A stretch of 63,455 bases of DNA, the filler included, from Stramenopiles sp. TOSAG23-3 (lineage: Eukaryota), in assembly GCA_900128585.1 (NCBI GenBank). It is 5 parts of 5 records of this genome, joined end to end, with 100 filler letters (N's around TTAATTAATTAA, not from the genome) between each part and the next. Parts side by side here need not be neighbours in the genome. Positions count along the whole stretch, not along the records: positions 1 to 19,719 come from LT642392.1; positions 19,820 to 39,520 come from LT642393.1; positions 39,621 to 59,300 come from LT642394.1; positions 59,401 to 61,378 come from LT645187.1; positions 61,479 to 63,455 come from LT645188.1. The stretch is one strand, 5' to 3'. The notes below the pieces were generated by a model that was given only the letters and a program-made list of their open reading frames with translations, had not been told where the DNA came from and ran no database searches. Below, piece by piece: positions 1 to 63,455 of this stretch. Within the stretch, counting starts at the first letter, position 1; the number at the start of each line of letters is the position of its first letter. Position numbers and translations under genes: made by a program.

Positions 1-295
1 GTGCAGCACATCAAGAAAAGAAAACGAATAATAAGTTAAGTAATACGAGACCAGAGGACGAGAACACTCGCCACCAAGTTGTGAGTGTTGGACGTCGGGG
101 AGTATGTAGTACGATACGAAGACCAAGGAGAACCAAAGAGAACCAAGGAGAAGAGAAAATAAAGAAGTTAAGAAATTACGAGAGCAGAGGACGAGGGCGC
201 ACCTAGGAGTGTAGATCCCCGATGCATCAACAAGAGAAATAACAAGAACTGTAGCGGAGAACAAAGACGAAAGTATGAAGTACATACCGAGTCAC

Positions 296-755
296 AAGTA
301 AGGAGAAGAAGAAAGAAGTTAAGAGATTACGAGAGCCGAAGGGAGAGCACCAAGATGTTCAACGCCAAGGAATTAAGAAAGACGAGGTATTGAAGTACAT
401 TACCTCAAGTAAGGAGAAGAAGAAATAAGTTAAGAGATTACGAGAGCCGAAGGCGAGAGCACCAAGATGTGCAACGCCGAGGAATTAAGAAAGACGAGGT
501 ATTGGAGTACATTACCTCAAGTAAGGAGAAGAAGAAATAAGTTAAGAGATTACGAGAGCCGAAGGCGGGAGCACCAAGATGTTCAACACCGAAGAATTAA
601 GAAAGACAAGGTATTGGAGTACATTGCCTCAAGTAAGGAGAAGAAATAAGTTAAGTGATTACGAGAGCCGAAGGCGAGAGCACCAAGATGTTCAACACCG
701 AGGAATTAAGAAAGACGAATAATAAATACGAGAGCACCAAGATGTTCAACGCCGA
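296..755 (+). repeat. Tandem repeat, ~112-nt unit, about 4 copies
   Basis: The unit AAGTAAGGAGAAG...GATTACGAGAGCCGAAGG...GCACCAAGATGTTCAAC...GTACATTACCTC starts at 296, 407, 519 and 631. The last copy decays. Confidence 0.9.
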
Positions 756-1177
756 GTACTGTCGGGTAAAATCAAAGGTGAAAAGGAGGGGCGGCGAGTA
801 CCGACTCCTAACAACAGCGAGCATCAACAGGAGGGAACATTAAAAGATGGGGAGAGGCGCGTACCGACTTCTATCAACAGCAATCATCGACAGATTGTGA
901 GCGGCAAGTACCGACTCTTAACAACAGCAAGCATCAACGAATATGAAAAATAAAAACCTTCGGGTAAATAAAAACCTTCGGATACGTATGAAGCGACGTG
1001 AAGGCAAACTCACCAAGCGGGATGACAACAGTAATTTTATGGAGGGTATTGAGAGCCCAATACGTTAAGAATAGACCGAGGAAAATAAGTTAAGAAAAAT
1101 CAAGATCAGAGGACGAGGACACTCACCAACGAACAATGGGTGTTGGGCGGCAGGACGTGTTGAACGTCGGGAAGTAG

Positions 1178-2240
1178 ATGAAAGAAGAAGATAAAAGAAG
1201 AAGAAGAAAGAAGATAAAAGAAGAAAATAAAAGAAGAGAAAAGAAGAAGAGAAAAGAAGAAGATCGAGAGAGAGAAGAAGAAGAAGAAGTAAGAAGAAGA
1301 AGAAGAAGACAAAAGAAGAAGAAAAAGAAGGAAAAGAAGAAGAAAGACGAAGAAGATAAACGAAGATGAACGAAAGAAAGAGGAAGGAAAGAAGCAGAAG
1401 CAGAAGAAGAAGACGAACGAAAGAAAGAAGAAGAAGAAGAAAGGAAGAAGAAGAAAAAGAACGAAGAAGAAGAAGACAAAAGAAGAAGAACGAAAGAAAG
1501 AGGAAGAAAGAAGAAGATGAAGATGAAAAGAGAAGAAAGAAGAAAAGAGAAGAAGAGGAAGAAAAAGAAGAAAAAGTAGAGAGAAGGAAAACGAAGAGAA
1601 AAGAAGAAACAGCGGAAGAAAGAAGAAGAAGAAGAAGGAGAAGGAGAAGGAGAAGAAGAAGAAGAAGAAGAGGAAGAAAAAGAAGATAAAGTAGAGAGAA
1701 GGAAAACGAAGAGAAAAGAAGAAACAGCGGAAGAAAGAAGAAGAAGAAGAAGGAGAAGGAGAAAGAGAAGAAGAAGAAGAAGAAGAGGAAGAAAGAAGAA
1801 GCAGCAGAAGAAGAAAAAAAAAAAAAAAAAAAGATAAAAGAATACGAACGAAAGAAAGAAGAAGAAGAAGAAAAGAGGAAGAAGCAGAAGAAGAAGACAA
1901 ACGAAAGAATGAAGAAGAAGATAATAAGAGGGAGAAGAAGAAGAAGTGGTGAGAAAAACGAAGAAGAGAGAAGAATAGGTAGAGATAAGGAGAAAGAAGA
2001 CAGAAGAAGAAGAAAAGGAGAAGAAGAAGAAGAAGGAAAGGAAGAAGAAGAAAGACGAGGTAGACGAGAAAGCAAACCAAGGAGAAGAACGAACAAACGA
2101 ACGAACAAACAAACAAACGAATGAACAAACGGACGGACAAACAAACACACGAATGGACGAGTGAACGAACACGAACAAACAAACGAACGAACAAACGAAC
2201 GAATAAACGAACGAACAAACGAATGGTCAAACGAACGAAA
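1178..2240. repeat. (GAA)n-like purine-rich low-complexity tract followed by an AACG/AAAC microsatellite
   Basis: Seen directly. The ORFs over it are poly-F/S/L or poly-R/K/E artefacts. Confidence 0.95.
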
Positions 2241-3720
2241 CTTAGCAAATATGAAGAGTGACAATTTTACTCGAGTTAAGGCCACAACAAAGTACTCACA
2301 TTGGCACTGGTATGGAAGAAAGGAATACAAGTATTCACGAGATAAGAGGTACAGAACTGACGTCCCCCACCACTGAGCTCGACCAGAGCCATGTTGAGAT
2401 CGACAGAACGATGATTACGTATACATTGCAAACCGAGGAGTATCGAACAAGAAACAGAAGACCACGTAAGCACTTCTTTAGAGGCGGCAAGGCGAGTACG
2501 ACGATGAACGAGGAAAGTGAGTCCACGATTAGAGCAGGACGGCATGGTCAATAGATAAAGAGACGAAGAAATTGAGACCAAATTCACAGTTAACATGGTA
2601 GAGTCACAAAGACGGTGGACAACAAGAGGGGGGCAAAACTCAAGTTCACGCCAGGAAGGGACAACCACACACGTCAGGTAGGGACCGAAGAGAATTAGGC
2701 CCGGGCCCACTTTAAGAGTGGGATGACATGCGCAAGGTGTAATAAAATAAGTGAGATGAGACCCGTATCCACAGGAGAAGGGGACGGCCAAAGTGAAGAT
2801 AAATGAAAAAGCAAAGAAACGAAGGAGCAAGGGAGACACGAGCATACACCTCAAGTGATACTATCACGTGCAACGGTCATCGATGGGTGAGAGATCAACG
2901 ATCAACGAAAAGCGAAATACGTAGTGCAATATATGACGAGTACGACATGAGAAAATAGGAGAAACGAAGATGAGGCCAGAGCACTCTTGTCACAGGACAG
3001 GAGGTCGACCACCAAGTCTACCAACAACATAGTGTAGTACATGACGAGTACGACATGAGGAAATAGGAGGAACGAAGATGAGGTGATAAATGATAAGGCG
3101 AAGAAACGAATAAGCACGGGAGACACGAGCATACAACTCAAGCGATACGATCAAGTGCAACGGTCAACGATGGATGAAAGACTGGTAGTATCAGTACCAC
3201 GACGAAACATGAAGAAGATTAACATAAATATGACGGAACAAGGAGTGAAGTCCACCGGCAGGCGAGAAGGAATATCATCCTTCGACCAGAAGGGCGTGAG
3301 GAGGCCACCTGAGGCCTGACCGGGGGAGTTAAGCGGGACGATTTCACAAGGTGGATGAGGTTAACGCCACTGGGCGTTTCCAAGCAAGAGCGAGAGGACA
3401 CAAGCCGTTAAGGGCTCAAGTGTGCCCCCTCCCAAGAAATATACGTCATAACAGAGTAATAATTATTTATTTTTTAATTAATAAAAAAAATATTGCGAAC
3501 TTTAAAATGTGTTCTATCTTCTACTATCATAACGTTTTTTAGTAAAAATAGAAAGCGAGGAGGAAAGATATCGTGTAACATAATTATGAGGACAGAGAGA
3601 GAGAGAGAGAGTCACTCTACAAAAACTATTTAAGTGGTTGTGGTTGTCGTCGTTGAGGGTTTGTACCGACGGATACGTCTGTGCTGTAGTTGTTGTTATT
3701 GTAGAGAGACGAGAGTTGAT

Positions 3721-4911
3721 ATGGAAACGTACTCCTCGGCGCCAAACATAGAAATAAAGATTGGTGATGAGATGAATGCGGTGCTTCAGTACAAAGCGCA
3801 ACTTGCCAGTGGGGTCTTAGACCTGTCTGATAGAAGGATTGAAGAACAAGAGTTGGAGTACGTCAACGAACTTGTGCACCTGTGCCAATGTCACCACTTG
3901 GTGCTGACGCAGAACATGTTGGAGCGGACCCGGGAACCGTTCCCGTCGTTCATAACAGTGCTAGACCTGTCCCTGAACAGACTGACCGCATTGTCGTTAG
4001 AGGGCCTGTCTTGCCTGGTCGAACTGAACGTCTCCAGAAATAATTTAGAATCGCTGGAGGGGGTCGATTGCTGCCCGGCGCTTCAAACGTTAAACGCCTC
4101 GCACAACGAAATATCGTTCGTTTGCGGGTATGCGGCAAACGCGCAGCTGACCGAGCTCGACTTATCGTCCAACAAAATTGCAACTGTCGAAGACCTGCGA
4201 GGGGTCAGCGTTTGGGGGTCAGTTCGAACATTTGATGTGACTGGCAACCCTTTGATGGATGTCCCGCACGTGCGCCTTACCATAAAACACTTGCTGTCAA
4301 ACCTTGTCTGGTTAAATAGCAAAAAGCAGCCTTCCTCGCCAAAGGTAGGCAACAATCGCGAGAAGGGCTTTGGTGCATTTACTGCCACTCCGAAGGGCGA
4401 ACGGGCGGCGCAAGGGACCCCGAAAATGTTGGGGTACGCGTCAATACACAAACGGGGGGAACCGGTAGAGTTCGACAGAAGCCCTATTCAGGTCTCCAAA
4501 CATGATCTAGAACTTTCGAAAATGGGCTTTGCAAACAGTCGTCGAAAAAATGTGTCGCGCAACGAAAACGCGAATGGTCAGGGGGGGGAAAAAAAGAGAA
4601 ACGCGTCCAAGCATTCACGGAGTGTTCCGAGGAGTGAGGGGTGGGGTAAGCGAATGCCTCGAGAACGTAAAATAGATCGTAGCAGGGGACCTGCTCGTCG
4701 GAAAGGAGCAGAACGTAGAAAGAAACACGCCCGGTCCGCAATCTCAGCTCGTGGCAAGGCTACAACAGGCATCACCAGGAAACAAACGCAGAGCCTTCGA
4801 CCCAGCAGTCCTGGCAGCGACATCGACATGGAAAAAATGTTGGCCAAAATGATCAAGCATAAGCGATCGCTCCTCTCAAAGCTTCAAGCAACGATGGCCG
4901 ATAACGCATAA
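3721..4911 (+). CDS. Leucine-rich repeat protein (SDS22-like LRRs, basic disordered C-terminus)
   Basis: LDLSLNRL, LNVSRNNL, LNASHNEI and LDLSSNKI repeats, plus an LRR cap (DVTGNPL...LVWLN). The first ATG in the ORF is at 3721. Confidence 0.85.
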   Translation: METYSSAPNIEIKIGDEMNAVLQYKAQLASGVLDLSDRRIEEQELEYVNELVHLCQCHHLVLTQNMLERTREPFPSFITVLDLSLNRLTALSLEGLSCLVELNVSRNNLESLEGVDCCPALQTLNASHNEISFVCGYAANAQLTELDLSSNKIATVEDLRGVSVWGSVRTFDVTGNPLMDVPHVRLTIKHLLSNLVWLNSKKQPSSPKVGNNREKGFGAFTATPKGERAAQGTPKMLGYASIHKRGEPVEFDRSPIQVSKHDLELSKMGFANSRRKNVSRNENANGQGGEKKRNASKHSRSVPRSEGWGKRMPRERKIDRSRGPARRKGAERRKKHARSAISARGKATTGITRKQTQSLRPSSPGSDIDMEKMLAKMIKHKRSLLSKLQATMADNA

Positions 4912-4936
4912 ATGTGTGTGTTCACAATGAATCAGT

Positions 4937-4995
4937 AATTTTAATTACTTGCCCCAGTTTTTTGCTTTTTAAATAACAGCCAATTTTCTTGTTTT
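4937..4995 (-). repeat. Conserved 3' flank element, interrupted copy
   Basis: Minus strand AAAACAAGAAAATTGGCTGTTATTTAA, then a short insertion, then AAGTAATTAAAATT. Confidence 0.8.
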
Positions 4996-5071
4996 CAATA
5001 AATAAACTTTAGTCTTCTTTAATACGTTATGATATATTTTTCTTTTTTTTTCATTAACTAAAATCACAACA

Positions 5072-5140
5072 GTAGAGATCAGTTCGCAGTACATTAATTT
5101 TAATTACCTAAATAATAGCCAATTTTAATTTTCTTCTTTT
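5072..5140 (-). repeat. Conserved 3' flank element, full copy, just after the DNA-PKcs stop
   Basis: Minus strand AAAATTGGCTATTATTTAGGTAATTAAAATTAATGTACTGCGAACTGATCTCTAC. Confidence 0.85.
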
Positions 5141-5166
5141 TTAAAAAACCTTTCCCCTTTCCCTCA

Positions 5167-6398
5167 TTAAGACCAAAGGGACAACCCTAAGTAACTCCTT
5201 AAATGAACTTGTCGGTCGGTAGCTAAAAACATAAGTCCATCCACTTGCTTCATTACACTCGCATCGTCTGCATCGAGCGCAGAGTACTTGCCCTCCACGG
5301 ATGATTCGAACTCTCCCCGTTTTTGCTTGATGAATTCGAGCACGCTGTCTTTGTACTTGACAAATTTGGAATGTTTATTCTGTAAAACGGTTTGGTGAAT
5401 TATGGTGAACGGGGACTCGCTGTCAAGCTTCTTCTTCGTTGAAGCGAACGCGTGCTCCCGTTGTGATTCGACACTTAATGCTGCAAAGACTTGTTCAAGC
5501 GCTTCTCCGGATCCCGTGCCAGAATTTACACGAGACGGCTTCTGTTTTGGGCGCCATTCCATAAGTGGGTCGTTCACGAAGACTTGCATTGAATCCAAAA
5601 GCACCCTGCTCTCCCGCACGAAAGCTTTCAAGATATGGAAAGAGTGTAAACGCAGTGCCCCATTCCGTCCAGGGTGTGGTGCCATTATACTCTCCATTTG
5701 GGGGTCCAATCGAAACGGTATGAGCTCTGGGATAGGAAGCAAAAAAGAAGCAGAGCCAAAAGTGTGACCAAAGTCGATCGGTATCAATGAAAAATCGTTG
5801 TCGCGCAGCAAGCAGTTGCCGAGATGACGATCACCGATTCCAAGCAAATAGCCCGCTATGTTTATAACTGCTAGAGTGCCGATGGTTTTACTCCGCAAAG
5901 CAATGTACACCTCAGGCGTTGCAGCACGGTCTCTTAGTAGTTTTGAGAACTGATCGTGAGAAAACGTTCCGTCAACCTTTTCTTTGTATTCTTTGTCTGC
6001 TGTACCTCTGTTGGCACGATAAATTCTTTCGTAAGCTTCAGAACAACGGTCGAATTTCATGTTGAATTTCTTCCTTAGTAAAGCGTGACACTCTTTCTTC
6101 TGTGTCTTTCCCACCGTCCCGCTTCCGTGTCCATAAACGTTATTCAGAACCTCTGTCTTGTCAATCCATTCAAGCATCCCCGCATTCATGGTAATGGGAA
6201 CAACTGCGTACGTAATCAGTTTCAAGTCCTTCTTTTGGCAGGTCGGATCTTTCTGCAAAATTGAGTTAACAGTGGCAAACATTTGTTCAACCCGCTGGTC
6301 GTTTCGGAGATCCTCCCCACCTTTCACCAAATAACGGTATTTTTGAAAGTCAGAGCCAACAAATGTGATTCGCGACGGCGCGCGGAGGGATTTAAGCT
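5167..6398 (-). CDS. PRKDC: DNA-PKcs exon 3 (PI3K-related kinase domain and FATC); spliced protein about 3915 aa
   Basis: VKGGEDLRNDQRVEQMF, GIGDRHLGN, IDFGHTFG, LPIPELIPFRL and a FATC-like ATD...LW end. Confidence 0.93.
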
Positions 6399-6486
6399 CT
6401 ACGAAAGAAAATTAATGTTAGAGACATGGCGGGAAATAATTTGTCGTTGGCGGGGGAAGGGGGGGGGGGCAAGGTATTCTACTTAC
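6399..6486 (-). other. Spliceosomal intron 2 of DNA-PKcs (88 nt, phase 1)
   Basis: GTAAGT...CTCTAAC...TTTCGTAG. Splicing restores VL-K-LKSLRAPSRITFVGSD...LVKGGEDLR, the expected PIKK N-lobe. Confidence 0.9.
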
Positions 6487-9400
6487 TTAAAACGGTCTCC
6501 TCGACATAAGAAATGGTCGCGTGCGTTTCCGGCATTGGCATGCTGTGTGTATTACCATAATACTTACGATATTGTCCAGGAATTTCAATTTTGGAGTGGA
6601 GCAAATTTGCCAAGAAAACATTTTCCAATGGCATGGTTGTATTCTCATTTATTTCAATCCTCTGACCCGCTACATTCAGGATGGCCTCTGCAAATAACGA
6701 CAGGTATCGCATTTTGTGAAATTGGACATCCAATGGAATGACTATTTCACCATCATTATCCGGTAACACACTCTTGCCCAAAGAAGATCTTGCCACACGA
6801 TAGTCGTAGTACACTGCCTGAGGGTAGCGTTGCGCCATGTTGATTAGAATTTTGCACAATGTTTTCTTCATCTGCTTCTCGCGGAAAAGGCTGAACATCA
6901 ATGGAATAAAAGACAAAAATTTCCACACGGGGGTAGTTTCACTCGTTCTAGCGAATGTCCCGTATGCCTCTGGGAAATTCATTAGCCCGAGCACCCTTGG
7001 CATTTTTTCAATTGCTTCGGAATTACCACCATTGATTGCAGACATAGTAAACTCGATAAACGACAGTACATACATTTCTTTTTTTGAATTGTCCCTTCCC
7101 TCCTCCGTTAAGCCCTCGATTAAGTCCTCCAAAAACAGTGAGCATCGAAATGAACCTTCTGGCGATTTTGATTCTTTGAACGACTGTATTGCTTCTTCGA
7201 TGAAGCCGTGTTTTTGATTCTCCGACAACCCAGGATTTGCGTATTTCTGCACTGCGATATTTCCGAAAAGCACATAGTAATCAACGACGCTCTCGTTGTT
7301 AGACGTGGTGTCGCGCAGCTTATCAATTTCCAGTCTTTTTAAAATACGTTCGGCGTTGGAAAGGTACTTTGCCGCCTCTTTACGCTGCACGGGGTCGAGC
7401 GATGCGGCACGAACTTTAGCATTGGTGAAAACAATGTTTGCTACCTTGATTTTGTCTTTAAGAGGGGGCTCGGTCCCCAATTCATACAGGTAATCCTTCG
7501 CTTCGCGAACGAAGTCCAATGCCATAGTTGATTTGTTCAACAATGTCAAACCATACGCTACGTCGTAACAGCTATCGATTATAGACCTGTAGACGCTGTC
7601 GGAATTGACAGGCAGTTCACTCAAACATCGACGGCGCATCTTGTGCAAGTCCGTCCACACTGTAGGGTCATCGTAAATTTGCGAAGGCCAGCTTTTTTTC
7701 CATCCCTGGCGCAAAATTGCAAATTCTTTCTCATCTTCCTCAAGATTGTTCTCTGCTAATCTTTGGTAATACGAAACAAAGTCTTGGCAAGTTATCAAAA
7801 GTGGCAGCCTCTTCAGAATATTGTGCTTTGCAGCAAACGCGAACTTGCTCAAACTATTGTACGAATCCAAGAGAGTCTCTAACTCCTTCCACAGCAAGCC
7901 TTGCAGCCCGTGCCACTGTTTCTGAGTTAATTTTTCCCAAAATTGGCTCTCGAACGCATCGGGTACACTGGTTGAACCGCTCCCTCCCCCCTCCGGGGCA
8001 CGCTCGTGTCCCATTTCTCCGTAAGACTGCAGTCCCTGCACGATTTCCTCTTCGTTTAAATCTTGGTACAAAGCAGCCAAAGAATTCCAGCCTTGCTTCG
8101 ATTCATTAATACGAAGAATGTCCTCAATAGCCACAATACCAGAAGCATGATTCAAGGTGTTTTGGGCCGCACTTTGTACGGCAGGCAACTCAATTCCGGC
8201 TACCCTTGCGCCAGACTGCGTTATGCGCGACAATAAATCGAGTAAACTATGGACGAAAAGAGTGTCCTGGTTGCCGCTGCCCGCATTGTCGCAATTTAAA
8301 GTTTGGACAATGTCTTCCCCAATTTCTCGAACGACACTGTCGCTTCCATTTGGAGGACGGTTCGTCCTCCGTTGCTGCTGCGGCTGGAACGATTGGGCAA
8401 TCAGTTCGACCGCAACCGCGTGTCCAACCTTGTTATCGTGGGCACACAATTTCGCCAGAGGGTCTATCATATCTCTCAATTTGATTTGCACGTCGGGTAA
8501 TTCCCCGACCCGATATTCCCGTGTCAGCACAGGCTTGCTTTCGCTCCCTGCTCTGTTCTGGTTTTCATTATTTCCAAAACGTGCCGGTAACTCGGGCACG
8601 GCAAAACCATTGTTGGTTTGCAACCTAACATTTGGAGATGTCAAATTTTGTTCAACCGAACTATTTGTACTTTGAGTCAGCGAAAACAATTGCCGACTGG
8701 CGTCTTGGGTCGCACGAATTACGTTATGACTCGATACTTGGGAATTTGATACCGACATTGACTGTGAGTTCCATTCCTCTTCCATGTCCAACGCCATACT
8801 AACGCTTTGTGTAGAAGGAGCCGCCAGAGACGCAACGAAAGTAGCAAACAAGGGCTCCATGTAAGATTGATTCTGAGTCTGGCTACTACCACGCACATTG
8901 CTGAGATTGATGCTATGGAAACTGTTTGCCTTGTCCAGGGGCTGGTGGCAGCCTTTCAAAAACTCGTTGTCGGTGTAATCAACGTTTGACCGCAGCAGTT
9001 CAAGCATCAGCCCACAGCTGTACGAAGACCAGGTTTGTTCCAAAACGTTTCCCACCTCAAATACGTCTTTCTGAATCAAAAACTTTGCCCTCTTGATAGC
9101 GGTAGAAACGCTCGAGTCACTGTGCCAAAACCTGTACAACAACGGCTGAATTATGTCGACGCTCTTGTCTGCTAGCCCGTACAGTAGCAAGGGTCGTACA
9201 AAGGACGATTTTCCTTCTGCCACTAAAAGTTTGTCCATACTAATGCACAGGTTGTAGAACCTTAGGCGCACGTTATCATCATAGTGATCGATAAACGCTG
9301 ATGCGGCACTGCGGACAGCGGGGGCATTCGGATGCCGCCTGCTGCTTATTGTAAAATGGTCTTGCAAATTCAACCATTCTGTCGGTGGTAAAGCGCTCGT

Positions 9401-12400
9401 CCAGGTGCGCAATATCGACAGCAGCGCGATTTGGGTGTCGGTGTGGGTGTCTGCTGCCAGCCGATTTATTGACGGGTAGATGTTTTGAACACACACCCTC
9501 AAATCTGCCAAAGAATGCTCTGTCTCGCGGTAATAGCACAAAACGTGATCGACCACGCGTAAGGCCAGAACAAGATTATTATGGTTGAGCATATTGATGG
9601 TGCTCAACAGATTTTCAATAAATCTTTTCTGGTGCGTATATTGTGGGCCTAAAATAACGCAACTTTCGAGCAAAGAGGTAGTGTGCTGTTGGTTGCGGGC
9701 GTTGTATTGCATACGTAGCAAAGAGCGCGCTGTTGTTATGAACTCACTCATATTCACTTCACTGTCTACAAATTTGACGGTGCCAGCCCGTGCAAGTTTC
9801 GCGGCAAGTGATGCCGCAGCGCATCGAACAGGCTTTGACTTGCCGTCAAATATGAGCCCTAGAATGCCCACATCTCGGCTGTGTAAAAAGCTGTTCACAT
9901 CAACCATCTTCTCCGAGGAGCTCCAATTCCACTCCAAGTGTTCGACAGACAGTGACAGCAGATTCAAGGCTAGCGCTTTCAAGCTGTTGCTGCGACGATG
10001 CCAAGTCGCGCTATTAACATTATGAAATGACACCAAAAACACAGAGTGTAACCACTCCGTTGTCTTCACGGATCGCATGTCATCGCTGCGAATGAACATG
10101 TCCATCACTACAGATAAATCAAGCTTGGTCGCGCGCTGTGCATCGCTTTTAGTCCAAGCTTTCAAACAAGATTCAAAGTGCGCCATCTCGCTCTCCAAGT
10201 TTCTGTGGTGGGGAAACGCCAATATTTTCATCCACATGTTAAAGAACTTTTCCATGACAACTTGGTCGGTATTTATGGTTCTGCTTCTATCATAGCGCCC
10301 TTCCCACTGTGCCAGTATAGCCGTACACTTCAAGAACAATTTGTGAAACGAGGGGGATGATACCCCGCGCAGGTTACCGTATTGAACCAACGTATCCAAC
10401 ACAAACATTTGCCACGTGCGAAACCCGCACTGGGTAGCAAACTCGTCGAGAAACAACTGAAAGTAGTGTGGTCTTTGCACAATAACACATAATAAAAAGA
10501 TTTTAATATGCATTGGAAGAAATACGCCGGAATCCACCTTGCAGGCCATTTTACACATCGTATCCATGAAAGCGGGAATCGGACTGTTTGGTACTCGTAC
10601 CCACTTCTTTGGCCCGCTATTTTCAGAGTCGTCAAGATTGACGTCAGCATACTCTGCCCAAGCGTCTTCCCCGTAGTCGGACGGCAGTGCCGCACTCTTA
10701 TTGAATAAGGTGTCCAATGTTGCTACTACAGTCTCGAGCAAGAGGTTGTTCGTTTTGCACCAAGGCTGCGATGGATAATCTTCCTCCAATATAAGGAATT
10801 GCCACCACTTCTCGACGTTTTCATACTTTGAAAACAAACATTGGCTCTGAACAGATATTTTCTTCTGCGTCCGGATAATCATGTGCGCTAAGCATACGTA
10901 CGCCGTCACCTTCTGAAAATGATTCGTCTCAGACGAGTCAATGCATTGTTTTGCCTTTTTATTTACAAGACTTGTAAGCGCAGTTTCTTTTCCGTTCAGA
11001 AATGCTTTTGAGATCGAGGTGGCATTTAGTACATTGTGCAGACCGAACCCAGGAACGTTTCGGACGATCTGCAATTTTATCTGAACATCGTTCAAGCGTT
11101 CGTACAATACTTGCAATATGCGAAATGCGTAAGCATTGGAAATGTCATTGCCCGCTTGATCGATCTTGAAAATTAAGGAATGCAAGAGCGACTTTCCATC
11201 CAGAGCTTTGTATTCCGTTAAATATATTTTGGCAATAACATTGTCCTGAGTGCTTTCATTTGAAGCCACATGCAGCAAGTATGGTAAGCACAGGCACTCC
11301 ATAACTAATTCCTTGTAGTCTGGGGGTGACTCTTTGTCAAAAATGGCAAACAAAGTAAACTCCATAAAATTGTGCCTGCTGCTAACGGCATTTATTTTAG
11401 CGTTTGCAGCGGACGGGCTGAACATTTCGATGGCATAATTTTGAACTATTCCGGTCAGCCTTTCGTTGATGTATTGTCTCCTTTTGTGGTTATAACCATC
11501 TTCGCTCAAGTGAATACAAATTCGGCGAAGCAACAAGGTGCAGTGGATGCCGCCTAAACGCAGCGAGCGCAACGAGATATCTATGGCCTTAAAATGATTT
11601 TCTTCTGATACTGAACCTGCGGGCAGGCTTTCTGACGGGTTTTTTGGGAATATAGAAGCAGTAAAAATAGACTTGCTCAATAGGTGAAGAATGGCATCTG
11701 ACAACCCTTGGTTGGAAAGCGTTGGGTCAATGCTAAGATGTTTCAAGCAAACTGAGGCTGCGCGGAATCCGTACATTTTTAACTTAAATAAACACTGAGG
11801 TTGTGCAGCGTCATCCTTTATTTCCGTCAAAATGAACCGAATTAAATTTTCCATGAAAGATCCATGATCAGCGTTCCCAACATTGCACACCTCCATCAGT
11901 GGAATCAACAATTGCACATAATACAGGACTTCTTCAGCACTTGATCTCATTTTTATATCACGAAAATAGTTTGTAAAGCTGGAGATTACAAGGGTCCTAA
12001 TTTCTTCAGTGGCGATGATTTGACAATTTGCATCGCATAACGAGGAAATAAAACGCCTCAGAAAGTGCAGCATGGCAGATTGACTAAATGACAACGTGAT
12101 CAAATTTGTCTTGATTCGGGGCCAAACCGTGGCACTGCCGAAAAACTTAATTAGTTGGTGGACCACGGGATGGTGCACAATTACGTTGTTTTGTGCGCTT
12201 GGTGCGTAAGCAAATATATGGGCACACAGTGACGATTGAGACAAGGCTTCAACCACAACATCGGGGTCAATGTTTGGGTAAATCTCGATTATAAACTTTA
12301 ATACATCTACAAGCACCTCAGCTGTCTCTGCACGGACGTATTCGTCCAATTCTTTAATCTGGTCCAGCAAAGCTTTGCAAAAAGCACTTTTCCATTGCAG

Positions 12401-12613
12401 AAATTCCGAATCGCTGTCGAAACACTTGCACAAAGCTTGCGCCTTATCAACAAAAACGATCCCTTGAAACTGCAGTACCACATGCCGATAATGTGTTTCA
12501 ATAGAATTCTCTTCCTCGCCAGTTTTGACAAAAAGAGTGACACCGTTTGTTTCCACCAGCCTTGCTTCCTCTCTCAGGCACTTTAGTAGCACTTCGGACA
12601 TCCACTCCGATTC
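6487..12613 (-). CDS. PRKDC: DNA-PKcs exon 2 (middle HEAT region, S/TQ cluster, FAT domain)
   Basis: REYRVGELPDVQI, SQ/TQ cluster (SSQTQNQS, RATQD, SLTQ), AQRYPQAVYY, IEIPGQY. Phase-1 donor TTAA|GTAAGT at 6487/6486. Confidence 0.9.
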
Positions 12614-13145
12614 CTGGGAAAAAGTAAAATCTTATAGTGTTAGACATTTAATTCAAACTAAGGGAAGAGGGGAAGAGGGGAGGAGGGGGTAAATGAGCTC
12701 AGGTATATCCCATGTGCCTGTACAATTGGCTGTTCATTGTCATTTCATCAAATCAAGGACGAACCTTTGTCTTCGCCGTGAACCATGAAAGGTTCGGGCT
12801 TTAAAATATCAAAAGACCAAAAATGACTTCGCTTGATGCCCACACTTTCTATCATTTTCATCTATGCCGATGCAAAGGAGAAAATAACAAAAAAGACCTA
12901 CTTTTCTCGGAACAGAGTCCAGTCAAAGCACTTTTATGCCTTCATTCAGCAACAAAATTGGTTATCGCATGACGAGAACCACTTCGATGCTGAATAAATT
13001 TCTAAAAACCAAGTTAGGGTTAGCAGCATTGAACTTTGCCTACACAAAGCAATACTTCGTCGGTGAAAGTGTGTGTACAAGGTAGAATTTATTCATCATG
13101 GCTCAGGGAAAGTTTGGAAAAGTATGAATTTGAAGGGGGACGTAC
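12614..13145 (-). other. Spliceosomal intron 1 of DNA-PKcs (532 nt, phase 0), host of a ncRNA
   Basis: GTACGT donor, branch-like GTCTAAC near 12645, acceptor TTTTTCCCAG ending at 12614. Splicing joins ...VVDT|ESEWMSEV... in frame. Confidence 0.85.
12694..13105 (-). ncRNA. Intronic 412-nt box C/D RNA; candidate telomerase RNA (template CUAACCCUAAC)
   Basis: TGAGC (13105-13101), C, C box ATGATGA (13099-13093) ... D box CTGA (12702-12699), GCTCA (12698-12694), forming a terminal stem. Template-like CTAACCCTAAC at 13023-13013 lies 1 nt after a long hairpin. Several nested 7-11 bp helices. Confidence 0.75.
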
Positions 13146-16100
13146 GGTGTCGACAACAGCAGCAATCGCCTCGTAAGATGTGTGCTGCAATTCTTTAAAT
13201 GCCTTGGCGCTACGGCACGCAAATTTATGCGGCGAAAACATTGCTTGTGTAATGAGATTAGACAACAAGCTTATAAAAATGTTTTGATCGTGCTCAGTGT
13301 TTGCTGGGGAGAGAAAAAGTCTCTTGGCACACATTCCTGGGACAGAATGGACCGCGAGAATCACTTCTTTCGTAAATTGAAGAATATCAATCAGCAAGCG
13401 GTCTGAGAAAACCGTCTTCTTCATTACGGCACGGTAAAAGTATCGGAAGACAGACGCCCGCGTCACAGCTGAACCTGCCATCTTGTCTTGACCACCTAAT
13501 AAATGAACGTCGTTTTCGGTGTGTCGCAGCCCTGCTGAATCGACCGGCTTTCTTTTCGGTCGTTGTCCGTCCTGTACAGGGTTCCCTGTCTTCTGAAAAG
13601 CAGCCGTCGGATCGCACATTTTTAGTTTTAGAGCCCAAGCAAAACTAAAAAGGCAGCCATGAAATGAATCAATCCACTTTTTAGTTTCGCGTATGCCGTA
13701 TAGTGTGCTTTGCATGAGTAGGTCATTCTCGAAGATTTTCACGACACTAATTCGCCTTTTTTTTATCGAACGATCGTGCCACTTTCTGCATCCTCCAAAT
13801 CGTGCAATTGCTATTGATTCAAACAGCGAAGCAGCAGTCTGCCGGTACGCGCTATGTTCTCGGTTACAGGTTGCCTCGAAGAGCTTGTCCATTAAATCAT
13901 CAATATTCTTAACAATCTTCCCCTTGTATTCTACTGCCGAGTTCCGGACCATAGCATCGTCGCATACAATACGCTGAAAGTGCAAAATGGATTTGTGTAA
14001 CTCCGCCCCCGCCTCGAAATTGACACTTGCGACACCATTGATCAACTTCCTGCCTGCGTACTTCAGGGCAAACATAACGTAGTATAGGGTGTCTAAAGTA
14101 TATTTTGACACCAAAGTCAATTCTTCTCGAAAATCCCTGTACATCAAGTTCAGAGTCATTGCTGCTCCCATCTGCTTGTCTGGATTCTGACTTTTTAGCA
14201 TATTAAACAGACGGCGCATCAACGAATCTATTTCAACAGGCGAAGAACGGGGAGGTCTGGCATGACCTTTCTTTCGTCGCGACCGCGGTGCTGAAACAGA
14301 AACGGACTGTTTGATCGCCCATTTCAAAAACTCTGCCAACGCCCTCGTTGACACATCTTTCAAAGCTGCGTTGGAGCCATTTGACGCCCCCTCAACAATG
14401 CAATCGAGCCAAACGACAGTCTCTGGCGCTGTTGATTTTATCCCCATCCTGTTACTGGCTTTCTTCTTACTAAACCAGTGCACCAACTGCTTGACCAGCG
14501 GCTCAAACATATTCCGTGTAATATCGTGAGTATCGGTTGATAATCGAAGTATGCACGGAAACAGCTCGCGGTAAATTTTGCACAAATGTTCCTGGTTTTG
14601 CATTGGCAGCATGTACAATATGATGGCATGAAGGGTTTCGCACGCCGGTAGCTTGGATTTTGAGTCACCAGCTCCGCTCTCTGACAATTCCATTATCTGC
14701 GGGAGCAAATCGTCCAGCGGCAAGTTGATGGTCGTGTCTCCATCTAAATGAAATGTTACTTGAACCTGGTGGGAACTGTTCCATCGAAGCCCCTCAGCCA
14801 AATGGGTTGCCGACGATCCAACGACGCCATGCCCCAGGCCACCAATGCGACCTAGGAATTGCAGTACACAACTGTGCAACGTCTGTGCCCCCCTGGAAGC
14901 TTCCGAATCGCCAGTGTCCTCTTCCATTCTGTTTGACAAATAATTGTTCAGTTTAGGCAGAATTTCAGGCAAGTAAACTTTTAGTTCGTCCAAAGGTAGA
15001 GCGTTCCGCCAGTGTTCGAGTGCCCGCATGGCAACCCACGCAATCGGTCGGTAGCTACGACCTGTTGTGAGCGCGCTTAATAACACCGGTGTCTGTATGT
15101 GCAAGTTCATTAGTTCGATGGGGGCATTCAAAATCATATTTGCAGATGCTACAAACAGCTCATCCTGATATTGGCGTGACCGTATTTGAACGACCTTTAC
15201 GTAATGGAACAATTGGTCAAACACCTGCTGCTTTCTGTGCGTGCCATTTCCGTTTTGCTTACAGCCTTTGAAAAAGCCAATACCATTGCATATGTCAAAA
15301 AATATTTTAAAGAGTTTGTAAAAGCCCGATATTTCTGGGTTCCTTTCGCTGACAGGAATTAGGTTTTCCAGTACAGTCAAAATCCAATTGCTGCTACACC
15401 GTGCCAGCAGTTTGGCATACTCGTCGTTGCCGGAATAAAATGAGACAAAAAACTTTACCAAGTTCAAAAACCTGCCGAAATCGTGCGGGTTTGCTGGAAA
15501 TTGGTTCGTCTGGCGTAGCATGTAATTGTTGATATCAGTGTTCTCGCCTTCGTCTTCCTGACTTTCTTCCGGGTTCACCTCCGCACTGTCAGTCTCTTCT
15601 TCACCATCATTAACAAAAAGTCGCAAGTTCAACCTGGAGATGATTTCTAGCATGCATTCCATCAAACGGTTGCAAATATTTTGCGGTGCATCTTGAGATT
15701 TTTGCGACCCGGAACTTTCCATATCATCCCGATCGCCATGAAGTTGCCCCGCCTCACTCACGACTAAAGAAAACAACTCGGAATAAATTACGGGCATTGC
15801 TTGTGGCCTCTCTGCTGTTTCTGCAAGTAGCTGGGGGTGGTCCATGGCGCGGTCAAGGCCATTCATCACGATGGCGTTCAACACGACCGCGTGCGCTTCT
15901 GTGTTATGCTCCAAACCTCTCAGTAGCTGAACCAGGTAACGAGAAAAACTCAGCTTTTGTTTCAATTTACGATTGCTCCACACACTGTGGTAGGTGCCCA
16001 TTATATTTTTGAGTACGGTATTTAGTGCATCGGACATGCCCACGTCTATTTCACGGGTGGGAAGAAGAGACATTATATTGCCGCACGCACACAAAAGGGA

Positions 16101-17534
16101 CAGTTGTCCCGCTCCCACTTTGTACAACAAAATGTGTGAGCCAGCGTTCTGGCCGGAACTACCCTTCCCGATGGTACTGTTCGCAATACTGCTGTAGCGA
16201 TCCAACAGAAAGGTAACGATATTCTTCAACTCTTGTGTTTTCCAATACTTGTGTATGGCGCCCGCAAAATCACCAATCATATGAGTGGCAAAGTCTCTAT
16301 ATCGCCTGTCGTTGTGGTTTAAAAATGCCTTTAAAGGCTCTATAACTTCGGAGAACAACTGTTTCTTCTGCTCTTCGTTTTCTGCCCCGTCGGTGGGAGA
16401 GGACTGGATAAATTGTCCCAGGACACGAACCACTGCCCTCAGTGCACCCGGAACTGCGTTGGCTACAGTTGGGCTGTCGCTCAAGAAACAGCTTAGTAAA
16501 CGCCTGAAAATACTAATCCCATCTTCCACTATACACTTCTGAAAATAATTCGAATGAGCAGCAATAAATTTCATCGCTGTGACTGGAACCCTGAACCGGT
16601 TCATATCCTCCGGCACCTCCATTGCCTGTACAAAGATACTGTTGTAGACCTCTTTCGTCTTTCTTGGGCGAAAACCTTCCACGCTCCCATCCGTGCACGC
16701 GTACAAGGCAAAATGCATCCCAGATATTGCACCAGCAATAACGTTGGCCTTTTGGTTGCTTGTTTTGGCATAAGCAGTCTTCAAACTATCTGCTAATGTG
16801 TTTAGGATACTACCAGACAACTCTTTCAGTTCTCGGGGGTAAACGTAAAGGAGCCGCCCTAACATTTCGAGAGCAACGCCCTTCACTTTCCCGTAAGCTT
16901 TGGCAGTCTTCCCCTGCAAATCACTGACGCATTCATAAAATGGACGGGTCGTCCGGCCATTGTTATTCATTCGCTCTGTGAGTCCCATAGAATGTGCATC
17001 AATCCACGGCCGTTCGGAACGCGAGGTCTCCCGGGGGGACGTCTCCAAAATCTCAAACAGGGGAAAGAAGGCCTGGTACTGCACGGGCTTTCTCTTTTCT
17101 CTGGAAAGCATTCCATAACAAATTTTCTGGAGGCGGGTCAGGTACAACTTCAAGGGCTTGACACCTTCCTCCTTGATAAGACTTGACAATTGCTGGAGCG
17201 CTTCCACGCATGACTCTGTTTCCGCCGCCACATCTTTTCCAGCATAGCACCGGATTGACATTTTTTCCAACGACAGCAAAATATTTGGAGGATCATTTGA
17301 TTGAAAAATAAGCGACGTAACAGTTGCCAATAGTGACTTGCTGCTCTTCACACGCCTTGATCTGCACAGAGAGAATATAGAATGCACCATAGTTTTTGGC
17401 GCAGTGCCGCTTTCGTTCATCCCATTTCTTGAAAACGTTGAAAAGAGGCGTAACCAACGCTTCAGGTCCGAAATATCAGCAGCAGAAGTCGCAAGGGTAG
17501 ACGTTGGGACGAAACGAGTCGAATCGCCCATCAT
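13146..17534 (-). CDS. PRKDC: DNA-dependent protein kinase catalytic subunit, exon 1 (1463 codons, HEAT repeats)
   Basis: DNA-PKcs-like motifs (ACETLHAIILYM, FEPLVKQLVHWFS, ALAEFLKWAIKQS, LNLMYRDFREE). Phase-0 donor ACC|GTACGT at 13146/13145. Confidence 0.85.
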
Positions 17535-18537
17535 TTTGTTGACGAACTATTCGTGGCTGTACTGCAACCTAGTAACTCTTCGGAAAGGGGTTGCACCAAC
17601 ACCGACAAATCCCGATTGTAATCCTATTTTCGATTTCTTGTTTGCCTTTTCTCGATTCGACAGTCCGATCCAAATCTAATACTTTTGCCTTCAATTCTTA
17701 TTAAAAGGAAATTCATTCAACAAGAAAAAAAAGAAGATTTTTCTTCCCCATTTCTTTCTTTCTTTTTTTGTTTTTTGTTTTGGTGTGTTGTTGTTGTTGT
17801 TTTGTTGTTGATATATAAAATAATAATAATAATATGACTGACGATGAAGAAGATTAGATAATTAAGGTACATATGTTATATATCATATATCCATCACTTC
17901 ATGTTATTAGTTATATAGTTATATATAATATTGCATAGAAATCATCTCGATAATTAAGATGTATATTTATCCTCCTTAACTGATTAGAAACGAGCTTTGA
18001 TTTCTTTTCTTTTGTTGTTTTGAGTTTTGAGTGACAAAAAAAAAATAATAATTAATTTTATTTATTTTTTTACATTCTTCTAAATTTACACCTACACATC
18101 ATTGGGGGGGACCACCCGAAGCTGAAATCAAGAATCACAACAATCATCAAGAAAGAAGAAATTATTATGAAGCAAGGAAGAAATGATGAAAACCCGCGAA
18201 AGTGCAATGAGCATTTACTATACGTATAAAATATACTACATAATACCCTATCAAAATATTTCGTTAATAATTTTTTTGTTTTGTTTTTTTTGTTGTTTTT
18301 TCACCAATTGTTGAGATTTCTTCTTCTGCGCTGAGATGAAAAACAGAATAAAGAAACAAATCAAATCTTACTACCTGGTCACTGGGATCATCTTTGATGA
18401 TTGCGCAGTGTGTAAGTACGTACATATTCTGGTAGTGAACGGTTTAAGGATACGCTTCTAAAAAATTCAACACATTAACATGAAGGTGGATTGAGCACAC
18501 GAGTACAAATTACGATTCCCACAGGACTTCTCCGCAA

Positions 18538-18981
18538 TTACCGTTGGTACGCATTCACGAATTCCGGAACTCCCAATTGCGGGTTCATACGCATCCTTTT
18601 CACCAACCTCAACTGTTTCTTGCTCATCTTCTTTATCTTCTTGTCGTTAGTAACTACCTGCCATTTGGAATTCTTCAACTCGGCCTCTGCTTTTCTCTTT
18701 CGCTTCGCAAGTGCCTTTTCGTTCCGTGACTGAATCAGCTCTTTCCGGCGCTCAATAACTTCCCTCTCGTACTCCTTCATTTGTTTATACTTCGCCTTTG
18801 CTAACATTTTTTGTTCCCACAAGGATTTTCTTGACTTATCGTCTTTTCGCTTGGATGTACGCTTTTGTTTTTTTTTCCACACACGGCCACTAATTGGCCG
18901 GCCATCCGTAACCACTCTTTCTTCCGATGCCGTTGCGTTATTACCACTGCGCGCCGCTACGACTTGCTCTATCGTCGCCAT
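18538..18981 (-). CDS. Cgr1/CCDC86-family nucleolar coiled-coil protein
   Basis: GRPISGRVWKK, basic coiled coil, QVVTNDKKIKKMSKKQLR. ATG at 18981. Confidence 0.85.
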   Translation of the reverse strand: MATIEQVVAARSGNNATASEERVVTDGRPISGRVWKKKQKRTSKRKDDKSRKSLWEQKMLAKAKYKQMKEYEREVIERRKELIQSRNEKALAKRKRKAEAELKNSKWQVVTNDKKIKKMSKKQLRLVKRMRMNPQLGVPEFVNAYQR

Positions 18982-19642
18982 TTTCTGTCCAAACTGCCTA
19001 ACCTTTTCTTTTAAACAACGCTTTTGTTCTATAGACAAAAATGAATACGAACACTTCTTTATGAATAACAATCCCTGCTTTCAACGCATAATGATGAAGA
19101 TTAACTTTCTGGGTATATTCATCATCAAGTACCGTTGTACAAACTAAAAAATGTCACAATACAATTTTTCCATTTCTTCTTTGTTGTTGCCTCCTCGTCC
19201 TCCTCCTTCTTCTTCTTCTTCTTCTTTTTTTTCTTCTTTCTTATTCTCTCTTCGCACTACTCCTGCTGCCTCCTGCTGCTCGCCGCCATAATAATAATAA
19301 TAATAATAAATAAAATTCTTTCTTTCTTTCTTTTTTTCTTCTTCTTTCTTCCTTCTTCGTTCCTTATTGTATTAATGTAGACTAAGAATTATTGTGTCTA
19401 TAAAATATATTGTTTGTTGCTGTCGCCTGCCTAAGCCTAACACAATTGTTCTTGTCCATGCATGCATGCTGTGGCTCTCTTCTGGGGGATTTCAGTTTTT
19501 AATAATAAAACTGAAACGCAACCACCATGACAGGATACTTGAATAGGGGGGGATTGAGAGCGGCACCCCAACGACCCAACGAGGAAAGAAGAAGAAAGAA
19601 GAAGAAGAAGAAGAGGAAGGAGAAAGAAAGAAGAAGTAATAA

Positions 19643-19719
<77 letters not shown>

Positions 19720-19819
19720 NNNNNNNNNNNNNNNNNNNNNNNNNNNNNNNNNNNNNNNNNNNNTTAATTAATTAANNNNNNNNNNNNNNNNNNNNNNNNN
19801 NNNNNNNNNNNNNNNNNNN
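19720..19819. other. Artificial contig linker (44 N, TTAATTAATTAA, 44 N)
   Basis: Identical all-frame-stop spacer occurs four times. Confidence 0.97.
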
Positions 19820-21385
19820 CATACGAGACTGTATTGCGCCTACCTGATCCTCGTGCGCAGTCTTTAAATTTACTACATGTATATCGTGGCTGGCTTTGAT
19901 TTGGTATAATTCTTCTGCAAATGATTTACCATGAGCATCGTTCAACTGTTTTACTTCCAAGTTGTTCTCATCTTTGATTTTAGCTATTTGTTTCTTAAGC
20001 AAGGCGATTTGCTCTTCCTGTGCGGTCTTTATTGTGACATCAGCATTGTGAAGTTTTTTCAGTTCATCGATTTGGTTTATATAATCGTTTTTTCCGGATC
20101 TTGCCCTGTTTATAAGATCTTCTATTTCACTGCGCAGGGCCCCCTCTCGCTTTTCTATTCTGACTTCCATTTCCATTTTGACGCTTTTGTTGATTTTCTC
20201 AAGATTTTCTAATTCAGATATACTGTCAGTCTGCATCTGCTGGATAGCAGATGCGTGTTGACGTTGAAGTTTTTCTGTTGCTTTGGTAGCAGCTTCAAGT
20301 TTTGCAGTGAGTTTCTCAGCAGAAGTGTGGTGTTGCGATTTTAGGAGAGTGATCTGGTGGGTATGTGCCGCTTCTACGTCTCGCAAGACAGTTGCTATGT
20401 CGTCCTTTTCCTTACTCAACCTTTCCTGTTGAAGCCTTCCGTCTTCTTTGCATTGAAGAATTTTTCCTGTTTGGGCTTCCTTATAAGCAAGGTAATCATG
20501 GTAGAGTGAGGCGTATTGCTGCGCCAATCCATTGAAGGTAGACTCTAGCTTCTTCCTTTGTTTGAAAAGGTCTCTTTTCGTTTCTTTTAACTCTTCCACG
20601 TTTGAAAATACCTCTGCCAAGTTGTCTTCCAGAGCTTTTTGTTCCGCTTTCATGGACGCACTCCTGCTGGTCCAGGTAGCTGGCGGTGATAGCCCAGAAG
20701 AGTCTTTCCTTTTCTTTCGTTCCTGGCTGATCTCCAAGCAATTTCTTTCCGTGCTCTGATCAGCATGCGATGGAAATGAATGGTGCGATGGCCTGCGCCC
20801 TTGCCTTCGGATTGTATTTATGTCAACGTACCGGTTGGGGTTTTTAATGGCCGAAAGAAAGTTGTTTCGTGCTACTAGCCCTTTCCCAGTGGGATCCAAG
20901 ATAGAAAATATCATTTTAATCTGCTCATACGATAGGCCAAAATCAAGTCGATCGATGCACGTCTGGAATCCTGCCAAGTCTAGGCAAGAATCTCCATGGT
21001 CCACAATCGCCTTGTATAAGTCATCTGGTGAATGTACTTTTCTTCCAAAAAGACTGCGTTGCGACCTAATTATTCGTTTAAACTGTTCCATGGCGAGAAG
21101 GAAAGAGTTTTTATCTTCGCTCGTTAGCGGCTGTTCACGTGCTGCTCTGGGACTTGGCTTTAAACGCGTACATTGAGGCGACGGTGTCGTCCTCCGAGCA
21201 TGGGGTCTATCCCTTGTTTGAGCACCTTCAAACAATGATGGATGCATACTGCATGCTCGCTTCATCGAAGAGATTTGGTCGGAGTGTTCAGGCTTCTGCG
21301 TAGGAGAGTGCTTTTCCATTTCTTTTAAGACCTGGGCGTAACTTAGCCCGCCATCTGGCGTACTGTCCTCGCCGTTCCCTTCCAT
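19820..21385 (-). CDS. EF-hand plus long coiled-coil protein, 3' truncated by the contig end
   Basis: EF-hand-like pair (DHGDSCLDLAGF; DPTGKGLVARNNF), then a heptad-rich region open to the gap. Confidence 0.7.
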
Positions 21386-22564
21386 GACTAGTCACGGTCC
21401 CACCAAACAAAGCCTGTGGACGAAGAGCAAAATTTCGATATATTCAAAGTCTATTGATCCGGTTTATGATCCGGCTTTAAATAGTATATTATTAATGTAT
21501 TTCGTACTCCACACTCTACTGCTAAACAAGATTTTAATATTATTTTTATACATCATTCTTACTGTATTATTTTTTCGTCGTATTATTATTATTATTATTA
21601 TTATTTTTTTAATAATAATACTGTAATAATTATTATAAATTATTATTATATGATTATTTTGCACCTCCGTATAATAATACCGTAGGGTATAATACCGAAA
21701 TGATGAACCGGCACAAAGAAGTAAATAATGGGATGGGTTCTTTTTTTCGCGGAGTTATTACAATGGCATTACTAATTTCCCTGTTTGTATACTGCACCAC
21801 TGGGCAGCAGGATGGTATTACGCTATTGTACGAAGTTGTTTAATTCCCTAGTCTAATTAAGGGAATCACCCTTGTGCCGTTCCTAGCCGTAAAAGCTAAG
21901 GAGAACACTGCGCCGGAAAACAAAAAGAACCAGCGTTTCTTTTTTTTTGCACTGCTGTGACCTTGTTGGCCGCGAAGGAGCCGGGTTTTTATAATCAGCC
22001 AACCCCTCTGTTAAAAAGTACCTTTTTAGACTACTGTCCCTTGCCTAGCAAAAAAGAACCTTGCAGCCTCCTTCTGGTTGTGTGTAATATTGAAGAGGCC
22101 GGAGGCCGGAACCAACCAAATCAATTCATCTCTTTTGGTGTTTCATTACAACATATTATACCTACTAGATATAGCATTTAGTACATAATGGTTTACTTTT
22201 AATATTCTATAGTATTATAATTAATACAACAAAGTGAATACATATATTATTTTAAAAGTATAGTACATTGTATAAAGACTATCATCATACAAAAAATAAT
22301 AATTGATTATTGATGATAATTAATAATAATATAATAAATAATAATAATAATATAAAAATTATTAATAATAATAATAATAAAATATAAAATACGGAACACT
22401 TTTTTTTTAGAGAGGACTAAATTATAGCAAAGTGTTTTGGTGTTTTGGTTAGTTTACCAAATAATTCCATTGCATATTGTAGTTTAGAAACAAAGGACAA
22501 CAAAACATATTTAGAACAACAGTTACAGTATTTTTATCCCTTCACCTTTCCATACATATTCACC

Positions 22565-23773
22565 ATGTCTGAATCCACCACCACAACCACCACCACCGCC
22601 ACCAGCTTGAAAGCTTTCGTTGGCATGTTGGAGAGCACGGTCACTGACGAGGCCCTCGACGAGATATTTGCAGAATACGGCAACCCAACATTTTCGAAGA
22701 AAGGTAGGGGTCGTGTTGCGACCTTTCCTTCTGAAGAACTTGCGGCAAAAGCAATTTCTGAACTAAACGGGAAAACATTCGACGGCGTGACCTTCGCCGA
22801 CAACGGCATGAGAGTGGAACCCCTCAAGCCGAAGAAAAAGAAATCAGGCACGGCAAAAGTGGAAGCACAGCCCTCCAACAAAGCTTTTGTAGGAAACTTG
22901 GACAGGGAGGCCACCACCGAGGCATTGGAACAAGCGTTTGCAGAGTACGGAAACCCGACTTTCAAAAAGAAGGGACGAGGGCACGTGGCAACCTTCGATT
23001 CTGCCGAAACTGCGGCAAAAGCTATATCCGAGATGAACGAGAAAGTTGTCGAAGGCCTATCCTATGGCGAGAAAGGGTTGAGGGTGGAACTGCCCAAGCC
23101 CAGGGCTCCGAGAGCAAAGAAAGAGAAGAGCGCCCCAGCTGCTGCCGAGGTTGACATCTCGAAACAAGCATTTATTGGCAACGTGGACCGGGAATCCACA
23201 GCGGAGGCTTTGGAACAGGCGTTTGAACAGTACGGGAACCCGACTTTCAGAAAGAGGGGTTTCTATGCTTTTGCGACGTTCGCGTCTGCCGAAACGGCGG
23301 CGAAAGCCATATCTGAGATGAACGGGAAATCGGTCGAAGGCTTGTCGCTCGGAGAGGAAGGGCTAACGGTGGAACCGGCCAAACCAAAGGTACCGAGAGC
23401 AAAGAAAGAGAAGAAGACCCCAGCTGCCGCCGACGTTGACACCTCCAACCAGGCGTTTGTTGGCAATTTGGACAGGGAGGCCACCACCGAGGCTTTGGAA
23501 GAGGCGTTTGCACAGTATGGGAACCCGGCTTTCAAAAAGAGGGGTCGGGGGCGCGTCGCGGTTTTCGATTCTGCCGATACTGCGGCGAAAGCCATATCTG
23601 AGATGAACGGGAAAATCTTCGAAGGCTTATCGTATGGAGAGAAAGGGTTGAGGGTTGAAGTTCTGGGCGAAGCTGCCCCAAGGAGGAGGAAAAGAAGAAA
23701 CCAGAAGCAGGGAGGCGAAGCCGTGGACGTGGCAGAACAAAAAAACGATGTTATTGATTTGTCCTCGGAGTAA
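22565..23773 (+). CDS. RNA-binding protein with four tandem RRM-like domains
   Basis: Four copies of AF(V/I)G(N/M)(L/V)...F..YGNP.F.K.G....A.F...E.AAKAISE(M/L)N. ATG at 22565. Confidence 0.85.
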   Translation: MSESTTTTTTTATSLKAFVGMLESTVTDEALDEIFAEYGNPTFSKKGRGRVATFPSEELAAKAISELNGKTFDGVTFADNGMRVEPLKPKKKKSGTAKVEAQPSNKAFVGNLDREATTEALEQAFAEYGNPTFKKKGRGHVATFDSAETAAKAISEMNEKVVEGLSYGEKGLRVELPKPRAPRAKKEKSAPAAAEVDISKQAFIGNVDRESTAEALEQAFEQYGNPTFRKRGFYAFATFASAETAAKAISEMNGKSVEGLSLGEEGLTVEPAKPKVPRAKKEKKTPAAADVDTSNQAFVGNLDREATTEALEEAFAQYGNPAFKKRGRGRVAVFDSADTAAKAISEMNGKIFEGLSYGEKGLRVEVLGEAAPRRRKRRNQKQGGEAVDVAEQKNDVIDLSSE

Positions 23774-24267
23774 TAAGCAGAAACGAAAGAACGGAGCTTC
23801 TTGGGAGTAACGCAGTTCTCCCACCTCGCCGCCAAGGTACGCGGTAGCATATACAAAACAAATAAAATGCTGAACGCAGATATTTGAAGTTGATCTAGAA
23901 CCATGAATAAAAAAAGATAAAGAGTCAAACCTAAAACTTCTTTACTTCAATTTAGAATAATATGATATTAATTTAAAAATCATAAACAAGGATGACTTTT
24001 CTTCTCTTCTCTTCTTCTTCTTTTTTTTCTTCATGTTGTAGCAGCAAAACACCACCACCAACCAAGAAGAAAACAATCCAGGAGGAAGAGGAGGAGAAGG
24101 AGGAAGGAGGAGGAGGCTTTTTTTTTTAATATTAAAAAAAAAAGTAAATACTGCTGTGTAGTCTATAATAATATAATATTATAATAAAATATATTTTATT
24201 AATAATATTATTTAATATTTACAATTCATGAATAGTCGTTCTACTATATTAATAATATATAATAGTC

Positions 24268-24303
24268 TTTTCTTTCTTCTTCTTCTTTTTTTCTCTTCTT
24301 TCT

Positions 24304-24385
<82 letters not shown>

Positions 24386-24409
24386 TTTTTTTAATTTTTT
24401 TTATTTTTA
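24268..24409. repeat. (TTC)n and long poly-T tract
   Basis: An uninterrupted T run covers about 24306-24383. Confidence 0.9.
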
Positions 24410-24660
24410 GAGTCGTCTAGTCTATAATATTATTATTATTTACTGTATTACATTTTTTATTATTATTATTTAAGTTCCATACAATATACGCATTTATTGA
24501 TTTATGCAATTGATAAATTGATTTTGCTAAACCCGTATTCCATTCGCAACGAAATGTTACGAACCTGACATTATCCAAGATTTCCCCAGATATTGGATCA
24601 ATTTTCTAGTACTACGGCCGACGGACGGACCGTTACTACCACGCAGTGGGTTCGGGTGGA

Positions 24661-25593
24661 ATGGCAACTGCTTCCTCCCCTGCGCGCGGCGGGGCCTCGA
24701 CTTTTGGGAACGAGAACCTGAAAAGGGCAGGGATAGGGGGTTTGGCGCTGGCATTTCGAATAATCTCTCCTGTTTTTATATTGGTAGCATTACTTTTGAT
24801 CGGGGGAGCAGTCAATCAATGGTTCTTACTGGTCCTTCCTATGTGGACAACTGTTCTGTCCCCAGTGTACTGTGTTGCGACAAGTGTGGGGATTTTTTTT
24901 ATTTTCAATATCGTTTATAATTATGCCAAGTGCATCACGGTGTCCTCCGTTTACGCGCATCCCGACGGGGACGAATGCGGGGACGGGGAAGCGGACGACG
25001 ATTTTAGATTTTGCAAGCACTGCAAGCACGTGACGCCAGAAGATTCCCAGCACTGCTTTCTTTGTGGACAGTGCGTGTACGACTTGGACCACCATTGCCC
25101 TTGGATAATGAACTGCGTCGGGCGGCACAACCACAGCTACTTTTTTCTCTTCTTGTTTTACGTTACGACTGGTTGCCTTTTCTTTTCGGGCTTTTCTGTT
25201 CCTCCGTTTTACAGTTTACACTTCCGCCATAAAAAATTTTCAAAGTATCAACCGAAGCACCTGGACCATGGGATGCTGTCATTGAGTGCCATCTTACCGC
25301 TGACCCTTTCGGTCGCAGTCGGGGCCATGATGGTTTGGCACGGGTATTTGTTGGCCACGTGCCAAACGTCGTTGGAATTCCCAAACAATTTCTGGAAGAA
25401 GTACAAAGCGTACAAGCTTGGCAACTCGTGGACACACCTAAAGGACAGGGGAATTGTAAGGAACTGGCAGACACGTTTTGGTGTCTCCGGGGAGAGGCTG
25501 TGGTGGATTCTTTGGCTCTTCCCGTATTTGCGGACGAAGAAAAGAGGGGAAGAGTACCGGTACAAGGAATTGCGCAAGCCTCGAACGGTGTGA
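24661..25593 (+). CDS. DHHC palmitoyltransferase (ZDHHC16-like)
   Basis: CKHC...HCFLCGQCVYDLDHHCPWIMNCVGRHNH, four TM segments, QTSLE motif. Confidence 0.93.
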   Translation: MATASSPARGGASTFGNENLKRAGIGGLALAFRIISPVFILVALLLIGGAVNQWFLLVLPMWTTVLSPVYCVATSVGIFFIFNIVYNYAKCITVSSVYAHPDGDECGDGEADDDFRFCKHCKHVTPEDSQHCFLCGQCVYDLDHHCPWIMNCVGRHNHSYFFLFLFYVTTGCLFFSGFSVPPFYSLHFRHKKFSKYQPKHLDHGMLSLSAILPLTLSVAVGAMMVWHGYLLATCQTSLEFPNNFWKKYKAYKLGNSWTHLKDRGIVRNWQTRFGVSGERLWWILWLFPYLRTKKRGEEYRYKELRKPRTV

Positions 25594-25770
25594 GAGAAGT
25601 GGTATGGTAACTGAACCCAAATCACGAGAAAGAGATTACGGCACAGTATTCTTTCGAACAAAAGTGTTCGAGTACATTCCTCGTAAGAGCAAACGCTTTA
25701 TTCTAGAGGGAGTCAAATGTACAAAAATACGAGAATAAATTATAGAACCAAATGTAAAATTGATTAAATG

Positions 25771-25836
25771 AAACAAGAAAATTGGCTGTTATTTAAGTAG
25801 TTAAAATTAATTAAGTAAACTGCGAACTGAAATCTA
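25771..25836 (+). repeat. Conserved 3' flank element, full copy
   Basis: AAACAAGAAAATTGGCTGTTATTTAAGTAGTTAAAATTAATTAAGTAAACTGCGAACTGAAATCTA. Confidence 0.85.
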
Positions 25837-25953
25837 GATTAAATGTCTTGAACAAAAAAGTACGAGTAAATCAATACAAGTTGAGCAATCGATCCGATCG
25901 CCACCTCCTCCTGAATTATCCGGGCACGATACGTTGCGCACACCAGGTTCGTT

Positions 25954-27378
25954 TCAAAGGAGCTCCCTCAGCTCTTTCACTTTCTTCGACGGCGTTCGCT
26001 TTCGTCTCGACGAGGGGGTCTTGGCCCGTTTCGTCTTTTGCTTCCTTTTCACCGCTGTCCTTTTCCCTGAAGCCTTTGGTTGGCGAACCGCTTTTGGATT
26101 CGCAGCTACTACCCCAGCAGGATTCTTGGCGACGTAAACGGCTTGCAAAATGACAGCGAACAAGAGCCACTGGACGCATACGCAGAGCTTCTGGCGGGTT
26201 GTCGCGAAAGAGTCCAAAGAGGTCCCTACGACCACCAAGATGTTCAACGGGATCCGAAAGACGTTCATGATAGTCGCTTGGAGCTCTTGAGGCATGACGG
26301 CGCTGCGGGCCGAACCCCCACAAGCAAAGCTGGCCCCAACGCAGGTTTCGAACAGAAGAAACCCGCCATAGACAGCGTATATGTTGTCCGGGCACATTGC
26401 CGGGACCGTCAACGCCACCGTAGCCACGACAAATATGGAAAGGGTAATGACTCCGCTGTCGTATATTTTCGTCGCACGTTCGTACAGAAATCCCCCGAGC
26501 GTAATGCAGACCATGAAGGAAGAGAAAATGGACCCTAACTTGATGCCCGAACCCCACACATGATACATGGCAGGGACCCAGTTGAACACAAACGTGTACA
26601 TGGCCCCTTCAAAAAATGCTTGGGTAAACCCGACCAACAGGATCCTGTAGTCCCCCCAAATGGTTTTCCACGCCGCCGAAAAGTTGGAAAACGTGCTGGG
26701 CACCGAGTTCCCGACGTTCTCGTTCCACGTGACCATGACATACCCAAGGACGATGGTCGTGACCAAAACGGCCGTACGGAAAGGACCAATGTTCCCCATG
26801 TATGAAACACTAATATCTGCGGTAAAACCGGCTATGATGGCCACGATACCGTTTCCCATCTGGCCGTACGCAAACGTCTGGGACAGCCACTCCTCGGGGA
26901 ATTTGCGGTTTCTATGCTCGGTGACCATCCAGCTCTCGAAGGAGGTAAAGAGAAGAGATGTCGAGATACCACCAAGAACGCGGCCTAGGAAGAGGATGCG
27001 TACGTCTTCGTACTCCTCCATCGTGTTGATGGCTATCTCAAGGGCGCAGAAGACGAACACCCCCTTTTTTCTCCCCAGTGAATCAACGAGACTCCCCGCA
27101 AATGTTCCGAAAACCCCAGAGCACAGGAAGCCGGTAATGAAAAGGTAGGCGATGACAGGTTTCCCCCACGCGCTAGGGTGGTATTTGCTCAGCTCCCCTG
27201 CGTCTTGAAGGGCAGCAGTGTCCATCGAAGAGTAGCCTTCGTATAACGCGTACATGTGCGTGCCTTGTAGCCAGTCGGCGTACATGGTCAACAAGTAAAC
27301 CACCAAGTATTGCGTTTGAAACAAGCGAAACTTGGCACGCTGATGGCTGGTCTCGCCAACTTCACTCGACGCTGTCAT
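25954..27378 (-). CDS. MFS molybdate-anion transporter (MFSD5/MOT2 family)
   Basis: YLVVYLLTMYADWLQG, LGRVLGGISTSLLFTSFESWMVTEH, FEGAMYTFVFNWVP, IMNVFRIPLN. Confidence 0.9.
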   Translation of the reverse strand: MTASSEVGETSHQRAKFRLFQTQYLVVYLLTMYADWLQGTHMYALYEGYSSMDTAALQDAGELSKYHPSAWGKPVIAYLFITGFLCSGVFGTFAGSLVDSLGRKKGVFVFCALEIAINTMEEYEDVRILFLGRVLGGISTSLLFTSFESWMVTEHRNRKFPEEWLSQTFAYGQMGNGIVAIIAGFTADISVSYMGNIGPFRTAVLVTTIVLGYVMVTWNENVGNSVPSTFSNFSAAWKTIWGDYRILLVGFTQAFFEGAMYTFVFNWVPAMYHVWGSGIKLGSIFSSFMVCITLGGFLYERATKIYDSGVITLSIFVVATVALTVPAMCPDNIYAVYGGFLLFETCVGASFACGGSARSAVMPQELQATIMNVFRIPLNILVVVGTSLDSFATTRQKLCVCVQWLLFAVILQAVYVAKNPAGVVAANPKAVRQPKASGKRTAVKRKQKTKRAKTPSSRRKRTPSKKVKELRELL

Positions 27379-27893
27379 GGTTCAAAAGGAATGCTATAGA
27401 AAACAAAAAACAACTACAAAAATAAACAGAAAATAAAAAAAAACAATTGTTAATTTGCCTCGATTCTAATATTTGTATTTCTTTCTCACTAATAAAAGTA
27501 GAAGAAATAATTTGCACTTACTGTATATACAAATCTATAAACCATATCTTTTGTAACAAAATTTCCTTATCAAATATTATAAAGATTCCAGTCTCGAAGT
27601 GCCTTGGTATTTATTACCTCGTATTAATACCAATTGGTGGTAGTGTGGGTACGTACTGATCGGATTTTTGGTGTTTATTTTTTTCGGTTCCCATTATTTT
27701 CAGTGAAGAATGAAATATTAATAACACCTGCTGTATAATGAGAAGTGTGGTGGTCCCCGATTGATTTTTAATTATTATTATAAATAAATTAAAAAAAAAA
27801 AGAAAATTTGTATAATAATATCTAGAGATTATTACTATTTTACAAATATAATTTTCCAAGGACAAAACATATTTTCCAAGACAGGCATAATAT

Positions 27894-28976
27894 TTACAAT
27901 ATGTGAACCTCAGCATTTCGATTATATAAACTGCAAAAGATTCGAACAGTTTCGTGTCTTTCGTTTTTGACTTTTCCTTTAAATATTTTCCCAGACGAAT
28001 CTACCTGGATGCGCAGGTGTACAAATTTTCCTTTCTCGTCATTCTGTACCGTTAGTTTCAATTTTGACCCTGTGTGAAAGGATGGCAACGCTTTGTTTGA
28101 CGACGGTACTTCTTCATGGAGGGAACCGTACAAGTTTTCCAAGCATAACCCCGATTGGCGGATAATTTGCTGGGAAGAATCTGGGGGGAACAATTTTGAG
28201 CTGCGTGCGACACCAAAGAAATAGCACATTCTTCCCGGTTTGTTTTTCATATGAAACACAATTTCTTGCGTTTCCCCACATTTTATTGCCGGTTCTAGAA
28301 ATGCCGTGCCTTGGTTTTGACGGGTGCAGTTGGTATGGCAGCATAGCACGTTGCCCGATTCCTTGTCTCGTATAGAGAGAAATTCCTTCGCGATCATGCT
28401 CGGTTTTTCGATGAAACGGAAGTAATTCTCCCTCCCACCACCATCATTGTCATTTTTTCTCGTCTCGATGGCTTGGCTTGTTTTTTTCAGCTCTCGAGAG
28501 TCATTGATGTTTGCAATCGACGCTTTAGGTGGAAGGGATTTTCGTGCTGGTGTGGTAGTGACCGTGATTCCCCTGCCACGCAAAAACGTGACACAGTTCT
28601 GTACATATGCATGCGTCTTTGGCAAAGGGTAGGCGTATGCTGCGTTCTGTATGATGACACCGTCCTTTGTAACAACGTTGTACCAAACTTGTTCTCCTCG
28701 AGCTCACCGGTGTCGCTTCTTCGAGGGCACCAAACGTTTATAGTTGACATCGTGAACGGGTACGTAAAATTTCGTTCTATTTGCCATTACCGCCCTATCC
28801 GTCTTTGCCAATACCAGCCCACTACCAAGTTGTACATGTAACGAGTAAAGCTGTTCGTCATGATTCACATACTCAATCCCCTCCCCCACCCCCCCAGTAT
28901 CCTTCAACACTTGAATTGGATCAACCTCGTGAACCGCTTTTCTATTTTCCCACTCTTTCACCCTCCCTTGCCGCAT
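27894..28976 (-). CDS. DUF427-like plus SPRY-like protein with in-frame TGA at 28706-28704 (candidate selenoprotein, 360 aa)
   Basis: ORFs 28704..29003 and 27894..28625 share one frame and are separated only by a TGA. The joined sequence FYVPVHDVNYKRLVPSKKRHR*ARGEQVWYNV...NAAYAYPLPK...NCVTF follows the DUF427 pattern. Confidence 0.65.
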
Positions 28977-29772
28977 TTTACTACGTTTCAAGTGAAGATG
29001 CAAGTGTAAGTAGAGTGATAACGCACGCTTGTTAACTATTTATGTGCGCATTGCAATGGGAATCATATATCGTACAGTTTTGACACAAAATTTTAGAAAA
29101 GGTGGCAAAACAAATCTATATTAAATAATAAATATAATATTATTGAAAACAAAATCGATTTTTTTGAACAACTACTAACTAACTACGAAGAAAGAAGGAA
29201 GAAGAAGAAGAACAAAAGGCACAACAAAGGCACCACAATAACGTAATTTTCTTTTTCTGCTATTATTCTTACTACTTACAGGTAAAGTCTGATTGGACGA
29301 ATTCTTTATTTGTACTTATAATTTAAATCACCTATTTATAATGTATATTCATAAATTAACTCTGTGATTTTTATTATTATTTAAAATTATTATTAACGTT
29401 GAATAACATAGGTAGGAGGAAAATATTATTAAATATTATTTTATTTTGGATTCAAAAATACAACAACAACAACAACAAAAAGAACAGAAGAATAACAACA
29501 CAAACAACAAGACCAAAACAACGACCAACACACACACCGACCTACCCACAACAAATCAACACACCAAAAAAACAAAAATATTATTATTTCAATTTGAATA
29601 AAATTAATAAAAATTGATATAAAATTGAATGAATCTTTGTAATTGGTTAAATCAATGGAAATGAAACTGAATCTCAGTTATCAATTTTTTTTGGGCGATT
29701 TTCAGTGTCGAACACATTCATAGCGGAAGAGTAGCGTCTGCTTGTTTTAGAGAATTACACACACAAGTGATA

Positions 29773-30933
29773 ATGCCAAACTTGTTCGTCCGTCGTAACC
29801 GGGCGTTCCTCTTTGGGGCTGCGTTGGTTCTTCTATCAGCCACTTTGGCGTTTGGGCAAGGGGACGAGGGCGAACCTTTGGTGTTCGGGGACGAGGTGGA
29901 CAGTGAAGCTAGTGCAACCGAGGAGGGTGGTGACGAAGAAGAAATAGAGACCCTCCCGGAGCCGGAGATTAATGTGATGACCTTGGACCCAGCTGGGTCT
30001 CCAATTTTTGGTCCTGGAGCCGGTGCCTACGCTGTGGGAACCGAAGTGAATATTATGACCCTGCAACGGGACGCTAAAGTCCATTTCACCACCGACGGCA
30101 GCATACCGACGAACTACTCAATCGTGTTCACGGAGCCTTTTGTGATGAGCGCAATCGGCGAGTTTACCCTGAAAGCAGTGTGTTCCGCCCCGGGGTACCG
30201 AGATAGTGATGTGATCACAATGGAATACCGTGCACTAGTTTCGGCGCAGCCCCCGTCTATTACGGGGAAACCTCTGGAAGGCCAGCCGTGCAACACGTCC
30301 GAAGCCACGGAATCGTTCTTGGGGGTATACCAAGACGCCGTTAAAATACATTTTGAATCTGCCACGACAGCGAGCACGTTCTACTACACCATAGACGGGA
30401 CGGAGCCGACGCTGGACTCGCATTACACTCGCGACTCTCACATTCTGATCAGCGCCGTAGGGACGCACACCGTGAGGGTCAAAGCAAAGAGTGACAACAC
30501 ATTCTTGAGCGAAGAAACAGAAATCACCGTCACGGTTATCCCCCGCCCCCCTCGCGAAGCGTTTCACTTACGCTCGGACAAGGAGCTTTTGGCCGACATG
30601 GACGTCGCGTACCAGAAGATGGCAGACAAGCACATAGATGAAGTCATGAGACCCGAAGATTTGGACGGGTTCATAGCAGCCACCCTGAACCCGGACATGG
30701 GAAGGTGTGAGCTGTGCAAGGTGCGGCCGAGCGAGGCCGAACAGCTCATTGAGGCCACGGAGGTCTTGAAGTACGATGAAGGGCTTCACATTGACGGCCA
30801 GTTGAAGCTGTTTCATGGGTTTGTCACCAGGGGTTCCATGTTTACTTTTATTAGAAAGTTAAACGTTAAGATGAACGACCAACGTAAACGTCTGCAGGCT
30901 CTCGCCGACGACGCAAGGACGGCGGAGATGTAG
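29773..30933 (+). CDS. Secreted protein with two Fn3-associated/chitobiase C-terminal-like beta domains
   Basis: Signal peptide; VHFTTDGSIPT and FYYTIDGTEPT motifs. Confidence 0.8.
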   Translation: MPNLFVRRNRAFLFGAALVLLSATLAFGQGDEGEPLVFGDEVDSEASATEEGGDEEEIETLPEPEINVMTLDPAGSPIFGPGAGAYAVGTEVNIMTLQRDAKVHFTTDGSIPTNYSIVFTEPFVMSAIGEFTLKAVCSAPGYRDSDVITMEYRALVSAQPPSITGKPLEGQPCNTSEATESFLGVYQDAVKIHFESATTASTFYYTIDGTEPTLDSHYTRDSHILISAVGTHTVRVKAKSDNTFLSEETEITVTVIPRPPREAFHLRSDKELLADMDVAYQKMADKHIDEVMRPEDLDGFIAATLNPDMGRCELCKVRPSEAEQLIEATEVLKYDEGLHIDGQLKLFHGFVTRGSMFTFIRKLNVKMNDQRKRLQALADDARTAEM

Positions 30934-31043
30934 AAGATTCAACCCTCGCCGACCCTCGTATTTAACCCCTCTTTTCGCAGTTTTCCTGCTGAGGCAGTGG
31001 GACTAAGATAGATAAGAATTATACACGTATTATTTGTAGAACA

Positions 31044-31111
31044 AAAACAAGAAAATTGGCTGTTATTTAAGTAATTTTAAAAATTAATGTACTCTGCGAA
31101 CTGAACTCTAC
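31044..31111 (+). repeat. Conserved 3' flank element, full copy
   Basis: AAAACAAGAAAATTGGCTGTTATTTAAGTAATTTTAAAAATTAATGTACTCTGCGAACTGAACTCTAC. Confidence 0.88.
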
Positions 31112-31247
31112 ACTTTGTAAAATAATTATAGACGAACGCTTTTTTTTACGCTCTTATTTGGTTTAAAGAATTTGACGGCCTTAGGCTTCCTTTTTTAAAC
31201 AGCAGAGCGTGCGTGTATTTAATTTTTTATGTTTCCTGTCAGTTCGT

Positions 31248-32465
31248 CTACGCATCGCTGAGGTGAGGACCGACGTACTTGTTCATTTCAAACATTGTGA
31301 CCTTTTTCCTGCCTCCCATTACTTTCTTAAACTTCGTGTCGCAGAGTATCTCCCGTTTGTTCTCCGGGTTTTGCAGCTCGTTCGCTTTGATGTACTCCCA
31401 AAGCTTCTTTACTACTTGAGGCCTCGACAACTTCTTACAGCCACAGACGCCGGACAAGTCCTCAGACAAGGTGTACTCTTTTGTTGCAAACCCACCCTTT
31501 GCGCCGCCGCCGCCGCCGCCGCCGTTGTTCTTGCCAGCCGTTTTCTTTGTCTTTTGCTTCTTGCCACGTGGAGCAGGTTTCTTCGCCTTTCGCTTCTTGC
31601 TCTGGCTTGCGCCCCCGTTCAAAAAATCTTGCACCACGCCCTTCAGGTACTCCTTCCGGTGGCGAAGGTCTACGTTATACTTCTTTTCCAAGTGCTTTCT
31701 CAGCGTTTTATTCGTGATTTTAGACAGGTCCGTCGATTTCAAGTACGCAAACGTGCATTTTCGCAATTCGGACAGTTTCGGTCCGTCCCCCCCGTCGTCC
31801 TCGTCCTCGTCCTCCTCCTCGTCGCTGCTGCTCTCTTCTTCACTGCTGCTGCTACTGCCGTCTTCGCTGCTACTGTCCTCTGCTACATCGTCGGCCTCCT
31901 TCTTCGGCACTTTCTTTTTCACCGGCCCGCCGATCAAATGTTTCCCGAGGTATTTGTTCATCGCAAACATGGTCACGCTTTTCTTGTTGTCCATCACCTT
32001 TTTCATCTTGCTATCGCACAAAATCTCCCGCTTGTCTTTCGGGTTTTGAAGCTCGTTGGCCCGAACGTACTCCCAGATCTTCTTGACCACTTGCGGGCGG
32101 GAGCATTTTTTTACCCCACATACCGCTGCCAGGGCAGGAGAAAGGTCGTACTCCATCGCTGCAAAGCCGGCACTTTTGCCTTTCCTTCGTTTCTTCCGCT
32201 CTTCTTTCTCCTTCAGCTCTTTCTCCTTTAGGCGCTTTTTAGCCGCACGCTTCTTCTCCATGGCCTTTTGCTTGTACATTTTTTTCTCATCTTTCAGTTT
32301 TTCCCTTTTTCTTGCTTTCGCCGCTTTCTTCGCGCGCTCCGCCTCTTTCAGATTCCACGTTTCCTGTTCCTTCCTCTGCCTCTCCGCCTCGCGTTTGGGC
32401 TGGTCGCGAAACCATGCAATAATTTGCCGTTCCGTCAGGCCGTCTGGTGGCGTCTCGGCGGACAT
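31248..32465 (-). CDS. SWIB/MDM2 x2 plus DEK-C domain protein (UAF30/Spp27-like)
   Basis: Two SRPQVVKK.WEY..ANELQNP..KREILCD repeats flank a DEK-C-like LKSTDLSKITNKTLRKHLEKKYNVDL segment. Confidence 0.88.
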   Translation of the reverse strand: MSAETPPDGLTERQIIAWFRDQPKREAERQRKEQETWNLKEAERAKKAAKARKREKLKDEKKMYKQKAMEKKRAAKKRLKEKELKEKEERKKRRKGKSAGFAAMEYDLSPALAAVCGVKKCSRPQVVKKIWEYVRANELQNPKDKREILCDSKMKKVMDNKKSVTMFAMNKYLGKHLIGGPVKKKVPKKEADDVAEDSSSEDGSSSSSEEESSSDEEEDEDEDDGGDGPKLSELRKCTFAYLKSTDLSKITNKTLRKHLEKKYNVDLRHRKEYLKGVVQDFLNGGASQSKKRKAKKPAPRGKKQKTKKTAGKNNGGGGGGGAKGGFATKEYTLSEDLSGVCGCKKLSRPQVVKKLWEYIKANELQNPENKREILCDTKFKKVMGGRKKVTMFEMNKYVGPHLSDA

Positions 32466-32683
32466 CGTTCGCTGTTCTCGTCGACTTTCTTCTCCCCGGA
32501 TGATATCTCGAAAACAATTGGGTTAACCCTTCGTTGCTACAAGAGAATAGATTTTAATGAAGCGATGATCTTGATCTACAATCGAGTATAAACCACAATT
32601 CAATTCTCATTACTTCAAGCCTTCCATTTTATGTTGTTATTCATTCTCTTTATACAATATATATTCCTAGGAATAGACGAGTA

Positions 32684-32958
32684 ATTCTTCTTCTTCTTCT
32701 CTTTTTTTTTCTTCTTCTTTTTTTCTTTCTTCTTCTTCTTTCTTCTTCTTCTTTTTTCTTCTTCTTCTTCTTCTTCTTGTTCTTGTTCTTCTTGTTCTTC
32801 TTCTTTCTTCTTCTTGTTCTTCTTCTTCTTTCTTGTTCTTCTTCTTCTTTCTTCTTCTTCTTCTTCTTCTTCTTCTTCTTCTTCTTCTTCTTCTTCTTCT
32901 TCTTCTTTCTTCTTCTTCTTCTTCTTCTTCTTTCTTCTTCTTCTTCTTCTTCTTCTTT
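32684..32958. repeat. (TTC)n microsatellite
   Basis: Seen directly. Confidence 0.95.
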
Positions 32959-33529
32959 TGTGTGTTATAATAATATTATTATATAATATAATAACAATAA
33001 GTTTAATTTTATTATTTTTGGACGACTGATGTACGAACATGTAGTATACTATTATATTATACTTGATTATATTATCCCCTATCAAACATGACTATTGAAG
33101 CTTTCCTTCTTTCCTTCTTTCATATAAAGATAAATGAATATCTTCTTATAAATATCTTCCTCTTTTCTTTCTTCCTTCTTCTTTGTCGATCGATACTAAA
33201 TTATTATACTGTATAACTATATGGTATTTATTATTATTATTAGAAGACGACAACAACACGGTGAAATTATACTACGTATTTTAATACGGAAATTGGTACC
33301 GGTACCGTAGTACCATTTCTTCACCAATCTGTCTTCTTACCCCCCCGCCGCCGCCGATCATCGATCGAAGTTAGAATAGTAATACAATTCACAAATGTAC
33401 ACAGGCCCGAAGGAATTAGAGTGTGTGTATGTGTGTGTGCGCGCGAGAGAGAATTGATCCTGTTTTCTTTATAAAAGCATGAACAGGGAATCGGAAGTAT
33501 CTTTTAAGGGCACCAACTGAGTGGCAGAA

Positions 33530-35809
33530 ATGCCCCCTCGTGCAAGCAGACGGCAGCGCGCGTTCTGTTATGCGCTGGTTTTGTGCTACGGAGTGTCGTT
33601 GCTTGCTTTTCAAACAAAAGCGGTAGGGTTCAAGAAGGGTGGCAGCAGCATTCCGGAAAAACATGGCTGTGGGAGCAACGCAGCGGCAAATAGGTGCTCT
33701 GCAGGTCGCTTTCGGGCGCCCAGCGACCTCTCGCAGCACTCCCTTGAAACCCACGCAATCGCTCCGGAGGGAACCCTAGGGGGCCAAAAACGGAGCAGCG
33801 CACCGCCCAATATCGTAATGGTCGTCCTGGATGACGTGGGATGGGCGGGAATAAAGGGCTACAACGAGGACATAGTTGGCAACAACCCCCACTCCTACCC
33901 ACACACACCAAATTTTGATGCCGCCATTGCTGGCGGAATAAAGTTGAAAAACCTCTACGTCCAGCCCATGTGTTCTCCCACTCGGGCTGCCGTGATGACC
34001 GGGCGGTACCCGCATCGGTACGGGGCGCAAACGTTCGTCCAACGGCCTTACCAGCCAACGTTTTTACCAGACGACGAGACGACGGTTGCAGACAAGCTGG
34101 TCGGGGGTGGTTACTCTACTGCTTTGGTTGGCAAGTGGCATTTAGGGTATGGGCTGAGGAAGTACACCCCTACCAGTCGCGGCTTCCAACGCTTTTTTGG
34201 AAGCTACGAGGTTGGGGGCGACCATTACAACCATACCGTCGGGCCGGACACGCACGCGATGGGCCAACTGTTTACCATGCCAGAGGGATACCAGCAAACG
34301 TTAGACCTTCATCGCGAATACAGCAGGGCGGGGCGGATGCAAGAATCGCACGAGTTTGTAACTACGGAGCGAGGAGTGTACTCGTCGGAGCTTTTCTCTA
34401 GAGAGTCCGTGGACGAAATTAACAGGCACGCGGCGTTCAACGCGAAATTGGCCGGCCACGCCCCGCGGAAGTCCTTGTTTTTGTACGTGGCCTACACCAC
34501 AATACACACGCCGCTGCAAGTCGACCAACGGTACATAAACATGAACTTGCACCTGAAAGCCGACGAAGGGGAGGAAGGCTGCAGCATGGAGCGTTTAATC
34601 AACGCGGGGATGATGTCGGCGATGGACGAAGGGTTTGGGAAGATTGTAAAGGCGTTGCGGGCACACGACATGTGGGACAACACCGTTGTCATTCTATTCT
34701 CCGATAACGGCGGAATGATATCCCAGGGCGCGTCAAACTTTCCCCTCCGGGGGTTGAAAATGGGCCCGTTCGAAGGTGGTATCAGGAGCGTGGCGGTAGT
34801 GTCAGGCGGCCACCCCGACGTCGTCCACGCCGCGGGTTCGACGTCGAACGCCATGCTGCACGCCGTGGACATTCATACGATAATTTTGCACCTGGCTGGA
34901 GTTTCCGAAACGTCAGCAAGGGAGGGCCTGCCGCCCAAGAAATTGGATGCCCACGCAGGCGGTCGGCTGTGGCAGAGCATTACGTCGGCAGACCGTATAG
35001 CGTCGCCTCGCACAGAGTTCGTGGCACTGCTGGACCCGATTGGAAACTTTCCTTCGCTCAATAGGGCGGCGGGGTGGACCCTGCTGGGAAAGTGCTCCTC
35101 TATCCGGGTGGGAAAGTACAAATTAATTGTGGGCATGCCAGGTCGCGACGACTGGTTCCCGGTGGAAGTGAAGAAATGTTTCAAGGAATTGAAGCACGAA
35201 GGGACAACCTTTGAGATACCGCTAGAAAACAAAGATTGCGTTCGAGGGGATTTTCGGTACGAAAATGTAAATAAAGGACTGCCATACAAAGATATCTGGC
35301 TGTTTGACATAGAAAAGGACCCTTGGGAGAGAAACGATCTTTCCGCGTCTCACCCGGACGTTGTCAACCGTTTGAAAAGTAAGATTGAAGTTGAGCTCGC
35401 TCGTAGTGTCAACCCGCTCCCGGACCGGTGGGCGAACATAGCGGCGATGATGGCCGGTATTTACCACACGCCGACGCCAGGCGGAGGCTACGAAGCGGGG
35501 CTCGCATCTTGGCAAGAACCGGAGCACTTGGCCCAAGTTAATTTCTTGCGACGTGCATGGAGTTGGGTACGTATAAAAGGGTTCGAAGCGGGGATGATCG
35601 TCCTGGGGAGGGGGCAAGTTCATAAGACTGCTGCGTCCTCGGAGGGCGTTCGGTTTGCCGATGATGACGAACGCATAGAAGCAGCGATGAGGGTGGCGTT
35701 TGGCCTTGAAAAAGGACAAGAATTTACGAAAGAGCAGGGCGACTACATTGTTGCACAGCTTATTAAAATAGAAGCTTCCGCTGGTCAAATGTACACGGGA
35801 AAATTGTGA
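33530..35809 (+). CDS. Arylsulfatase (formylglycine-dependent, ARSB-like), N-terminal signal or anchor
   Basis: PNIVMVVLDDVGW, CSPTR, VGKWHLG, HTPLQ, FSDNGG, FEGGIR. Confidence 0.93.
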   Translation: MPPRASRRQRAFCYALVLCYGVSLLAFQTKAVGFKKGGSSIPEKHGCGSNAAANRCSAGRFRAPSDLSQHSLETHAIAPEGTLGGQKRSSAPPNIVMVVLDDVGWAGIKGYNEDIVGNNPHSYPHTPNFDAAIAGGIKLKNLYVQPMCSPTRAAVMTGRYPHRYGAQTFVQRPYQPTFLPDDETTVADKLVGGGYSTALVGKWHLGYGLRKYTPTSRGFQRFFGSYEVGGDHYNHTVGPDTHAMGQLFTMPEGYQQTLDLHREYSRAGRMQESHEFVTTERGVYSSELFSRESVDEINRHAAFNAKLAGHAPRKSLFLYVAYTTIHTPLQVDQRYINMNLHLKADEGEEGCSMERLINAGMMSAMDEGFGKIVKALRAHDMWDNTVVILFSDNGGMISQGASNFPLRGLKMGPFEGGIRSVAVVSGGHPDVVHAAGSTSNAMLHAVDIHTIILHLAGVSETSAREGLPPKKLDAHAGGRLWQSITSADRIASPRTEFVALLDPIGNFPSLNRAAGWTLLGKCSSIRVGKYKLIVGMPGRDDWFPVEVKKCFKELKHEGTTFEIPLENKDCVRGDFRYENVNKGLPYKDIWLFDIEKDPWERNDLSASHPDVVNRLKSKIEVELARSVNPLPDRWANIAAMMAGIYHTPTPGGGYEAGLASWQEPEHLAQVNFLRRAWSWVRIKGFEAGMIVLGRGQVHKTAASSEGVRFADDDERIEAAMRVAFGLEKGQEFTKEQGDYIVAQLIKIEASAGQMYTGKL

Positions 35810-36887
35810 AGGTAATACATAAAACATAAAGTTTTAAAATTTCGTATCGAATGAATAATTACCTAAAAAATAAATGAAGTCAAAAGGCCTAATAATTACA
35901 CACATCATATAGTGCCAATAATTTTACAATAGGGATAAAATAACTAGACAATATACTATTTAAATAATAGGAAGTATATAGGGTTATAGATTATTGAGGT
36001 ACGAGGCGAGGGAAATAAAATAAAAAAATGTTCGGTTTCAAAAAAATGAAGGCGGAGAACAGAAGTTTCATCCAAGAAAGGGATTTGCAAGAAGAGGCGT
36101 AATAGCCGTAATACAATGGTTTAAAAAATTGAATAAATTATTTATAAAAATGAGGAAGGCACGATCGGGGTGCTATTCTTATATACGTAATAGTTAACTT
36201 ATTAATTATCTTATATTTACACGCACACACAGAAGATATATTAAAATATTATTATAGCTGTATTAAGGTAGCACAACTAGATCTCAGAGAGCATCTCACA
36301 TCTCACCGTACCTATAAAATACAACTCTTTTGCATAAATATACATTTAAGGTAAAAATACATTATAATTTAAATATTAATATAATGATAATATATAACAT
36401 TAATTATTATTTTAATAATATACCTTAATATACTCCGATTTGTATTCTTTTCGATTTTAATTGAAGCAATTTTTTTATTTGGTTCCTTGGTATTCATATA
36501 CTCTTCCTTCTGTGTGGTTAAATTATTTTTTTGTTTGGGAAAAGATAAAGGCTCAAGCCGATGCTGTGTAATGCTGTAAAACAGTGAAGAAGAAGATTGA
36601 GAAAGAAGAATTTGCCTTGGGGATGTTGATGGGCATTCCTGAGGAAAGCTAGCCTGTGTAGTTGTTTTAGTATTTAGAAGAAAGAGGAGGAGTCCACTTG
36701 TCTTGTCTGTGAGAATGTTGATCTAAATGTACACTGTATTCTATTCTCAAGAATTGAAAGAAAACCCATGACGATTGTAAAGTTCTTTCAGATAAAGAAT
36801 CTAACAGTAAAGTTAGTTACACTTGAAACGAATTCAATCCACTGATTTACTGAACGAAACCACCAAAACAAATTATACACCATTATT

Positions 36888-39520
36888 ATGAAGCTCTCTA
36901 CGGTACTTCTGCTGTTCGCTCTGAGCTTCGTCTGCGCTGCAGCCAACAAAAGGTTCGACAAGTTCAAAAAGAACGGGGCATGTTCACCTCCCACTGTCGA
37001 GAAATTGTACACTGATTGCATGAAAACGGCAGGGCAAACGAGCGCAACCGCCGCAACTGCCAAGTGCAGAACTGATCTGAAAGACAAACTAGAGACTTGT
37101 CACGGAAAAACTCCCGACGACTTTATGGTTGACGGAGTAATTAAGAAGGCAATACAGCACGCGAACGAGGAGTGCAAAAGCAATTGCGACGAGCTGGACA
37201 AACATTTGAGGGCGTCGGACAAAGGGCGAACCGACCAAGAAAAGAGAAGGGAAGAGATTGAAAAAAAGGCCGGGGCCGGGAAAAAGACCGCAGACAAGGT
37301 CACATCCTGCATGGAAGTGTGCAAACCGTCGTGCACGGAAATCCAAAAGCAGAACTGCACCGGCGACGTAGCAAAGAAAGCGCTGAAGGACGTGTTGGGG
37401 CGGGAACCCGAGGACTGGGAAGTAAAGGAAAACGTTGATAAGGGCGCACGGACCGAAGCAGGCAATTTGATGAAAGAATGTTATACGTTAGCTACCAACG
37501 ATCAGGAGAGAAAAGCTTGTGGCAGCGACACGGAAATTCTGAATGCATGCAAGCAAGCCCGCGGTGGTGAAGCCTGTTCAACCGATGACTTGAAGAAAGG
37601 CGCCCGCGACGTGGCTAAAAAGGACATCGATGAAATGATGAACGCATGCGTTTCTGGTAAGGCTTCGAAGGAAAGCAAGAAGAAGTGCCGCACGGACAAT
37701 ATGGAGGATCTGAAAGAAAAAGTTGCCAATGCCATGGGAAAAGACAAGTCGAAGGTAAAGGAATCGGACGTTCAAAAAGTTCTTGATGAGGCAGCGCGTG
37801 ATGCATTTGCTGAGGCCATGAAAGCCTGCGGGGCCAGCGCCGACAGGAAGGAGTGCCAAAGCGATGCAAAAAAAGCAATGGCGGACGCCAGAGGCGAAGA
37901 CGAAGCGGACATTAAGGAAGTGGACATAAAGCGTGAGAGCAGGAAAGCACAAGCAAAAAATCTTGCGACGGAAATGGAAGCCTGCATGGACCTGGCCGAA
38001 AAAAAATCTGGCGACACCGCGAAGACCACCGCGCGCGGGAAATGTAGCACTGAATCGGCGAAGGAGGCTCTGAAGAGAGGTTCGTTGGACGGCAAGGCTC
38101 CTACCGACAAAGAGGTAAAAGAGTTCCAAAACATGGCCGCAAAGGAAGCCATGCGTGATGCCCGCGAAAACTGCGAAGGGGATTGTGACAAGAAAGTAAA
38201 GGCTGCGATGGCGAAGGCCCTTGGAAAGAAATCGGAGGATATTACAACATTTGACCACCGGAAATTTGAAGAAGAAGCCGCCATTGCCTCCGTGGCAGAT
38301 GAATTTCGCGCGTGCGCCAAAGCCAAGAAAGACAAGAGCACTGCGGAGTGTAAGGATCCACTTGCAGCATTTGCAGAATCGTCGGGAAGGGAAGAACCCA
38401 CGGACATCAAGAAAAAGGAAACTTTCAAAAAAGAGCTTGCCAAAAAGGTGGTTCAGGATGCCGAAAAAGAGTCCGTCCGTGCGTGCATGAAGGAATCGAC
38501 AAAAACGAAGGTCCAGGACTGCTTGAAAGAGGCCAAATCAGACGTGGACAATGTTGCCAGCGTTGCGTTCGAAGGCGAGACGGCAGACAAGATCCAGAAA
38601 AAGAAGAAGCAGGCCGAGAAAAAAGCCTCCGAGTCCGCGCTTGGAGATGAATTCCGAGACTGCATGGAAGCCGCAAGCACCGATAACGCGAAGAAAACAG
38701 CTTGCAAGACTGACGTGGAGAGCAAGAAAGAGCTTCTCGGGGTAAACACTCCCATCAAGCACGTTCTGAAAAGCTACCGCGCCGACTTGCTGCTCTCGCC
38801 CTCAGACAGTTGCAACAGTACGGAAATAAAATCTTGCCGTCAGAATGCCAAAGCCGAGGCCATCAAAAATGGCATGGAAGCGCGGGCGTACGCCCAGACG
38901 AAGAAGATCGCCGAAGTGAAGGGGGCCGCCGAAAAGTTCGCATCCTGCAGAGATGGCGGAAACGTCGAAAGCGATTGCAGCGACCAAGCAAAGGAGACGT
39001 ATCTATCAATTAGCGGCGCAAAAGCTGATTCATACAAGGACAAAGTGAAGACTCGAATCGAAGATCTCGGGAAAAAAATATTCAAAGGAGACGTCACGAA
39101 GCTTGTGGACAAAGAGGCCGTTACGGTAACCGTTGAGACCAATGGCGGAGCTTGCAACGACGGTGTTAAAACAGCTTTCAAGGACGAGGTTAAGAAACAT
39201 GTTGGCGATGGAGCAAGTAGCACAACAGACACGAAAAAACTTCAACAGGTCGCAAAAGACGTGGACTGCCGCGTTGTTGATGACAAAGCGGAATACGCCG
39301 TGTCTGTGGACGCGAAAGGCGTATCCTCCGATGACATTGGAACTGCAAGCGGTGATTTGTCCACAAAGCTCAGCAGCAAAGCCTACATTACCTCGAGGAG
39401 AGTTCGAAGGTTGCTTAACACTCAAACAACCACCGGCGCTTATGCTGACCAAGAAACCACCATGTGTTCTGAATCCGATACAGAATGTACTGGGGAATCA
39501 GCAGAAGTCGAAGTAAGTTC
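36888..39520 (+). CDS. Secreted Lys/Ala/Cys-rich helical repeat protein, 3' truncated
   Basis: Signal peptide MKLSTVLLLFALSFVCAAA; recurring C-x(5-12)-C pairs; RRVRRLL motif; possible GTAAGT donor at 39513. Confidence 0.8.
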
Positions 39521-39620
39521 NNNNNNNNNNNNNNNNNNNNNNNNNNNNNNNNNNNNNNNNNNNNTTAATTAATTAANNNNNNNNNNNNNNNNNNNNNNNN
39601 NNNNNNNNNNNNNNNNNNNN
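39521..39620. other. Artificial contig linker
   Basis: 44 N, TTAATTAATTAA, 44 N. Confidence 0.97.
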
Positions 39621-40961
39621 AAGGCTACACGGTCCCAGACGGTAACGTGACGAAGAAAACCCCGATTGGAAATTTGATTGTTCACGAGTACAAAAAACCT
39701 TCATCGGTTCAGCCTCTCTTATTATCATAGGATGGAATTTTATTATTTTAACTAAACTCATTTAGTTATTATTATAGTATTTGAATTTATTATAATATAA
39801 TAATATGATACTTAGAATACTACAATGTGTAGTAAAATAGCAAAAACAACAAGAACGAGTCAAAGTCAGAAGTTAAAGTGGTGGACGTGACGTGTGTGTG
39901 TGTATTTATTTTTTCTGAGAAACAACGAACAAGAGGCGGAAAATCCCCACTTCTCACAGTAATAATAATACCAAGTAAGGAGCAGCCCAAAGTTGAGTTG
40001 GATGGGATGTGCCGAGGGGATCGGATAAATCACATACTGTCCTGATAAAATATTCAAGCGGATCGGATATAGAAGCAGGCAAGAAAGAAATTTATTTGAG
40101 AGCTATTATCCCTACAGGTACTTCGTACAGTAGTCCTCGTAGTCGTCTATTATTTCATTGTATAGATTCGGTATGTACTTTCAATTCGTTCTTCGGTTTT
40201 TTTTTCATATTTATTATTATTGTTCTTCCTATTTTTTGCATTTTTGAGTACAGCCTTTTGTATTTATAGCTTCACGATAGATGACTGTACGAACGAACTG
40301 GCGATAACTGACAAAACTGGAGGGTGCAGCTGATATTAATTAGTAAACGATAGCACACACAGTGTACGTTGATGAAACAGACACATCATACATTATTGTG
40401 CGTTACGGTTGAGAATCCCTTTTAAGTTAAATACAAAGCGCACGGCAGAAGCAAAATGGAAACAGAAAAAAAACACTCAATTAGCAAGAAAAACAATGCT
40501 CTGTAGTCTTCATGGTTTTCATACTGCTACTTGTAGTGAAGGTTCAAAAACGTCCCTTTAACAAGATGAGTTCCTGTATTACACCACACAAGGTGTCCGA
40601 CTGTTTCATCCTACCTGCGTTAGTGGGGATTAACAGTCGAATATCAAAAATGATTTTTGATAACATGCACGTAGCAGCATCACAAGGGGGGATTTTTGAA
40701 GAAGAGATTGCAGTCTTCCTCTTTGCTGTTAAACAATATTATCGTTAGAATTTATAATCCAGAGATACTAGCATTGTCTCTCTCTCGAGTTTAAATATTG
40801 TTGATACAGCTATCTGGGAGAAGGCACACGACAGAGTTGCACAAGCCGTACCGTACTGATGAGCAGGCAATACTCGAAAATACCGAACTCGCGGAGCTAT
40901 TTGTAAAACGTTGTTACAATAGCCTTTATTGAACCGTATCTGCACACCACTCAACTAAAGT

Positions 40962-43900
40962 ATGAGCAAGTGGGCAACAAAAAGAGAAGGCAAGGACGAT
41001 GCAGGCGGCGGGAAAAGTGGCTTGTCCAAGTCGCTCAACCTGTCCCTGCTGAAGAAACCTTCGTCTGGTGCTGCTAAATCGACCGTTGATGCATACAAGT
41101 GGGACTTGTCATCCCCAGCTGTATCCAGGATGCCAAAGAGCCCCGAGGAAAGAAGGCGCCGGGCAAAGTATATGGCTATGGCTGATGAAGGGAAGAAGGC
41201 TGGCGAAAAAGAAGATCGGAGCGGCGGTTCCTTAGAGCCCAAAGTCTTTGTCCCGTACGTGACGAGACCAGGGCACACCCCTCGGCGCGTTGCAGTCGAA
41301 CGGAAGCGCCAATTCTACGCGTCTCAGGATTTGACTCGTATTTTACAAGACCATGGAGTTACTAGCGAAACGATGGTTCAGACAGGCTTGGATGAAAACG
41401 TCCCTATGCAGGACTTGAACAACGTTCTGCCGCTTACACTCTTTGACGACGACACCTATGAGCAGTACCAGCCGACCGAGTGGATAATGCTCGGCGCCGG
41501 AAACGTGCCCGCAAAGACTATGTTCGCGGGGGAATGGGTGGCCTGCACTGTAAAAAGCTACGACGACGCAACCAGTTTGTTTCAAATCGAAATCAACGGG
41601 GCGCAAGATAATAGAACGAGGCTGGAAATTTGTTTCGACGTAGAGGACCCCTTTCAATTTGCCAAGCGCCTCGCAGCCGCGAGTGCCGGGCGCAAGTTAG
41701 CGGAAGGCCTGATTCGGTACAATTTATACGTCGATTGCATGCCTACAGACGATGTCGCGGATTTGGATTCGGAGCAAGTGAACCGAATCGTAAAGATTGC
41801 GCTGCACAGCCGAGCTTTACAACAAAGCGAGAATGACACTTCACAGCTTCTCAACGAAATTCACATGGACTACGCAAGGACAATGAACAAGATTGTTTTT
41901 GATGCCAATTTAAAGGGGGGTTCTGAAGCTACCATGATGGGAGACCTGCAGCTCCCAGAACAGCTGCCGGCAAACCCACCGCCGCAGTTTGGATGTCTTC
42001 AGCTGCCGGAGTCAAATTTTTCGCAAAAATTTTCCAGTTTTGCATTTAGCTCGTTTTTAACCAAAGAAGAGGTGATCGATGCCTTGCAAGGGGTTCAGCA
42101 GGAGTGCAACGCCATAAAGAAAGTTAAATTCTTTAACACCACGAACCGAAAGAGTCTGAACCTCGAAGAATTTCAGGTGGCTCAAAGCCAAGCACTCAAG
42201 ATCAGTGGTCGGAAGATCAAGGAAGACTGGACGAGTGGGGTTGTGTCCCATATTAGGACAAGCTTGCAGTCTTGCGGCAAGGGGCACTTCAACATTTACG
42301 AAAGCAAAAACGACGTGTACAAGCACTCGAAGCTTAAGAAGCTGATGCAGCGTGTCAATTTCTTAATGCAAAGCTCCTTGCAGAATGTCGTGCGCGACTC
42401 TGTCAAACTATACGGCGATTTTATAAAATTGGCCATGGATGCAGAGGTGAAGCTTATAGATATCAAAACTGCCGTTAATGATTTTATTCGTGACAGTACT
42501 TTGAGCAGCGATGCATGGGATGTGGCCAATACACTCGAAGGGTTGAAGCGCCCTCCCGCTCTCTTCTTTTTGGAAGTGCAGCCTACAGCGGAGCCGATTT
42601 GCTTGAACCAGGCGGAGGTCGATGAAGCCGCAGCAGCGATTAAAGCATGGAAGCCTCCCAAGGACGACAAGAACGCGAAATGCCCAATTCAGCGAGTCGC
42701 TGCAGAAATGGGGCGGATATTCGAATACACCACTCCCCTGGAAAGCTACGGTAAAGTCATAATGGTGGCCCTGGACAACGTGCTGAACGAGATGGGCAAA
42801 ATTGAACAAACGGAAAAGCTTCTTATGGACCGTTTGTTTTGGAGCAGCACTCCAACGCTGCAGTCCATCAGCCCGAACGAAGACGAGATTGTTAATTTGC
42901 GGAATGAAATTCAGGCGAAAATTGACGAGTGCTTGAAGCACCCCATTGCTTACCTCAAATTTCTTAACCACAAAAAGGATTACAGAAAATCGGAGTACAT
43001 CAAGTTTTTAAACATTGACGAGGCAGCCATAATGGAGAAAATCACCCCTGAAACCCCAGAAGACATTGACCTTGCAGCGTGCAAGAAAGTAATTGATTAC
43101 CATACGCTCCAAGCAAATAAGTACAAAGACAAACTTCCAGATTTTGCTGTTCGCTTGGGTATGTTTACATGCAACCTCGCATCTATCCGAACCACGCTGG
43201 TCAAGAAGCACCTTAATATCGCTGCCCAAGCTACCGCTCTGATTGCCAAATGCAACAAGTCAAATGGAGCAAGCATTGTCAAGAAGTACGAACAAATTCG
43301 TAAGCGCTTGCAACAAATTCCTACCGACGTTGAAGACGTCGCTTCGATGAATGAATTCATCGAAGGAATTTCAGCCGAAATGAACCAGTTTGGTCCCAAC
43401 CTTGTTGCCATTAACGAAGCATGCAGAATTTTGGATGGTTACGGCGTGAAGGACGCCGAGCAGTTTAGCATGAAGTGGAAAATTATAGGTTGGCCAAAGA
43501 AAATCTTTATTCAAGTGGAGTCCACCGAACAGGTCCAGTCTGAGAAGAAAATGGAGTATGCAGCAGAAATGGAAGACGAGCAGGTCATCTTCGAGCAAAC
43601 ACTTATATCATTGGAGCAAGAGTGCGCACAATTTCAAGGCTATTCTGATGTAGGTCGAGTTCAAATGGTGGCAAAACACGTGAAGAGCTTGGACGAGAAA
43701 TTAAAAAAAGCAGAAGAAGACGCTCGAACGTTTAACTCCAGAGAGATCCTATTTGGTAGAGAACCAACCGAGTACACGAAGGTGAACGAAATCCGAAAAG
43801 AATTTACACCGTACCAGGGTTTGTGGAGCAATGTCTCCGATTGGCTACAATTTCACGAAGGCTGCATGACCGGGCCTTTCGATGAAGTTGACGGAATCAA

Positions 43901-46900
43901 CTTGGAAGATGTTGTCGATCGCTACTCCAAGGGAATCAACAAGGCGTATAAAACCTTTGAAAAAGCTGGCAACAAGGCATGCATGGATATTGCGTCTCAG
44001 ATAAAGTCTCAAATATCGGAATTCCAGCCACACACTCCATGGATTATGGCTCTCCGCAACCAAGGAATGCGCGAGAGGCATTGGACAGAACTCAGTGAAA
44101 AGATCGGCACAGAAATTAACCCAGAAAATGGGGACTTCACAATTCAAAAAGCGTTTGATCTGGAAATTTTCAATCACACGGAAGCCGTCCAAAAGGTCGG
44201 GGACAAGGCCGGCAAAGAAAACCAAATAGAGGTTAAATTAGACGAAATGGAAGCTGAGTGGGCAGAGATTGACCTTGATGTGGCCGTGTACAGGGAAACT
44301 GGAACATGCACACTGCGGGGGGTTGATGAGTTAATCGCTATCTTGGACGAACAGATAACAATGACCCAGGCGATGATGTTTAGCGCTTTCAAAGGACCTT
44401 TCGAAGAGAGGATCGAAGAATGGAACGTTAAATTGGCGACCGTTTCTGACGTCTTGGAGGAATGGATCAAAGTCCAGCGAAGTTGGATGTATTTACAGCC
44501 TATTTTTGAGAGTGATGACATCATGAAACAACTTCCACAGGAGTCGAAGCGATTTATTGCAGTCGATAAAAACTGGCGAGCAACGATGACTAACGCGCAG
44601 CGCAATCCAAATGCTCTAAAATTTTGCGCCAACGAAAAATTATTGATGATCTTTACTGAATCAAATAAGTTTCTTGACATGGTGCAGAAAGGCTTAAGCG
44701 ACTATTTGGAGACAAAGCGGAGCGTATTCGCGCGATTTTACTTCCTTTCAAATGACGAATTGTTGTCCATTTTGTCCGAGACGAAAGATGTCAGCTTAGT
44801 TCAACCCCATTTAAAGAAGTGTTACGAAGGCATTAATAAAGTCGTTTTCGGAGACAACAACATAATAGAGGCACTTGTATCTCGTGAGAAAGAGAAAATG
44901 CCATGTGCCACCCCCGTTGATCCTAACGGGAAAGGCGTCGAGTTCTGGATGTGCGAATTGGAAGATATGATGAAGATCAGCGTCCGAGAGTCCATTAAGG
45001 CGTGCATTGCGGACTATTTGGAGAAACCTCGTTCAGAGTGGATGCAGGTTTGGCCTGGAATGTGCATTATTAATGGGGGGCAGTTGCACTGGACAACAAA
45101 CATGGAACGCGAGATTGCAGCCCATGGCGCGAAAGGTGTCGAAATAGAACTTGCACGAGAAATTCAGCAGCTTGATGACATTATTATTTTAGTACGTGGC
45201 GGAAAATTGAGCAAGAATCAAAAAACCGCCATTGGAGCTTTGACGGTCATGGATGTGCACGCCCGTGATGTAGTCAAAAACATGGTTACACAAAAGGTGA
45301 GCTCAAAAAATGACTTTCTTTGGCTCAGTCAACTTCGATATTATTGGGAAGAAGACGACCAGTTGTTCTGGAGACCATTTGGTACTCACGATAACTTGTG
45401 GATCGAAATGGTTGCTTCCAAAAGATCGTATGGTTACGAGTACCTGGGCAACACGTTTCGTCTTGTCATCACGCCATTGACAGACAAATGCTACTTGACC
45501 CTTATGGGAGCACTGCAAATGATTTTGGGGGGAGCACCAGCAGGACCCGCCGGCACGGGAAAAACGGAAACGGTAAAGGATTTGGCCAAAGCGTTGGCGA
45601 AGCAGTGCGTTGTATTCAATTGTGGAGATGGTCTTGATTACTTGGCAATGGCGAAATTTTTCAAAGGTCTTGCAAGTTGTGGCGCATGGGCGTGTTTTGA
45701 TGAATTCAACCGTATTCACATTGAAGTACTTTCCGTTGTTGCACAGCAAATTATTACGTTGCAAAATGCATGTAAACTTGGATTGGAAAGGATTGATTTT
45801 GAAGGCTCCAACATTCGTATGGACGACGCATTTGCCGTTTATATTACAATGAACCCAGGATATGCCGGTAGGACTGAGCTCCCAGAAAACTTGGCAGCGT
45901 GCTTTCGACCGGTGGCTATGATGGTTCCTGACTATGCACTAATTGGGGAAATCATGCTTATAGCTTTCGGGTTCTCAAAGGCAAAAGAGTGTGGGGCAAA
46001 AATGGTTTCCACTTTCACACTTTGCTCCGAGCAGCTTAGTAACCAGTGTCACTATGATTACGGGATGCGTGCGGTAAAGACCGTCATTGTGGCTGCTGGT
46101 ACATTAAAAGGCCAAGAGCCCGAAGCTGAGGAGTTACAACTGCTTTTGCGTGCCTTGCAAGACGTCAATCTCCCTAAATTCCTGGCTCAAGATTTACCCC
46201 TGTTCGAAGGTATTATTTCTGATTTGTTTCCTGGTATTGCCAGGCCCGATATAGATTATGGGGCGCTGATGCAGGCTCTGCAAGTATGTACAGAGAGAGC
46301 AGGACTGCAAGGTGCGGCCTTCTTCCTGAGCAAAAATATCCAGCTGTTCGAGACGATCTGTGTAAGGCACGGTCTGATGGTTGTTGGACCAACCGGAGGC
46401 GGTAAATCAGAAAACATCGATGTTCTATCTGCTGCGTTAACGATGCTTTGCGACTCGGGTGTGGATACAAACCCAACAATGTATCAACATGTTAAGCACT
46501 TTAAACTTAACCCCAAAGCCATTACAATGAGCCAGTTGTATGGTGCATTTGACCCAAACACCCGTGAATTTATTGACGGCGTCTTGCCTAATTTGTATAG
46601 AAATGCGGCTGCTGACACCACCATGGACCGAAAATTTGTTCTTTTTGACGGGCCAGTTGATGCTATTTGGATCGAAAATATGAACACTGTGCTCGACGAC
46701 AACAAAAAGTTATGCCTGAACAGTGGAGAAATGCTTGGAATGTCTGACACAATGTCTATGATATTCGAAGTGAACGATTTAAGTGTGGCCAGCCCAGCCA
46801 CAGTGTCGCGATGTGGTATGGTTTACATGGAACCAGAATCGTTAACTCTGTCCCCATTGGTATTTTCGTGGATCGAAAGATTGCCGGAACTTTTGCCAGA

Positions 46901-49900
46901 ATCATTAAAGTCTGATCTTCTTGTTCTGTTTGATACCTACTTGGAGGCCGGGCTTACATTTATGCGGAGATTTACCAAAGAAAGCGCAGTAACAGTGAAC
47001 TGTAATATCGCTCAAAGTTTAATGAGAATTATTGACACTTTCGTACTAAAATTAAACGTCCCAGAGGGATTTGAGCCACCGAAACCAGAGGTTATAAAAT
47101 CTGTCGCAGACAATATGACGTCAATCTTTTTGTTTGCGTTGGTTTGGAGCGTCGGGGCCACCACGGATGAAATTGGACGAACGAAATTTAGCAACTTTGT
47201 CCGCTCAGAGTGTAGCAACAACGGAGTTGCCAACCCGTTCCCCACGGCAGGTCTCGTTTACGATTACTGCATAGATTTGACAACAGGGAAGTGGGTGGAA
47301 TGGTTAACGACGGTAGAGGAGCACGAGATCAGTGGCAACCAATCGTTCGCAGAGATGGTTATTCCCACAAAGGACTCAATTCGTAACATCTTCTTGCTTG
47401 AGAAGTTTTTAACGCACAGGTTTCATGTCATGTGCATCGGCCCGACTGGAACAGGAAAAACGATTAACATCGAGTCGTATTTAATGAAAAATATGGCCGA
47501 TAAATATGTCCCATTGGTGACGAGTTTTTCTGCACAGACAAGCGCTGGTGATGCCCAAAAGTTCTTGGACACAAAAATGGAGAAGAGAAAGAAAGGCGTT
47601 TACGGACCTTCAGCTGGAAAGCAGTACATTATATTTGTCGATGACTTCAACATGCCCCAGAGAGAAGAATATGGCGCGCAACCTCCCGTGGAATTGGTTC
47701 GGCAAGCTATGGGACAGGTTGGTTGGTATGACACGGTTACCTTAGATTTCAAGAAAATTATTGATTGTACATATGTGATGGGTATGGGACCCCCAGGAGG
47801 AGGCAGAAATCCAATTACAGAACGTGTGAAGCGCCTCTGCAACATTGTGGGTTACGTAGAAATGGACGAAGCGAGTCAAAAGATCATATTCAACTCCATT
47901 TTGGGCCATTTCTTGGCAGATTTTGAAAAAGACGTGTCAAAAATGTCCTCAAAACTTGTTGATGCCACGTCAAGCTTTTACAAAAAAGTTTCTAATGATT
48001 TATTGCCTACGCCAGTCAAGCCACATTACACCTTTAATTTGCGTGATTTCGCGAAGGTTATCCAAGGCGTTATGATGGCGCACCCGAAACGTTGTATTTC
48101 TGGGACTCATATCGCCCGAGTTTATGTCCATGAATGCTACCGCGTTTTCCGTGACCGTATGATCAACTACACCGATTCAAATTGGTTGAGGGACCAGGTA
48201 CAAGCGAACGTCGAGGAAGAATTAGGATTCGAATGGGGTAAGTGTGCCCCAGAGAGCGACCGATTATTCTTTGGCAATTTCATGGAGGGGTTGGGCGCAG
48301 ATCCGAAAATTTACGACGAAGTGCCTGACCTCGAAAAACTTACCAACGTCATGTACGAGTACTTGTCTGATTATAACGCCGAATCCAAATCTCCGATGAA
48401 TCTAGTCTTGTTTTTAGATGCGATCGAGCACGTTTCTCGCATTGCTAGGGTTCTAAGTCAGCCACGTGGTAATTGCTTGCTGTTAGGTGTAGGTGGAAGT
48501 GGTCGCCAAAGTCTGACTCGCTTGGCCACATTTGTGTCAGAATATCAGATATTTCAAGTGGAAATTGCTAAGGGTTACGGCCAAAACGAGTGGCGCGAAG
48601 ATCTTAAGCAGTGCTTAATGGTAGCGGGGTTACAAAACAAACCGATTACGTTTCTGTTCAGTGACGTACAAATTGTGTTCGAATCCATGGTAGAAGACAT
48701 CAACAACATTTTAAATAGTGGTGACATTCCAGGCATTTATGCAGGCGAGGAAGAAGACCAAATCATGAACGCGTGCCGAAGCGAATGTCAGAAAAAGCGA
48801 ATAGCAGCAACAAAAATTAATATATTTGCCCAGTACCTGCTTCGCGTTCGCAAAAACATTCACGTGTGCCTGTGCATGAGTCCTATAGGGGAGGCTTTCC
48901 GAACACGATTACGTATGTTTCCCTCTCTGGTAAATTGCTGTACCATCGATTGGTTCATGCCATGGCCCGAGGAAGCACTTCGCTCTGTAGCAATGGACAA
49001 AATGACTGTAAAAGATATGGGCCTCGGAGACCATTTAAGCAGTGTCGTTGATATGTTTAAAGTTGTGCACCAAGTAGTCGAGCAACGGAGTGCAGATTTC
49101 TTGAACATGTTGGGGCGTCGAAATTATGTCACCCCGACAAGCTACTTGGAACTGCTGTCCACGTATATCGGGACGTTGGGTGTACAAAGAAAGCGAGTTG
49201 CAGGCCTCCGCGACCGTCTTGGCAATGGTGTGGAGAAAATTAGTTCTACCAAAGTGCAAGTAGCTGCAATGCAGGAACAGCTGACCGCTCTCCAGCCGGT
49301 TCTAAAAGTGACACAAGGAGAAGTCGACGAGATGATGGTCCAGATTAGCGCTGATAAGGAAGCTGCAGGCAAGACTCGGATCACTGTAGAAGCGCAAGCT
49401 GAAGCAGCTGAAAAAAAAGAGAAAGAGTGCAAGACTATGGCTGCAGATGCACAGCGCGATTTAGACGAAGCGTTGCCCGCCCTCGATGAAGCTGTAAAGT
49501 GCTTAAATGCACTGAAGAAAGCCGATATTGACGAGGTAAAATCACTGGCAAAACCACCTAAGGGAGTAATTTTGACTGCGGAAGCAACATGTGTAATGTT
49601 TGAAGTGAAGCCGAATCGAGTGAAGGACCCCGAAGGGGGCACAAGGAAGGTCAATGACTACTGGGGCCCAGCTAAAGAGCACCTGTTTAAAAATCCAAAA
49701 CAATTCATCGAGCGACTAATTCATTTTGACAAAGATAATATCCCTGAGAAAGTCATCGAGAAAATAGACCCGTACATTGTAAACCCAAACTTTACCCCAG
49801 CTGAGGTAAAGAGGGCATCGAAAGCATGCACGGCAATTTGTATGTGGTGTCGGGCAATGCACAAATATTACCATGTCGCCCGCTCAGTAGAGCCAAAGCG

Positions 49901-52900
49901 ACTTGCATTAGCTTCTGCAACAGAGGAACTTAACAAAACCATGGCCCTCCTAGCAGAGGCACAAGCCACGCTTGCAGCGGTAATGGCTCGCCTAGACAAA
50001 CTCGAGGCCGACTATGCTGCGGTAGTCCAGAAAAAGGATGACTTAGCAAATGAGGTTGAAACCTGTCAGATTCGATTGGCGAGTGCAATGAAATTAATTT
50101 CAGGGCTTGGGGGAGAAGAAGTTCGTTGGCGCGAGAATGTCGTCAAGTTATCGCAGGATTTCATCAATCTAGATGGAGATATTATCATTGCCTCGGGTGC
50201 AATTGCGTACTTGGGTGCTTTTACCGCAGACTACCGAGAATCCATCCAGAATCTATGGATAGAGAAGATTTTGGAGGAAAAAATACCGTGCACAGAAGGA
50301 ACGAGCCTGGTGCACACATTGTCTGTTCCAACAACAATACGGCAGTGGAATATTTGGGGCTTGCCCACAGACAACTTGTCGACAGAGAATGGTATAGTAA
50401 TGTCCATGGCTCGGCGCTGGCCGTTGTGCATTGACCCCCAGGGACAAGCAAACAGATACATAAAAACAATGGGAAAAGATCTCGCAGAAAATGGAATGGA
50501 AGCTGTTAAGTTGACGGACAAAAATTTTCTTCGTTCTCTTGAGAATGGTGTACGATTCGGGCGATGGGTTCTACTCGAAAATATATTTGAAGTTCTTGAT
50601 GCTGCACTTGAGCCAATTCTTCAGCGTAACGTCTTCAAACAGGGCGGACAAGATATGATGCGCATTGGAGACAATAACGTTCCGTACAACGACTCCTTTC
50701 GATTCTTCATTACAACGAAGCTCCCCAATCCTCACTACACACCAGAGACTTGTGTCAAAGTAACAGTATTAAATTTTGCGATTACACCTCGAGGTTTGCA
50801 AGAACAGTTGCTAGGCGTTGCCATTGCCGAGGAACTTCCAGAAATCCAAGAGCAAAAGGAATTGCTTGTTGTAAACAACGCCAAAATGAACAAACAGTTG
50901 GACGATATTGAAGATCGAATATTGTTTCTATTGGAGAACTGTAAAGGCAATATCTTGGATGATGTTGAAATTATCGAGACACTTGACCAGGCCAAAATTA
51001 CTTCCAATGAAATTGCGGAAAAGATGAAAGCGGCAGCAATTACAGAGAAAGAAATTGATGAGCAACGCTCAAACTACAAGCCTTTGGCCGACCATGCATC
51101 TGTACTGTTTTTCACTTTGTCAAAAATGGCGACTATCGATCCTATGTACCAGTACTCCCTGCAGTGGTTCACTGCTTTGTTTATCAGAAGTACACAAGAG
51201 GCTGACATGGCCGACGATCAGGCCACACGAATAAATATCCTGAAGGAATATTTCACGTACTTGCTTTATGATCAAGTATGCAGGTCTCTGTTTGAAGAGC
51301 ACAAGCTGCTTTTCTCGTTTTTAGTAACCATAGCATTGCAAGAATTCCAGGGAAAGGTGGAGTCTGCGGAGTGGAGGTTTTTAATTACAGGACAGTCCCT
51401 TGAACCTAGCGACGTTCCAAACCCAGACCCATCGTGGATCATTAAAAGGATGTGGACAGAAGTTACTTGTTTGTCTGGTGTTGGGTGCTGGAAAGGGTTT
51501 GCTGAAGATTTTCTGAATCACGTGAAAGAGTGGAAATCCTACTTCGACAGCCCGGTTCCTCATACATTGAAATTTCCAGGTGAGTGGGATACAAAATTAA
51601 ACCAGTTGCAAAAACTGGGAGTTTTGAGAACATTGAGACCTGACAAAGTCATTCTTGGAATTCAAGATTACATCGCGGCCACAATGGGGCAAAGGTACAT
51701 CGAGCCGCCTCCTTTTGATCTCCCCTTGTCGTTTGTGTCGTCGTCTATCACTGCCCCGATGGTGTTTATTCTTTCAGTTGGAACGGATCCCATGAAAGTA
51801 TTCTTGGAGTTTGCGGCAGAAAAGAAAATGTCGAAAAAATATTCCGCGCTATCACTGGGACAAGGCCAGGGACCGAAGGCTGAAAAGATGATGGAAAATG
51901 CACAAAACAAAGGAGAATGGACCCTCTTACAGAATGCCCACTTGTGCATCAGTTGGCTGCCGACCCTTGAACAATTGTGCGAGGACATGGACCCGGAAAA
52001 AGTGCACAAAGATTACCGTCTGTGGCTAACAAGTATGCCGACACCGTCGTTCCCTGTGAGTATATTGCAAAATGGTGTAAAGATGACAAATGAACCACCG
52101 AAAGGCCTAAGGGCCAACATGAATCAAACGTACTATAAACTCGACGAAGAGAAATTGAATCTCACGGATAAACCAACCAAGTACAAGAAATTATTGTTTG
52201 GTCTATCGTTTTTTCACGCCCTTGTTATCGAAAGGAAGAAGTTTGGACCGCTGGGGTGGAATATTCCTTACGCTTTCAATGAAACTGATTTGGATATTTG
52301 TACCAGTCAGCTTCAAGTTTATTTAGAAATGTACGAAGAAGTGCAGTTTAGTGTACTTGATTTGCTTGCTGGTTTTATTAATTACGGTGGGCGTGTAACA
52401 GATGACAAAGATTTACGAACTATTGAAGTTATCATGAGACAGTTTTACAATCCGAAGATCCTCACCGACGACTACAAATTCTCTGAAAGTGGATTGTACT
52501 ACTCGTTTAAATTCGACCCTGACGACGCATACAACAGTTACGTCGAATACATTCGTTCTCTTCCAATTAATCCAGAGCCAGAGGCATTTGGGATGCACGA
52601 CAACGCGAATATAACATGTGACCAAAATGAATTGTACACGATGCTAAAAACTATTGTAAGTCTCGGAGGATCCGGTGGGGGAGGCGGAGGGGCCTCTAGA
52701 GAGGAGATAACAATTGCAGCAGCCGCAGAGATGGCTGAGAAACTTCCAGAAGTGATGGACGAAGAAGCCACCGCGATGGCATTCCCCGTTGATTACAATG
52801 AGAGCATGAACACTCTCTTGTGCCAGGAACAAGTGAAGTTCAATAAGCTTCTTCGCGTTATGAAGCACACATTGTTCAATGTGCAACGTGCGTTGAAGGG

Positions 52901-53612
52901 CTTGCTGGTAATGTCTAGTGATTTAGAAATTGTTGCCAATGCAATATTTACCCAAGACATCCCCGTCGTGTGGGAAGCCGTCGGTTACCCATCATTGATG
53001 CCTTTGACGCCATGGTTTATTGACTTGTTAAAGCGCGTAGAATTTATGGAAAAATGGATTGAGTTTGGCACACCGAAAGCATTCTGGATCAGTGGGTTCT
53101 TTTTCCCACAAGCATTTCTCACCGGAACTCTTCAAAATTTTGCTCGAAAGTATCAAAAACCTATCGATACAATTGCCTTTGACTTTAAATTTATAGATGA
53201 CAAAAAGACGGACGCGAGCGATATCACCGAAAGGGCACCAGATGGAGCGTATATCTATGGTTTGTTCCTCCAAGGTGCTCGGTGGAACTATGAAACCCAC
53301 GTTTTAGACGACCCAAGGCCGAAAGAGTTGTACGATCAATGCCCAGTCATGCACCTTGACCCAGTGCAAGATCGCGAGGACACTATGAGTGGAATTTACA
53401 GATGCCCGGTTTATAAGACGTTAACTCGTGCAGGGATGCTCTCGACAACAGGCCACTCTACAAACTTCGTTTGTTGGTTCGAATTTCCATGCGAAGGTGA
53501 AGTTGAGTGGAGAAAGACTTTGGTTTCCGAGACGAATGCCCAGCGACTTTATGCTGACTCTGCCAAGTGGATCAAAGCAGGAGTTGCGTGCTTCTGTGCG
53601 TTGGCATTTTAA
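40962..53612 (+). CDS. DNAH1: Axonemal inner-arm dynein heavy chain, DNAH1-like, intronless (4216 aa)
   Basis: P-loops GPAGTGKT, GPTGGGKS, GPTGTGKT and GVGGSGRQ; CFDEFNRI; DNAH1-type N-terminus (FDVEDPF.FAKR, YNLYVDCMP). The subtype call is less sure than the family call. Confidence 0.9.
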   Translation: MSKWATKREGKDDAGGGKSGLSKSLNLSLLKKPSSGAAKSTVDAYKWDLSSPAVSRMPKSPEERRRRAKYMAMADEGKKAGEKEDRSGGSLEPKVFVPYVTRPGHTPRRVAVERKRQFYASQDLTRILQDHGVTSETMVQTGLDENVPMQDLNNVLPLTLFDDDTYEQYQPTEWIMLGAGNVPAKTMFAGEWVACTVKSYDDATSLFQIEINGAQDNRTRLEICFDVEDPFQFAKRLAAASAGRKLAEGLIRYNLYVDCMPTDDVADLDSEQVNRIVKIALHSRALQQSENDTSQLLNEIHMDYARTMNKIVFDANLKGGSEATMMGDLQLPEQLPANPPPQFGCLQLPESNFSQKFSSFAFSSFLTKEEVIDALQGVQQECNAIKKVKFFNTTNRKSLNLEEFQVAQSQALKISGRKIKEDWTSGVVSHIRTSLQSCGKGHFNIYESKNDVYKHSKLKKLMQRVNFLMQSSLQNVVRDSVKLYGDFIKLAMDAEVKLIDIKTAVNDFIRDSTLSSDAWDVANTLEGLKRPPALFFLEVQPTAEPICLNQAEVDEAAAAIKAWKPPKDDKNAKCPIQRVAAEMGRIFEYTTPLESYGKVIMVALDNVLNEMGKIEQTEKLLMDRLFWSSTPTLQSISPNEDEIVNLRNEIQAKIDECLKHPIAYLKFLNHKKDYRKSEYIKFLNIDEAAIMEKITPETPEDIDLAACKKVIDYHTLQANKYKDKLPDFAVRLGMFTCNLASIRTTLVKKHLNIAAQATALIAKCNKSNGASIVKKYEQIRKRLQQIPTDVEDVASMNEFIEGISAEMNQFGPNLVAINEACRILDGYGVKDAEQFSMKWKIIGWPKKIFIQVESTEQVQSEKKMEYAAEMEDEQVIFEQTLISLEQECAQFQGYSDVGRVQMVAKHVKSLDEKLKKAEEDARTFNSREILFGREPTEYTKVNEIRKEFTPYQGLWSNVSDWLQFHEGCMTGPFDEVDGINLEDVVDRYSKGINKAYKTFEKAGNKACMDIASQIKSQISEFQPHTPWIMALRNQGMRERHWTELSEKIGTEINPENGDFTIQKAFDLEIFNHTEAVQKVGDKAGKENQIEVKLDEMEAEWAEIDLDVAVYRETGTCTLRGVDELIAILDEQITMTQAMMFSAFKGPFEERIEEWNVKLATVSDVLEEWIKVQRSWMYLQPIFESDDIMKQLPQESKRFIAVDKNWRATMTNAQRNPNALKFCANEKLLMIFTESNKFLDMVQKGLSDYLETKRSVFARFYFLSNDELLSILSETKDVSLVQPHLKKCYEGINKVVFGDNNIIEALVSREKEKMPCATPVDPNGKGVEFWMCELEDMMKISVRESIKACIADYLEKPRSEWMQVWPGMCIINGGQLHWTTNMEREIAAHGAKGVEIELAREIQQLDDIIILVRGGKLSKNQKTAIGALTVMDVHARDVVKNMVTQKVSSKNDFLWLSQLRYYWEEDDQLFWRPFGTHDNLWIEMVASKRSYGYEYLGNTFRLVITPLTDKCYLTLMGALQMILGGAPAGPAGTGKTETVKDLAKALAKQCVVFNCGDGLDYLAMAKFFKGLASCGAWACFDEFNRIHIEVLSVVAQQIITLQNACKLGLERIDFEGSNIRMDDAFAVYITMNPGYAGRTELPENLAACFRPVAMMVPDYALIGEIMLIAFGFSKAKECGAKMVSTFTLCSEQLSNQCHYDYGMRAVKTVIVAAGTLKGQEPEAEELQLLLRALQDVNLPKFLAQDLPLFEGIISDLFPGIARPDIDYGALMQALQVCTERAGLQGAAFFLSKNIQLFETICVRHGLMVVGPTGGGKSENIDVLSAALTMLCDSGVDTNPTMYQHVKHFKLNPKAITMSQLYGAFDPNTREFIDGVLPNLYRNAAADTTMDRKFVLFDGPVDAIWIENMNTVLDDNKKLCLNSGEMLGMSDTMSMIFEVNDLSVASPATVSRCGMVYMEPESLTLSPLVFSWIERLPELLPESLKSDLLVLFDTYLEAGLTFMRRFTKESAVTVNCNIAQSLMRIIDTFVLKLNVPEGFEPPKPEVIKSVADNMTSIFLFALVWSVGATTDEIGRTKFSNFVRSECSNNGVANPFPTAGLVYDYCIDLTTGKWVEWLTTVEEHEISGNQSFAEMVIPTKDSIRNIFLLEKFLTHRFHVMCIGPTGTGKTINIESYLMKNMADKYVPLVTSFSAQTSAGDAQKFLDTKMEKRKKGVYGPSAGKQYIIFVDDFNMPQREEYGAQPPVELVRQAMGQVGWYDTVTLDFKKIIDCTYVMGMGPPGGGRNPITERVKRLCNIVGYVEMDEASQKIIFNSILGHFLADFEKDVSKMSSKLVDATSSFYKKVSNDLLPTPVKPHYTFNLRDFAKVIQGVMMAHPKRCISGTHIARVYVHECYRVFRDRMINYTDSNWLRDQVQANVEEELGFEWGKCAPESDRLFFGNFMEGLGADPKIYDEVPDLEKLTNVMYEYLSDYNAESKSPMNLVLFLDAIEHVSRIARVLSQPRGNCLLLGVGGSGRQSLTRLATFVSEYQIFQVEIAKGYGQNEWREDLKQCLMVAGLQNKPITFLFSDVQIVFESMVEDINNILNSGDIPGIYAGEEEDQIMNACRSECQKKRIAATKINIFAQYLLRVRKNIHVCLCMSPIGEAFRTRLRMFPSLVNCCTIDWFMPWPEEALRSVAMDKMTVKDMGLGDHLSSVVDMFKVVHQVVEQRSADFLNMLGRRNYVTPTSYLELLSTYIGTLGVQRKRVAGLRDRLGNGVEKISSTKVQVAAMQEQLTALQPVLKVTQGEVDEMMVQISADKEAAGKTRITVEAQAEAAEKKEKECKTMAADAQRDLDEALPALDEAVKCLNALKKADIDEVKSLAKPPKGVILTAEATCVMFEVKPNRVKDPEGGTRKVNDYWGPAKEHLFKNPKQFIERLIHFDKDNIPEKVIEKIDPYIVNPNFTPAEVKRASKACTAICMWCRAMHKYYHVARSVEPKRLALASATEELNKTMALLAEAQATLAAVMARLDKLEADYAAVVQKKDDLANEVETCQIRLASAMKLISGLGGEEVRWRENVVKLSQDFINLDGDIIIASGAIAYLGAFTADYRESIQNLWIEKILEEKIPCTEGTSLVHTLSVPTTIRQWNIWGLPTDNLSTENGIVMSMARRWPLCIDPQGQANRYIKTMGKDLAENGMEAVKLTDKNFLRSLENGVRFGRWVLLENIFEVLDAALEPILQRNVFKQGGQDMMRIGDNNVPYNDSFRFFITTKLPNPHYTPETCVKVTVLNFAITPRGLQEQLLGVAIAEELPEIQEQKELLVVNNAKMNKQLDDIEDRILFLLENCKGNILDDVEIIETLDQAKITSNEIAEKMKAAAITEKEIDEQRSNYKPLADHASVLFFTLSKMATIDPMYQYSLQWFTALFIRSTQEADMADDQATRINILKEYFTYLLYDQVCRSLFEEHKLLFSFLVTIALQEFQGKVESAEWRFLITGQSLEPSDVPNPDPSWIIKRMWTEVTCLSGVGCWKGFAEDFLNHVKEWKSYFDSPVPHTLKFPGEWDTKLNQLQKLGVLRTLRPDKVILGIQDYIAATMGQRYIEPPPFDLPLSFVSSSITAPMVFILSVGTDPMKVFLEFAAEKKMSKKYSALSLGQGQGPKAEKMMENAQNKGEWTLLQNAHLCISWLPTLEQLCEDMDPEKVHKDYRLWLTSMPTPSFPVSILQNGVKMTNEPPKGLRANMNQTYYKLDEEKLNLTDKPTKYKKLLFGLSFFHALVIERKKFGPLGWNIPYAFNETDLDICTSQLQVYLEMYEEVQFSVLDLLAGFINYGGRVTDDKDLRTIEVIMRQFYNPKILTDDYKFSESGLYYSFKFDPDDAYNSYVEYIRSLPINPEPEAFGMHDNANITCDQNELYTMLKTIVSLGGSGGGGGGASREEITIAAAAEMAEKLPEVMDEEATAMAFPVDYNESMNTLLCQEQVKFNKLLRVMKHTLFNVQRALKGLLVMSSDLEIVANAIFTQDIPVVWEAVGYPSLMPLTPWFIDLLKRVEFMEKWIEFGTPKAFWISGFFFPQAFLTGTLQNFARKYQKPIDTIAFDFKFIDDKKTDASDITERAPDGAYIYGLFLQGARWNYETHVLDDPRPKELYDQCPVMHLDPVQDREDTMSGIYRCPVYKTLTRAGMLSTTGHSTNFVCWFEFPCEGEVEWRKTLVSETNAQRLYADSAKWIKAGVACFCALAF

Positions 53613-53686
53613 GAAAGAAAATGGCCGTTAGAATTGATTAAAAACAAAATACTGGCGGAGAATTAATTTATTGATATGATAATCAT

Positions 53687-53732
53687 AAAACAAGAAAAAT
53701 TGGCTGTTATTTTTTATAGTATTTAAAATTAA
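53687..53732 (+). repeat. Conserved 3' flank element, partial copy
   Basis: AAAACAAGAAAAATTGGCTGTTATTTTTTATAGTATTTAAAATTAA, 75 nt after the dynein stop. Confidence 0.8.
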
Positions 53733-53863
53733 AGAAAAAAAGAAGGTCATAAAATATAATGTCAGATAAGTTGTAGTTTGCGGAAGGAACATTTACCGAA
53801 AATTATTCTCTCTCATCTCTCCAACACACACCCCACGATTCTCTCGCTCATGCTATCTTCTAT

Positions 53864-54781
53864 TTACTGGCGGTATTTCACATGCTTCACAATCCATGGG
53901 TGACCTGAAACTTTCTCCAACGACATTCTATCTTTAGGAGATTTTTTCAACAATTTTTTGATAAAATCTTTAGATTCAGGGGAAAAGAAATCTGGAAATT
54001 TTAGGTCAACCTTTGCTATTCGTCTGTAAGTTTGCTCTGGTGGGCCATCCGCTTCAAACGGGGCACAACCGGCAATAAACTCATATGTGAGAACCCCTAA
54101 GCTCCATACATCGACCATTTTATCATGATCCCTTCCTTCTACCATTTCTGGGGGCAAGTAGTCCAAAGTTCCGCATAATGTCTTCCTTCTCGACGAGGGT
54201 GCATGAACAGACCAGCCAAAATCCGCTATTTTAAGCTGATTATCAATGCCTAGGAGTAAATTTTCTGGTTTAATGTCGCGATGAATGACGTGCTTATTGT
54301 GACAATAAACCAGCGCTTGAGATAGCTGGTAGATCCAGTTTGCTGCCATTTGTTCCGGGAATCCTTTTTCAGTCTTTCTTACGTGGCGAGTCAATTCTTT
54401 ATACATCTCCCCCTTTGGGGCATACTCTAGAATTAAATATATCCGTCTTGCATCATAAAAGTAGCCGTGCAATCGCAGTATGTTTTTATGACGAAGATTC
54501 GATTGTATTTCAATTTCACGTCTAAGTTGATGTTCTACCTTCGCTTTACATAGCTGTTTCTTTTGAAGCACTTTCAAAGCGCATATGTATTTGCTCTTCT
54601 TTTCACGAGCAAGGTAAACGTTTCCAAACTTTCCTCTTCCAAGCGGTTTCCCAATATCAAAATCTTTTAAAGCCCAGTTTGCCTTAGGTTTTGCACTCGG
54701 GACAGGACTACTATGTTTGCTATTTGCAGAGGCTATTTTCCGGGCGTTCTCCTTGTCGTTAGTGTCGGATGCGAACTGCAT
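53864..54781 (-). CDS. Aurora kinase
   Basis: [58 protein letters not shown]. Confidence 0.96.
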
Positions 54782-55950
54782 TTCAATACGTTGGTTTCAG
54801 AACTAAATAAACTATACAATATACAAATCTATCTCTTCGCTTTTACAAGCTTCAAATATGAATTGTAATTTTGTGGTAAATATGTATTCCCTTTAAAATT
54901 ACACAAGAGAGTTGTTGAGTAGATAAATGAAAGAACTAATAAAGTTCAATTGATGCAATGCAGTTCTGTATTTATTTTTTATTTATTGTTTGTTCTTGTT
55001 TTGTTGTTGTTGTTGTTGATCGATCTTCTCATTATAATAATAAAATTAAAAAAAACAGTTACGACAGTTTATTTATATAGAAATAGCACCAAATAGAATT
55101 GTTGAAAACTGGTAGTAAAATCAGAGACTATTTTGATACAAAAGGAGAGCCCAATAATATAGGAATAGTATTGATACCTATCCAACAATGATGGCTATGA
55201 GATTTTCATTCCTTCTATATTATTAAATGCAGTGCTGTGTCAGTGTATCTTTCACCGTTATTATTATTGCTTTTTTAATTTCTTTGTTTTGTACCTGTAT
55301 ATAAAACGAACTCTTCATTGATGCTGTGCGACCAACCAATACCACCGTCACTATTCATTCTAAAAAAATAATTCATCACTTTGCCACAAAATCAACGTTC
55401 TGATCTGGAGATGATAGATGCTCTGGACTTTGGATGGCATTATATTGTAATTGTAGTGTGTATAGTCGTATAATAATTTACCTATATATTAAATTCAGTT
55501 GTTGGGTAATTCATTATATTGTAATGACATAATAACACCAAGTAATTCTCTCCCTACTATTTAGCTATTTTATCATAACGATGGTCCAGAATTAATTCTG
55601 TGAAATAAAAGAACAACAACACAATCATCATCGCAAATCTGATTCTTCCGTGTTGTTGTGTTGCTTTATTATTTTATTATACGACATAATAAAATCAATT
55701 TCAGCGCAAAAAAATCTTCTTTTTTTTATGATTTTAATTTAACAAAAACACAGTATCATAATGAAAAATAAAACACATTGAAGAAGAAGATGATTCCTCA
55801 TACCCTAATCCTTATGGTATTAAATATTTGTCAAAAAAGTGTAGCAAATTTAGAACGCCGCAGTTCCACCACACGTTCAACCCCGAATAACGTATAATAT
55901 TCTGTCACAGCGGTTGGTAATTATACGTCATATATTTAAAATACAATCTT

Positions 55951-58900
55951 CTATATTGACCCTTTTTTGGATTTCTTCGGCTTTCGGGGCGGGGGCTTCT
56001 TCTTCCCTTTAGTCGGTCGCGATGGAGCCTTCTTCCTTGTTTTCCCTGGAGGCGGAGGCGGGGGCTTTTTTGCGGCCGGCTCACCCTCTTTCAAGCTTTT
56101 TCTAATTTTTCTCCCACGCGAAACAGCTTGTATTTTTTTAGCAGCTTTCGTCTGCTCATTGAGTTCTTTCTTCTTCTTTCGGGCTTGTTTCCCTCGGATG
56201 TGCGCTTGTATTTTAGTAGCTTTCTTCGTCATATCCAGTTGCTCTTTCTGCTTCTTCCGTGCTTGTTTTCCACGAATATGAGCTTGGATTTTCGTAGCCT
56301 TTTGCGCAATTTCTTTCTTCTTCTCTGTCTTTCGTCGCGCCTGATGACCTCTTATTCTTGCCTGAATTTTGGTCGCCGTCTCATCATGCTTTTTCTTGCT
56401 CTCCTCCGCCCCATCTTTTTTGTTTGCACCGTCGCCTTCGTCTTCTAGCTTAACAATTGGGACTCCATCATCGTCGAAGTCTGCCACATGCCGGTACCAG
56501 AACCTTAGTGCTTGAGCTATGACAAGGTCAATGTCAACCATTTTCGATTTTTTCCCCGATTTGTTCGGACTTCCACTTTCGACTACGTGCTGCTTGAGGT
56601 CTTTGCAAATATGTGCAATTGTTTTTTTGTGGTGGTGGTCGCCCTCTATGTCCTCCAATACATGGTGAAGTAAATCCGATGCTTTTTTGAGCGAAATAAG
56701 GCACTGCGGCTGGGAAAGCTTTTTTTCGATTTTGTTCGCTGGCATGATTTGCATGATACACCTCAGTAGGACATTGCACGCATCGGGATGAAACGCAGTG
56801 ATTAAATCCTCATGTATTTCCATATTTAGCCACCCTGTGAGCGTGCCAAACCATTTAATACGACTGTGTTCCTCATAATGAGCCTTAACGCTTTCTTCTA
56901 AGTTTGCAAGTTGTTGCGCAGCATCCGCCCCAAACTCTGTGGGCATGTATAAATGACGCAAGTACTTCGGCAAGCTGTCGTGTACATCATGAATGTGCTT
57001 TGCCTTATACCCGTAAATGCGAGCAATCGACGCGATTGCAAGCCCAGACTCTACTGGAACTCCTTTGACTCTTTTTGACTCTTTGGCTGCCATTATTGCC
57101 TTTCGTTTTTTTCTCACTCGTCTTCGACCTTGGCGTCCCCTTTCCCGGGCTTGGATTTTAATGGCCGCCGCAGTTCGTCGCTTTTTCCTCCTTCGGACTT
57201 TCTTCACGCGCCGTCTTGCCATGAATCCTCGAGCACTTCGTTGCATGATAATAACAGCCCTGCGCTTCCCATAAAAATTTTCCGACTTTCGTCGTGAAAT
57301 CCCTCTTTGAACTTTTTGTATGCGTGTCGCCATCGCATTCCATGATGCAAAAGACAAAATTGTCTGGGACGCATTTTCTCTGGTTACAATGTCAACTTTC
57401 TTCTCTTCCACTTCTCGGATCTCTTTCACTTTTAACTGAGATTCGGTTAGGGTTGGCATGGCCTGTTCACGGAATTGTCTGACCAAATCATTCCTGACTG
57501 GAGACGCATTGTTTACCAAAGGGACGAATGTGCAGTCTTGACTTAACCGTTCGCCCTTTTCCCTATGCCGTATGTCTCGCTGCCTGATTTGTTTCATACC
57601 ACTCTTGTACAAGGATTCAATCCGCTTCTTGTCGACCGTTTTTTTTACCGCCTTACGTGACAGGGATCCTTTTGAATTCGCTTTGCTTAAATCATCATAT
57701 CGTCCCCATGTTGCTGTTAATTGGGTCGAGCAATGAAAATGTGTTGGCGCGTTGCTATGATTAGTTTTTGGCTTGAATGTACCCGCAGGGCTATTGTGCA
57801 CTTTATCCCGAATGGCAAGAGATTTTTGTCCATTTTTATACAACCTGTCAAAGCGATTAGCTTTGTTCCCCTTCCCAGGCTTTTGTTTTCCCAAAGGTTG
57901 TTTGGACGACCGCTTTGTGCCCTTGTTAACCCGGGGCGAAAAGGTACAGTCGCGCAAACCGGACCCTTCGTTTTCATACATTTTCTGCTGTTCATTATAC
58001 GAGATGACACCTTGTTGATACAAGGCTTCAAAGTGAATATTATTACCTTTCGTTTTTTTCCCAGACACCCTACGGACTCCAGGAATTACCACACCAATCG
58101 GGATCGTCGTACCACTGGACCGTTTCCCCCGTGGAGTTAACTTTGGTTGAAACGTGCACTCTGAGGGCAGCTCATTCTTTGCTTTTTCTATCAATCTTCT
58201 CTTTTTCTCCGATTGCGCGATACTCTGTTCGTACAGGCGCGTTGCAGCTTCTTCCGCCGCCCTTCGCAGCAGTTCAGATTCCTTAGGCGATGGAAGGCAT
58301 GGCAAGATGCTCTCGTTCTTCTTCCCAAATGGTTTTGTGGGGAGGATACCTTTGACATTGGTCCTAGGTCGAAAGGTAGCGCCATCGACCTCGTCTCTTA
58401 AGGACTTCTTCAGTGCATAGAAATGGTTTTGATCGCGATTTTTAGCCTTAGACTTTGCTTTTTCATACAATTCATTGCATGCCACTTCCGCCGGTCTTCT
58501 GTCTTTCTTACGCTTTCGGAGCTTTGCCCCCACGGAGGCTTCGTAAAAGAGTACTTGGAACTCCGAGAGGGGTATTTTCCCTTCATACTGTTTAGAAATT
58601 TTACGAAAGTTACTGATAAACGCTTTGGGCTGGATGTGTTTTGTAAATTGGGACCACGATGAATTTAACGTTTCGTTTTCATTCTTTTTCTCCAATTTTG
58701 CATCATTGTTATTTCTCGGCATACTGCCTCCGACCATGAAATACTTTTGCACTTCTTTAGCCTCCAGGAAACCGCTGTTGTCTGTATCTAAGCAGTTGAA
58801 AGTTTCCTTCAATTGCTTCATTGATAACTTCATTCTGCTGAAATCACGTCGTTGCGGGGAATTTGGCATAAAGTCAAACTCGTGCTTTTGCTTTTCCTTA

Positions 58901-59300
58901 TAAATTCGCTGTTTTGTTAAGAACCGATCATTTCTCTCTCCGGCGCGACGGTATAATCTTTTGTCGACAGGTAGGCTAAAAACTGCGTCGCGCTCGAAAT
59001 TAATTTTGGAAGCTGACTCAGCAAGCAAAATGGGTTGAAATGTACAATTGCGATCACTGTATTCTATAGCTCTTTCTCTGCGCTTGCTCTGCCTCATTTC
59101 TCGTTTCGCCGCTTCGTTGTATAGCCGGTTTGCAGCTTCTTGGGGCGTTCTTTTCTCCTCGTCAGATTCCATGCAGTTTGTGTTCATTTTGGTTTTTGGT
59201 TGAAACGAACATTCGGCCGACAGCAAATTGCCCAATCGTTCCCTTTCAAATATTTGGTTCATCCCTTCTCTATAGAGGCGTCTTGAAGCTTGTACGCCCT
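55951..59300 (-). CDS. IQ-motif/EF-hand protein with RLY...CTFxP repeats, 5' truncated
   Basis: Frame open to the gap at 59300; EF-hand DTDNSGFLEAKE; about 7 IQ motifs; about 8 (C)TFxP repeats. Confidence 0.8.
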
Positions 59301-59400
59301 NNNNNNNNNNNNNNNNNNNNNNNNNNNNNNNNNNNNNNNNNNNNTTAATTAATTAANNNNNNNNNNNNNNNNNNNNNNNNNNNNNNNNNNNNNNNNNNNN
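59301..59400. other. Artificial contig linker
   Basis: 44 N, TTAATTAATTAA, 44 N. Confidence 0.97.
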
Positions 59401-59402
59401 CG

Positions 59403-59885
59403 AAGGGGACGAACTGGCACAGGTGCATGTGTGCGAATTTGCGTACGACCGTAGGGACGAAAGCGTCCTTAAGAATAGAAAAGACTCTGTGGTTGTACCA
59501 AAACAGACGGTCCATCAGCAGCCGAAGGTTCCTGTACCGAGTGGGCCGAATGTATTCTGGTGCAGTAGCTGCTGCTTACGTGAAGTATGCACTTCCAATA
59601 GTGTTTTATGAAAAAGCATGGAGGGCAGCAGCGGAAGACTTGATTAAGTACAAACGTGAGTACAAAGCCAAGTTTCATTGTCGGCATTGCCAAAAAGGGT
59701 TCTTGCTGTACCGCAAATTCATCTACCATGAAAATGTTGCCTGTTTTTTCGCGACTAGTGGTCTACAAGGAAGGTTAAATGGTCCGATAGAGAAGGTATT
59801 GGAGAACATGAGTTTAGAAAGCCCGAAAGAAATTGTGAAATTGACCAGAAAGCACTATTTTCTTTCTCGAATCACGTACATCTAG
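59403..59885 (+). CDS. 3' part of a hypothetical protein with a zinc-finger-like motif
   Basis: Frame open from the contig start; FHCRHCQKGF......HENVAC. Confidence 0.5.
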   Translation, partial: KGTNWHRCMCANLRTTVGTKASLRIEKTLWLYQNRRSISSRRFLYRVGRMYSGAVAAAYVKYALPIVFYEKAWRAAAEDLIKYKREYKAKFHCRHCQKGFLLYRKFIYHENVACFFATSGLQGRLNGPIEKVLENMSLESPKEIVKLTRKHYFLSRITYI

Positions 59886-60060
59886 TTGAGTACGAAGGCC
59901 CGGAAAAAGTGTACAGATATGAATCAGTATTCTTATTTTTTTTCGTAATTAATCCAGCCACCTAAGTGAGCTTAAGTGGACCGTAAAATTACGTAAATAT
60001 AATATTTGCACGACTTCGCCGAGTCTGCCGGCTTCAAGTCCAATTTTTGTGCCACAACTT

Positions 60061-61170
60061 TTACGACGGCACCTTTTCAAAGGAATGCTTCGTAAAGGTT
60101 GTTAGTCGATGTCCCCTGGAACGATTTAGGTTGCAGTTGACGAAACCCACAATTGATTTCGCTTCTGGGACGGTGCAGACCAGGGGACTTTCCATTGGAA
60201 ACCGTTTAAATGTGACCGACTGGTCTTTGTTATGTACAGGGTACGCAATAATGCATTGGTGGGTTAACCCAACGTTTAGTGCATCAGTCGGGTCGCAATC
60301 AGCGAGTAACTCTTTCAGTGCAGCTGCACCGTTTCCTGCGCGCGCTGGCCCCAACACTTCCGCGATAGCAAGTTCTAATACATTCAACACCTTGCTCCTT
60401 TCGTGACCTTCAAAATCGCGATGGGATTGGTGCTTGGGCTGCTTCTTTTTTGGAGCCCCTTGAAACCGTTTCTGTATAGATTGCATGCAATTGAATGCTT
60501 TTTCGACCACCGACAAGGCGACGCCACCGGTCACTGGGTCCAGCAATTTCAACGATCGGCAAACAGCATGCGCCGTCGACATAAAATGTTCTCTCGGTTC
60601 ACTCCTCAAGTATTCGCGTTCGTCTATTTCGTCCGTGAGCAAAACTTTGTGCAGCGCCAGGCTGCTCGGGGGGGACGCTGAAAAAATACGAGGGTTCTTG
60701 AAAGCAATATTTTTTGCCTGTTTCCACGTGCCGTCGATAGCAACCAAATATTTCACAGGGCGGGGGAGGGTACCTTTTGACTCGACTCCGTGGTCCGACG
60801 CTTCCACTTTCATCTCAATCTCTTTTGCCAGCTCTGCCACAGGGCGAGACCCAACGCCTGGATACAAGATACAACTTTTTCCGTGCTCGTTGTGCGACAA
60901 GGCCTCGTCCAAGACCGGGTATTTCCCCTCACTAAAATCAATATCGACGCACACATGGCAGTTCTTTAGACACAGTTTCAACAGTAAAACGGTGTTCAAG
61001 CTTTTCTTCTTTGCCTCTGTCGGGTGCTGCAAAACAATAACGACGTAATCGGTTGACACTTTCGCTTCCGGCAGGCTATCGCAGAGGCACGACGGGATCG
61101 GTCGCGTACAGGTCGCGCACCGAGCACGCCGCCGAATTCGCACACCTTTGTCGACCGTAAGTGTCGCCAT
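60061..61170 (-). CDS. DTW-domain tRNA-uridine aminocarboxypropyltransferase (DTWD2/TapT-like)
   Basis: CATC...CLC, LQHPTE, LYPG, AIDGTWKQAK, RSEP...MST. ATG at 61170. Confidence 0.9.
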   Translation of the reverse strand: MATLTVDKGVRIRRRARCATCTRPIPSCLCDSLPEAKVSTDYVVIVLQHPTEAKKKSLNTVLLLKLCLKNCHVCVDIDFSEGKYPVLDEALSHNEHGKSCILYPGVGSRPVAELAKEIEMKVEASDHGVESKGTLPRPVKYLVAIDGTWKQAKNIAFKNPRIFSASPPSSLALHKVLLTDEIDEREYLRSEPREHFMSTAHAVCRSLKLLDPVTGGVALSVVEKAFNCMQSIQKRFQGAPKKKQPKHQSHRDFEGHERSKVLNVLELAIAEVLGPARAGNGAAALKELLADCDPTDALNVGLTHQCIIAYPVHNKDQSVTFKRFPMESPLVCTVPEAKSIVGFVNCNLNRSRGHRLTTFTKHSFEKVPS

Positions 61171-61378
61171 CTCAGTGGAAATGGAAGGGGTGGGGGTCAA
61201 GAAACGTGGGAACTTTCACTGTGTAGAGAAATCATGATTGTAAAGAGATAGTACAATCTTCGCGCCGCCCATGTTGTTTTCAATGGATGTCAAGAAGGTT
61301 AGTTACAAACTATTCATTTACTTTTTTTTCGTTTGTCGCTAGTCGTCTATTTATAATTTAAAAAAAAAAAAAAAAAAG

Positions 61379-61478
61379 NNNNNNNNNNNNNNNNNNNNNN
61401 NNNNNNNNNNNNNNNNNNNNNNTTAATTAATTAANNNNNNNNNNNNNNNNNNNNNNNNNNNNNNNNNNNNNNNNNNNN
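61379..61478. other. Artificial contig linker
   Basis: 44 N, TTAATTAATTAA, 44 N. Confidence 0.97.
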
Positions 61479-61519
61479 AAACTACAGAACCAAGTTAGGA
61501 TTAGGGTATGAGGAAGCTA

Positions 61520-61557
61520 AATTTAATTACTTAAATAACAGCCAATTTTCTTGTTTT
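61520..61557 (-). repeat. Conserved 3' flank element, 5' half
   Basis: Minus strand AAAACAAGAAAATTGGCTGTTATTTAAGTAATTAAAT, 35 nt after the stop at 61592. Confidence 0.85.
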
Positions 61558-61591
61558 ATTTTTAGTAGATTTAGAGAGTGTAGCAAATGGT

Positions 61592-62707
61592 TTACTTCTT
61601 GTGTATCTTTGTCATACTGTTCGCGAGCTTCTGCTGTTCCCACAGCTCTGTCTTTCGCCGTTCTTTCGCTTTTCTTGCTGCGTCTCGGCGCAGCTCGATT
61701 TGACGCTCCTCTTCCTGCTTTCGCTCCTCCATCCTTCTCATCAGGGTACCGGTCGTCACCTTCGCTCTCCTCAACCGTACCACATTGTCCGGAAACACTC
61801 GGTTAAAGCCTGACAATAATGAATATACGTCATGGCCAATTGACACACCTTTTCCATCCTTTTGAGAATCTTCTGCGGTCTCTTTTGCATGCTCGTTTTC
61901 GGCGCGCGGAATAAAGTGGTCCTCTCGGACCTCCTCCGCAGCATGTTCTAAAATTGCCAAAATTCCCACATCTGCATCGGCCTCATTTACCTGAAGAACG
62001 GTTTCCGACCCTGATGTTTCAACCATGATGGTTCCGTCGTTCTCTTTCTGAATTACCCTGCCGTTTCGTTCCACAATGACCGTTCCATCCTCCAGCACGT
62101 CGGTCTGTGTTCCGTCCACCTTGTTGGTAGCAGAGCGCGACCCGTCCGGGTTGATCTGAAGCACGTTTCCATGCATGTCTTCGAAAATGGTGGTCCCATC
62201 TTCTTCAATCTGCTTCTTCGATTTGTTGGTGTAAGTTATTATCTCTGTCTTGTTTAATTTATCCGTTTCTATAGACGTTCCATCTGCTAAGATCTTTACC
62301 TCGATGGTGTTGTCTCGGTTTGTCTCTATGCTACTGCCGTCCACCCTGGTCACTTTCGTCGAACCATCTGCGAACGATTCCGTCTTCTCTCCGTCCTTGA
62401 ACTCGATACAAGAGCCGTCGGGATTTTCCTGTCGGATCAACTGGTTCGTTGTACCGTTAAACACCATGACGACGCCGTCGACAACTTCCGTACGATTCCC
62501 TTCTCTATCGATTTCTATCCTTTCCCCAAAGTTATTGCTCTGCTCCATCGAACCGTCATCGTGCACAACGACTTCCTCCCCACTTTTGTACTGAACAATT
62601 TCCCTCCCATCCTCAAGAAATTGGCGTATGGTCCCTTTCTTATCCTTCCCCACACTCGTCGCAAGCGGGTGTGCCGCAGTGGTGCTCACCACATCAGCTT
62701 CAAACAT
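61592..62707 (-). CDS. Beta-hairpin DG-repeat protein (Tcp10/CENP-J G-box-like) with C-terminal coiled coil
   Basis: Repeated ~9-aa units (NPDGS, ADGT, EDGT, NDGT). Confidence 0.65.
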   Translation of the reverse strand: MFEADVVSTTAAHPLATSVGKDKKGTIRQFLEDGREIVQYKSGEEVVVHDDGSMEQSNNFGERIEIDREGNRTEVVDGVVMVFNGTTNQLIRQENPDGSCIEFKDGEKTESFADGSTKVTRVDGSSIETNRDNTIEVKILADGTSIETDKLNKTEIITYTNKSKKQIEEDGTTIFEDMHGNVLQINPDGSRSATNKVDGTQTDVLEDGTVIVERNGRVIQKENDGTIMVETSGSETVLQVNEADADVGILAILEHAAEEVREDHFIPRAENEHAKETAEDSQKDGKGVSIGHDVYSLLSGFNRVFPDNVVRLRRAKVTTGTLMRRMEERKQEEERQIELRRDAARKAKERRKTELWEQQKLANSMTKIHKK

Positions 62708-63233
62708 TGCAGGGAACCAATCTCTTCCGAAGCTGTTTGTAAAGGTCTATCATGAAAGGGATAGAAACGTTTCGTTCCGGGATCGTTTGCCGTTGTATAA
62801 ATCTATAATACCTATATGCATTTGTATACACTATCAGTCATCACAAAAAATAAGTTATACTTGTTCTTCTTCTCAAAATGTACAACGGGGGAACAAAGAA
62901 GGAGAATGATTATATTAAGTTTGTTTTATTTAAAAAAAAAAAGAAGTAATATAACAACCGATAATAATAAATAAAATAATATTAAATACCTAACGAGAAG
63001 AATAAAATATTATTAGTAAAACGGACGACCATATTATTTATTCAATGTAAAATGATTTCAGAAATTTTATTTTTTATTTATAAAAAAAAAATATCAAAAA
63101 AGAGACGAATAATGAATGTATATTTTAAATTATATATCATCATCTCTTTTATCTCATATTAATAATAGCATTCACACAGCAAGAAGAGAAGATCCGTTTA
63201 ATTTTTAGAGAGGGCAGAAGAAAGGAGGACATC

Positions 63234-63455
63234 ATTCTCTTCTTCTTCTTCTTCTTCTTCTTCTTCTTGCTTTTTCTTCATTCTCTTCTTCATTCTCTTC
63301 TTCTTCTTCTTTTTTCTTCTTCTTTTTTCACTAACTCCTCTCTTCTCTCTTCTCTTCTCTCTTCTCTTCTTCATTCTCTTCTTCTTCTTTTTTCTTCTTC
63401 TTTTTTCTTCTTCTTTTTTCTTCTTCTTTTTTCTTCTTCTTTTTTCTTCTTCTTT
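63234..63455. repeat. (TTC)n-like pyrimidine microsatellite at the window end
   Basis: Seen directly. Confidence 0.95.

What the first reader, a model, noticed from the sequence alone, without database searches (positions are those of the whole stretch)
4937..61557. Conserved ~65-nt element downstream of unrelated genes on four contigs
Seen: consensus AAAACAAGAAAATTGGCTGTTATTTAAGTAATT(T)AAAATTAA..(G)TAC(TC)TGCGAACTGA.(C)TCTA at 5140-5072(-), 4995-4937(-), 25771-25836(+), 31044-31111(+), 53687-53732(+) and 61557-61520(-). Every copy is in sense orientation about 27-180 nt after a stop codon (PRKDC twice, DHHC, Fn3-like, dynein, Tcp10-like). Wherever both neighbours are visible, it lies between convergent genes. 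No TIRs, target duplications or poly-A tail are evident. Inference: a lineage-specific 3'-end processing, termination or anti-collision signal, or a short dispersed element targeted to 3' flanks. It is far longer than usual poly(A) signals.
Basis: seen in the sequence. Interest (0 to 1): 0.75.

Follow-up and report, generated by a model that had tools for sequence, protein, structure and literature searches.

The report
T-tailed retrotransposon stubs behind genes
The repeated 65-base motif is the constant tail end, read from the opposite strand, of a still-mobile copy-and-paste element (an R2-like retrotransposon) in a marine protist, whose mostly tiny truncated copies survive almost only just behind genes; it is not a dedicated signal for ending messages.

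Summary
All six copies are real, but they are not a 65-nt unit. They are 3' tips of a heavily 5'-truncated non-LTR retrotransposon, read antisense. Walking away from the fixed end leads to a 1,748-aa open frame with reverse transcriptase and a restriction-like endonuclease region (closest solved structures: R2); its 3' UTR ends in the motif, in T's, without poly(A). The genome holds 1,577 exact matches to a 16-mer of the tip (control 0). The positional claim holds: in an independent 400-kb sample tips occupy 15/53 convergent, 7/55 tandem and 0/51 divergent spacers. The orientation rule does not (30:17, p=0.08). A termination role is unsupported: most convergent spacers lack a copy. Whether the element aims at gene ends or only survives there is open; two in-frame copies inside reading frames show that selection contributes. 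The scan reached the same reading earlier on other pieces of this genome.

The parts
4937..4995 (+). 3' tip of the retrotransposon (element sense is +), with a 20-nt internal interruption; 25 nt behind the stop of an LRR gene (+), 171 nt from the PRKDC stop (-)
5058..5140 (+). 3' tip, about 80 nt, last bases rearranged; 26 nt from the PRKDC stop
25771..25836 (-). 3' tip, 66 nt, between DHHC (+) and MFS (-) genes
25762..25770 (.). Target-site duplication GATTAAATG, left copy
25837..25845 (.). Target-site duplication GATTAAATG, right copy
31044..31111 (-). 3' tip, 68 nt, between Fn3-associated (+) and SWIB (-) genes; beyond the ends of both oligo-dT RNA contigs of one study
53687..53746 (-). 3' tip of another 3'-UTR variant (same as in L003), between dynein heavy chain (+) and a protein kinase (-); probable duplication TCATAAAA at 53683-53690 and 53747-53754
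61479..61557 (+). 3' tip cut by the contig edge; 76 of 80 bases identical to the 3' UTR of the near-complete element in L128; 34 nt from the stop of the Tcp10-like gene

Best explanation
The motif is the 3' terminus of an autonomous non-LTR retrotransposon with one long ORF (reverse transcriptase, then CCHC finger and restriction-like endonuclease). Inferred cycle, by analogy with R2: the endonuclease nicks AT-rich DNA with a stagger of about 8-13 nt; the freed 3'-OH primes reverse transcription at the U-rich 3' end of the element RNA (no poly(A)); synthesis usually stops after tens of bases, often restarts or is followed by another insertion at the same spot, and the junction is closed with a target duplication or with small deletions. 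Shown: ORF, fixed 3' end, staggered 5' ends, duplications, empty alleles, confinement to gene 3' flanks. Inferred: TPRT chemistry, A:U priming, and the cause of the confinement. I put the cause mostly on purifying selection in a genome that is 69% coding, with promoter DNA intolerant and the strip just past transcript ends tolerant (about 55%), possibly helped by a real insertion preference (rival 1).
For: First-look candidates fall 853, 241, 29, 8 with distance from the fixed end. L128 holds an unbroken 1,748-aa frame (open at its 5' edge) whose 3' UTR ends in the motif; G000 has pieces of it at 84-99% amino-acid identity over residues 704-1383, and a sister frame at 48% over the RT core that hits Pfam RVT_1 at E 8e-7, just under the cut-off. 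A profile of 12 relatives hits R2 proteins best in the PDB (E 1.6e-27, 3e-27), LINE-1 next (7e-16). Junction repeats of 9 nt or more in 17 of 109 copies against a mean of 1.2 and a maximum of 5 in 500 shuffles (looser test 25 of 113 vs 3.6). Empty sites: L176 (336-nt copy, 12-nt duplication) vs L257, and L174 (381+57 nt) vs L255, flanks 99% identical. A 5' inversion in L044/L064. For selection: two 42-nt, in-frame, stop-free insertions with duplications inside called reading frames, among 39 tips; two element fragments in divergent spacers under wider criteria; orientation only weakly biased.
Against: The L128 frame itself has no Pfam RT or endonuclease hit and no PDB hit as a single sequence. 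The endonuclease fold match is weak (best Z 5.6, R2; Foldseek best E 0.12). The intact frame comes from another sample; the RT core of this exact family was not recovered from G000. Most copies show no clean duplication (92 of 109 under 9 nt). Against selection alone: 0 of 51 divergent spacers although they hold 44% of spacer DNA and the same density of T-run/A motifs (17 per kb in all three classes), and repeated insertion at one spot (L174, L004). One of the two in-frame cases lies in the last 80 nt of its frame, and the other frame has no Pfam match.
Confidence: 0.9

Rival explanations
1. Same element, but actively aimed at the zone where RNA polymerase II terminates (through a host 3'-end or termination factor, or DNA opened there), a protein-gene counterpart of tRNA-gene targeting in Dictyostelium and yeast.
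For: 15/53 convergent, 7/55 tandem, 0/51 divergent spacers; 24, 7 and 0 among 31 two-sided clusters of search-derived loci; 12 of 14 tandem clusters nearer the upstream stop (p=0.013); both presence/absence sites are in convergent spacers; motif availability equal across spacer classes; 2:1 lean of the tip towards the nearer gene (30 of 47, p=0.08); RNA contigs of one study end 36 and 70 nt short of the 31044 copy.
Against: All counted copies are survivors; two polymorphic sites are too few. Copies occur in frame inside reading frames and as fragments in two divergent spacers. Distances to the stop spread from 6 to several hundred nt. No targeting domain was identified; the 5' end of the ORF is missing.
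Confidence: 0.35
2. The tips have been co-opted by the host as termination, anti-collision or mRNA-stability signals, as SIDER retroposons were in Leishmania.
For: Position; 13% of convergent-spacer DNA is element-derived (2,846 of 22,087 nt); both copies on the second window contig are also present in two unrelated DNA runs (X3, X4), so some copies are common in the population.
Against: 72% of convergent spacers lack a tip; empty alleles exist; lengths and orientation vary; alleles differ by indels inside the tip; no fold better than shuffles on either strand; the one RNA run ends before the copy on both sides (weak).
Confidence: 0.07
3. A host cis-acting 3'-end signal unrelated to any mobile element, or a MITE or Helitron end.
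For: Position behind genes; some outward-facing inverted pairs look like TIRs (18 of 80 neighbouring pairs).
Against: Continuity with an RT-endonuclease frame, staggered single-sided truncation, variable-length duplications, empty sites; pairs occur in all three arrangements (46 tandem, 18 head-to-head, 16 tail-to-tail).
Confidence: 0.02

Closest known systems
RLE-encoding non-LTR retrotransposons (clades CRE, R2, R4, NeSL, HERO; PMC4640811 Introduction); in motif layout closest to the CRE group (SLACS, CRE1/2, CZAR, Cnl1, MoTeR, FoTeR; PMC12857005 passages)
   Same: One long ORF with RT followed by CCHC finger and PD-(D/E)xK-like endonuclease region; fixed 3' end; truncated copies outnumber whole ones; target duplications.
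   Different: No fixed multicopy target (the cited review says CRE, R2, R4 and NeSL are mostly target-specific, HERO mostly not); over 1,500 dispersed copies, most under 100 nt; T-tail without poly(A); endonuclease motif spacing expanded; about 200 low-complexity residues after the endonuclease.
R2 (R2Bm, R2Tg; PDB 8IBW, 8GH6, 9DOU, 9NL2/3)
   Same: Best solved-structure match of the RT profile and top-ranked, though weak, match of the modelled endonuclease region.
   Different: R2 inserts at one site of 28S rDNA; this element is dispersed over gene 3' flanks. Clade membership not tested by a tree.
Dictyostelium TRE3/TRE5 and yeast Ty1/Ty3 (PMC5911963 passages)
   Same: Retroelements of compact genomes confined to a safe strip beside genes; TRE3 sits 40-150 bp downstream of its target genes.
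   Different: Those aim at Pol III genes through shown host-factor contacts, and TREs are L1-type with APE endonuclease and oligo(A) tail; here the neighbours are protein genes and targeting is not shown.
Leishmania SIDER1/2 (PMC2323293 abstract)
   Same: 1,000-2,000 short retroposon remnants found almost only at gene 3' ends of a protist.
   Different: SIDERs are extinct, lie inside 3' UTRs and destabilise mRNA; these tips are polymorphic, have an intact partner frame, and the one testable copy lies beyond the RNA contig ends.

Membership tests
Non-LTR retrotransposon (LINE) | Reverse transcriptase of non-LTR type | tested here: met
   RT motifs at residues 448-640 of the L128 frame; profile A2 hits R2 at E 1.6e-27 and LINE-1 at 7e-16; 9 of 12 homologues carry PF00078. 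Single-sequence Pfam and PDB searches of L128 found nothing.
Non-LTR retrotransposon (LINE) | Fixed 3' end with staggered 5' truncation | tested here: met
   Candidates 853, 241, 29, 8; lengths 21-1,196 nt.
Non-LTR retrotransposon (LINE) | Variable-length target-site duplication and empty alleles | tested here: met
   17 of 109 copies with 9-13 nt repeats vs 1.2 expected; 2 empty, 1 filled, 2 not found in 5 flank look-ups.
Non-LTR retrotransposon (LINE) | 3' poly(A) or simple-repeat tail | tested here: not met
   Ends in a run of mostly 4-5 T (63 of 99 tips); no poly(A). That a tail is not universal among RLE elements is recalled, not tested.
RLE superfamily | CCHC finger, then H-N/D, E and PD-(D/E)xK-like residues after the RT | tested here: met
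   C1296-X8-H1305-X3-C1309, H1319-N1320, E1349, D1384, D1442; C, H, C, H and D invariant in 18 aligned relatives; model ranks R2 first, then Prp8 and restriction-type nucleases, Z 5.6, rmsd 3.3, 105 aligned (weak on its own).
CRE clade (SLACS/CRE1/2 type) | REL consensus C[X1-3]C[X7-8]H[X3-4]C[X9-10]RH(D/N)-X19-33-E-X9-21-(R/K)PD-X12-14-(D/E) as given in PMC12857005 | tested here: inconclusive
   Order of residues kept and C-X8-H-X3-C and HN-X28-E fit; first C gap is 7, R is P, QAD lies 32 after E and the last D 57 further. More distant homologues P0010, P0012, P0016 fit the layout better.
CRE clade (SLACS/CRE1/2 type) | Placement in the clade by RT phylogeny | not tested
   No named reference sequences were obtained.
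CRE/R2/R4/NeSL site-specific elements | Insertion at a fixed sequence of a multicopy gene or repeat | tested here: not met
   Flanks of 99 tips share only A/T richness; duplications differ in sequence; no Rfam family in the window.
Gene-targeted retroelements (TRE3/Ty type) | New insertions directed to a window beside a gene class by a host factor | not testable with these tools
   Only surviving copies could be counted.
MITE / DNA transposon | Terminal inverted repeats on a unit of fixed length with fixed-size duplication | tested here: not met
   Single fixed end, continuous lengths, duplications of 8-13 nt, pairs in all arrangements.
Structured RNA or cis-acting 3'-end signal | Conserved fold, fixed orientation, presence at most gene ends | tested here: not met
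   z-scores -0.3 to +2.4 for six folds; 30:17 orientation; 38 of 53 convergent spacers without a tip.

The most novel reading that the evidence does not exclude
An early-branching RLE retrotransposon that has exchanged sequence-specific targeting for targeting of RNA polymerase II termination zones, priming on A-rich DNA ends with a U-tailed RNA (the mirror image of LINE-1), and thereby building a large part of the DNA between convergent genes in a compact marine protist genome.
Probability: 0.3. Interest if true: 0.7.

Novelty: new variant of a known kind. Interest (0 to 1): 0.38.

Why it matters
As it stands: an undescribed, recently mobile LINE family that leaves over 1,500 tiny stubs in a 28-Mb protist genome; anyone mining 3' flanks there for regulatory motifs will find it and should mask it, and its presence/absence alleles are usable population markers. 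If targeting is real, it would be a retroelement that reads the end of protein-coding transcription units as its safe haven, which my paper searches did not find described, and an R2-like enzyme with a transcription-linked instead of a sequence-fixed target would interest genome engineers. If it is selection, it is a clean natural read-out of which intergenic DNA is free in a streamlined genome.

Tried and rejected
RNA structure and Rfam: nothing. TIR/MITE, Helitron and telomerase-like readings: dropped once the RT-endonuclease frame appeared. Pfam RVT_1 search of G000 found 9 places, by their frames LTR-type, DIRS-like and a telomerase-like one (my reading from recalled motifs), none of this family; the family's RT is too diverged for that first look. 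Single-sequence Pfam and PDB searches of the L128 frame: no useful hit. Search for longer, named relatives with alignment A2: none at E 1e-20 among proteins of 2,632-5,000 aa, an ill-chosen length window. Foldseek: no match at E 0.001. Laying four runs on 24450-32600 showed no joint that skips either copy among the 15 joints shown (30 not shown), so no empty allele for window copies; depth at the tips is hundreds to thousands of times the flanks but is no copy number. Flank look-ups for L202 and L161 found nothing in G000. One-sided loci (46 search-derived clusters, 3 in sample and window) were left out of spacer and orientation counts because contigs break on the 5' side of copies, which would fake an orientation bias. 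The sample is 400 kb instead of a planned 600 kb and comes from 24-33 kb contigs, which under-represent long copies. The host lineage was not determined.
Full report
Observation. The window is five contigs of a 28.4-Mb eukaryotic assembly (G000, 7,088 contigs) with long, nearly intron-free genes; 69% of 463 kb was called coding. All six copies are at the stated places. A profile built from 37 tips finds exactly these six in the window and 45 in a 400-kb sample chosen by contig number, against 0 in reversed sequence. A 16-mer of the tip occurs 1,577 times in G000 (762 and 815 by strand), its control 0 times. The five copies with two neighbours lie between convergent genes.

It is one end of a longer element. 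Thirty genomic copies share a sharp boundary on one side and run on for variable lengths on the other, with restarts of the first 20-30 bases and small indels. Walking away from the fixed end, first-look candidates fall from 853 to 241, 29 and 8. Database relatives led to a metagenome contig, L128, with an unbroken frame of 1,748 aa, open at the contig's 5' edge, followed by a 110-nt UTR that ends in the motif. The window copy at 61479-61557 matches that UTR at 76 of 80 bases. G000 holds pieces of the same frame at 84-99% identity over residues 704-1383; its RT core was recovered only for sister families at 40-48%. Several 3'-UTR variants exist, which explains why the window copies diverge after about 35 bases.

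The protein. RT motifs lie at residues 448-640, a CCHC finger with H-N at 1286-1320, and acidic residues at 1349, 1384 and 1442. As a single sequence it matches neither Pfam RT nor the PDB; a sister frame in G000 hits RVT_1 at E 8e-7, 29.4 bits against a cut-off of 29.6, 9 of 12 homologues carry PF00078, and a profile of 12 sequences hits R2 proteins at 1e-27 and LINE-1 at 1e-15. A model of the C-terminal region (mean pLDDT 61) ranks R2 first in both structure searches, but weakly (Z 5.6; Foldseek E 0.12). The residue order follows the SLACS/CRE consensus quoted in PMC12857005 (passages) with wider spacing. So it is an RLE-type non-LTR element; the clade is untested.

Mobility. Junction repeats of 9 nt or more flank 17 of 109 copies, against a mean of 1.2 and a maximum of 5 in 500 shuffles (a looser test that counted one locus twice gave 25 of 113 vs 3.6). 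Some of these enclose a copy inserted beside an older one. Two of five checked window copies have one. Of five flank look-ups from other assemblies, two sites are empty in G000 (L176 vs L257, a 336-nt copy with a clean 12-nt duplication; L174 vs L255, 381 plus 57 nt with a 9-nt deletion at the 3' junction), one is filled and two were not found; a sixth shared locus is filled in both but differs by indels in and beside the tips. The two copies on the second window contig are present in runs X3 and X4, with no empty allele seen. Tips end in 4-5 T in 63 of 99 cases, followed by A/T-rich DNA without a fixed motif.

Position and orientation. In the independent sample, at E 0.05, 39 tips were found: 36 in two-sided spacers, 2 inside called frames, 1 with a single neighbour. 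Occupied spacers: 15 of 53 convergent, 7 of 55 tandem, 0 of 51 divergent, 0 of 4 intron-like gaps (Fisher, convergent vs divergent, p 2e-5), although divergent spacers hold 44% of spacer DNA and are as AT-rich. Search-derived loci give 24, 7 and 0 among 31 two-sided clusters; 46 one-sided ones were left out. Twelve of 14 tandem clusters are nearer the upstream stop. The T-run/A motif that follows most tips is equally dense in all spacer classes, 17 per kb, and 4 per kb in coding DNA. Element DNA makes up 12.9% of convergent, 2.0% of tandem and 0.1% of divergent spacers (window included). Exceptions: two fragments in divergent spacers of one contig under wider criteria, and two insertions of exactly 42 nt, in frame and flanked by duplications, inside called reading frames. 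Gene calls are from my own coding-score script, not a curated annotation.

RNA. In one oligo-dT run, contigs of the two genes around the 31044 copy end at 31007 and 31182, short of the copy on both sides, whereas DNA contigs break inside it. One study, contigs only: a weak hint that the copy lies past the transcript ends. Neither strand folds better than shuffles, and Rfam has no match.

Mechanism. Shown: autonomous frame, fixed T-ended 3' terminus, heavy 5' truncation, duplications, polymorphism, confinement to 3' flanks. Inferred from R2 and LINE-1 biology (recalled): target-primed reverse transcription; the U-rich RNA end may pair with an A-ended DNA primer, the mirror of LINE-1, but support is thin (7 of 17 duplications start with 2 or more T). 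The confinement is either survival or aim. In-frame survivors show that coding DNA is hit and filtered; the empty divergent class and repeated use of single spots fit aim. I give about 55% to selection as the main cause, 35% to targeting, under 10% to host co-option.

Known systems. PMC4640811 (Introduction) lists five RLE clades, four mostly site-specific and HERO mostly not. PMC5911963 (passages) describes TRE3, TRE5 and Ty elements using Pol III genes as safe havens in compact genomes. PMC2323293 (abstract) describes SIDERs in Leishmania 3' UTRs. Searches for a non-LTR element confined to convergent or downstream flanks of protein genes found none in the held library (listings only); on marine protist genomes was seen as a listing only. 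No supplements were read, and repeat databases such as Repbase could not be searched, so the family may be catalogued there. Eight earlier notes of this scan on other pieces of the same genome reached the same reading; I consulted them after my own identification, and they are not independent evidence.

Verdict. A real feature and a real positional bias, but the remnant of a retrotransposon and not a new 3'-end signal. New variant of a known kind; interest 0.38, rising to about 0.7 if targeting of termination zones (probability 0.3) is shown.

Noticed in passing
L091:2190-2300, L096:2660-2760, sample contigs C6544, C6488, C6492: A second abundant 3'-end variant of the same element family, also T-ended, shares the upstream UTR with L128 but has a different last 50 nt; it sits in the same spacers, and the empty site in L255 lies inside one such stub.
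   Followed up: partly
L090:6677-7981: A diverged relative of the element whose frame continues after the endonuclease region into a weak Ulp1-like protease match (Pfam C48, E 0.09), nested behind a copy of the main family.
   Followed up: partly
L249:554-606 (G000:C6562) and G000:C6550:12145-12193: Two 42-nt in-frame insertions of the tip with target duplications inside open frames, each adding 14 residues; the first frame (508 aa, open at the contig edge) has no Pfam match.
   Followed up: partly
window 53640-53655: A possible seventh, very short and degenerate tip 30 nt before the 53687 copy, matching the start of a variant seen in L072.
   Followed up: no
L174:4880-5470 vs L255; L180:6960-7400 vs L006: Alleles differ by small duplications and deletions right beside and inside the tips while genes around are over 99% identical: these spacers look indel-prone.
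   Followed up: partly
sample contigs C6508, C6512, C6520, C6538, C6550, C6556, C6568; window about 36570 and 36840: Several 13-mers recur 100-1,100 nt upstream of coding starts in divergent and tandem spacers: candidate promoter motifs.
   Followed up: no
window 5167-17546: DNA-PKcs is spread over three frames on the minus strand (13089-17546, 6479-12631, 5167-6411), separated by gaps of about 460 and 67 nt, probably introns.
   Followed up: no
L097-L105: G000 holds other RT frames: three LTR-type polyproteins with open frames of 1,309-1,549 aa, several DIRS-like ones and one telomerase-like fragment (labels from recalled motifs).
   Followed up: no
window 61486-61498: The UTR variant in this copy contains a stretch that resembles two telomere-type repeats; it is part of the element (same in L128), probably chance.
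   Followed up: no

What the first reader, a model, noticed from the sequence alone, without database searches (positions are those of the whole stretch)
12694..13105. Candidate telomerase RNA inside DNA-PKcs intron 1
Seen (minus strand, sense to the host gene): CTAACCCTAAC at 13023-13013, about 1.8 repeats complementary to TTAGGG. One G upstream is the base of a 13-bp hairpin, AGUAUUG-CUUUGU-(GUAG)-GCAAAG-UU-CAAUGCU (13056-13025). Hairpin and template sit inside a long-range helix, CACACUUUC (13073-13065)/GAAAGUGUG (12849-12841). The whole 412 nt is closed by a box C/D motif. Established: CUAACCCUAAC is the human telomerase template. A helix directly 5' of the template is the template boundary element in ciliate, fungal and trypanosome TRs, and a core-enclosing helix is a general TR feature. 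Inference: this is the organism's TR. A specific 11-mer is expected about once per 4 Mb, so chance presence within 412 nt at a hairpin base is unlikely. I do not know of a described intron-encoded C/D-type TR.
Basis: partly seen in the sequence, partly recalled or inferred. Interest (0 to 1): 0.96.

Follow-up and report, generated by a model that had tools for sequence, protein, structure and literature searches.

The report
Intron-encoded box C/D telomerase RNA candidate
A stable 412-base RNA cut out of the first intron of the DNA-PKcs gene of an uncultured marine stramenopile carries a conserved telomere-repeat template and the other hallmarks of a telomerase RNA, which would make it the first telomerase RNA known to be made from an intron.

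Summary

- **RNA evidence:** metatranscriptome contigs show that the intron is spliced out. The C/D-bounded part (12694-13105, minus strand) also turns up as separate contigs.
- **Organism:** a marine stramenopile related to MAST-4.
- **Relatives:** I recovered the same DNA-PKcs intron from two distant relatives, whose host protein is only 34-35% identical. A third relative is known only through a protein tail that reads into its intron.
- **Template and boundary hairpin:** both fetched relatives hold a homologous RNA with the invariant 10-mer UAACCCUAAC. It sits two bases 3' of a hairpin that shows compensatory changes.
- **Overall fold:** a core-closing helix, a closing stem and box C/D ends are shared. 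So is a three-way junction whose third arm is an invariant 4-bp hairpin with loop U-U-C-G-Y, the pattern of the P6.1 hairpin of vertebrate telomerase RNA.
- **Base-pair support:** 21 of 50 hand-registered base pairs change on both sides and stay paired.
- **Known families:** Rfam recognises none.

Not tested:
- the organism's telomere repeat;
- TERT binding;
- a pseudoknot, which is only suggested;
- whether a rival telomerase RNA exists elsewhere in the genome.

Best reading: this is the lineage's telomerase RNA, made through the intronic box C/D snoRNP pathway (confidence about 0.87).

The parts
13146..17534 (-). Exon 1 of the DNA-PKcs host gene (ATG at 17534, last codon ACC ends at 13146)
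   Evidence: ORF listing. An identical database protein, P0275, is named DNA-dependent protein kinase catalytic subunit and carries PF20500 and PF20502. The spliced RNA contig joins 13145/13146 to 12612/12613.
12614..13145 (-). Intron 1 (532 nt, GT..AG), host of the RNA
   Evidence: RNA contig of run X15 skips 532 bases, with ends CT..AC on the + strand. The sequence shows GTACGT at 13145 and CAG at 12616-12614. Relatives have an intron at the same codon position.
6482..12613 (-). Exon 2 of DNA-PKcs (open frame; its true 3' end was not mapped)
   Evidence: ORF listing. P0001 is 100% identical and carries PF19704. Relative P0002 aligns from residue 63 on.
12694..13105 (-). Predicted mature RNA, 412 nt, candidate telomerase RNA
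   Evidence: The ends are inferred from the terminal stem and the C/D boxes. RNA contigs cover 12702-13095 (X16), 12669-13093 (X19), and 12730-12897 with 12868-13093 (X15).
13093..13099 (-). Box C, AUGAUGA
   Evidence: Sequence. The relatives have GUGAUGA (L002) and AUGAUGA (L003), 75-76 nt before the template, as here.
12699..12702 (-). Box D, CUGA
   Evidence: Sequence. L002 has CUGA and L003 has UUGA.
13101..13105 (-). Terminal stem, 5' strand UGAGC
   Evidence: Pairs with 12698-12694 in the minimum-energy fold.
12694..12698 (-). Terminal stem, 3' strand GCUCA
   Evidence: The relatives have GGC/GCC and GGC/GCU at the same place.
13074..13081 (-). Closing stem, 5' strand CUUGUACA (pairs with 12724-12717)
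   Evidence: At the homologous place the relatives have UAGAC/GUCUA and GUGUA/UACAC. All 5 of the 5 compared pairs change on both sides.
12717..12724 (-). Closing stem, 3' strand UGUACAGG
13065..13073 (-). Core-closing helix (P1-like), 5' strand CACACUUUC
   Evidence: Of 9 homologous pairs, 4 change on both sides, 1 changes on one side and 4 are invariant. None is broken.
12841..12849 (-). Core-closing helix, 3' strand GAAAGUGUG
13025..13056 (-). Template-adjacent hairpin (candidate template boundary element)
   Evidence: In the outer stem 2 of 5 pairs change on both sides. The inner stem CUUUG/CAAAG is conserved. The hairpin always lies 2 nt (G, then C or U) before the conserved 10-mer.
13013..13022 (-). 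Candidate template UAACCCUAAC (1.67 repeats complementary to TTAGGG); in this organism the match extends to 13023 (C)
   Evidence: Invariant in the window, L002 and L003. The base before it is C here and U in both relatives.
12943..12996 (-). Hairpin present only in this organism; most of it falls in a 42-45-nt gap in both relatives
   Evidence: Alignment A3 shows a gap of 45-46 columns in L002 and L003. Fold.
12850..12906 (-). U-rich tracts followed by an A-rich tract next to the 3' strand of the core-closing helix; candidate pseudoknot or triple-helix region, unresolved
   Evidence: The block CUUUUUUG, a second U tract and an A tract are conserved in all three RNAs. RNAalifold pairs U tracts with A tracts. 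No pseudoknot was tested.
12739..12827 (-). Three-way junction domain: P5 (12827-12820/12746-12739), P6 (12817-12769) and P6.1-like hairpin
   Evidence: Folds. In P5, 6 of 8 pairs change on both sides. In the lower P6 stem 2 of 5 do, and in the P6 hairpin 2 of 5.
12755..12767 (-). P6.1-like hairpin AAGG-UUCGU-CCUU
   Evidence: The stem is invariant in all three RNAs. The loop is UUCGU, UUCGU and UUCGC. It is predicted in all three single-sequence folds. It matches the vertebrate P6.1 pattern of a 4-bp stem with loop U-U-N-G-N (PMC2965242, passages read).

Best explanation
This is the telomerase RNA of an uncultured marine stramenopile related to MAST-4, and it is made in an unusual way.

Biogenesis. 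The RNA is transcribed as part of the DNA-PKcs pre-mRNA and lies in intron 1. After splicing, exonucleases would trim the intron back to a box C/D kink-turn and terminal stem. These would be held by the C/D core proteins, as for an intronic snoRNA. That leaves a 412-nt RNA. The C/D motif would act only as an end cap and assembly platform, not as a methylation guide.

Architecture. Inside the cap, a closing stem opens into two domains.
1. A core domain is closed by a 9-bp helix. It holds a hairpin, a 2-nt linker and the template UAACCCUAAC. TERT would copy the template into GGTTAG repeats: UAAC aligns the DNA end, UAACCC is copied, and the hairpin stops copying two bases upstream. U-rich and A-rich tracts follow and may form the usual pseudoknot.
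2. A three-way junction carries a P6.1-type hairpin, which in vertebrates and fungi activates TERT.

Shown here:
- the splicing of the intron;
- separate RNA contigs for the intronic RNA;
- the conservation of the template and the P6.1-like hairpin;
- the covariation of the helices.

Inferred: binding of C/D proteins and TERT, use of the 10-mer as template, and the telomere repeat itself.
For: Expression:
- Run X15 holds a contig that joins exon 1 to exon 2 across the intron.
- Runs X16 and X19 hold contigs limited to the intronic RNA (12702-13095 and 12669-13093).
- In X16 the intronic contig has word depth 36.3 and the exon-1 contig 4.3.
- Contigs from three studies stop at 13093-13095.

Conservation:
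- The second metagenome scan returned 3 loci. L002 and L003 carry the whole intron, and L001 is the L002 species at 99.4% identity.
- Host exon 1 is only 35% (L002) and 34% (L003) identical to the window's.
- Both introns nevertheless hold UAACCCUAAC followed by UUGG, 75-76 nt after box C, as here.
- Three-way identity along the intron peaks at 13041-13002 and at 12784-12752.
- A MAST-4 protein (P0126/P0276) reads 48 codons into its own intron. It shows N-D-A, then C-C-stop exactly 23 codons later. The window has the same spacing between GAU of box C and UGC-UGC-UAA at the start of the template.

Structure:
- RNAalifold predicts 68 pairs, 14 of them with both sides changed.
- Of 50 hand-registered homologous pairs, 21 change on both sides, 9 on one side and 20 not at all. 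Only 3 of 150 cells are unpaired.
- Sliding the 3' partners by 1-3 bases gives 37-45% paired cells and 0-7 such pairs, against 98.0% and 21.
- On the 32 pairs that are column-consistent in the MAFFT alignment, 96.9% of cells pair, against 37-52% when slid. Seven pairs change on both sides, a number reached by 16 of 500 shuffles.

Telomerase-specific features:
- The hairpin-to-template linker is constant at 2 nt, G then C or U.
- The P6.1-like hairpin has a 4-bp stem and loop U-U-C-G-Y. It varies only at a loop position that is not conserved in vertebrates (PMC2965242 passages).

Not an ordinary guide snoRNA:
- The bases before box D differ in all three RNAs, and in the window's fold they pair with the region after box C.
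- The internal UGAUGA is not conserved.
- Rfam gives nothing at gathering score for the window, L002 or L003. On 12550-13250 it gives only three matches with E above 6.

Precedent: the Trypanosoma brucei telomerase RNA has C/D boxes and binds Nop58 and Snu13 (PMC5175330 passages).
Against: - The telomere repeat of this organism is unknown. No genome is held and the window has no telomere array.
- No TERT gene or binding data could be examined.
- Only three full sequences support the covariation. The most variable helices (closing stem, P5, outer core-closing helix) were registered by hand, which leans towards the structure. In the tool-made count, 16 of 500 shuffles reach the observed number of double changes.
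- The interior of the 3' domain has alternative folds within 0.4 kcal/mol in this RNA taken alone.
- A pseudoknot, present in most known telomerase RNAs, is only suggested by U and A tracts.
- Box D is UUGA in L003.
- The RNA evidence comes from assembled contigs, which cannot give true ends or levels. One contig (X17) runs unspliced across the 5' splice site, and X19 runs 25 nt past the predicted 3' end.
- The only other telomerase RNA candidate proposed in stramenopiles, in Blastocystis, is of the RNA polymerase III type (PMC8287931 passages).
Confidence: 0.87

Rival explanations
1. It is a large non-telomerase box C/D RNA, a processing or chaperone snoRNA or scaRNA in the manner of U3, U8 or U14. 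The conserved stretch UAACCCUAACUUGG would then be an antisense element that pairs with another RNA, such as pre-rRNA, and its likeness to a telomere template would be coincidence.
For: - It has box C/D ends and an intronic location, as ordinary snoRNAs do.
- The conserved block runs past the telomeric 10-mer into UUGG.
- From memory only, and not tested, a conserved 18S rRNA segment may be complementary to about 9 bases of the block.
Against: - No box D or D' follows the conserved block, so it cannot guide methylation in the canonical way.
- No Rfam snoRNA family matches.
- The conserved 10-mer is exactly 1.67 telomere repeats, expected about 2.6e-4 times by chance in such an RNA.
- It lies at a fixed 2-nt distance from a covarying hairpin inside a closed core domain, and it comes with a P6.1-pattern hairpin in a three-way junction. 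This reading explains none of those features.
Confidence: 0.08
2. It is a telomere-related RNA that is not the template. The C-strand-like 10-mer would bind the G-rich telomeric overhang or a telomeric transcript, as a regulator or decoy.
For: The conserved 10-mer is complementary to TTAGGG repeats. The host gene, DNA-PKcs, acts at DNA ends; that is established knowledge and was not tested here.
Against: The full set of telomerase RNA features has no role in a simple binding RNA. That set is the boundary hairpin at fixed spacing, the closed core and the three-way junction with a P6.1-like arm. No such RNA class is known to me (recalled).
Confidence: 0.03
3. The motif is a chance match inside a structured but otherwise unrelated intron RNA.
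For: Before the relatives were found this was a real possibility. A first-stage reader scanning many windows will meet chance 11-mers, and the window has near-matches elsewhere: 7 overlapping 12-mer windows with at most one mismatch, 2 of them over the motif itself.
Against: The 10-mer is invariant in lineages whose host protein is 34-35% identical, while the intron flanks and the helix sequences have diverged.
Confidence: 0.01

Closest known systems
Trypanosoma brucei telomerase RNA (box C/D-associated)
   Same: It is a telomerase RNA with a TTAGGG-type template and canonical C/D boxes bound by snoRNP proteins Nop58 and Snu13 (PMC5175330 passages). It has a template-adjacent helix whose distance from the template sets the boundary.
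   Different: The trypanosome RNA is about 1 kb, made from its own polymerase II transcript and trans-spliced. According to that paper it lacks a pseudoknot, and its distal domain lacks P6.1. Here the RNA is 412 nt and intron-encoded, the C/D motif closes the whole molecule, and a P6.1-like arm is present.
Vertebrate and filamentous-fungal telomerase RNA (template/pseudoknot core plus CR4/5 with P6.1)
   Same: The layout has the same two domains. A core is closed by a long-range helix.
   Different: There is no H/ACA domain and no Sm site. The Rfam vertebrate, ciliate and yeast telomerase models give no match. Biogenesis would run through an intron and C/D proteins. The pseudoknot is not established.
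Intron-encoded box C/D snoRNAs
   Same: It lies in a spliced intron of a protein-coding gene, with box C near the 5' end, box D near the 3' end and a terminal stem. The intronic part is present as separate RNA contigs.
   Different: It is four to five times longer than typical guides. It has no conserved guide before box D and no conserved C'/D' pair. The conserved parts are a telomere-complementary 10-mer and structured domains.
Plant, ciliate and Blastocystis-type telomerase RNAs (RNA polymerase III, type-3 promoter)
   Same: Blastocystis is the only stramenopile with a proposed candidate. Its template is also of the CCCTAA type (PMC8287931 passages).
   Different: Those RNAs are independent polymerase III genes found through an upstream USE element. 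The RNA here lies inside a polymerase II intron and ends in box C/D.
Ustilago maydis telomerase RNA processed from a protein-coding mRNA
   Same: It is a telomerase RNA that shares a precursor transcript with a protein-coding gene.
   Different: As I recall, that RNA comes from the 3' untranslated region, not from an intron, and has no C/D motif.

Membership tests
Telomerase RNA (functional class) | Single-stranded template of about 1.5-2 repeats complementary to the organism's telomere repeat | tested here: inconclusive
   UAACCCUAAC is 1.67 TTAGGG repeats and is present and invariant in 3 lineages. The mean unpaired probability of the 11-mer is 0.55. The organism's telomere repeat could not be read, because no genome is held.
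Telomerase RNA (functional class) | Template conserved among relatives while the flanks vary | tested here: met
   The 10-mer is invariant in the window, L002 and L003. The base 5' of it is C, U and U. Host exon 1 is 34-35% identical between the window and these relatives.
Telomerase RNA (functional class) | Template boundary element: a helix just 5' of the template | tested here: met
   The hairpin lies at a constant 2-nt distance, and 2 of 5 outer pairs change on both sides. Its function as a boundary was not tested.
Telomerase RNA (functional class) | Core-enclosing helix | tested here: met
   It is a 9-bp helix. Four pairs change on both sides and none is broken in the 3 sequences. The inner 7 pairs are 95% paired in the tool count.
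Telomerase RNA (functional class) | Pseudoknot with U/A triple helix 3' of the template | tested here: inconclusive
   Conserved U tracts and an A tract lie next to the 3' strand of the core-closing helix. I could not fix a common pseudoknot register in the three sequences.
Telomerase RNA (functional class) | Template-distal activating domain (CR4/5, three-way junction or helix IV) | tested here: met
   The P5-P6-P6.1 arrangement occurs in all three RNAs, and 6 of 8 P5 pairs change on both sides. The P6.1-like stem is invariant and the loop is U-U-C-G-Y. The vertebrate pattern comes from PMC2965242. Activation of TERT was not tested.
Telomerase RNA (functional class) | Association with TERT and templating of telomere synthesis | not testable with these tools
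   This needs pull-down, reconstitution or template mutation.
Box C/D snoRNA / scaRNA | Box C (RUGAUGA) and box D (CUGA) brought together by a terminal stem | tested here: met
   The window has AUGAUGA and CUGA with a 5-bp stem. L002 has GUGAUGA and CUGA with stem GGC/GCC. L003 has AUGAUGA with UUGA and stem GGC/GCU.
Box C/D snoRNA / scaRNA | Conserved antisense guide of 10-21 nt ending next to box D or D', with internal C'/D' boxes | tested here: not met
   The bases before box D differ in all three RNAs, and in the window's fold they pair with the region after box C. The internal UGAUGA of the window is absent from both relatives.
Box C/D snoRNA / scaRNA | Binding of Snu13, Nop56, Nop58 and fibrillarin | not testable with these tools
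   Inferred from the motif only.
Rfam telomerase families (vertebrate, ciliate, yeast) and all other Rfam families | Score at or above the family's gathering threshold | tested here: not met
   There are 0 matches at gathering score in the window, L002 and L003. At E up to 10 on 12550-13250 there are 3 unrelated matches, all with E above 6.
Polymerase III type telomerase RNA (plants, ciliates, Blastocystis candidate) | Independent gene with a type-3 promoter (USE, TATA) and a U-tract terminator | tested here: not met
   The RNA lies inside a spliced polymerase II intron, and its ends are set by box C/D. I did not scan for a USE.

The most novel reading that the evidence does not exclude
Telomerase RNA in the MAST-4 branch of stramenopiles is an intron-encoded box C/D RNP, hosted for a very long time in the first intron of DNA-PKcs. 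Its three-way junction with a P6.1 hairpin is homologous to the CR4/5 domain of animals and fungi. That would move the origin of CR4/5 with P6.1 from the animal-fungal lineage back towards the last common ancestor of eukaryotes. It would also show that a cell can link output of its telomerase template to transcription of a DNA-end repair kinase.
Probability: 0.35. Interest if true: 0.95.

Novelty: new variant of a known kind. Interest (0 to 1): 0.9.

Why it matters
Telomerase RNAs diverge so fast that they are unknown for most eukaryotic lineages. Among stramenopiles I found only a computational candidate, in Blastocystis (PMC8287931 passages).

If this RNA is the telomerase RNA, it gives four things:
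- **A first handle on a major marine group.** It would be the first telomerase RNA for the abundant uncultured marine stramenopiles. The three sequences and their structure are enough to seed a covariance model for searching other stramenopile genomes.
- **A new way of making the RNA.** Excision from a protein-coding intron with a box C/D cap would join the known H/ACA, Sm, La/LARP7 and trypanosome C/D routes. It would show again that the 3'-end and stability module of telomerase RNA is interchangeable.
- **A test of an evolutionary claim.** A P6.1-type hairpin outside animals and fungi bears directly on the published view that CR4/5 with P6.1 arose on the animal-fungal lineage (PMC5175330 passages).
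- **A conserved host gene.** The RNA sits in the same DNA-PKcs intron in lineages whose host protein is only 34-39% identical. That raises the question whether telomerase RNA supply is coupled to expression of a DNA-end repair kinase.

Tried and rejected
- **Whole genome:** none is held for this window. Telomere ends, a TERT gene and rival telomerase RNAs could not be sought.
- **First metagenome scan:** I used an alignment of exon-2 proteins. 120 stretches matched the peptide patterns and none was a relative.
- **Exact look-up of short chance ORFs and the exon-1 ORF:** the aim was to find relatives' RNA through gene calls. 1 of 6 sequences was in the collection, in a cluster of one member, so this gave no relatives.
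- **Protein atlas search with the kinase domain:** it gave no useful taxonomy.
- **Search for exact TTAGGG-type 11-mers in L001-L003:** none, because the relatives keep only the 10-mer.
- **H/ACA or composite scaRNA reading:** rejected by eye. There is no hinge between the two domains and no ACA three bases before a domain end (structure).
- **U3-like reading:** rejected. Box C lies at the very 5' end and Rfam gives no U3 match.
- **Pseudoknot:** I compared candidate registers by eye in the three sequences and found no common one. This is left open.
- **P6.1-like hairpin in the window alone:** alternative folds lie within 0.4 kcal/mol, so the case for it rests on conservation, not on energy.
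- **Literature searches:**
  - One search was badly posed and uninformative.
  - The listings show no intron-encoded telomerase RNA and no stramenopile telomerase RNA other than the Blastocystis candidate. I read titles and abstract starts only, plus passages of three papers.
  - Supplementary files were not consulted, so tables of predicted telomerase RNAs in PMC8287931 might hold more stramenopile candidates.
- **RNA runs:** parts of the stretch without contig cover, and the runs listed that I did not lay (the DNA runs among them), are not used as evidence.
Full report
**1. The observation**

Everything below is on the minus strand. The window reads CTAACCCTAAC at 13023-13013. It is the only copy in 63,455 bases, where 0.01 are expected and 1 of 100 shuffles has a match.

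A script scan for 11-mers of eight telomere-repeat types found this one TTAGGG-type hit, one TGTGGG-type hit at 9440, and none for the other six. About 2.6e-4 TTAGGG-type 11-mers are expected in the sense strand of a 412-nt RNA of this composition.

- terminal stem UGAGC/GCUCA (13105-13101/12698-12694);
- box C AUGAUGA (13099-13093) and box D CUGA (12702-12699);
- the hairpin 13056-13025, which ends one G before the motif;
- the helix CACACUUUC/GAAAGUGUG (13073-13065/12849-12841).

The fold energy lies 3.4 standard deviations below shuffles, and 0 of 100 shuffles fold as well.

**2. Host gene and organism**

The surrounding frame is a three-exon gene. Its last exon has a PI3/PI4 kinase domain (E 8.6e-44). 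Identical database proteins are named DNA-dependent protein kinase catalytic subunit and carry DNA-PKcs Pfam families. The intron is 13145-12614 with GT..AG ends.

No whole genome is held for this window. The DNA recurs in marine and seawater metagenome runs and in small runs of 2016 that may be its source.

A dynein heavy chain in the window has its best named relatives in stramenopiles: oomycetes, Ectocarpus, Triparma and a pelagophyte, at 56-64% identity. Unnamed environmental relatives reach 83-84%. The nearest named relative of DNA-PKcs exon 1 is an entry called Stramenopile-MAST_4. The organism is therefore an uncultured marine stramenopile related to MAST-4.

**3. Is the RNA made?**

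Four metatranscriptome runs, kept as assembled contigs, were laid on 12300-13500.
- **X15:** a 500-nt contig joins 12612 to 13145, so the intron is spliced. Other contigs of this run cover 12730-12897 and 12868-13093.
- **X16:** a 394-nt contig covers 12702-13095 at word depth 36.3. A separate exon-1 contig (13137-13324) has depth 4.3.
- **X19:** only a 425-nt contig, at 12669-13093.
- **X17:** one contig, 12904-13403, runs unspliced across the 5' splice site.

Contigs cannot give true ends or levels, and the tool itself calls shared stops in two studies a weak hint. Even so, contigs from three studies stop within box C, and two runs hold the C/D-bounded segment as a contig of its own. That is what a stable intron-derived RNA would give.

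**4. Relatives**

This was the decisive step.
- A search with exon 2 found one distant relative, P0002, at 33% identity. Its called ORF starts about where exon 2 starts.
- The first metagenome scan found nothing.
- A search of protein representatives with the end of exon 1 found P0126, the MAST-4 entry. Its ORF aligns up to the exon end and then reads 48 codons into an intron at the same codon position. That tail holds N-D-A and ends in C-C-stop exactly 23 codons later.
- In the window, read in the same frame, GAU of box C and UGC-UGC-UAA are also 23 codons apart. UGC-UGC-UAA spans the end of the hairpin, the linker and the start of the template. This is indirect, since only the translation is seen, but it is what a homologous RNA would give.
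- A second scan, with an alignment of three exon-1 ends, returned three metagenome loci. L002 and L003 hold the exon-1 end, the intron and exon 2. L001 is the L002 species, 99.4% identical, and is cut within the intron.
- Exon-1 identities are window-L002 35%, window-L003 34%, window-MAST-4 39% and L002-L003 51%. These are deep divergences.

**5. What the relatives' introns hold**

Both introns contain an RNA of the same build:
- box C (GUGAUGA in L002, AUGAUGA in L003) and box D (CUGA in L002, UUGA in L003), with a short terminal stem;
- a hairpin 75-76 nt after box C, as in the window;
- a two-base linker, G then U;
- the sequence UAACCCUAAC followed by UUGG.

The 10-mer is invariant in all three. 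The base before it is C in the window and U in both relatives.

Three-way identity along the intron peaks at 13041-13002 (hairpin 3' arm, template, UUGG) and at 12784-12752. The window has an extra hairpin at 12996-12943 that both relatives lack.

**6. Structure and covariation**

RNAalifold on the MAFFT alignment predicts 68 pairs, 14 of them with both sides changed. MAFFT puts several helices out of register, so I registered the homologous helices by coordinates and counted them in a script.

| Helix | Pairs compared | Change on both sides |
|---|---|---|
| Core-closing helix | 9 | 4 |
| Its extension after a bulge | 3 | 0 |
| Closing stem between C/D cap and junction | 5 | 5 |
| Boundary hairpin, outer stem | 5 | 2 |
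| Boundary hairpin, inner stem | 6 | 0 |
| P5 | 8 | 6 |
| P6, lower stem | 5 | 2 |
| P6, hairpin | 5 | 2 |
| P6.1-like hairpin | 4 | 0 (invariant) |

In all there are 50 pairs: 21 change on both sides, 9 on one side and 20 not at all. Only 3 of 150 cells are unpaired.

Two controls were run.
- Sliding every 3' partner by 1-3 bases gives 37-45% paired cells and 0-7 double changes, against 98.0% and 21.
- On the 32 pairs that MAFFT does keep in common columns, the tool count gives 96.9% paired against 37-52% when slid. It finds 7 double changes, a number reached by 16 of 500 shuffles.

Hand registration leans towards the structure and three sequences are few. The closing stem and P5 are nevertheless complementary with entirely different sequences in each lineage. 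Single-sequence folds recover most of these helices independently.

**7. The three-way junction**

After the core domain comes a second domain in the order P5, P6, one A, then a 4-bp hairpin AAGG/CCUU. Its loop is UUCGU in the window and L002 and UUCGC in L003. All three single-sequence folds predict it. In the window alone, alternatives lie within 0.4 kcal/mol.

In vertebrate telomerase RNA the P6.1 hairpin has a 4-bp stem and a 5-nt loop. [quoted passage not shown] The hairpin here fits U-U-N-G-N and varies only at the fifth position.

A paper on trypanosome telomerase RNA states that CR4/5 with P6.1 likely arose on the animal-fungal lineage. The same paper reports that the T. brucei RNA has C/D boxes bound by Nop58 and Snu13 (PMC5175330, passages read).

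**8. What it is not**

- Rfam gives no match at gathering score in the window, L002 or L003. On 12550-13250 it gives only three unrelated matches with E above 6.
- The bases before box D are not conserved, and in the window's fold they pair with the region after box C. The window's internal UGAUGA is absent from the relatives. It is therefore not a canonical methylation guide.
- It has no H/ACA layout.

**9. Mechanism proposed**

The RNA is excised from the DNA-PKcs intron and trimmed back to a C/D snoRNP cap. The cap and closing stem hold together a template core and a CR4/5-like junction. TERT would bind both domains and copy UAACCC, after the DNA end aligns on UAAC. The hairpin two bases upstream would set the boundary.

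Shown: splicing, separate RNA contigs for the intronic part, conservation, and covariation. Inferred: protein partners, templating and the telomere repeat.

Open points:
- The pseudoknot is unresolved. All three RNAs have a CUUUUUUG block, a second U tract and an A tract next to the 3' strand of the core-closing helix, but I could not fix a common register.
- The telomere repeat, TERT and rival RNAs could not be examined.

**10. Novelty**

The paper searches are limited to open-access full text and preprints, and cannot search 'C/D' as such. Their listings show no intron-encoded telomerase RNA. They show no stramenopile telomerase RNA apart from the polymerase III type candidate in Blastocystis. 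Supplements were not seen.

I file the RNA as a new variant of a known kind. It is a telomerase RNA with a C/D cap, as in trypanosomes, but it is intron-encoded and has a vertebrate- and fungal-style two-domain core.

My confidence that it is the telomerase RNA is about 0.87.

Noticed in passing
window 1-2240: The region is strongly purine-rich on the + strand (GC skew 0.44 and AT skew 0.66 in the first 2 kb). It holds 3.8 copies of a 112-nt tandem repeat (295-718), a degenerate AAG microsatellite of about 870 nt (1182-2053) and a GAAC-type repeat (2087-2239). It is not a telomere array.
   Followed up: partly
window 22872-23647: A 285-nt tandem repeat (2.7 copies, 77% matches) lies inside an ORF (22421-23773, + strand). 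It encodes repeated units of about 95 residues that look like RNA-binding domains (motifs such as KAFVGNLDREATTEALEQAF). No family search was run.
   Followed up: no
window about 19772, 39572, 55951-59352: Runs of X in translated ORFs mark stretches of N, that is, assembly gaps. The window is therefore a scaffold, consistent with a single-cell or metagenome co-assembly.
   Followed up: no
window 40959-53612: An axonemal dynein heavy chain of 4217 residues lies in one uninterrupted frame. Together with the two-intron DNA-PKcs gene, it shows a very intron-poor genome, which makes the retained intron 1 stand out.
   Followed up: partly
window 12867: One RNA contig of run X15 reads G where the window has C on the + strand (depth 4.6 of 8.7). 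In the RNA this is G239, which pairs with C234 in a small apical hairpin of the variable U/A-rich region. It is probably a strain variant.
   Followed up: partly
window 12751-12861 (-), and the protein tails of P0275, P0276, P0277, P0128: Public gene calls treat parts of the RNA and intron as protein. A 37-residue ORF inside the RNA is on record (P0125). The annotated exon-1 proteins end in tails translated from the intron.
   Followed up: yes
window 12745-12750: A perfect UGAUGA lies 43 nt before box D and could pass for a C' box. It is absent from both relatives, so I do not count it as a functional box.
   Followed up: yes
L002 4683-5198; L003 6857 to about 7366: The intron keeps the same codon position in DNA-PKcs in all lineages seen. 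These are the window, the MAST-4 entry, L001/L002 (which match P0277) and L003. P0002's called ORF also begins near the start of exon 2. The hosting of this RNA is therefore old.
   Followed up: partly
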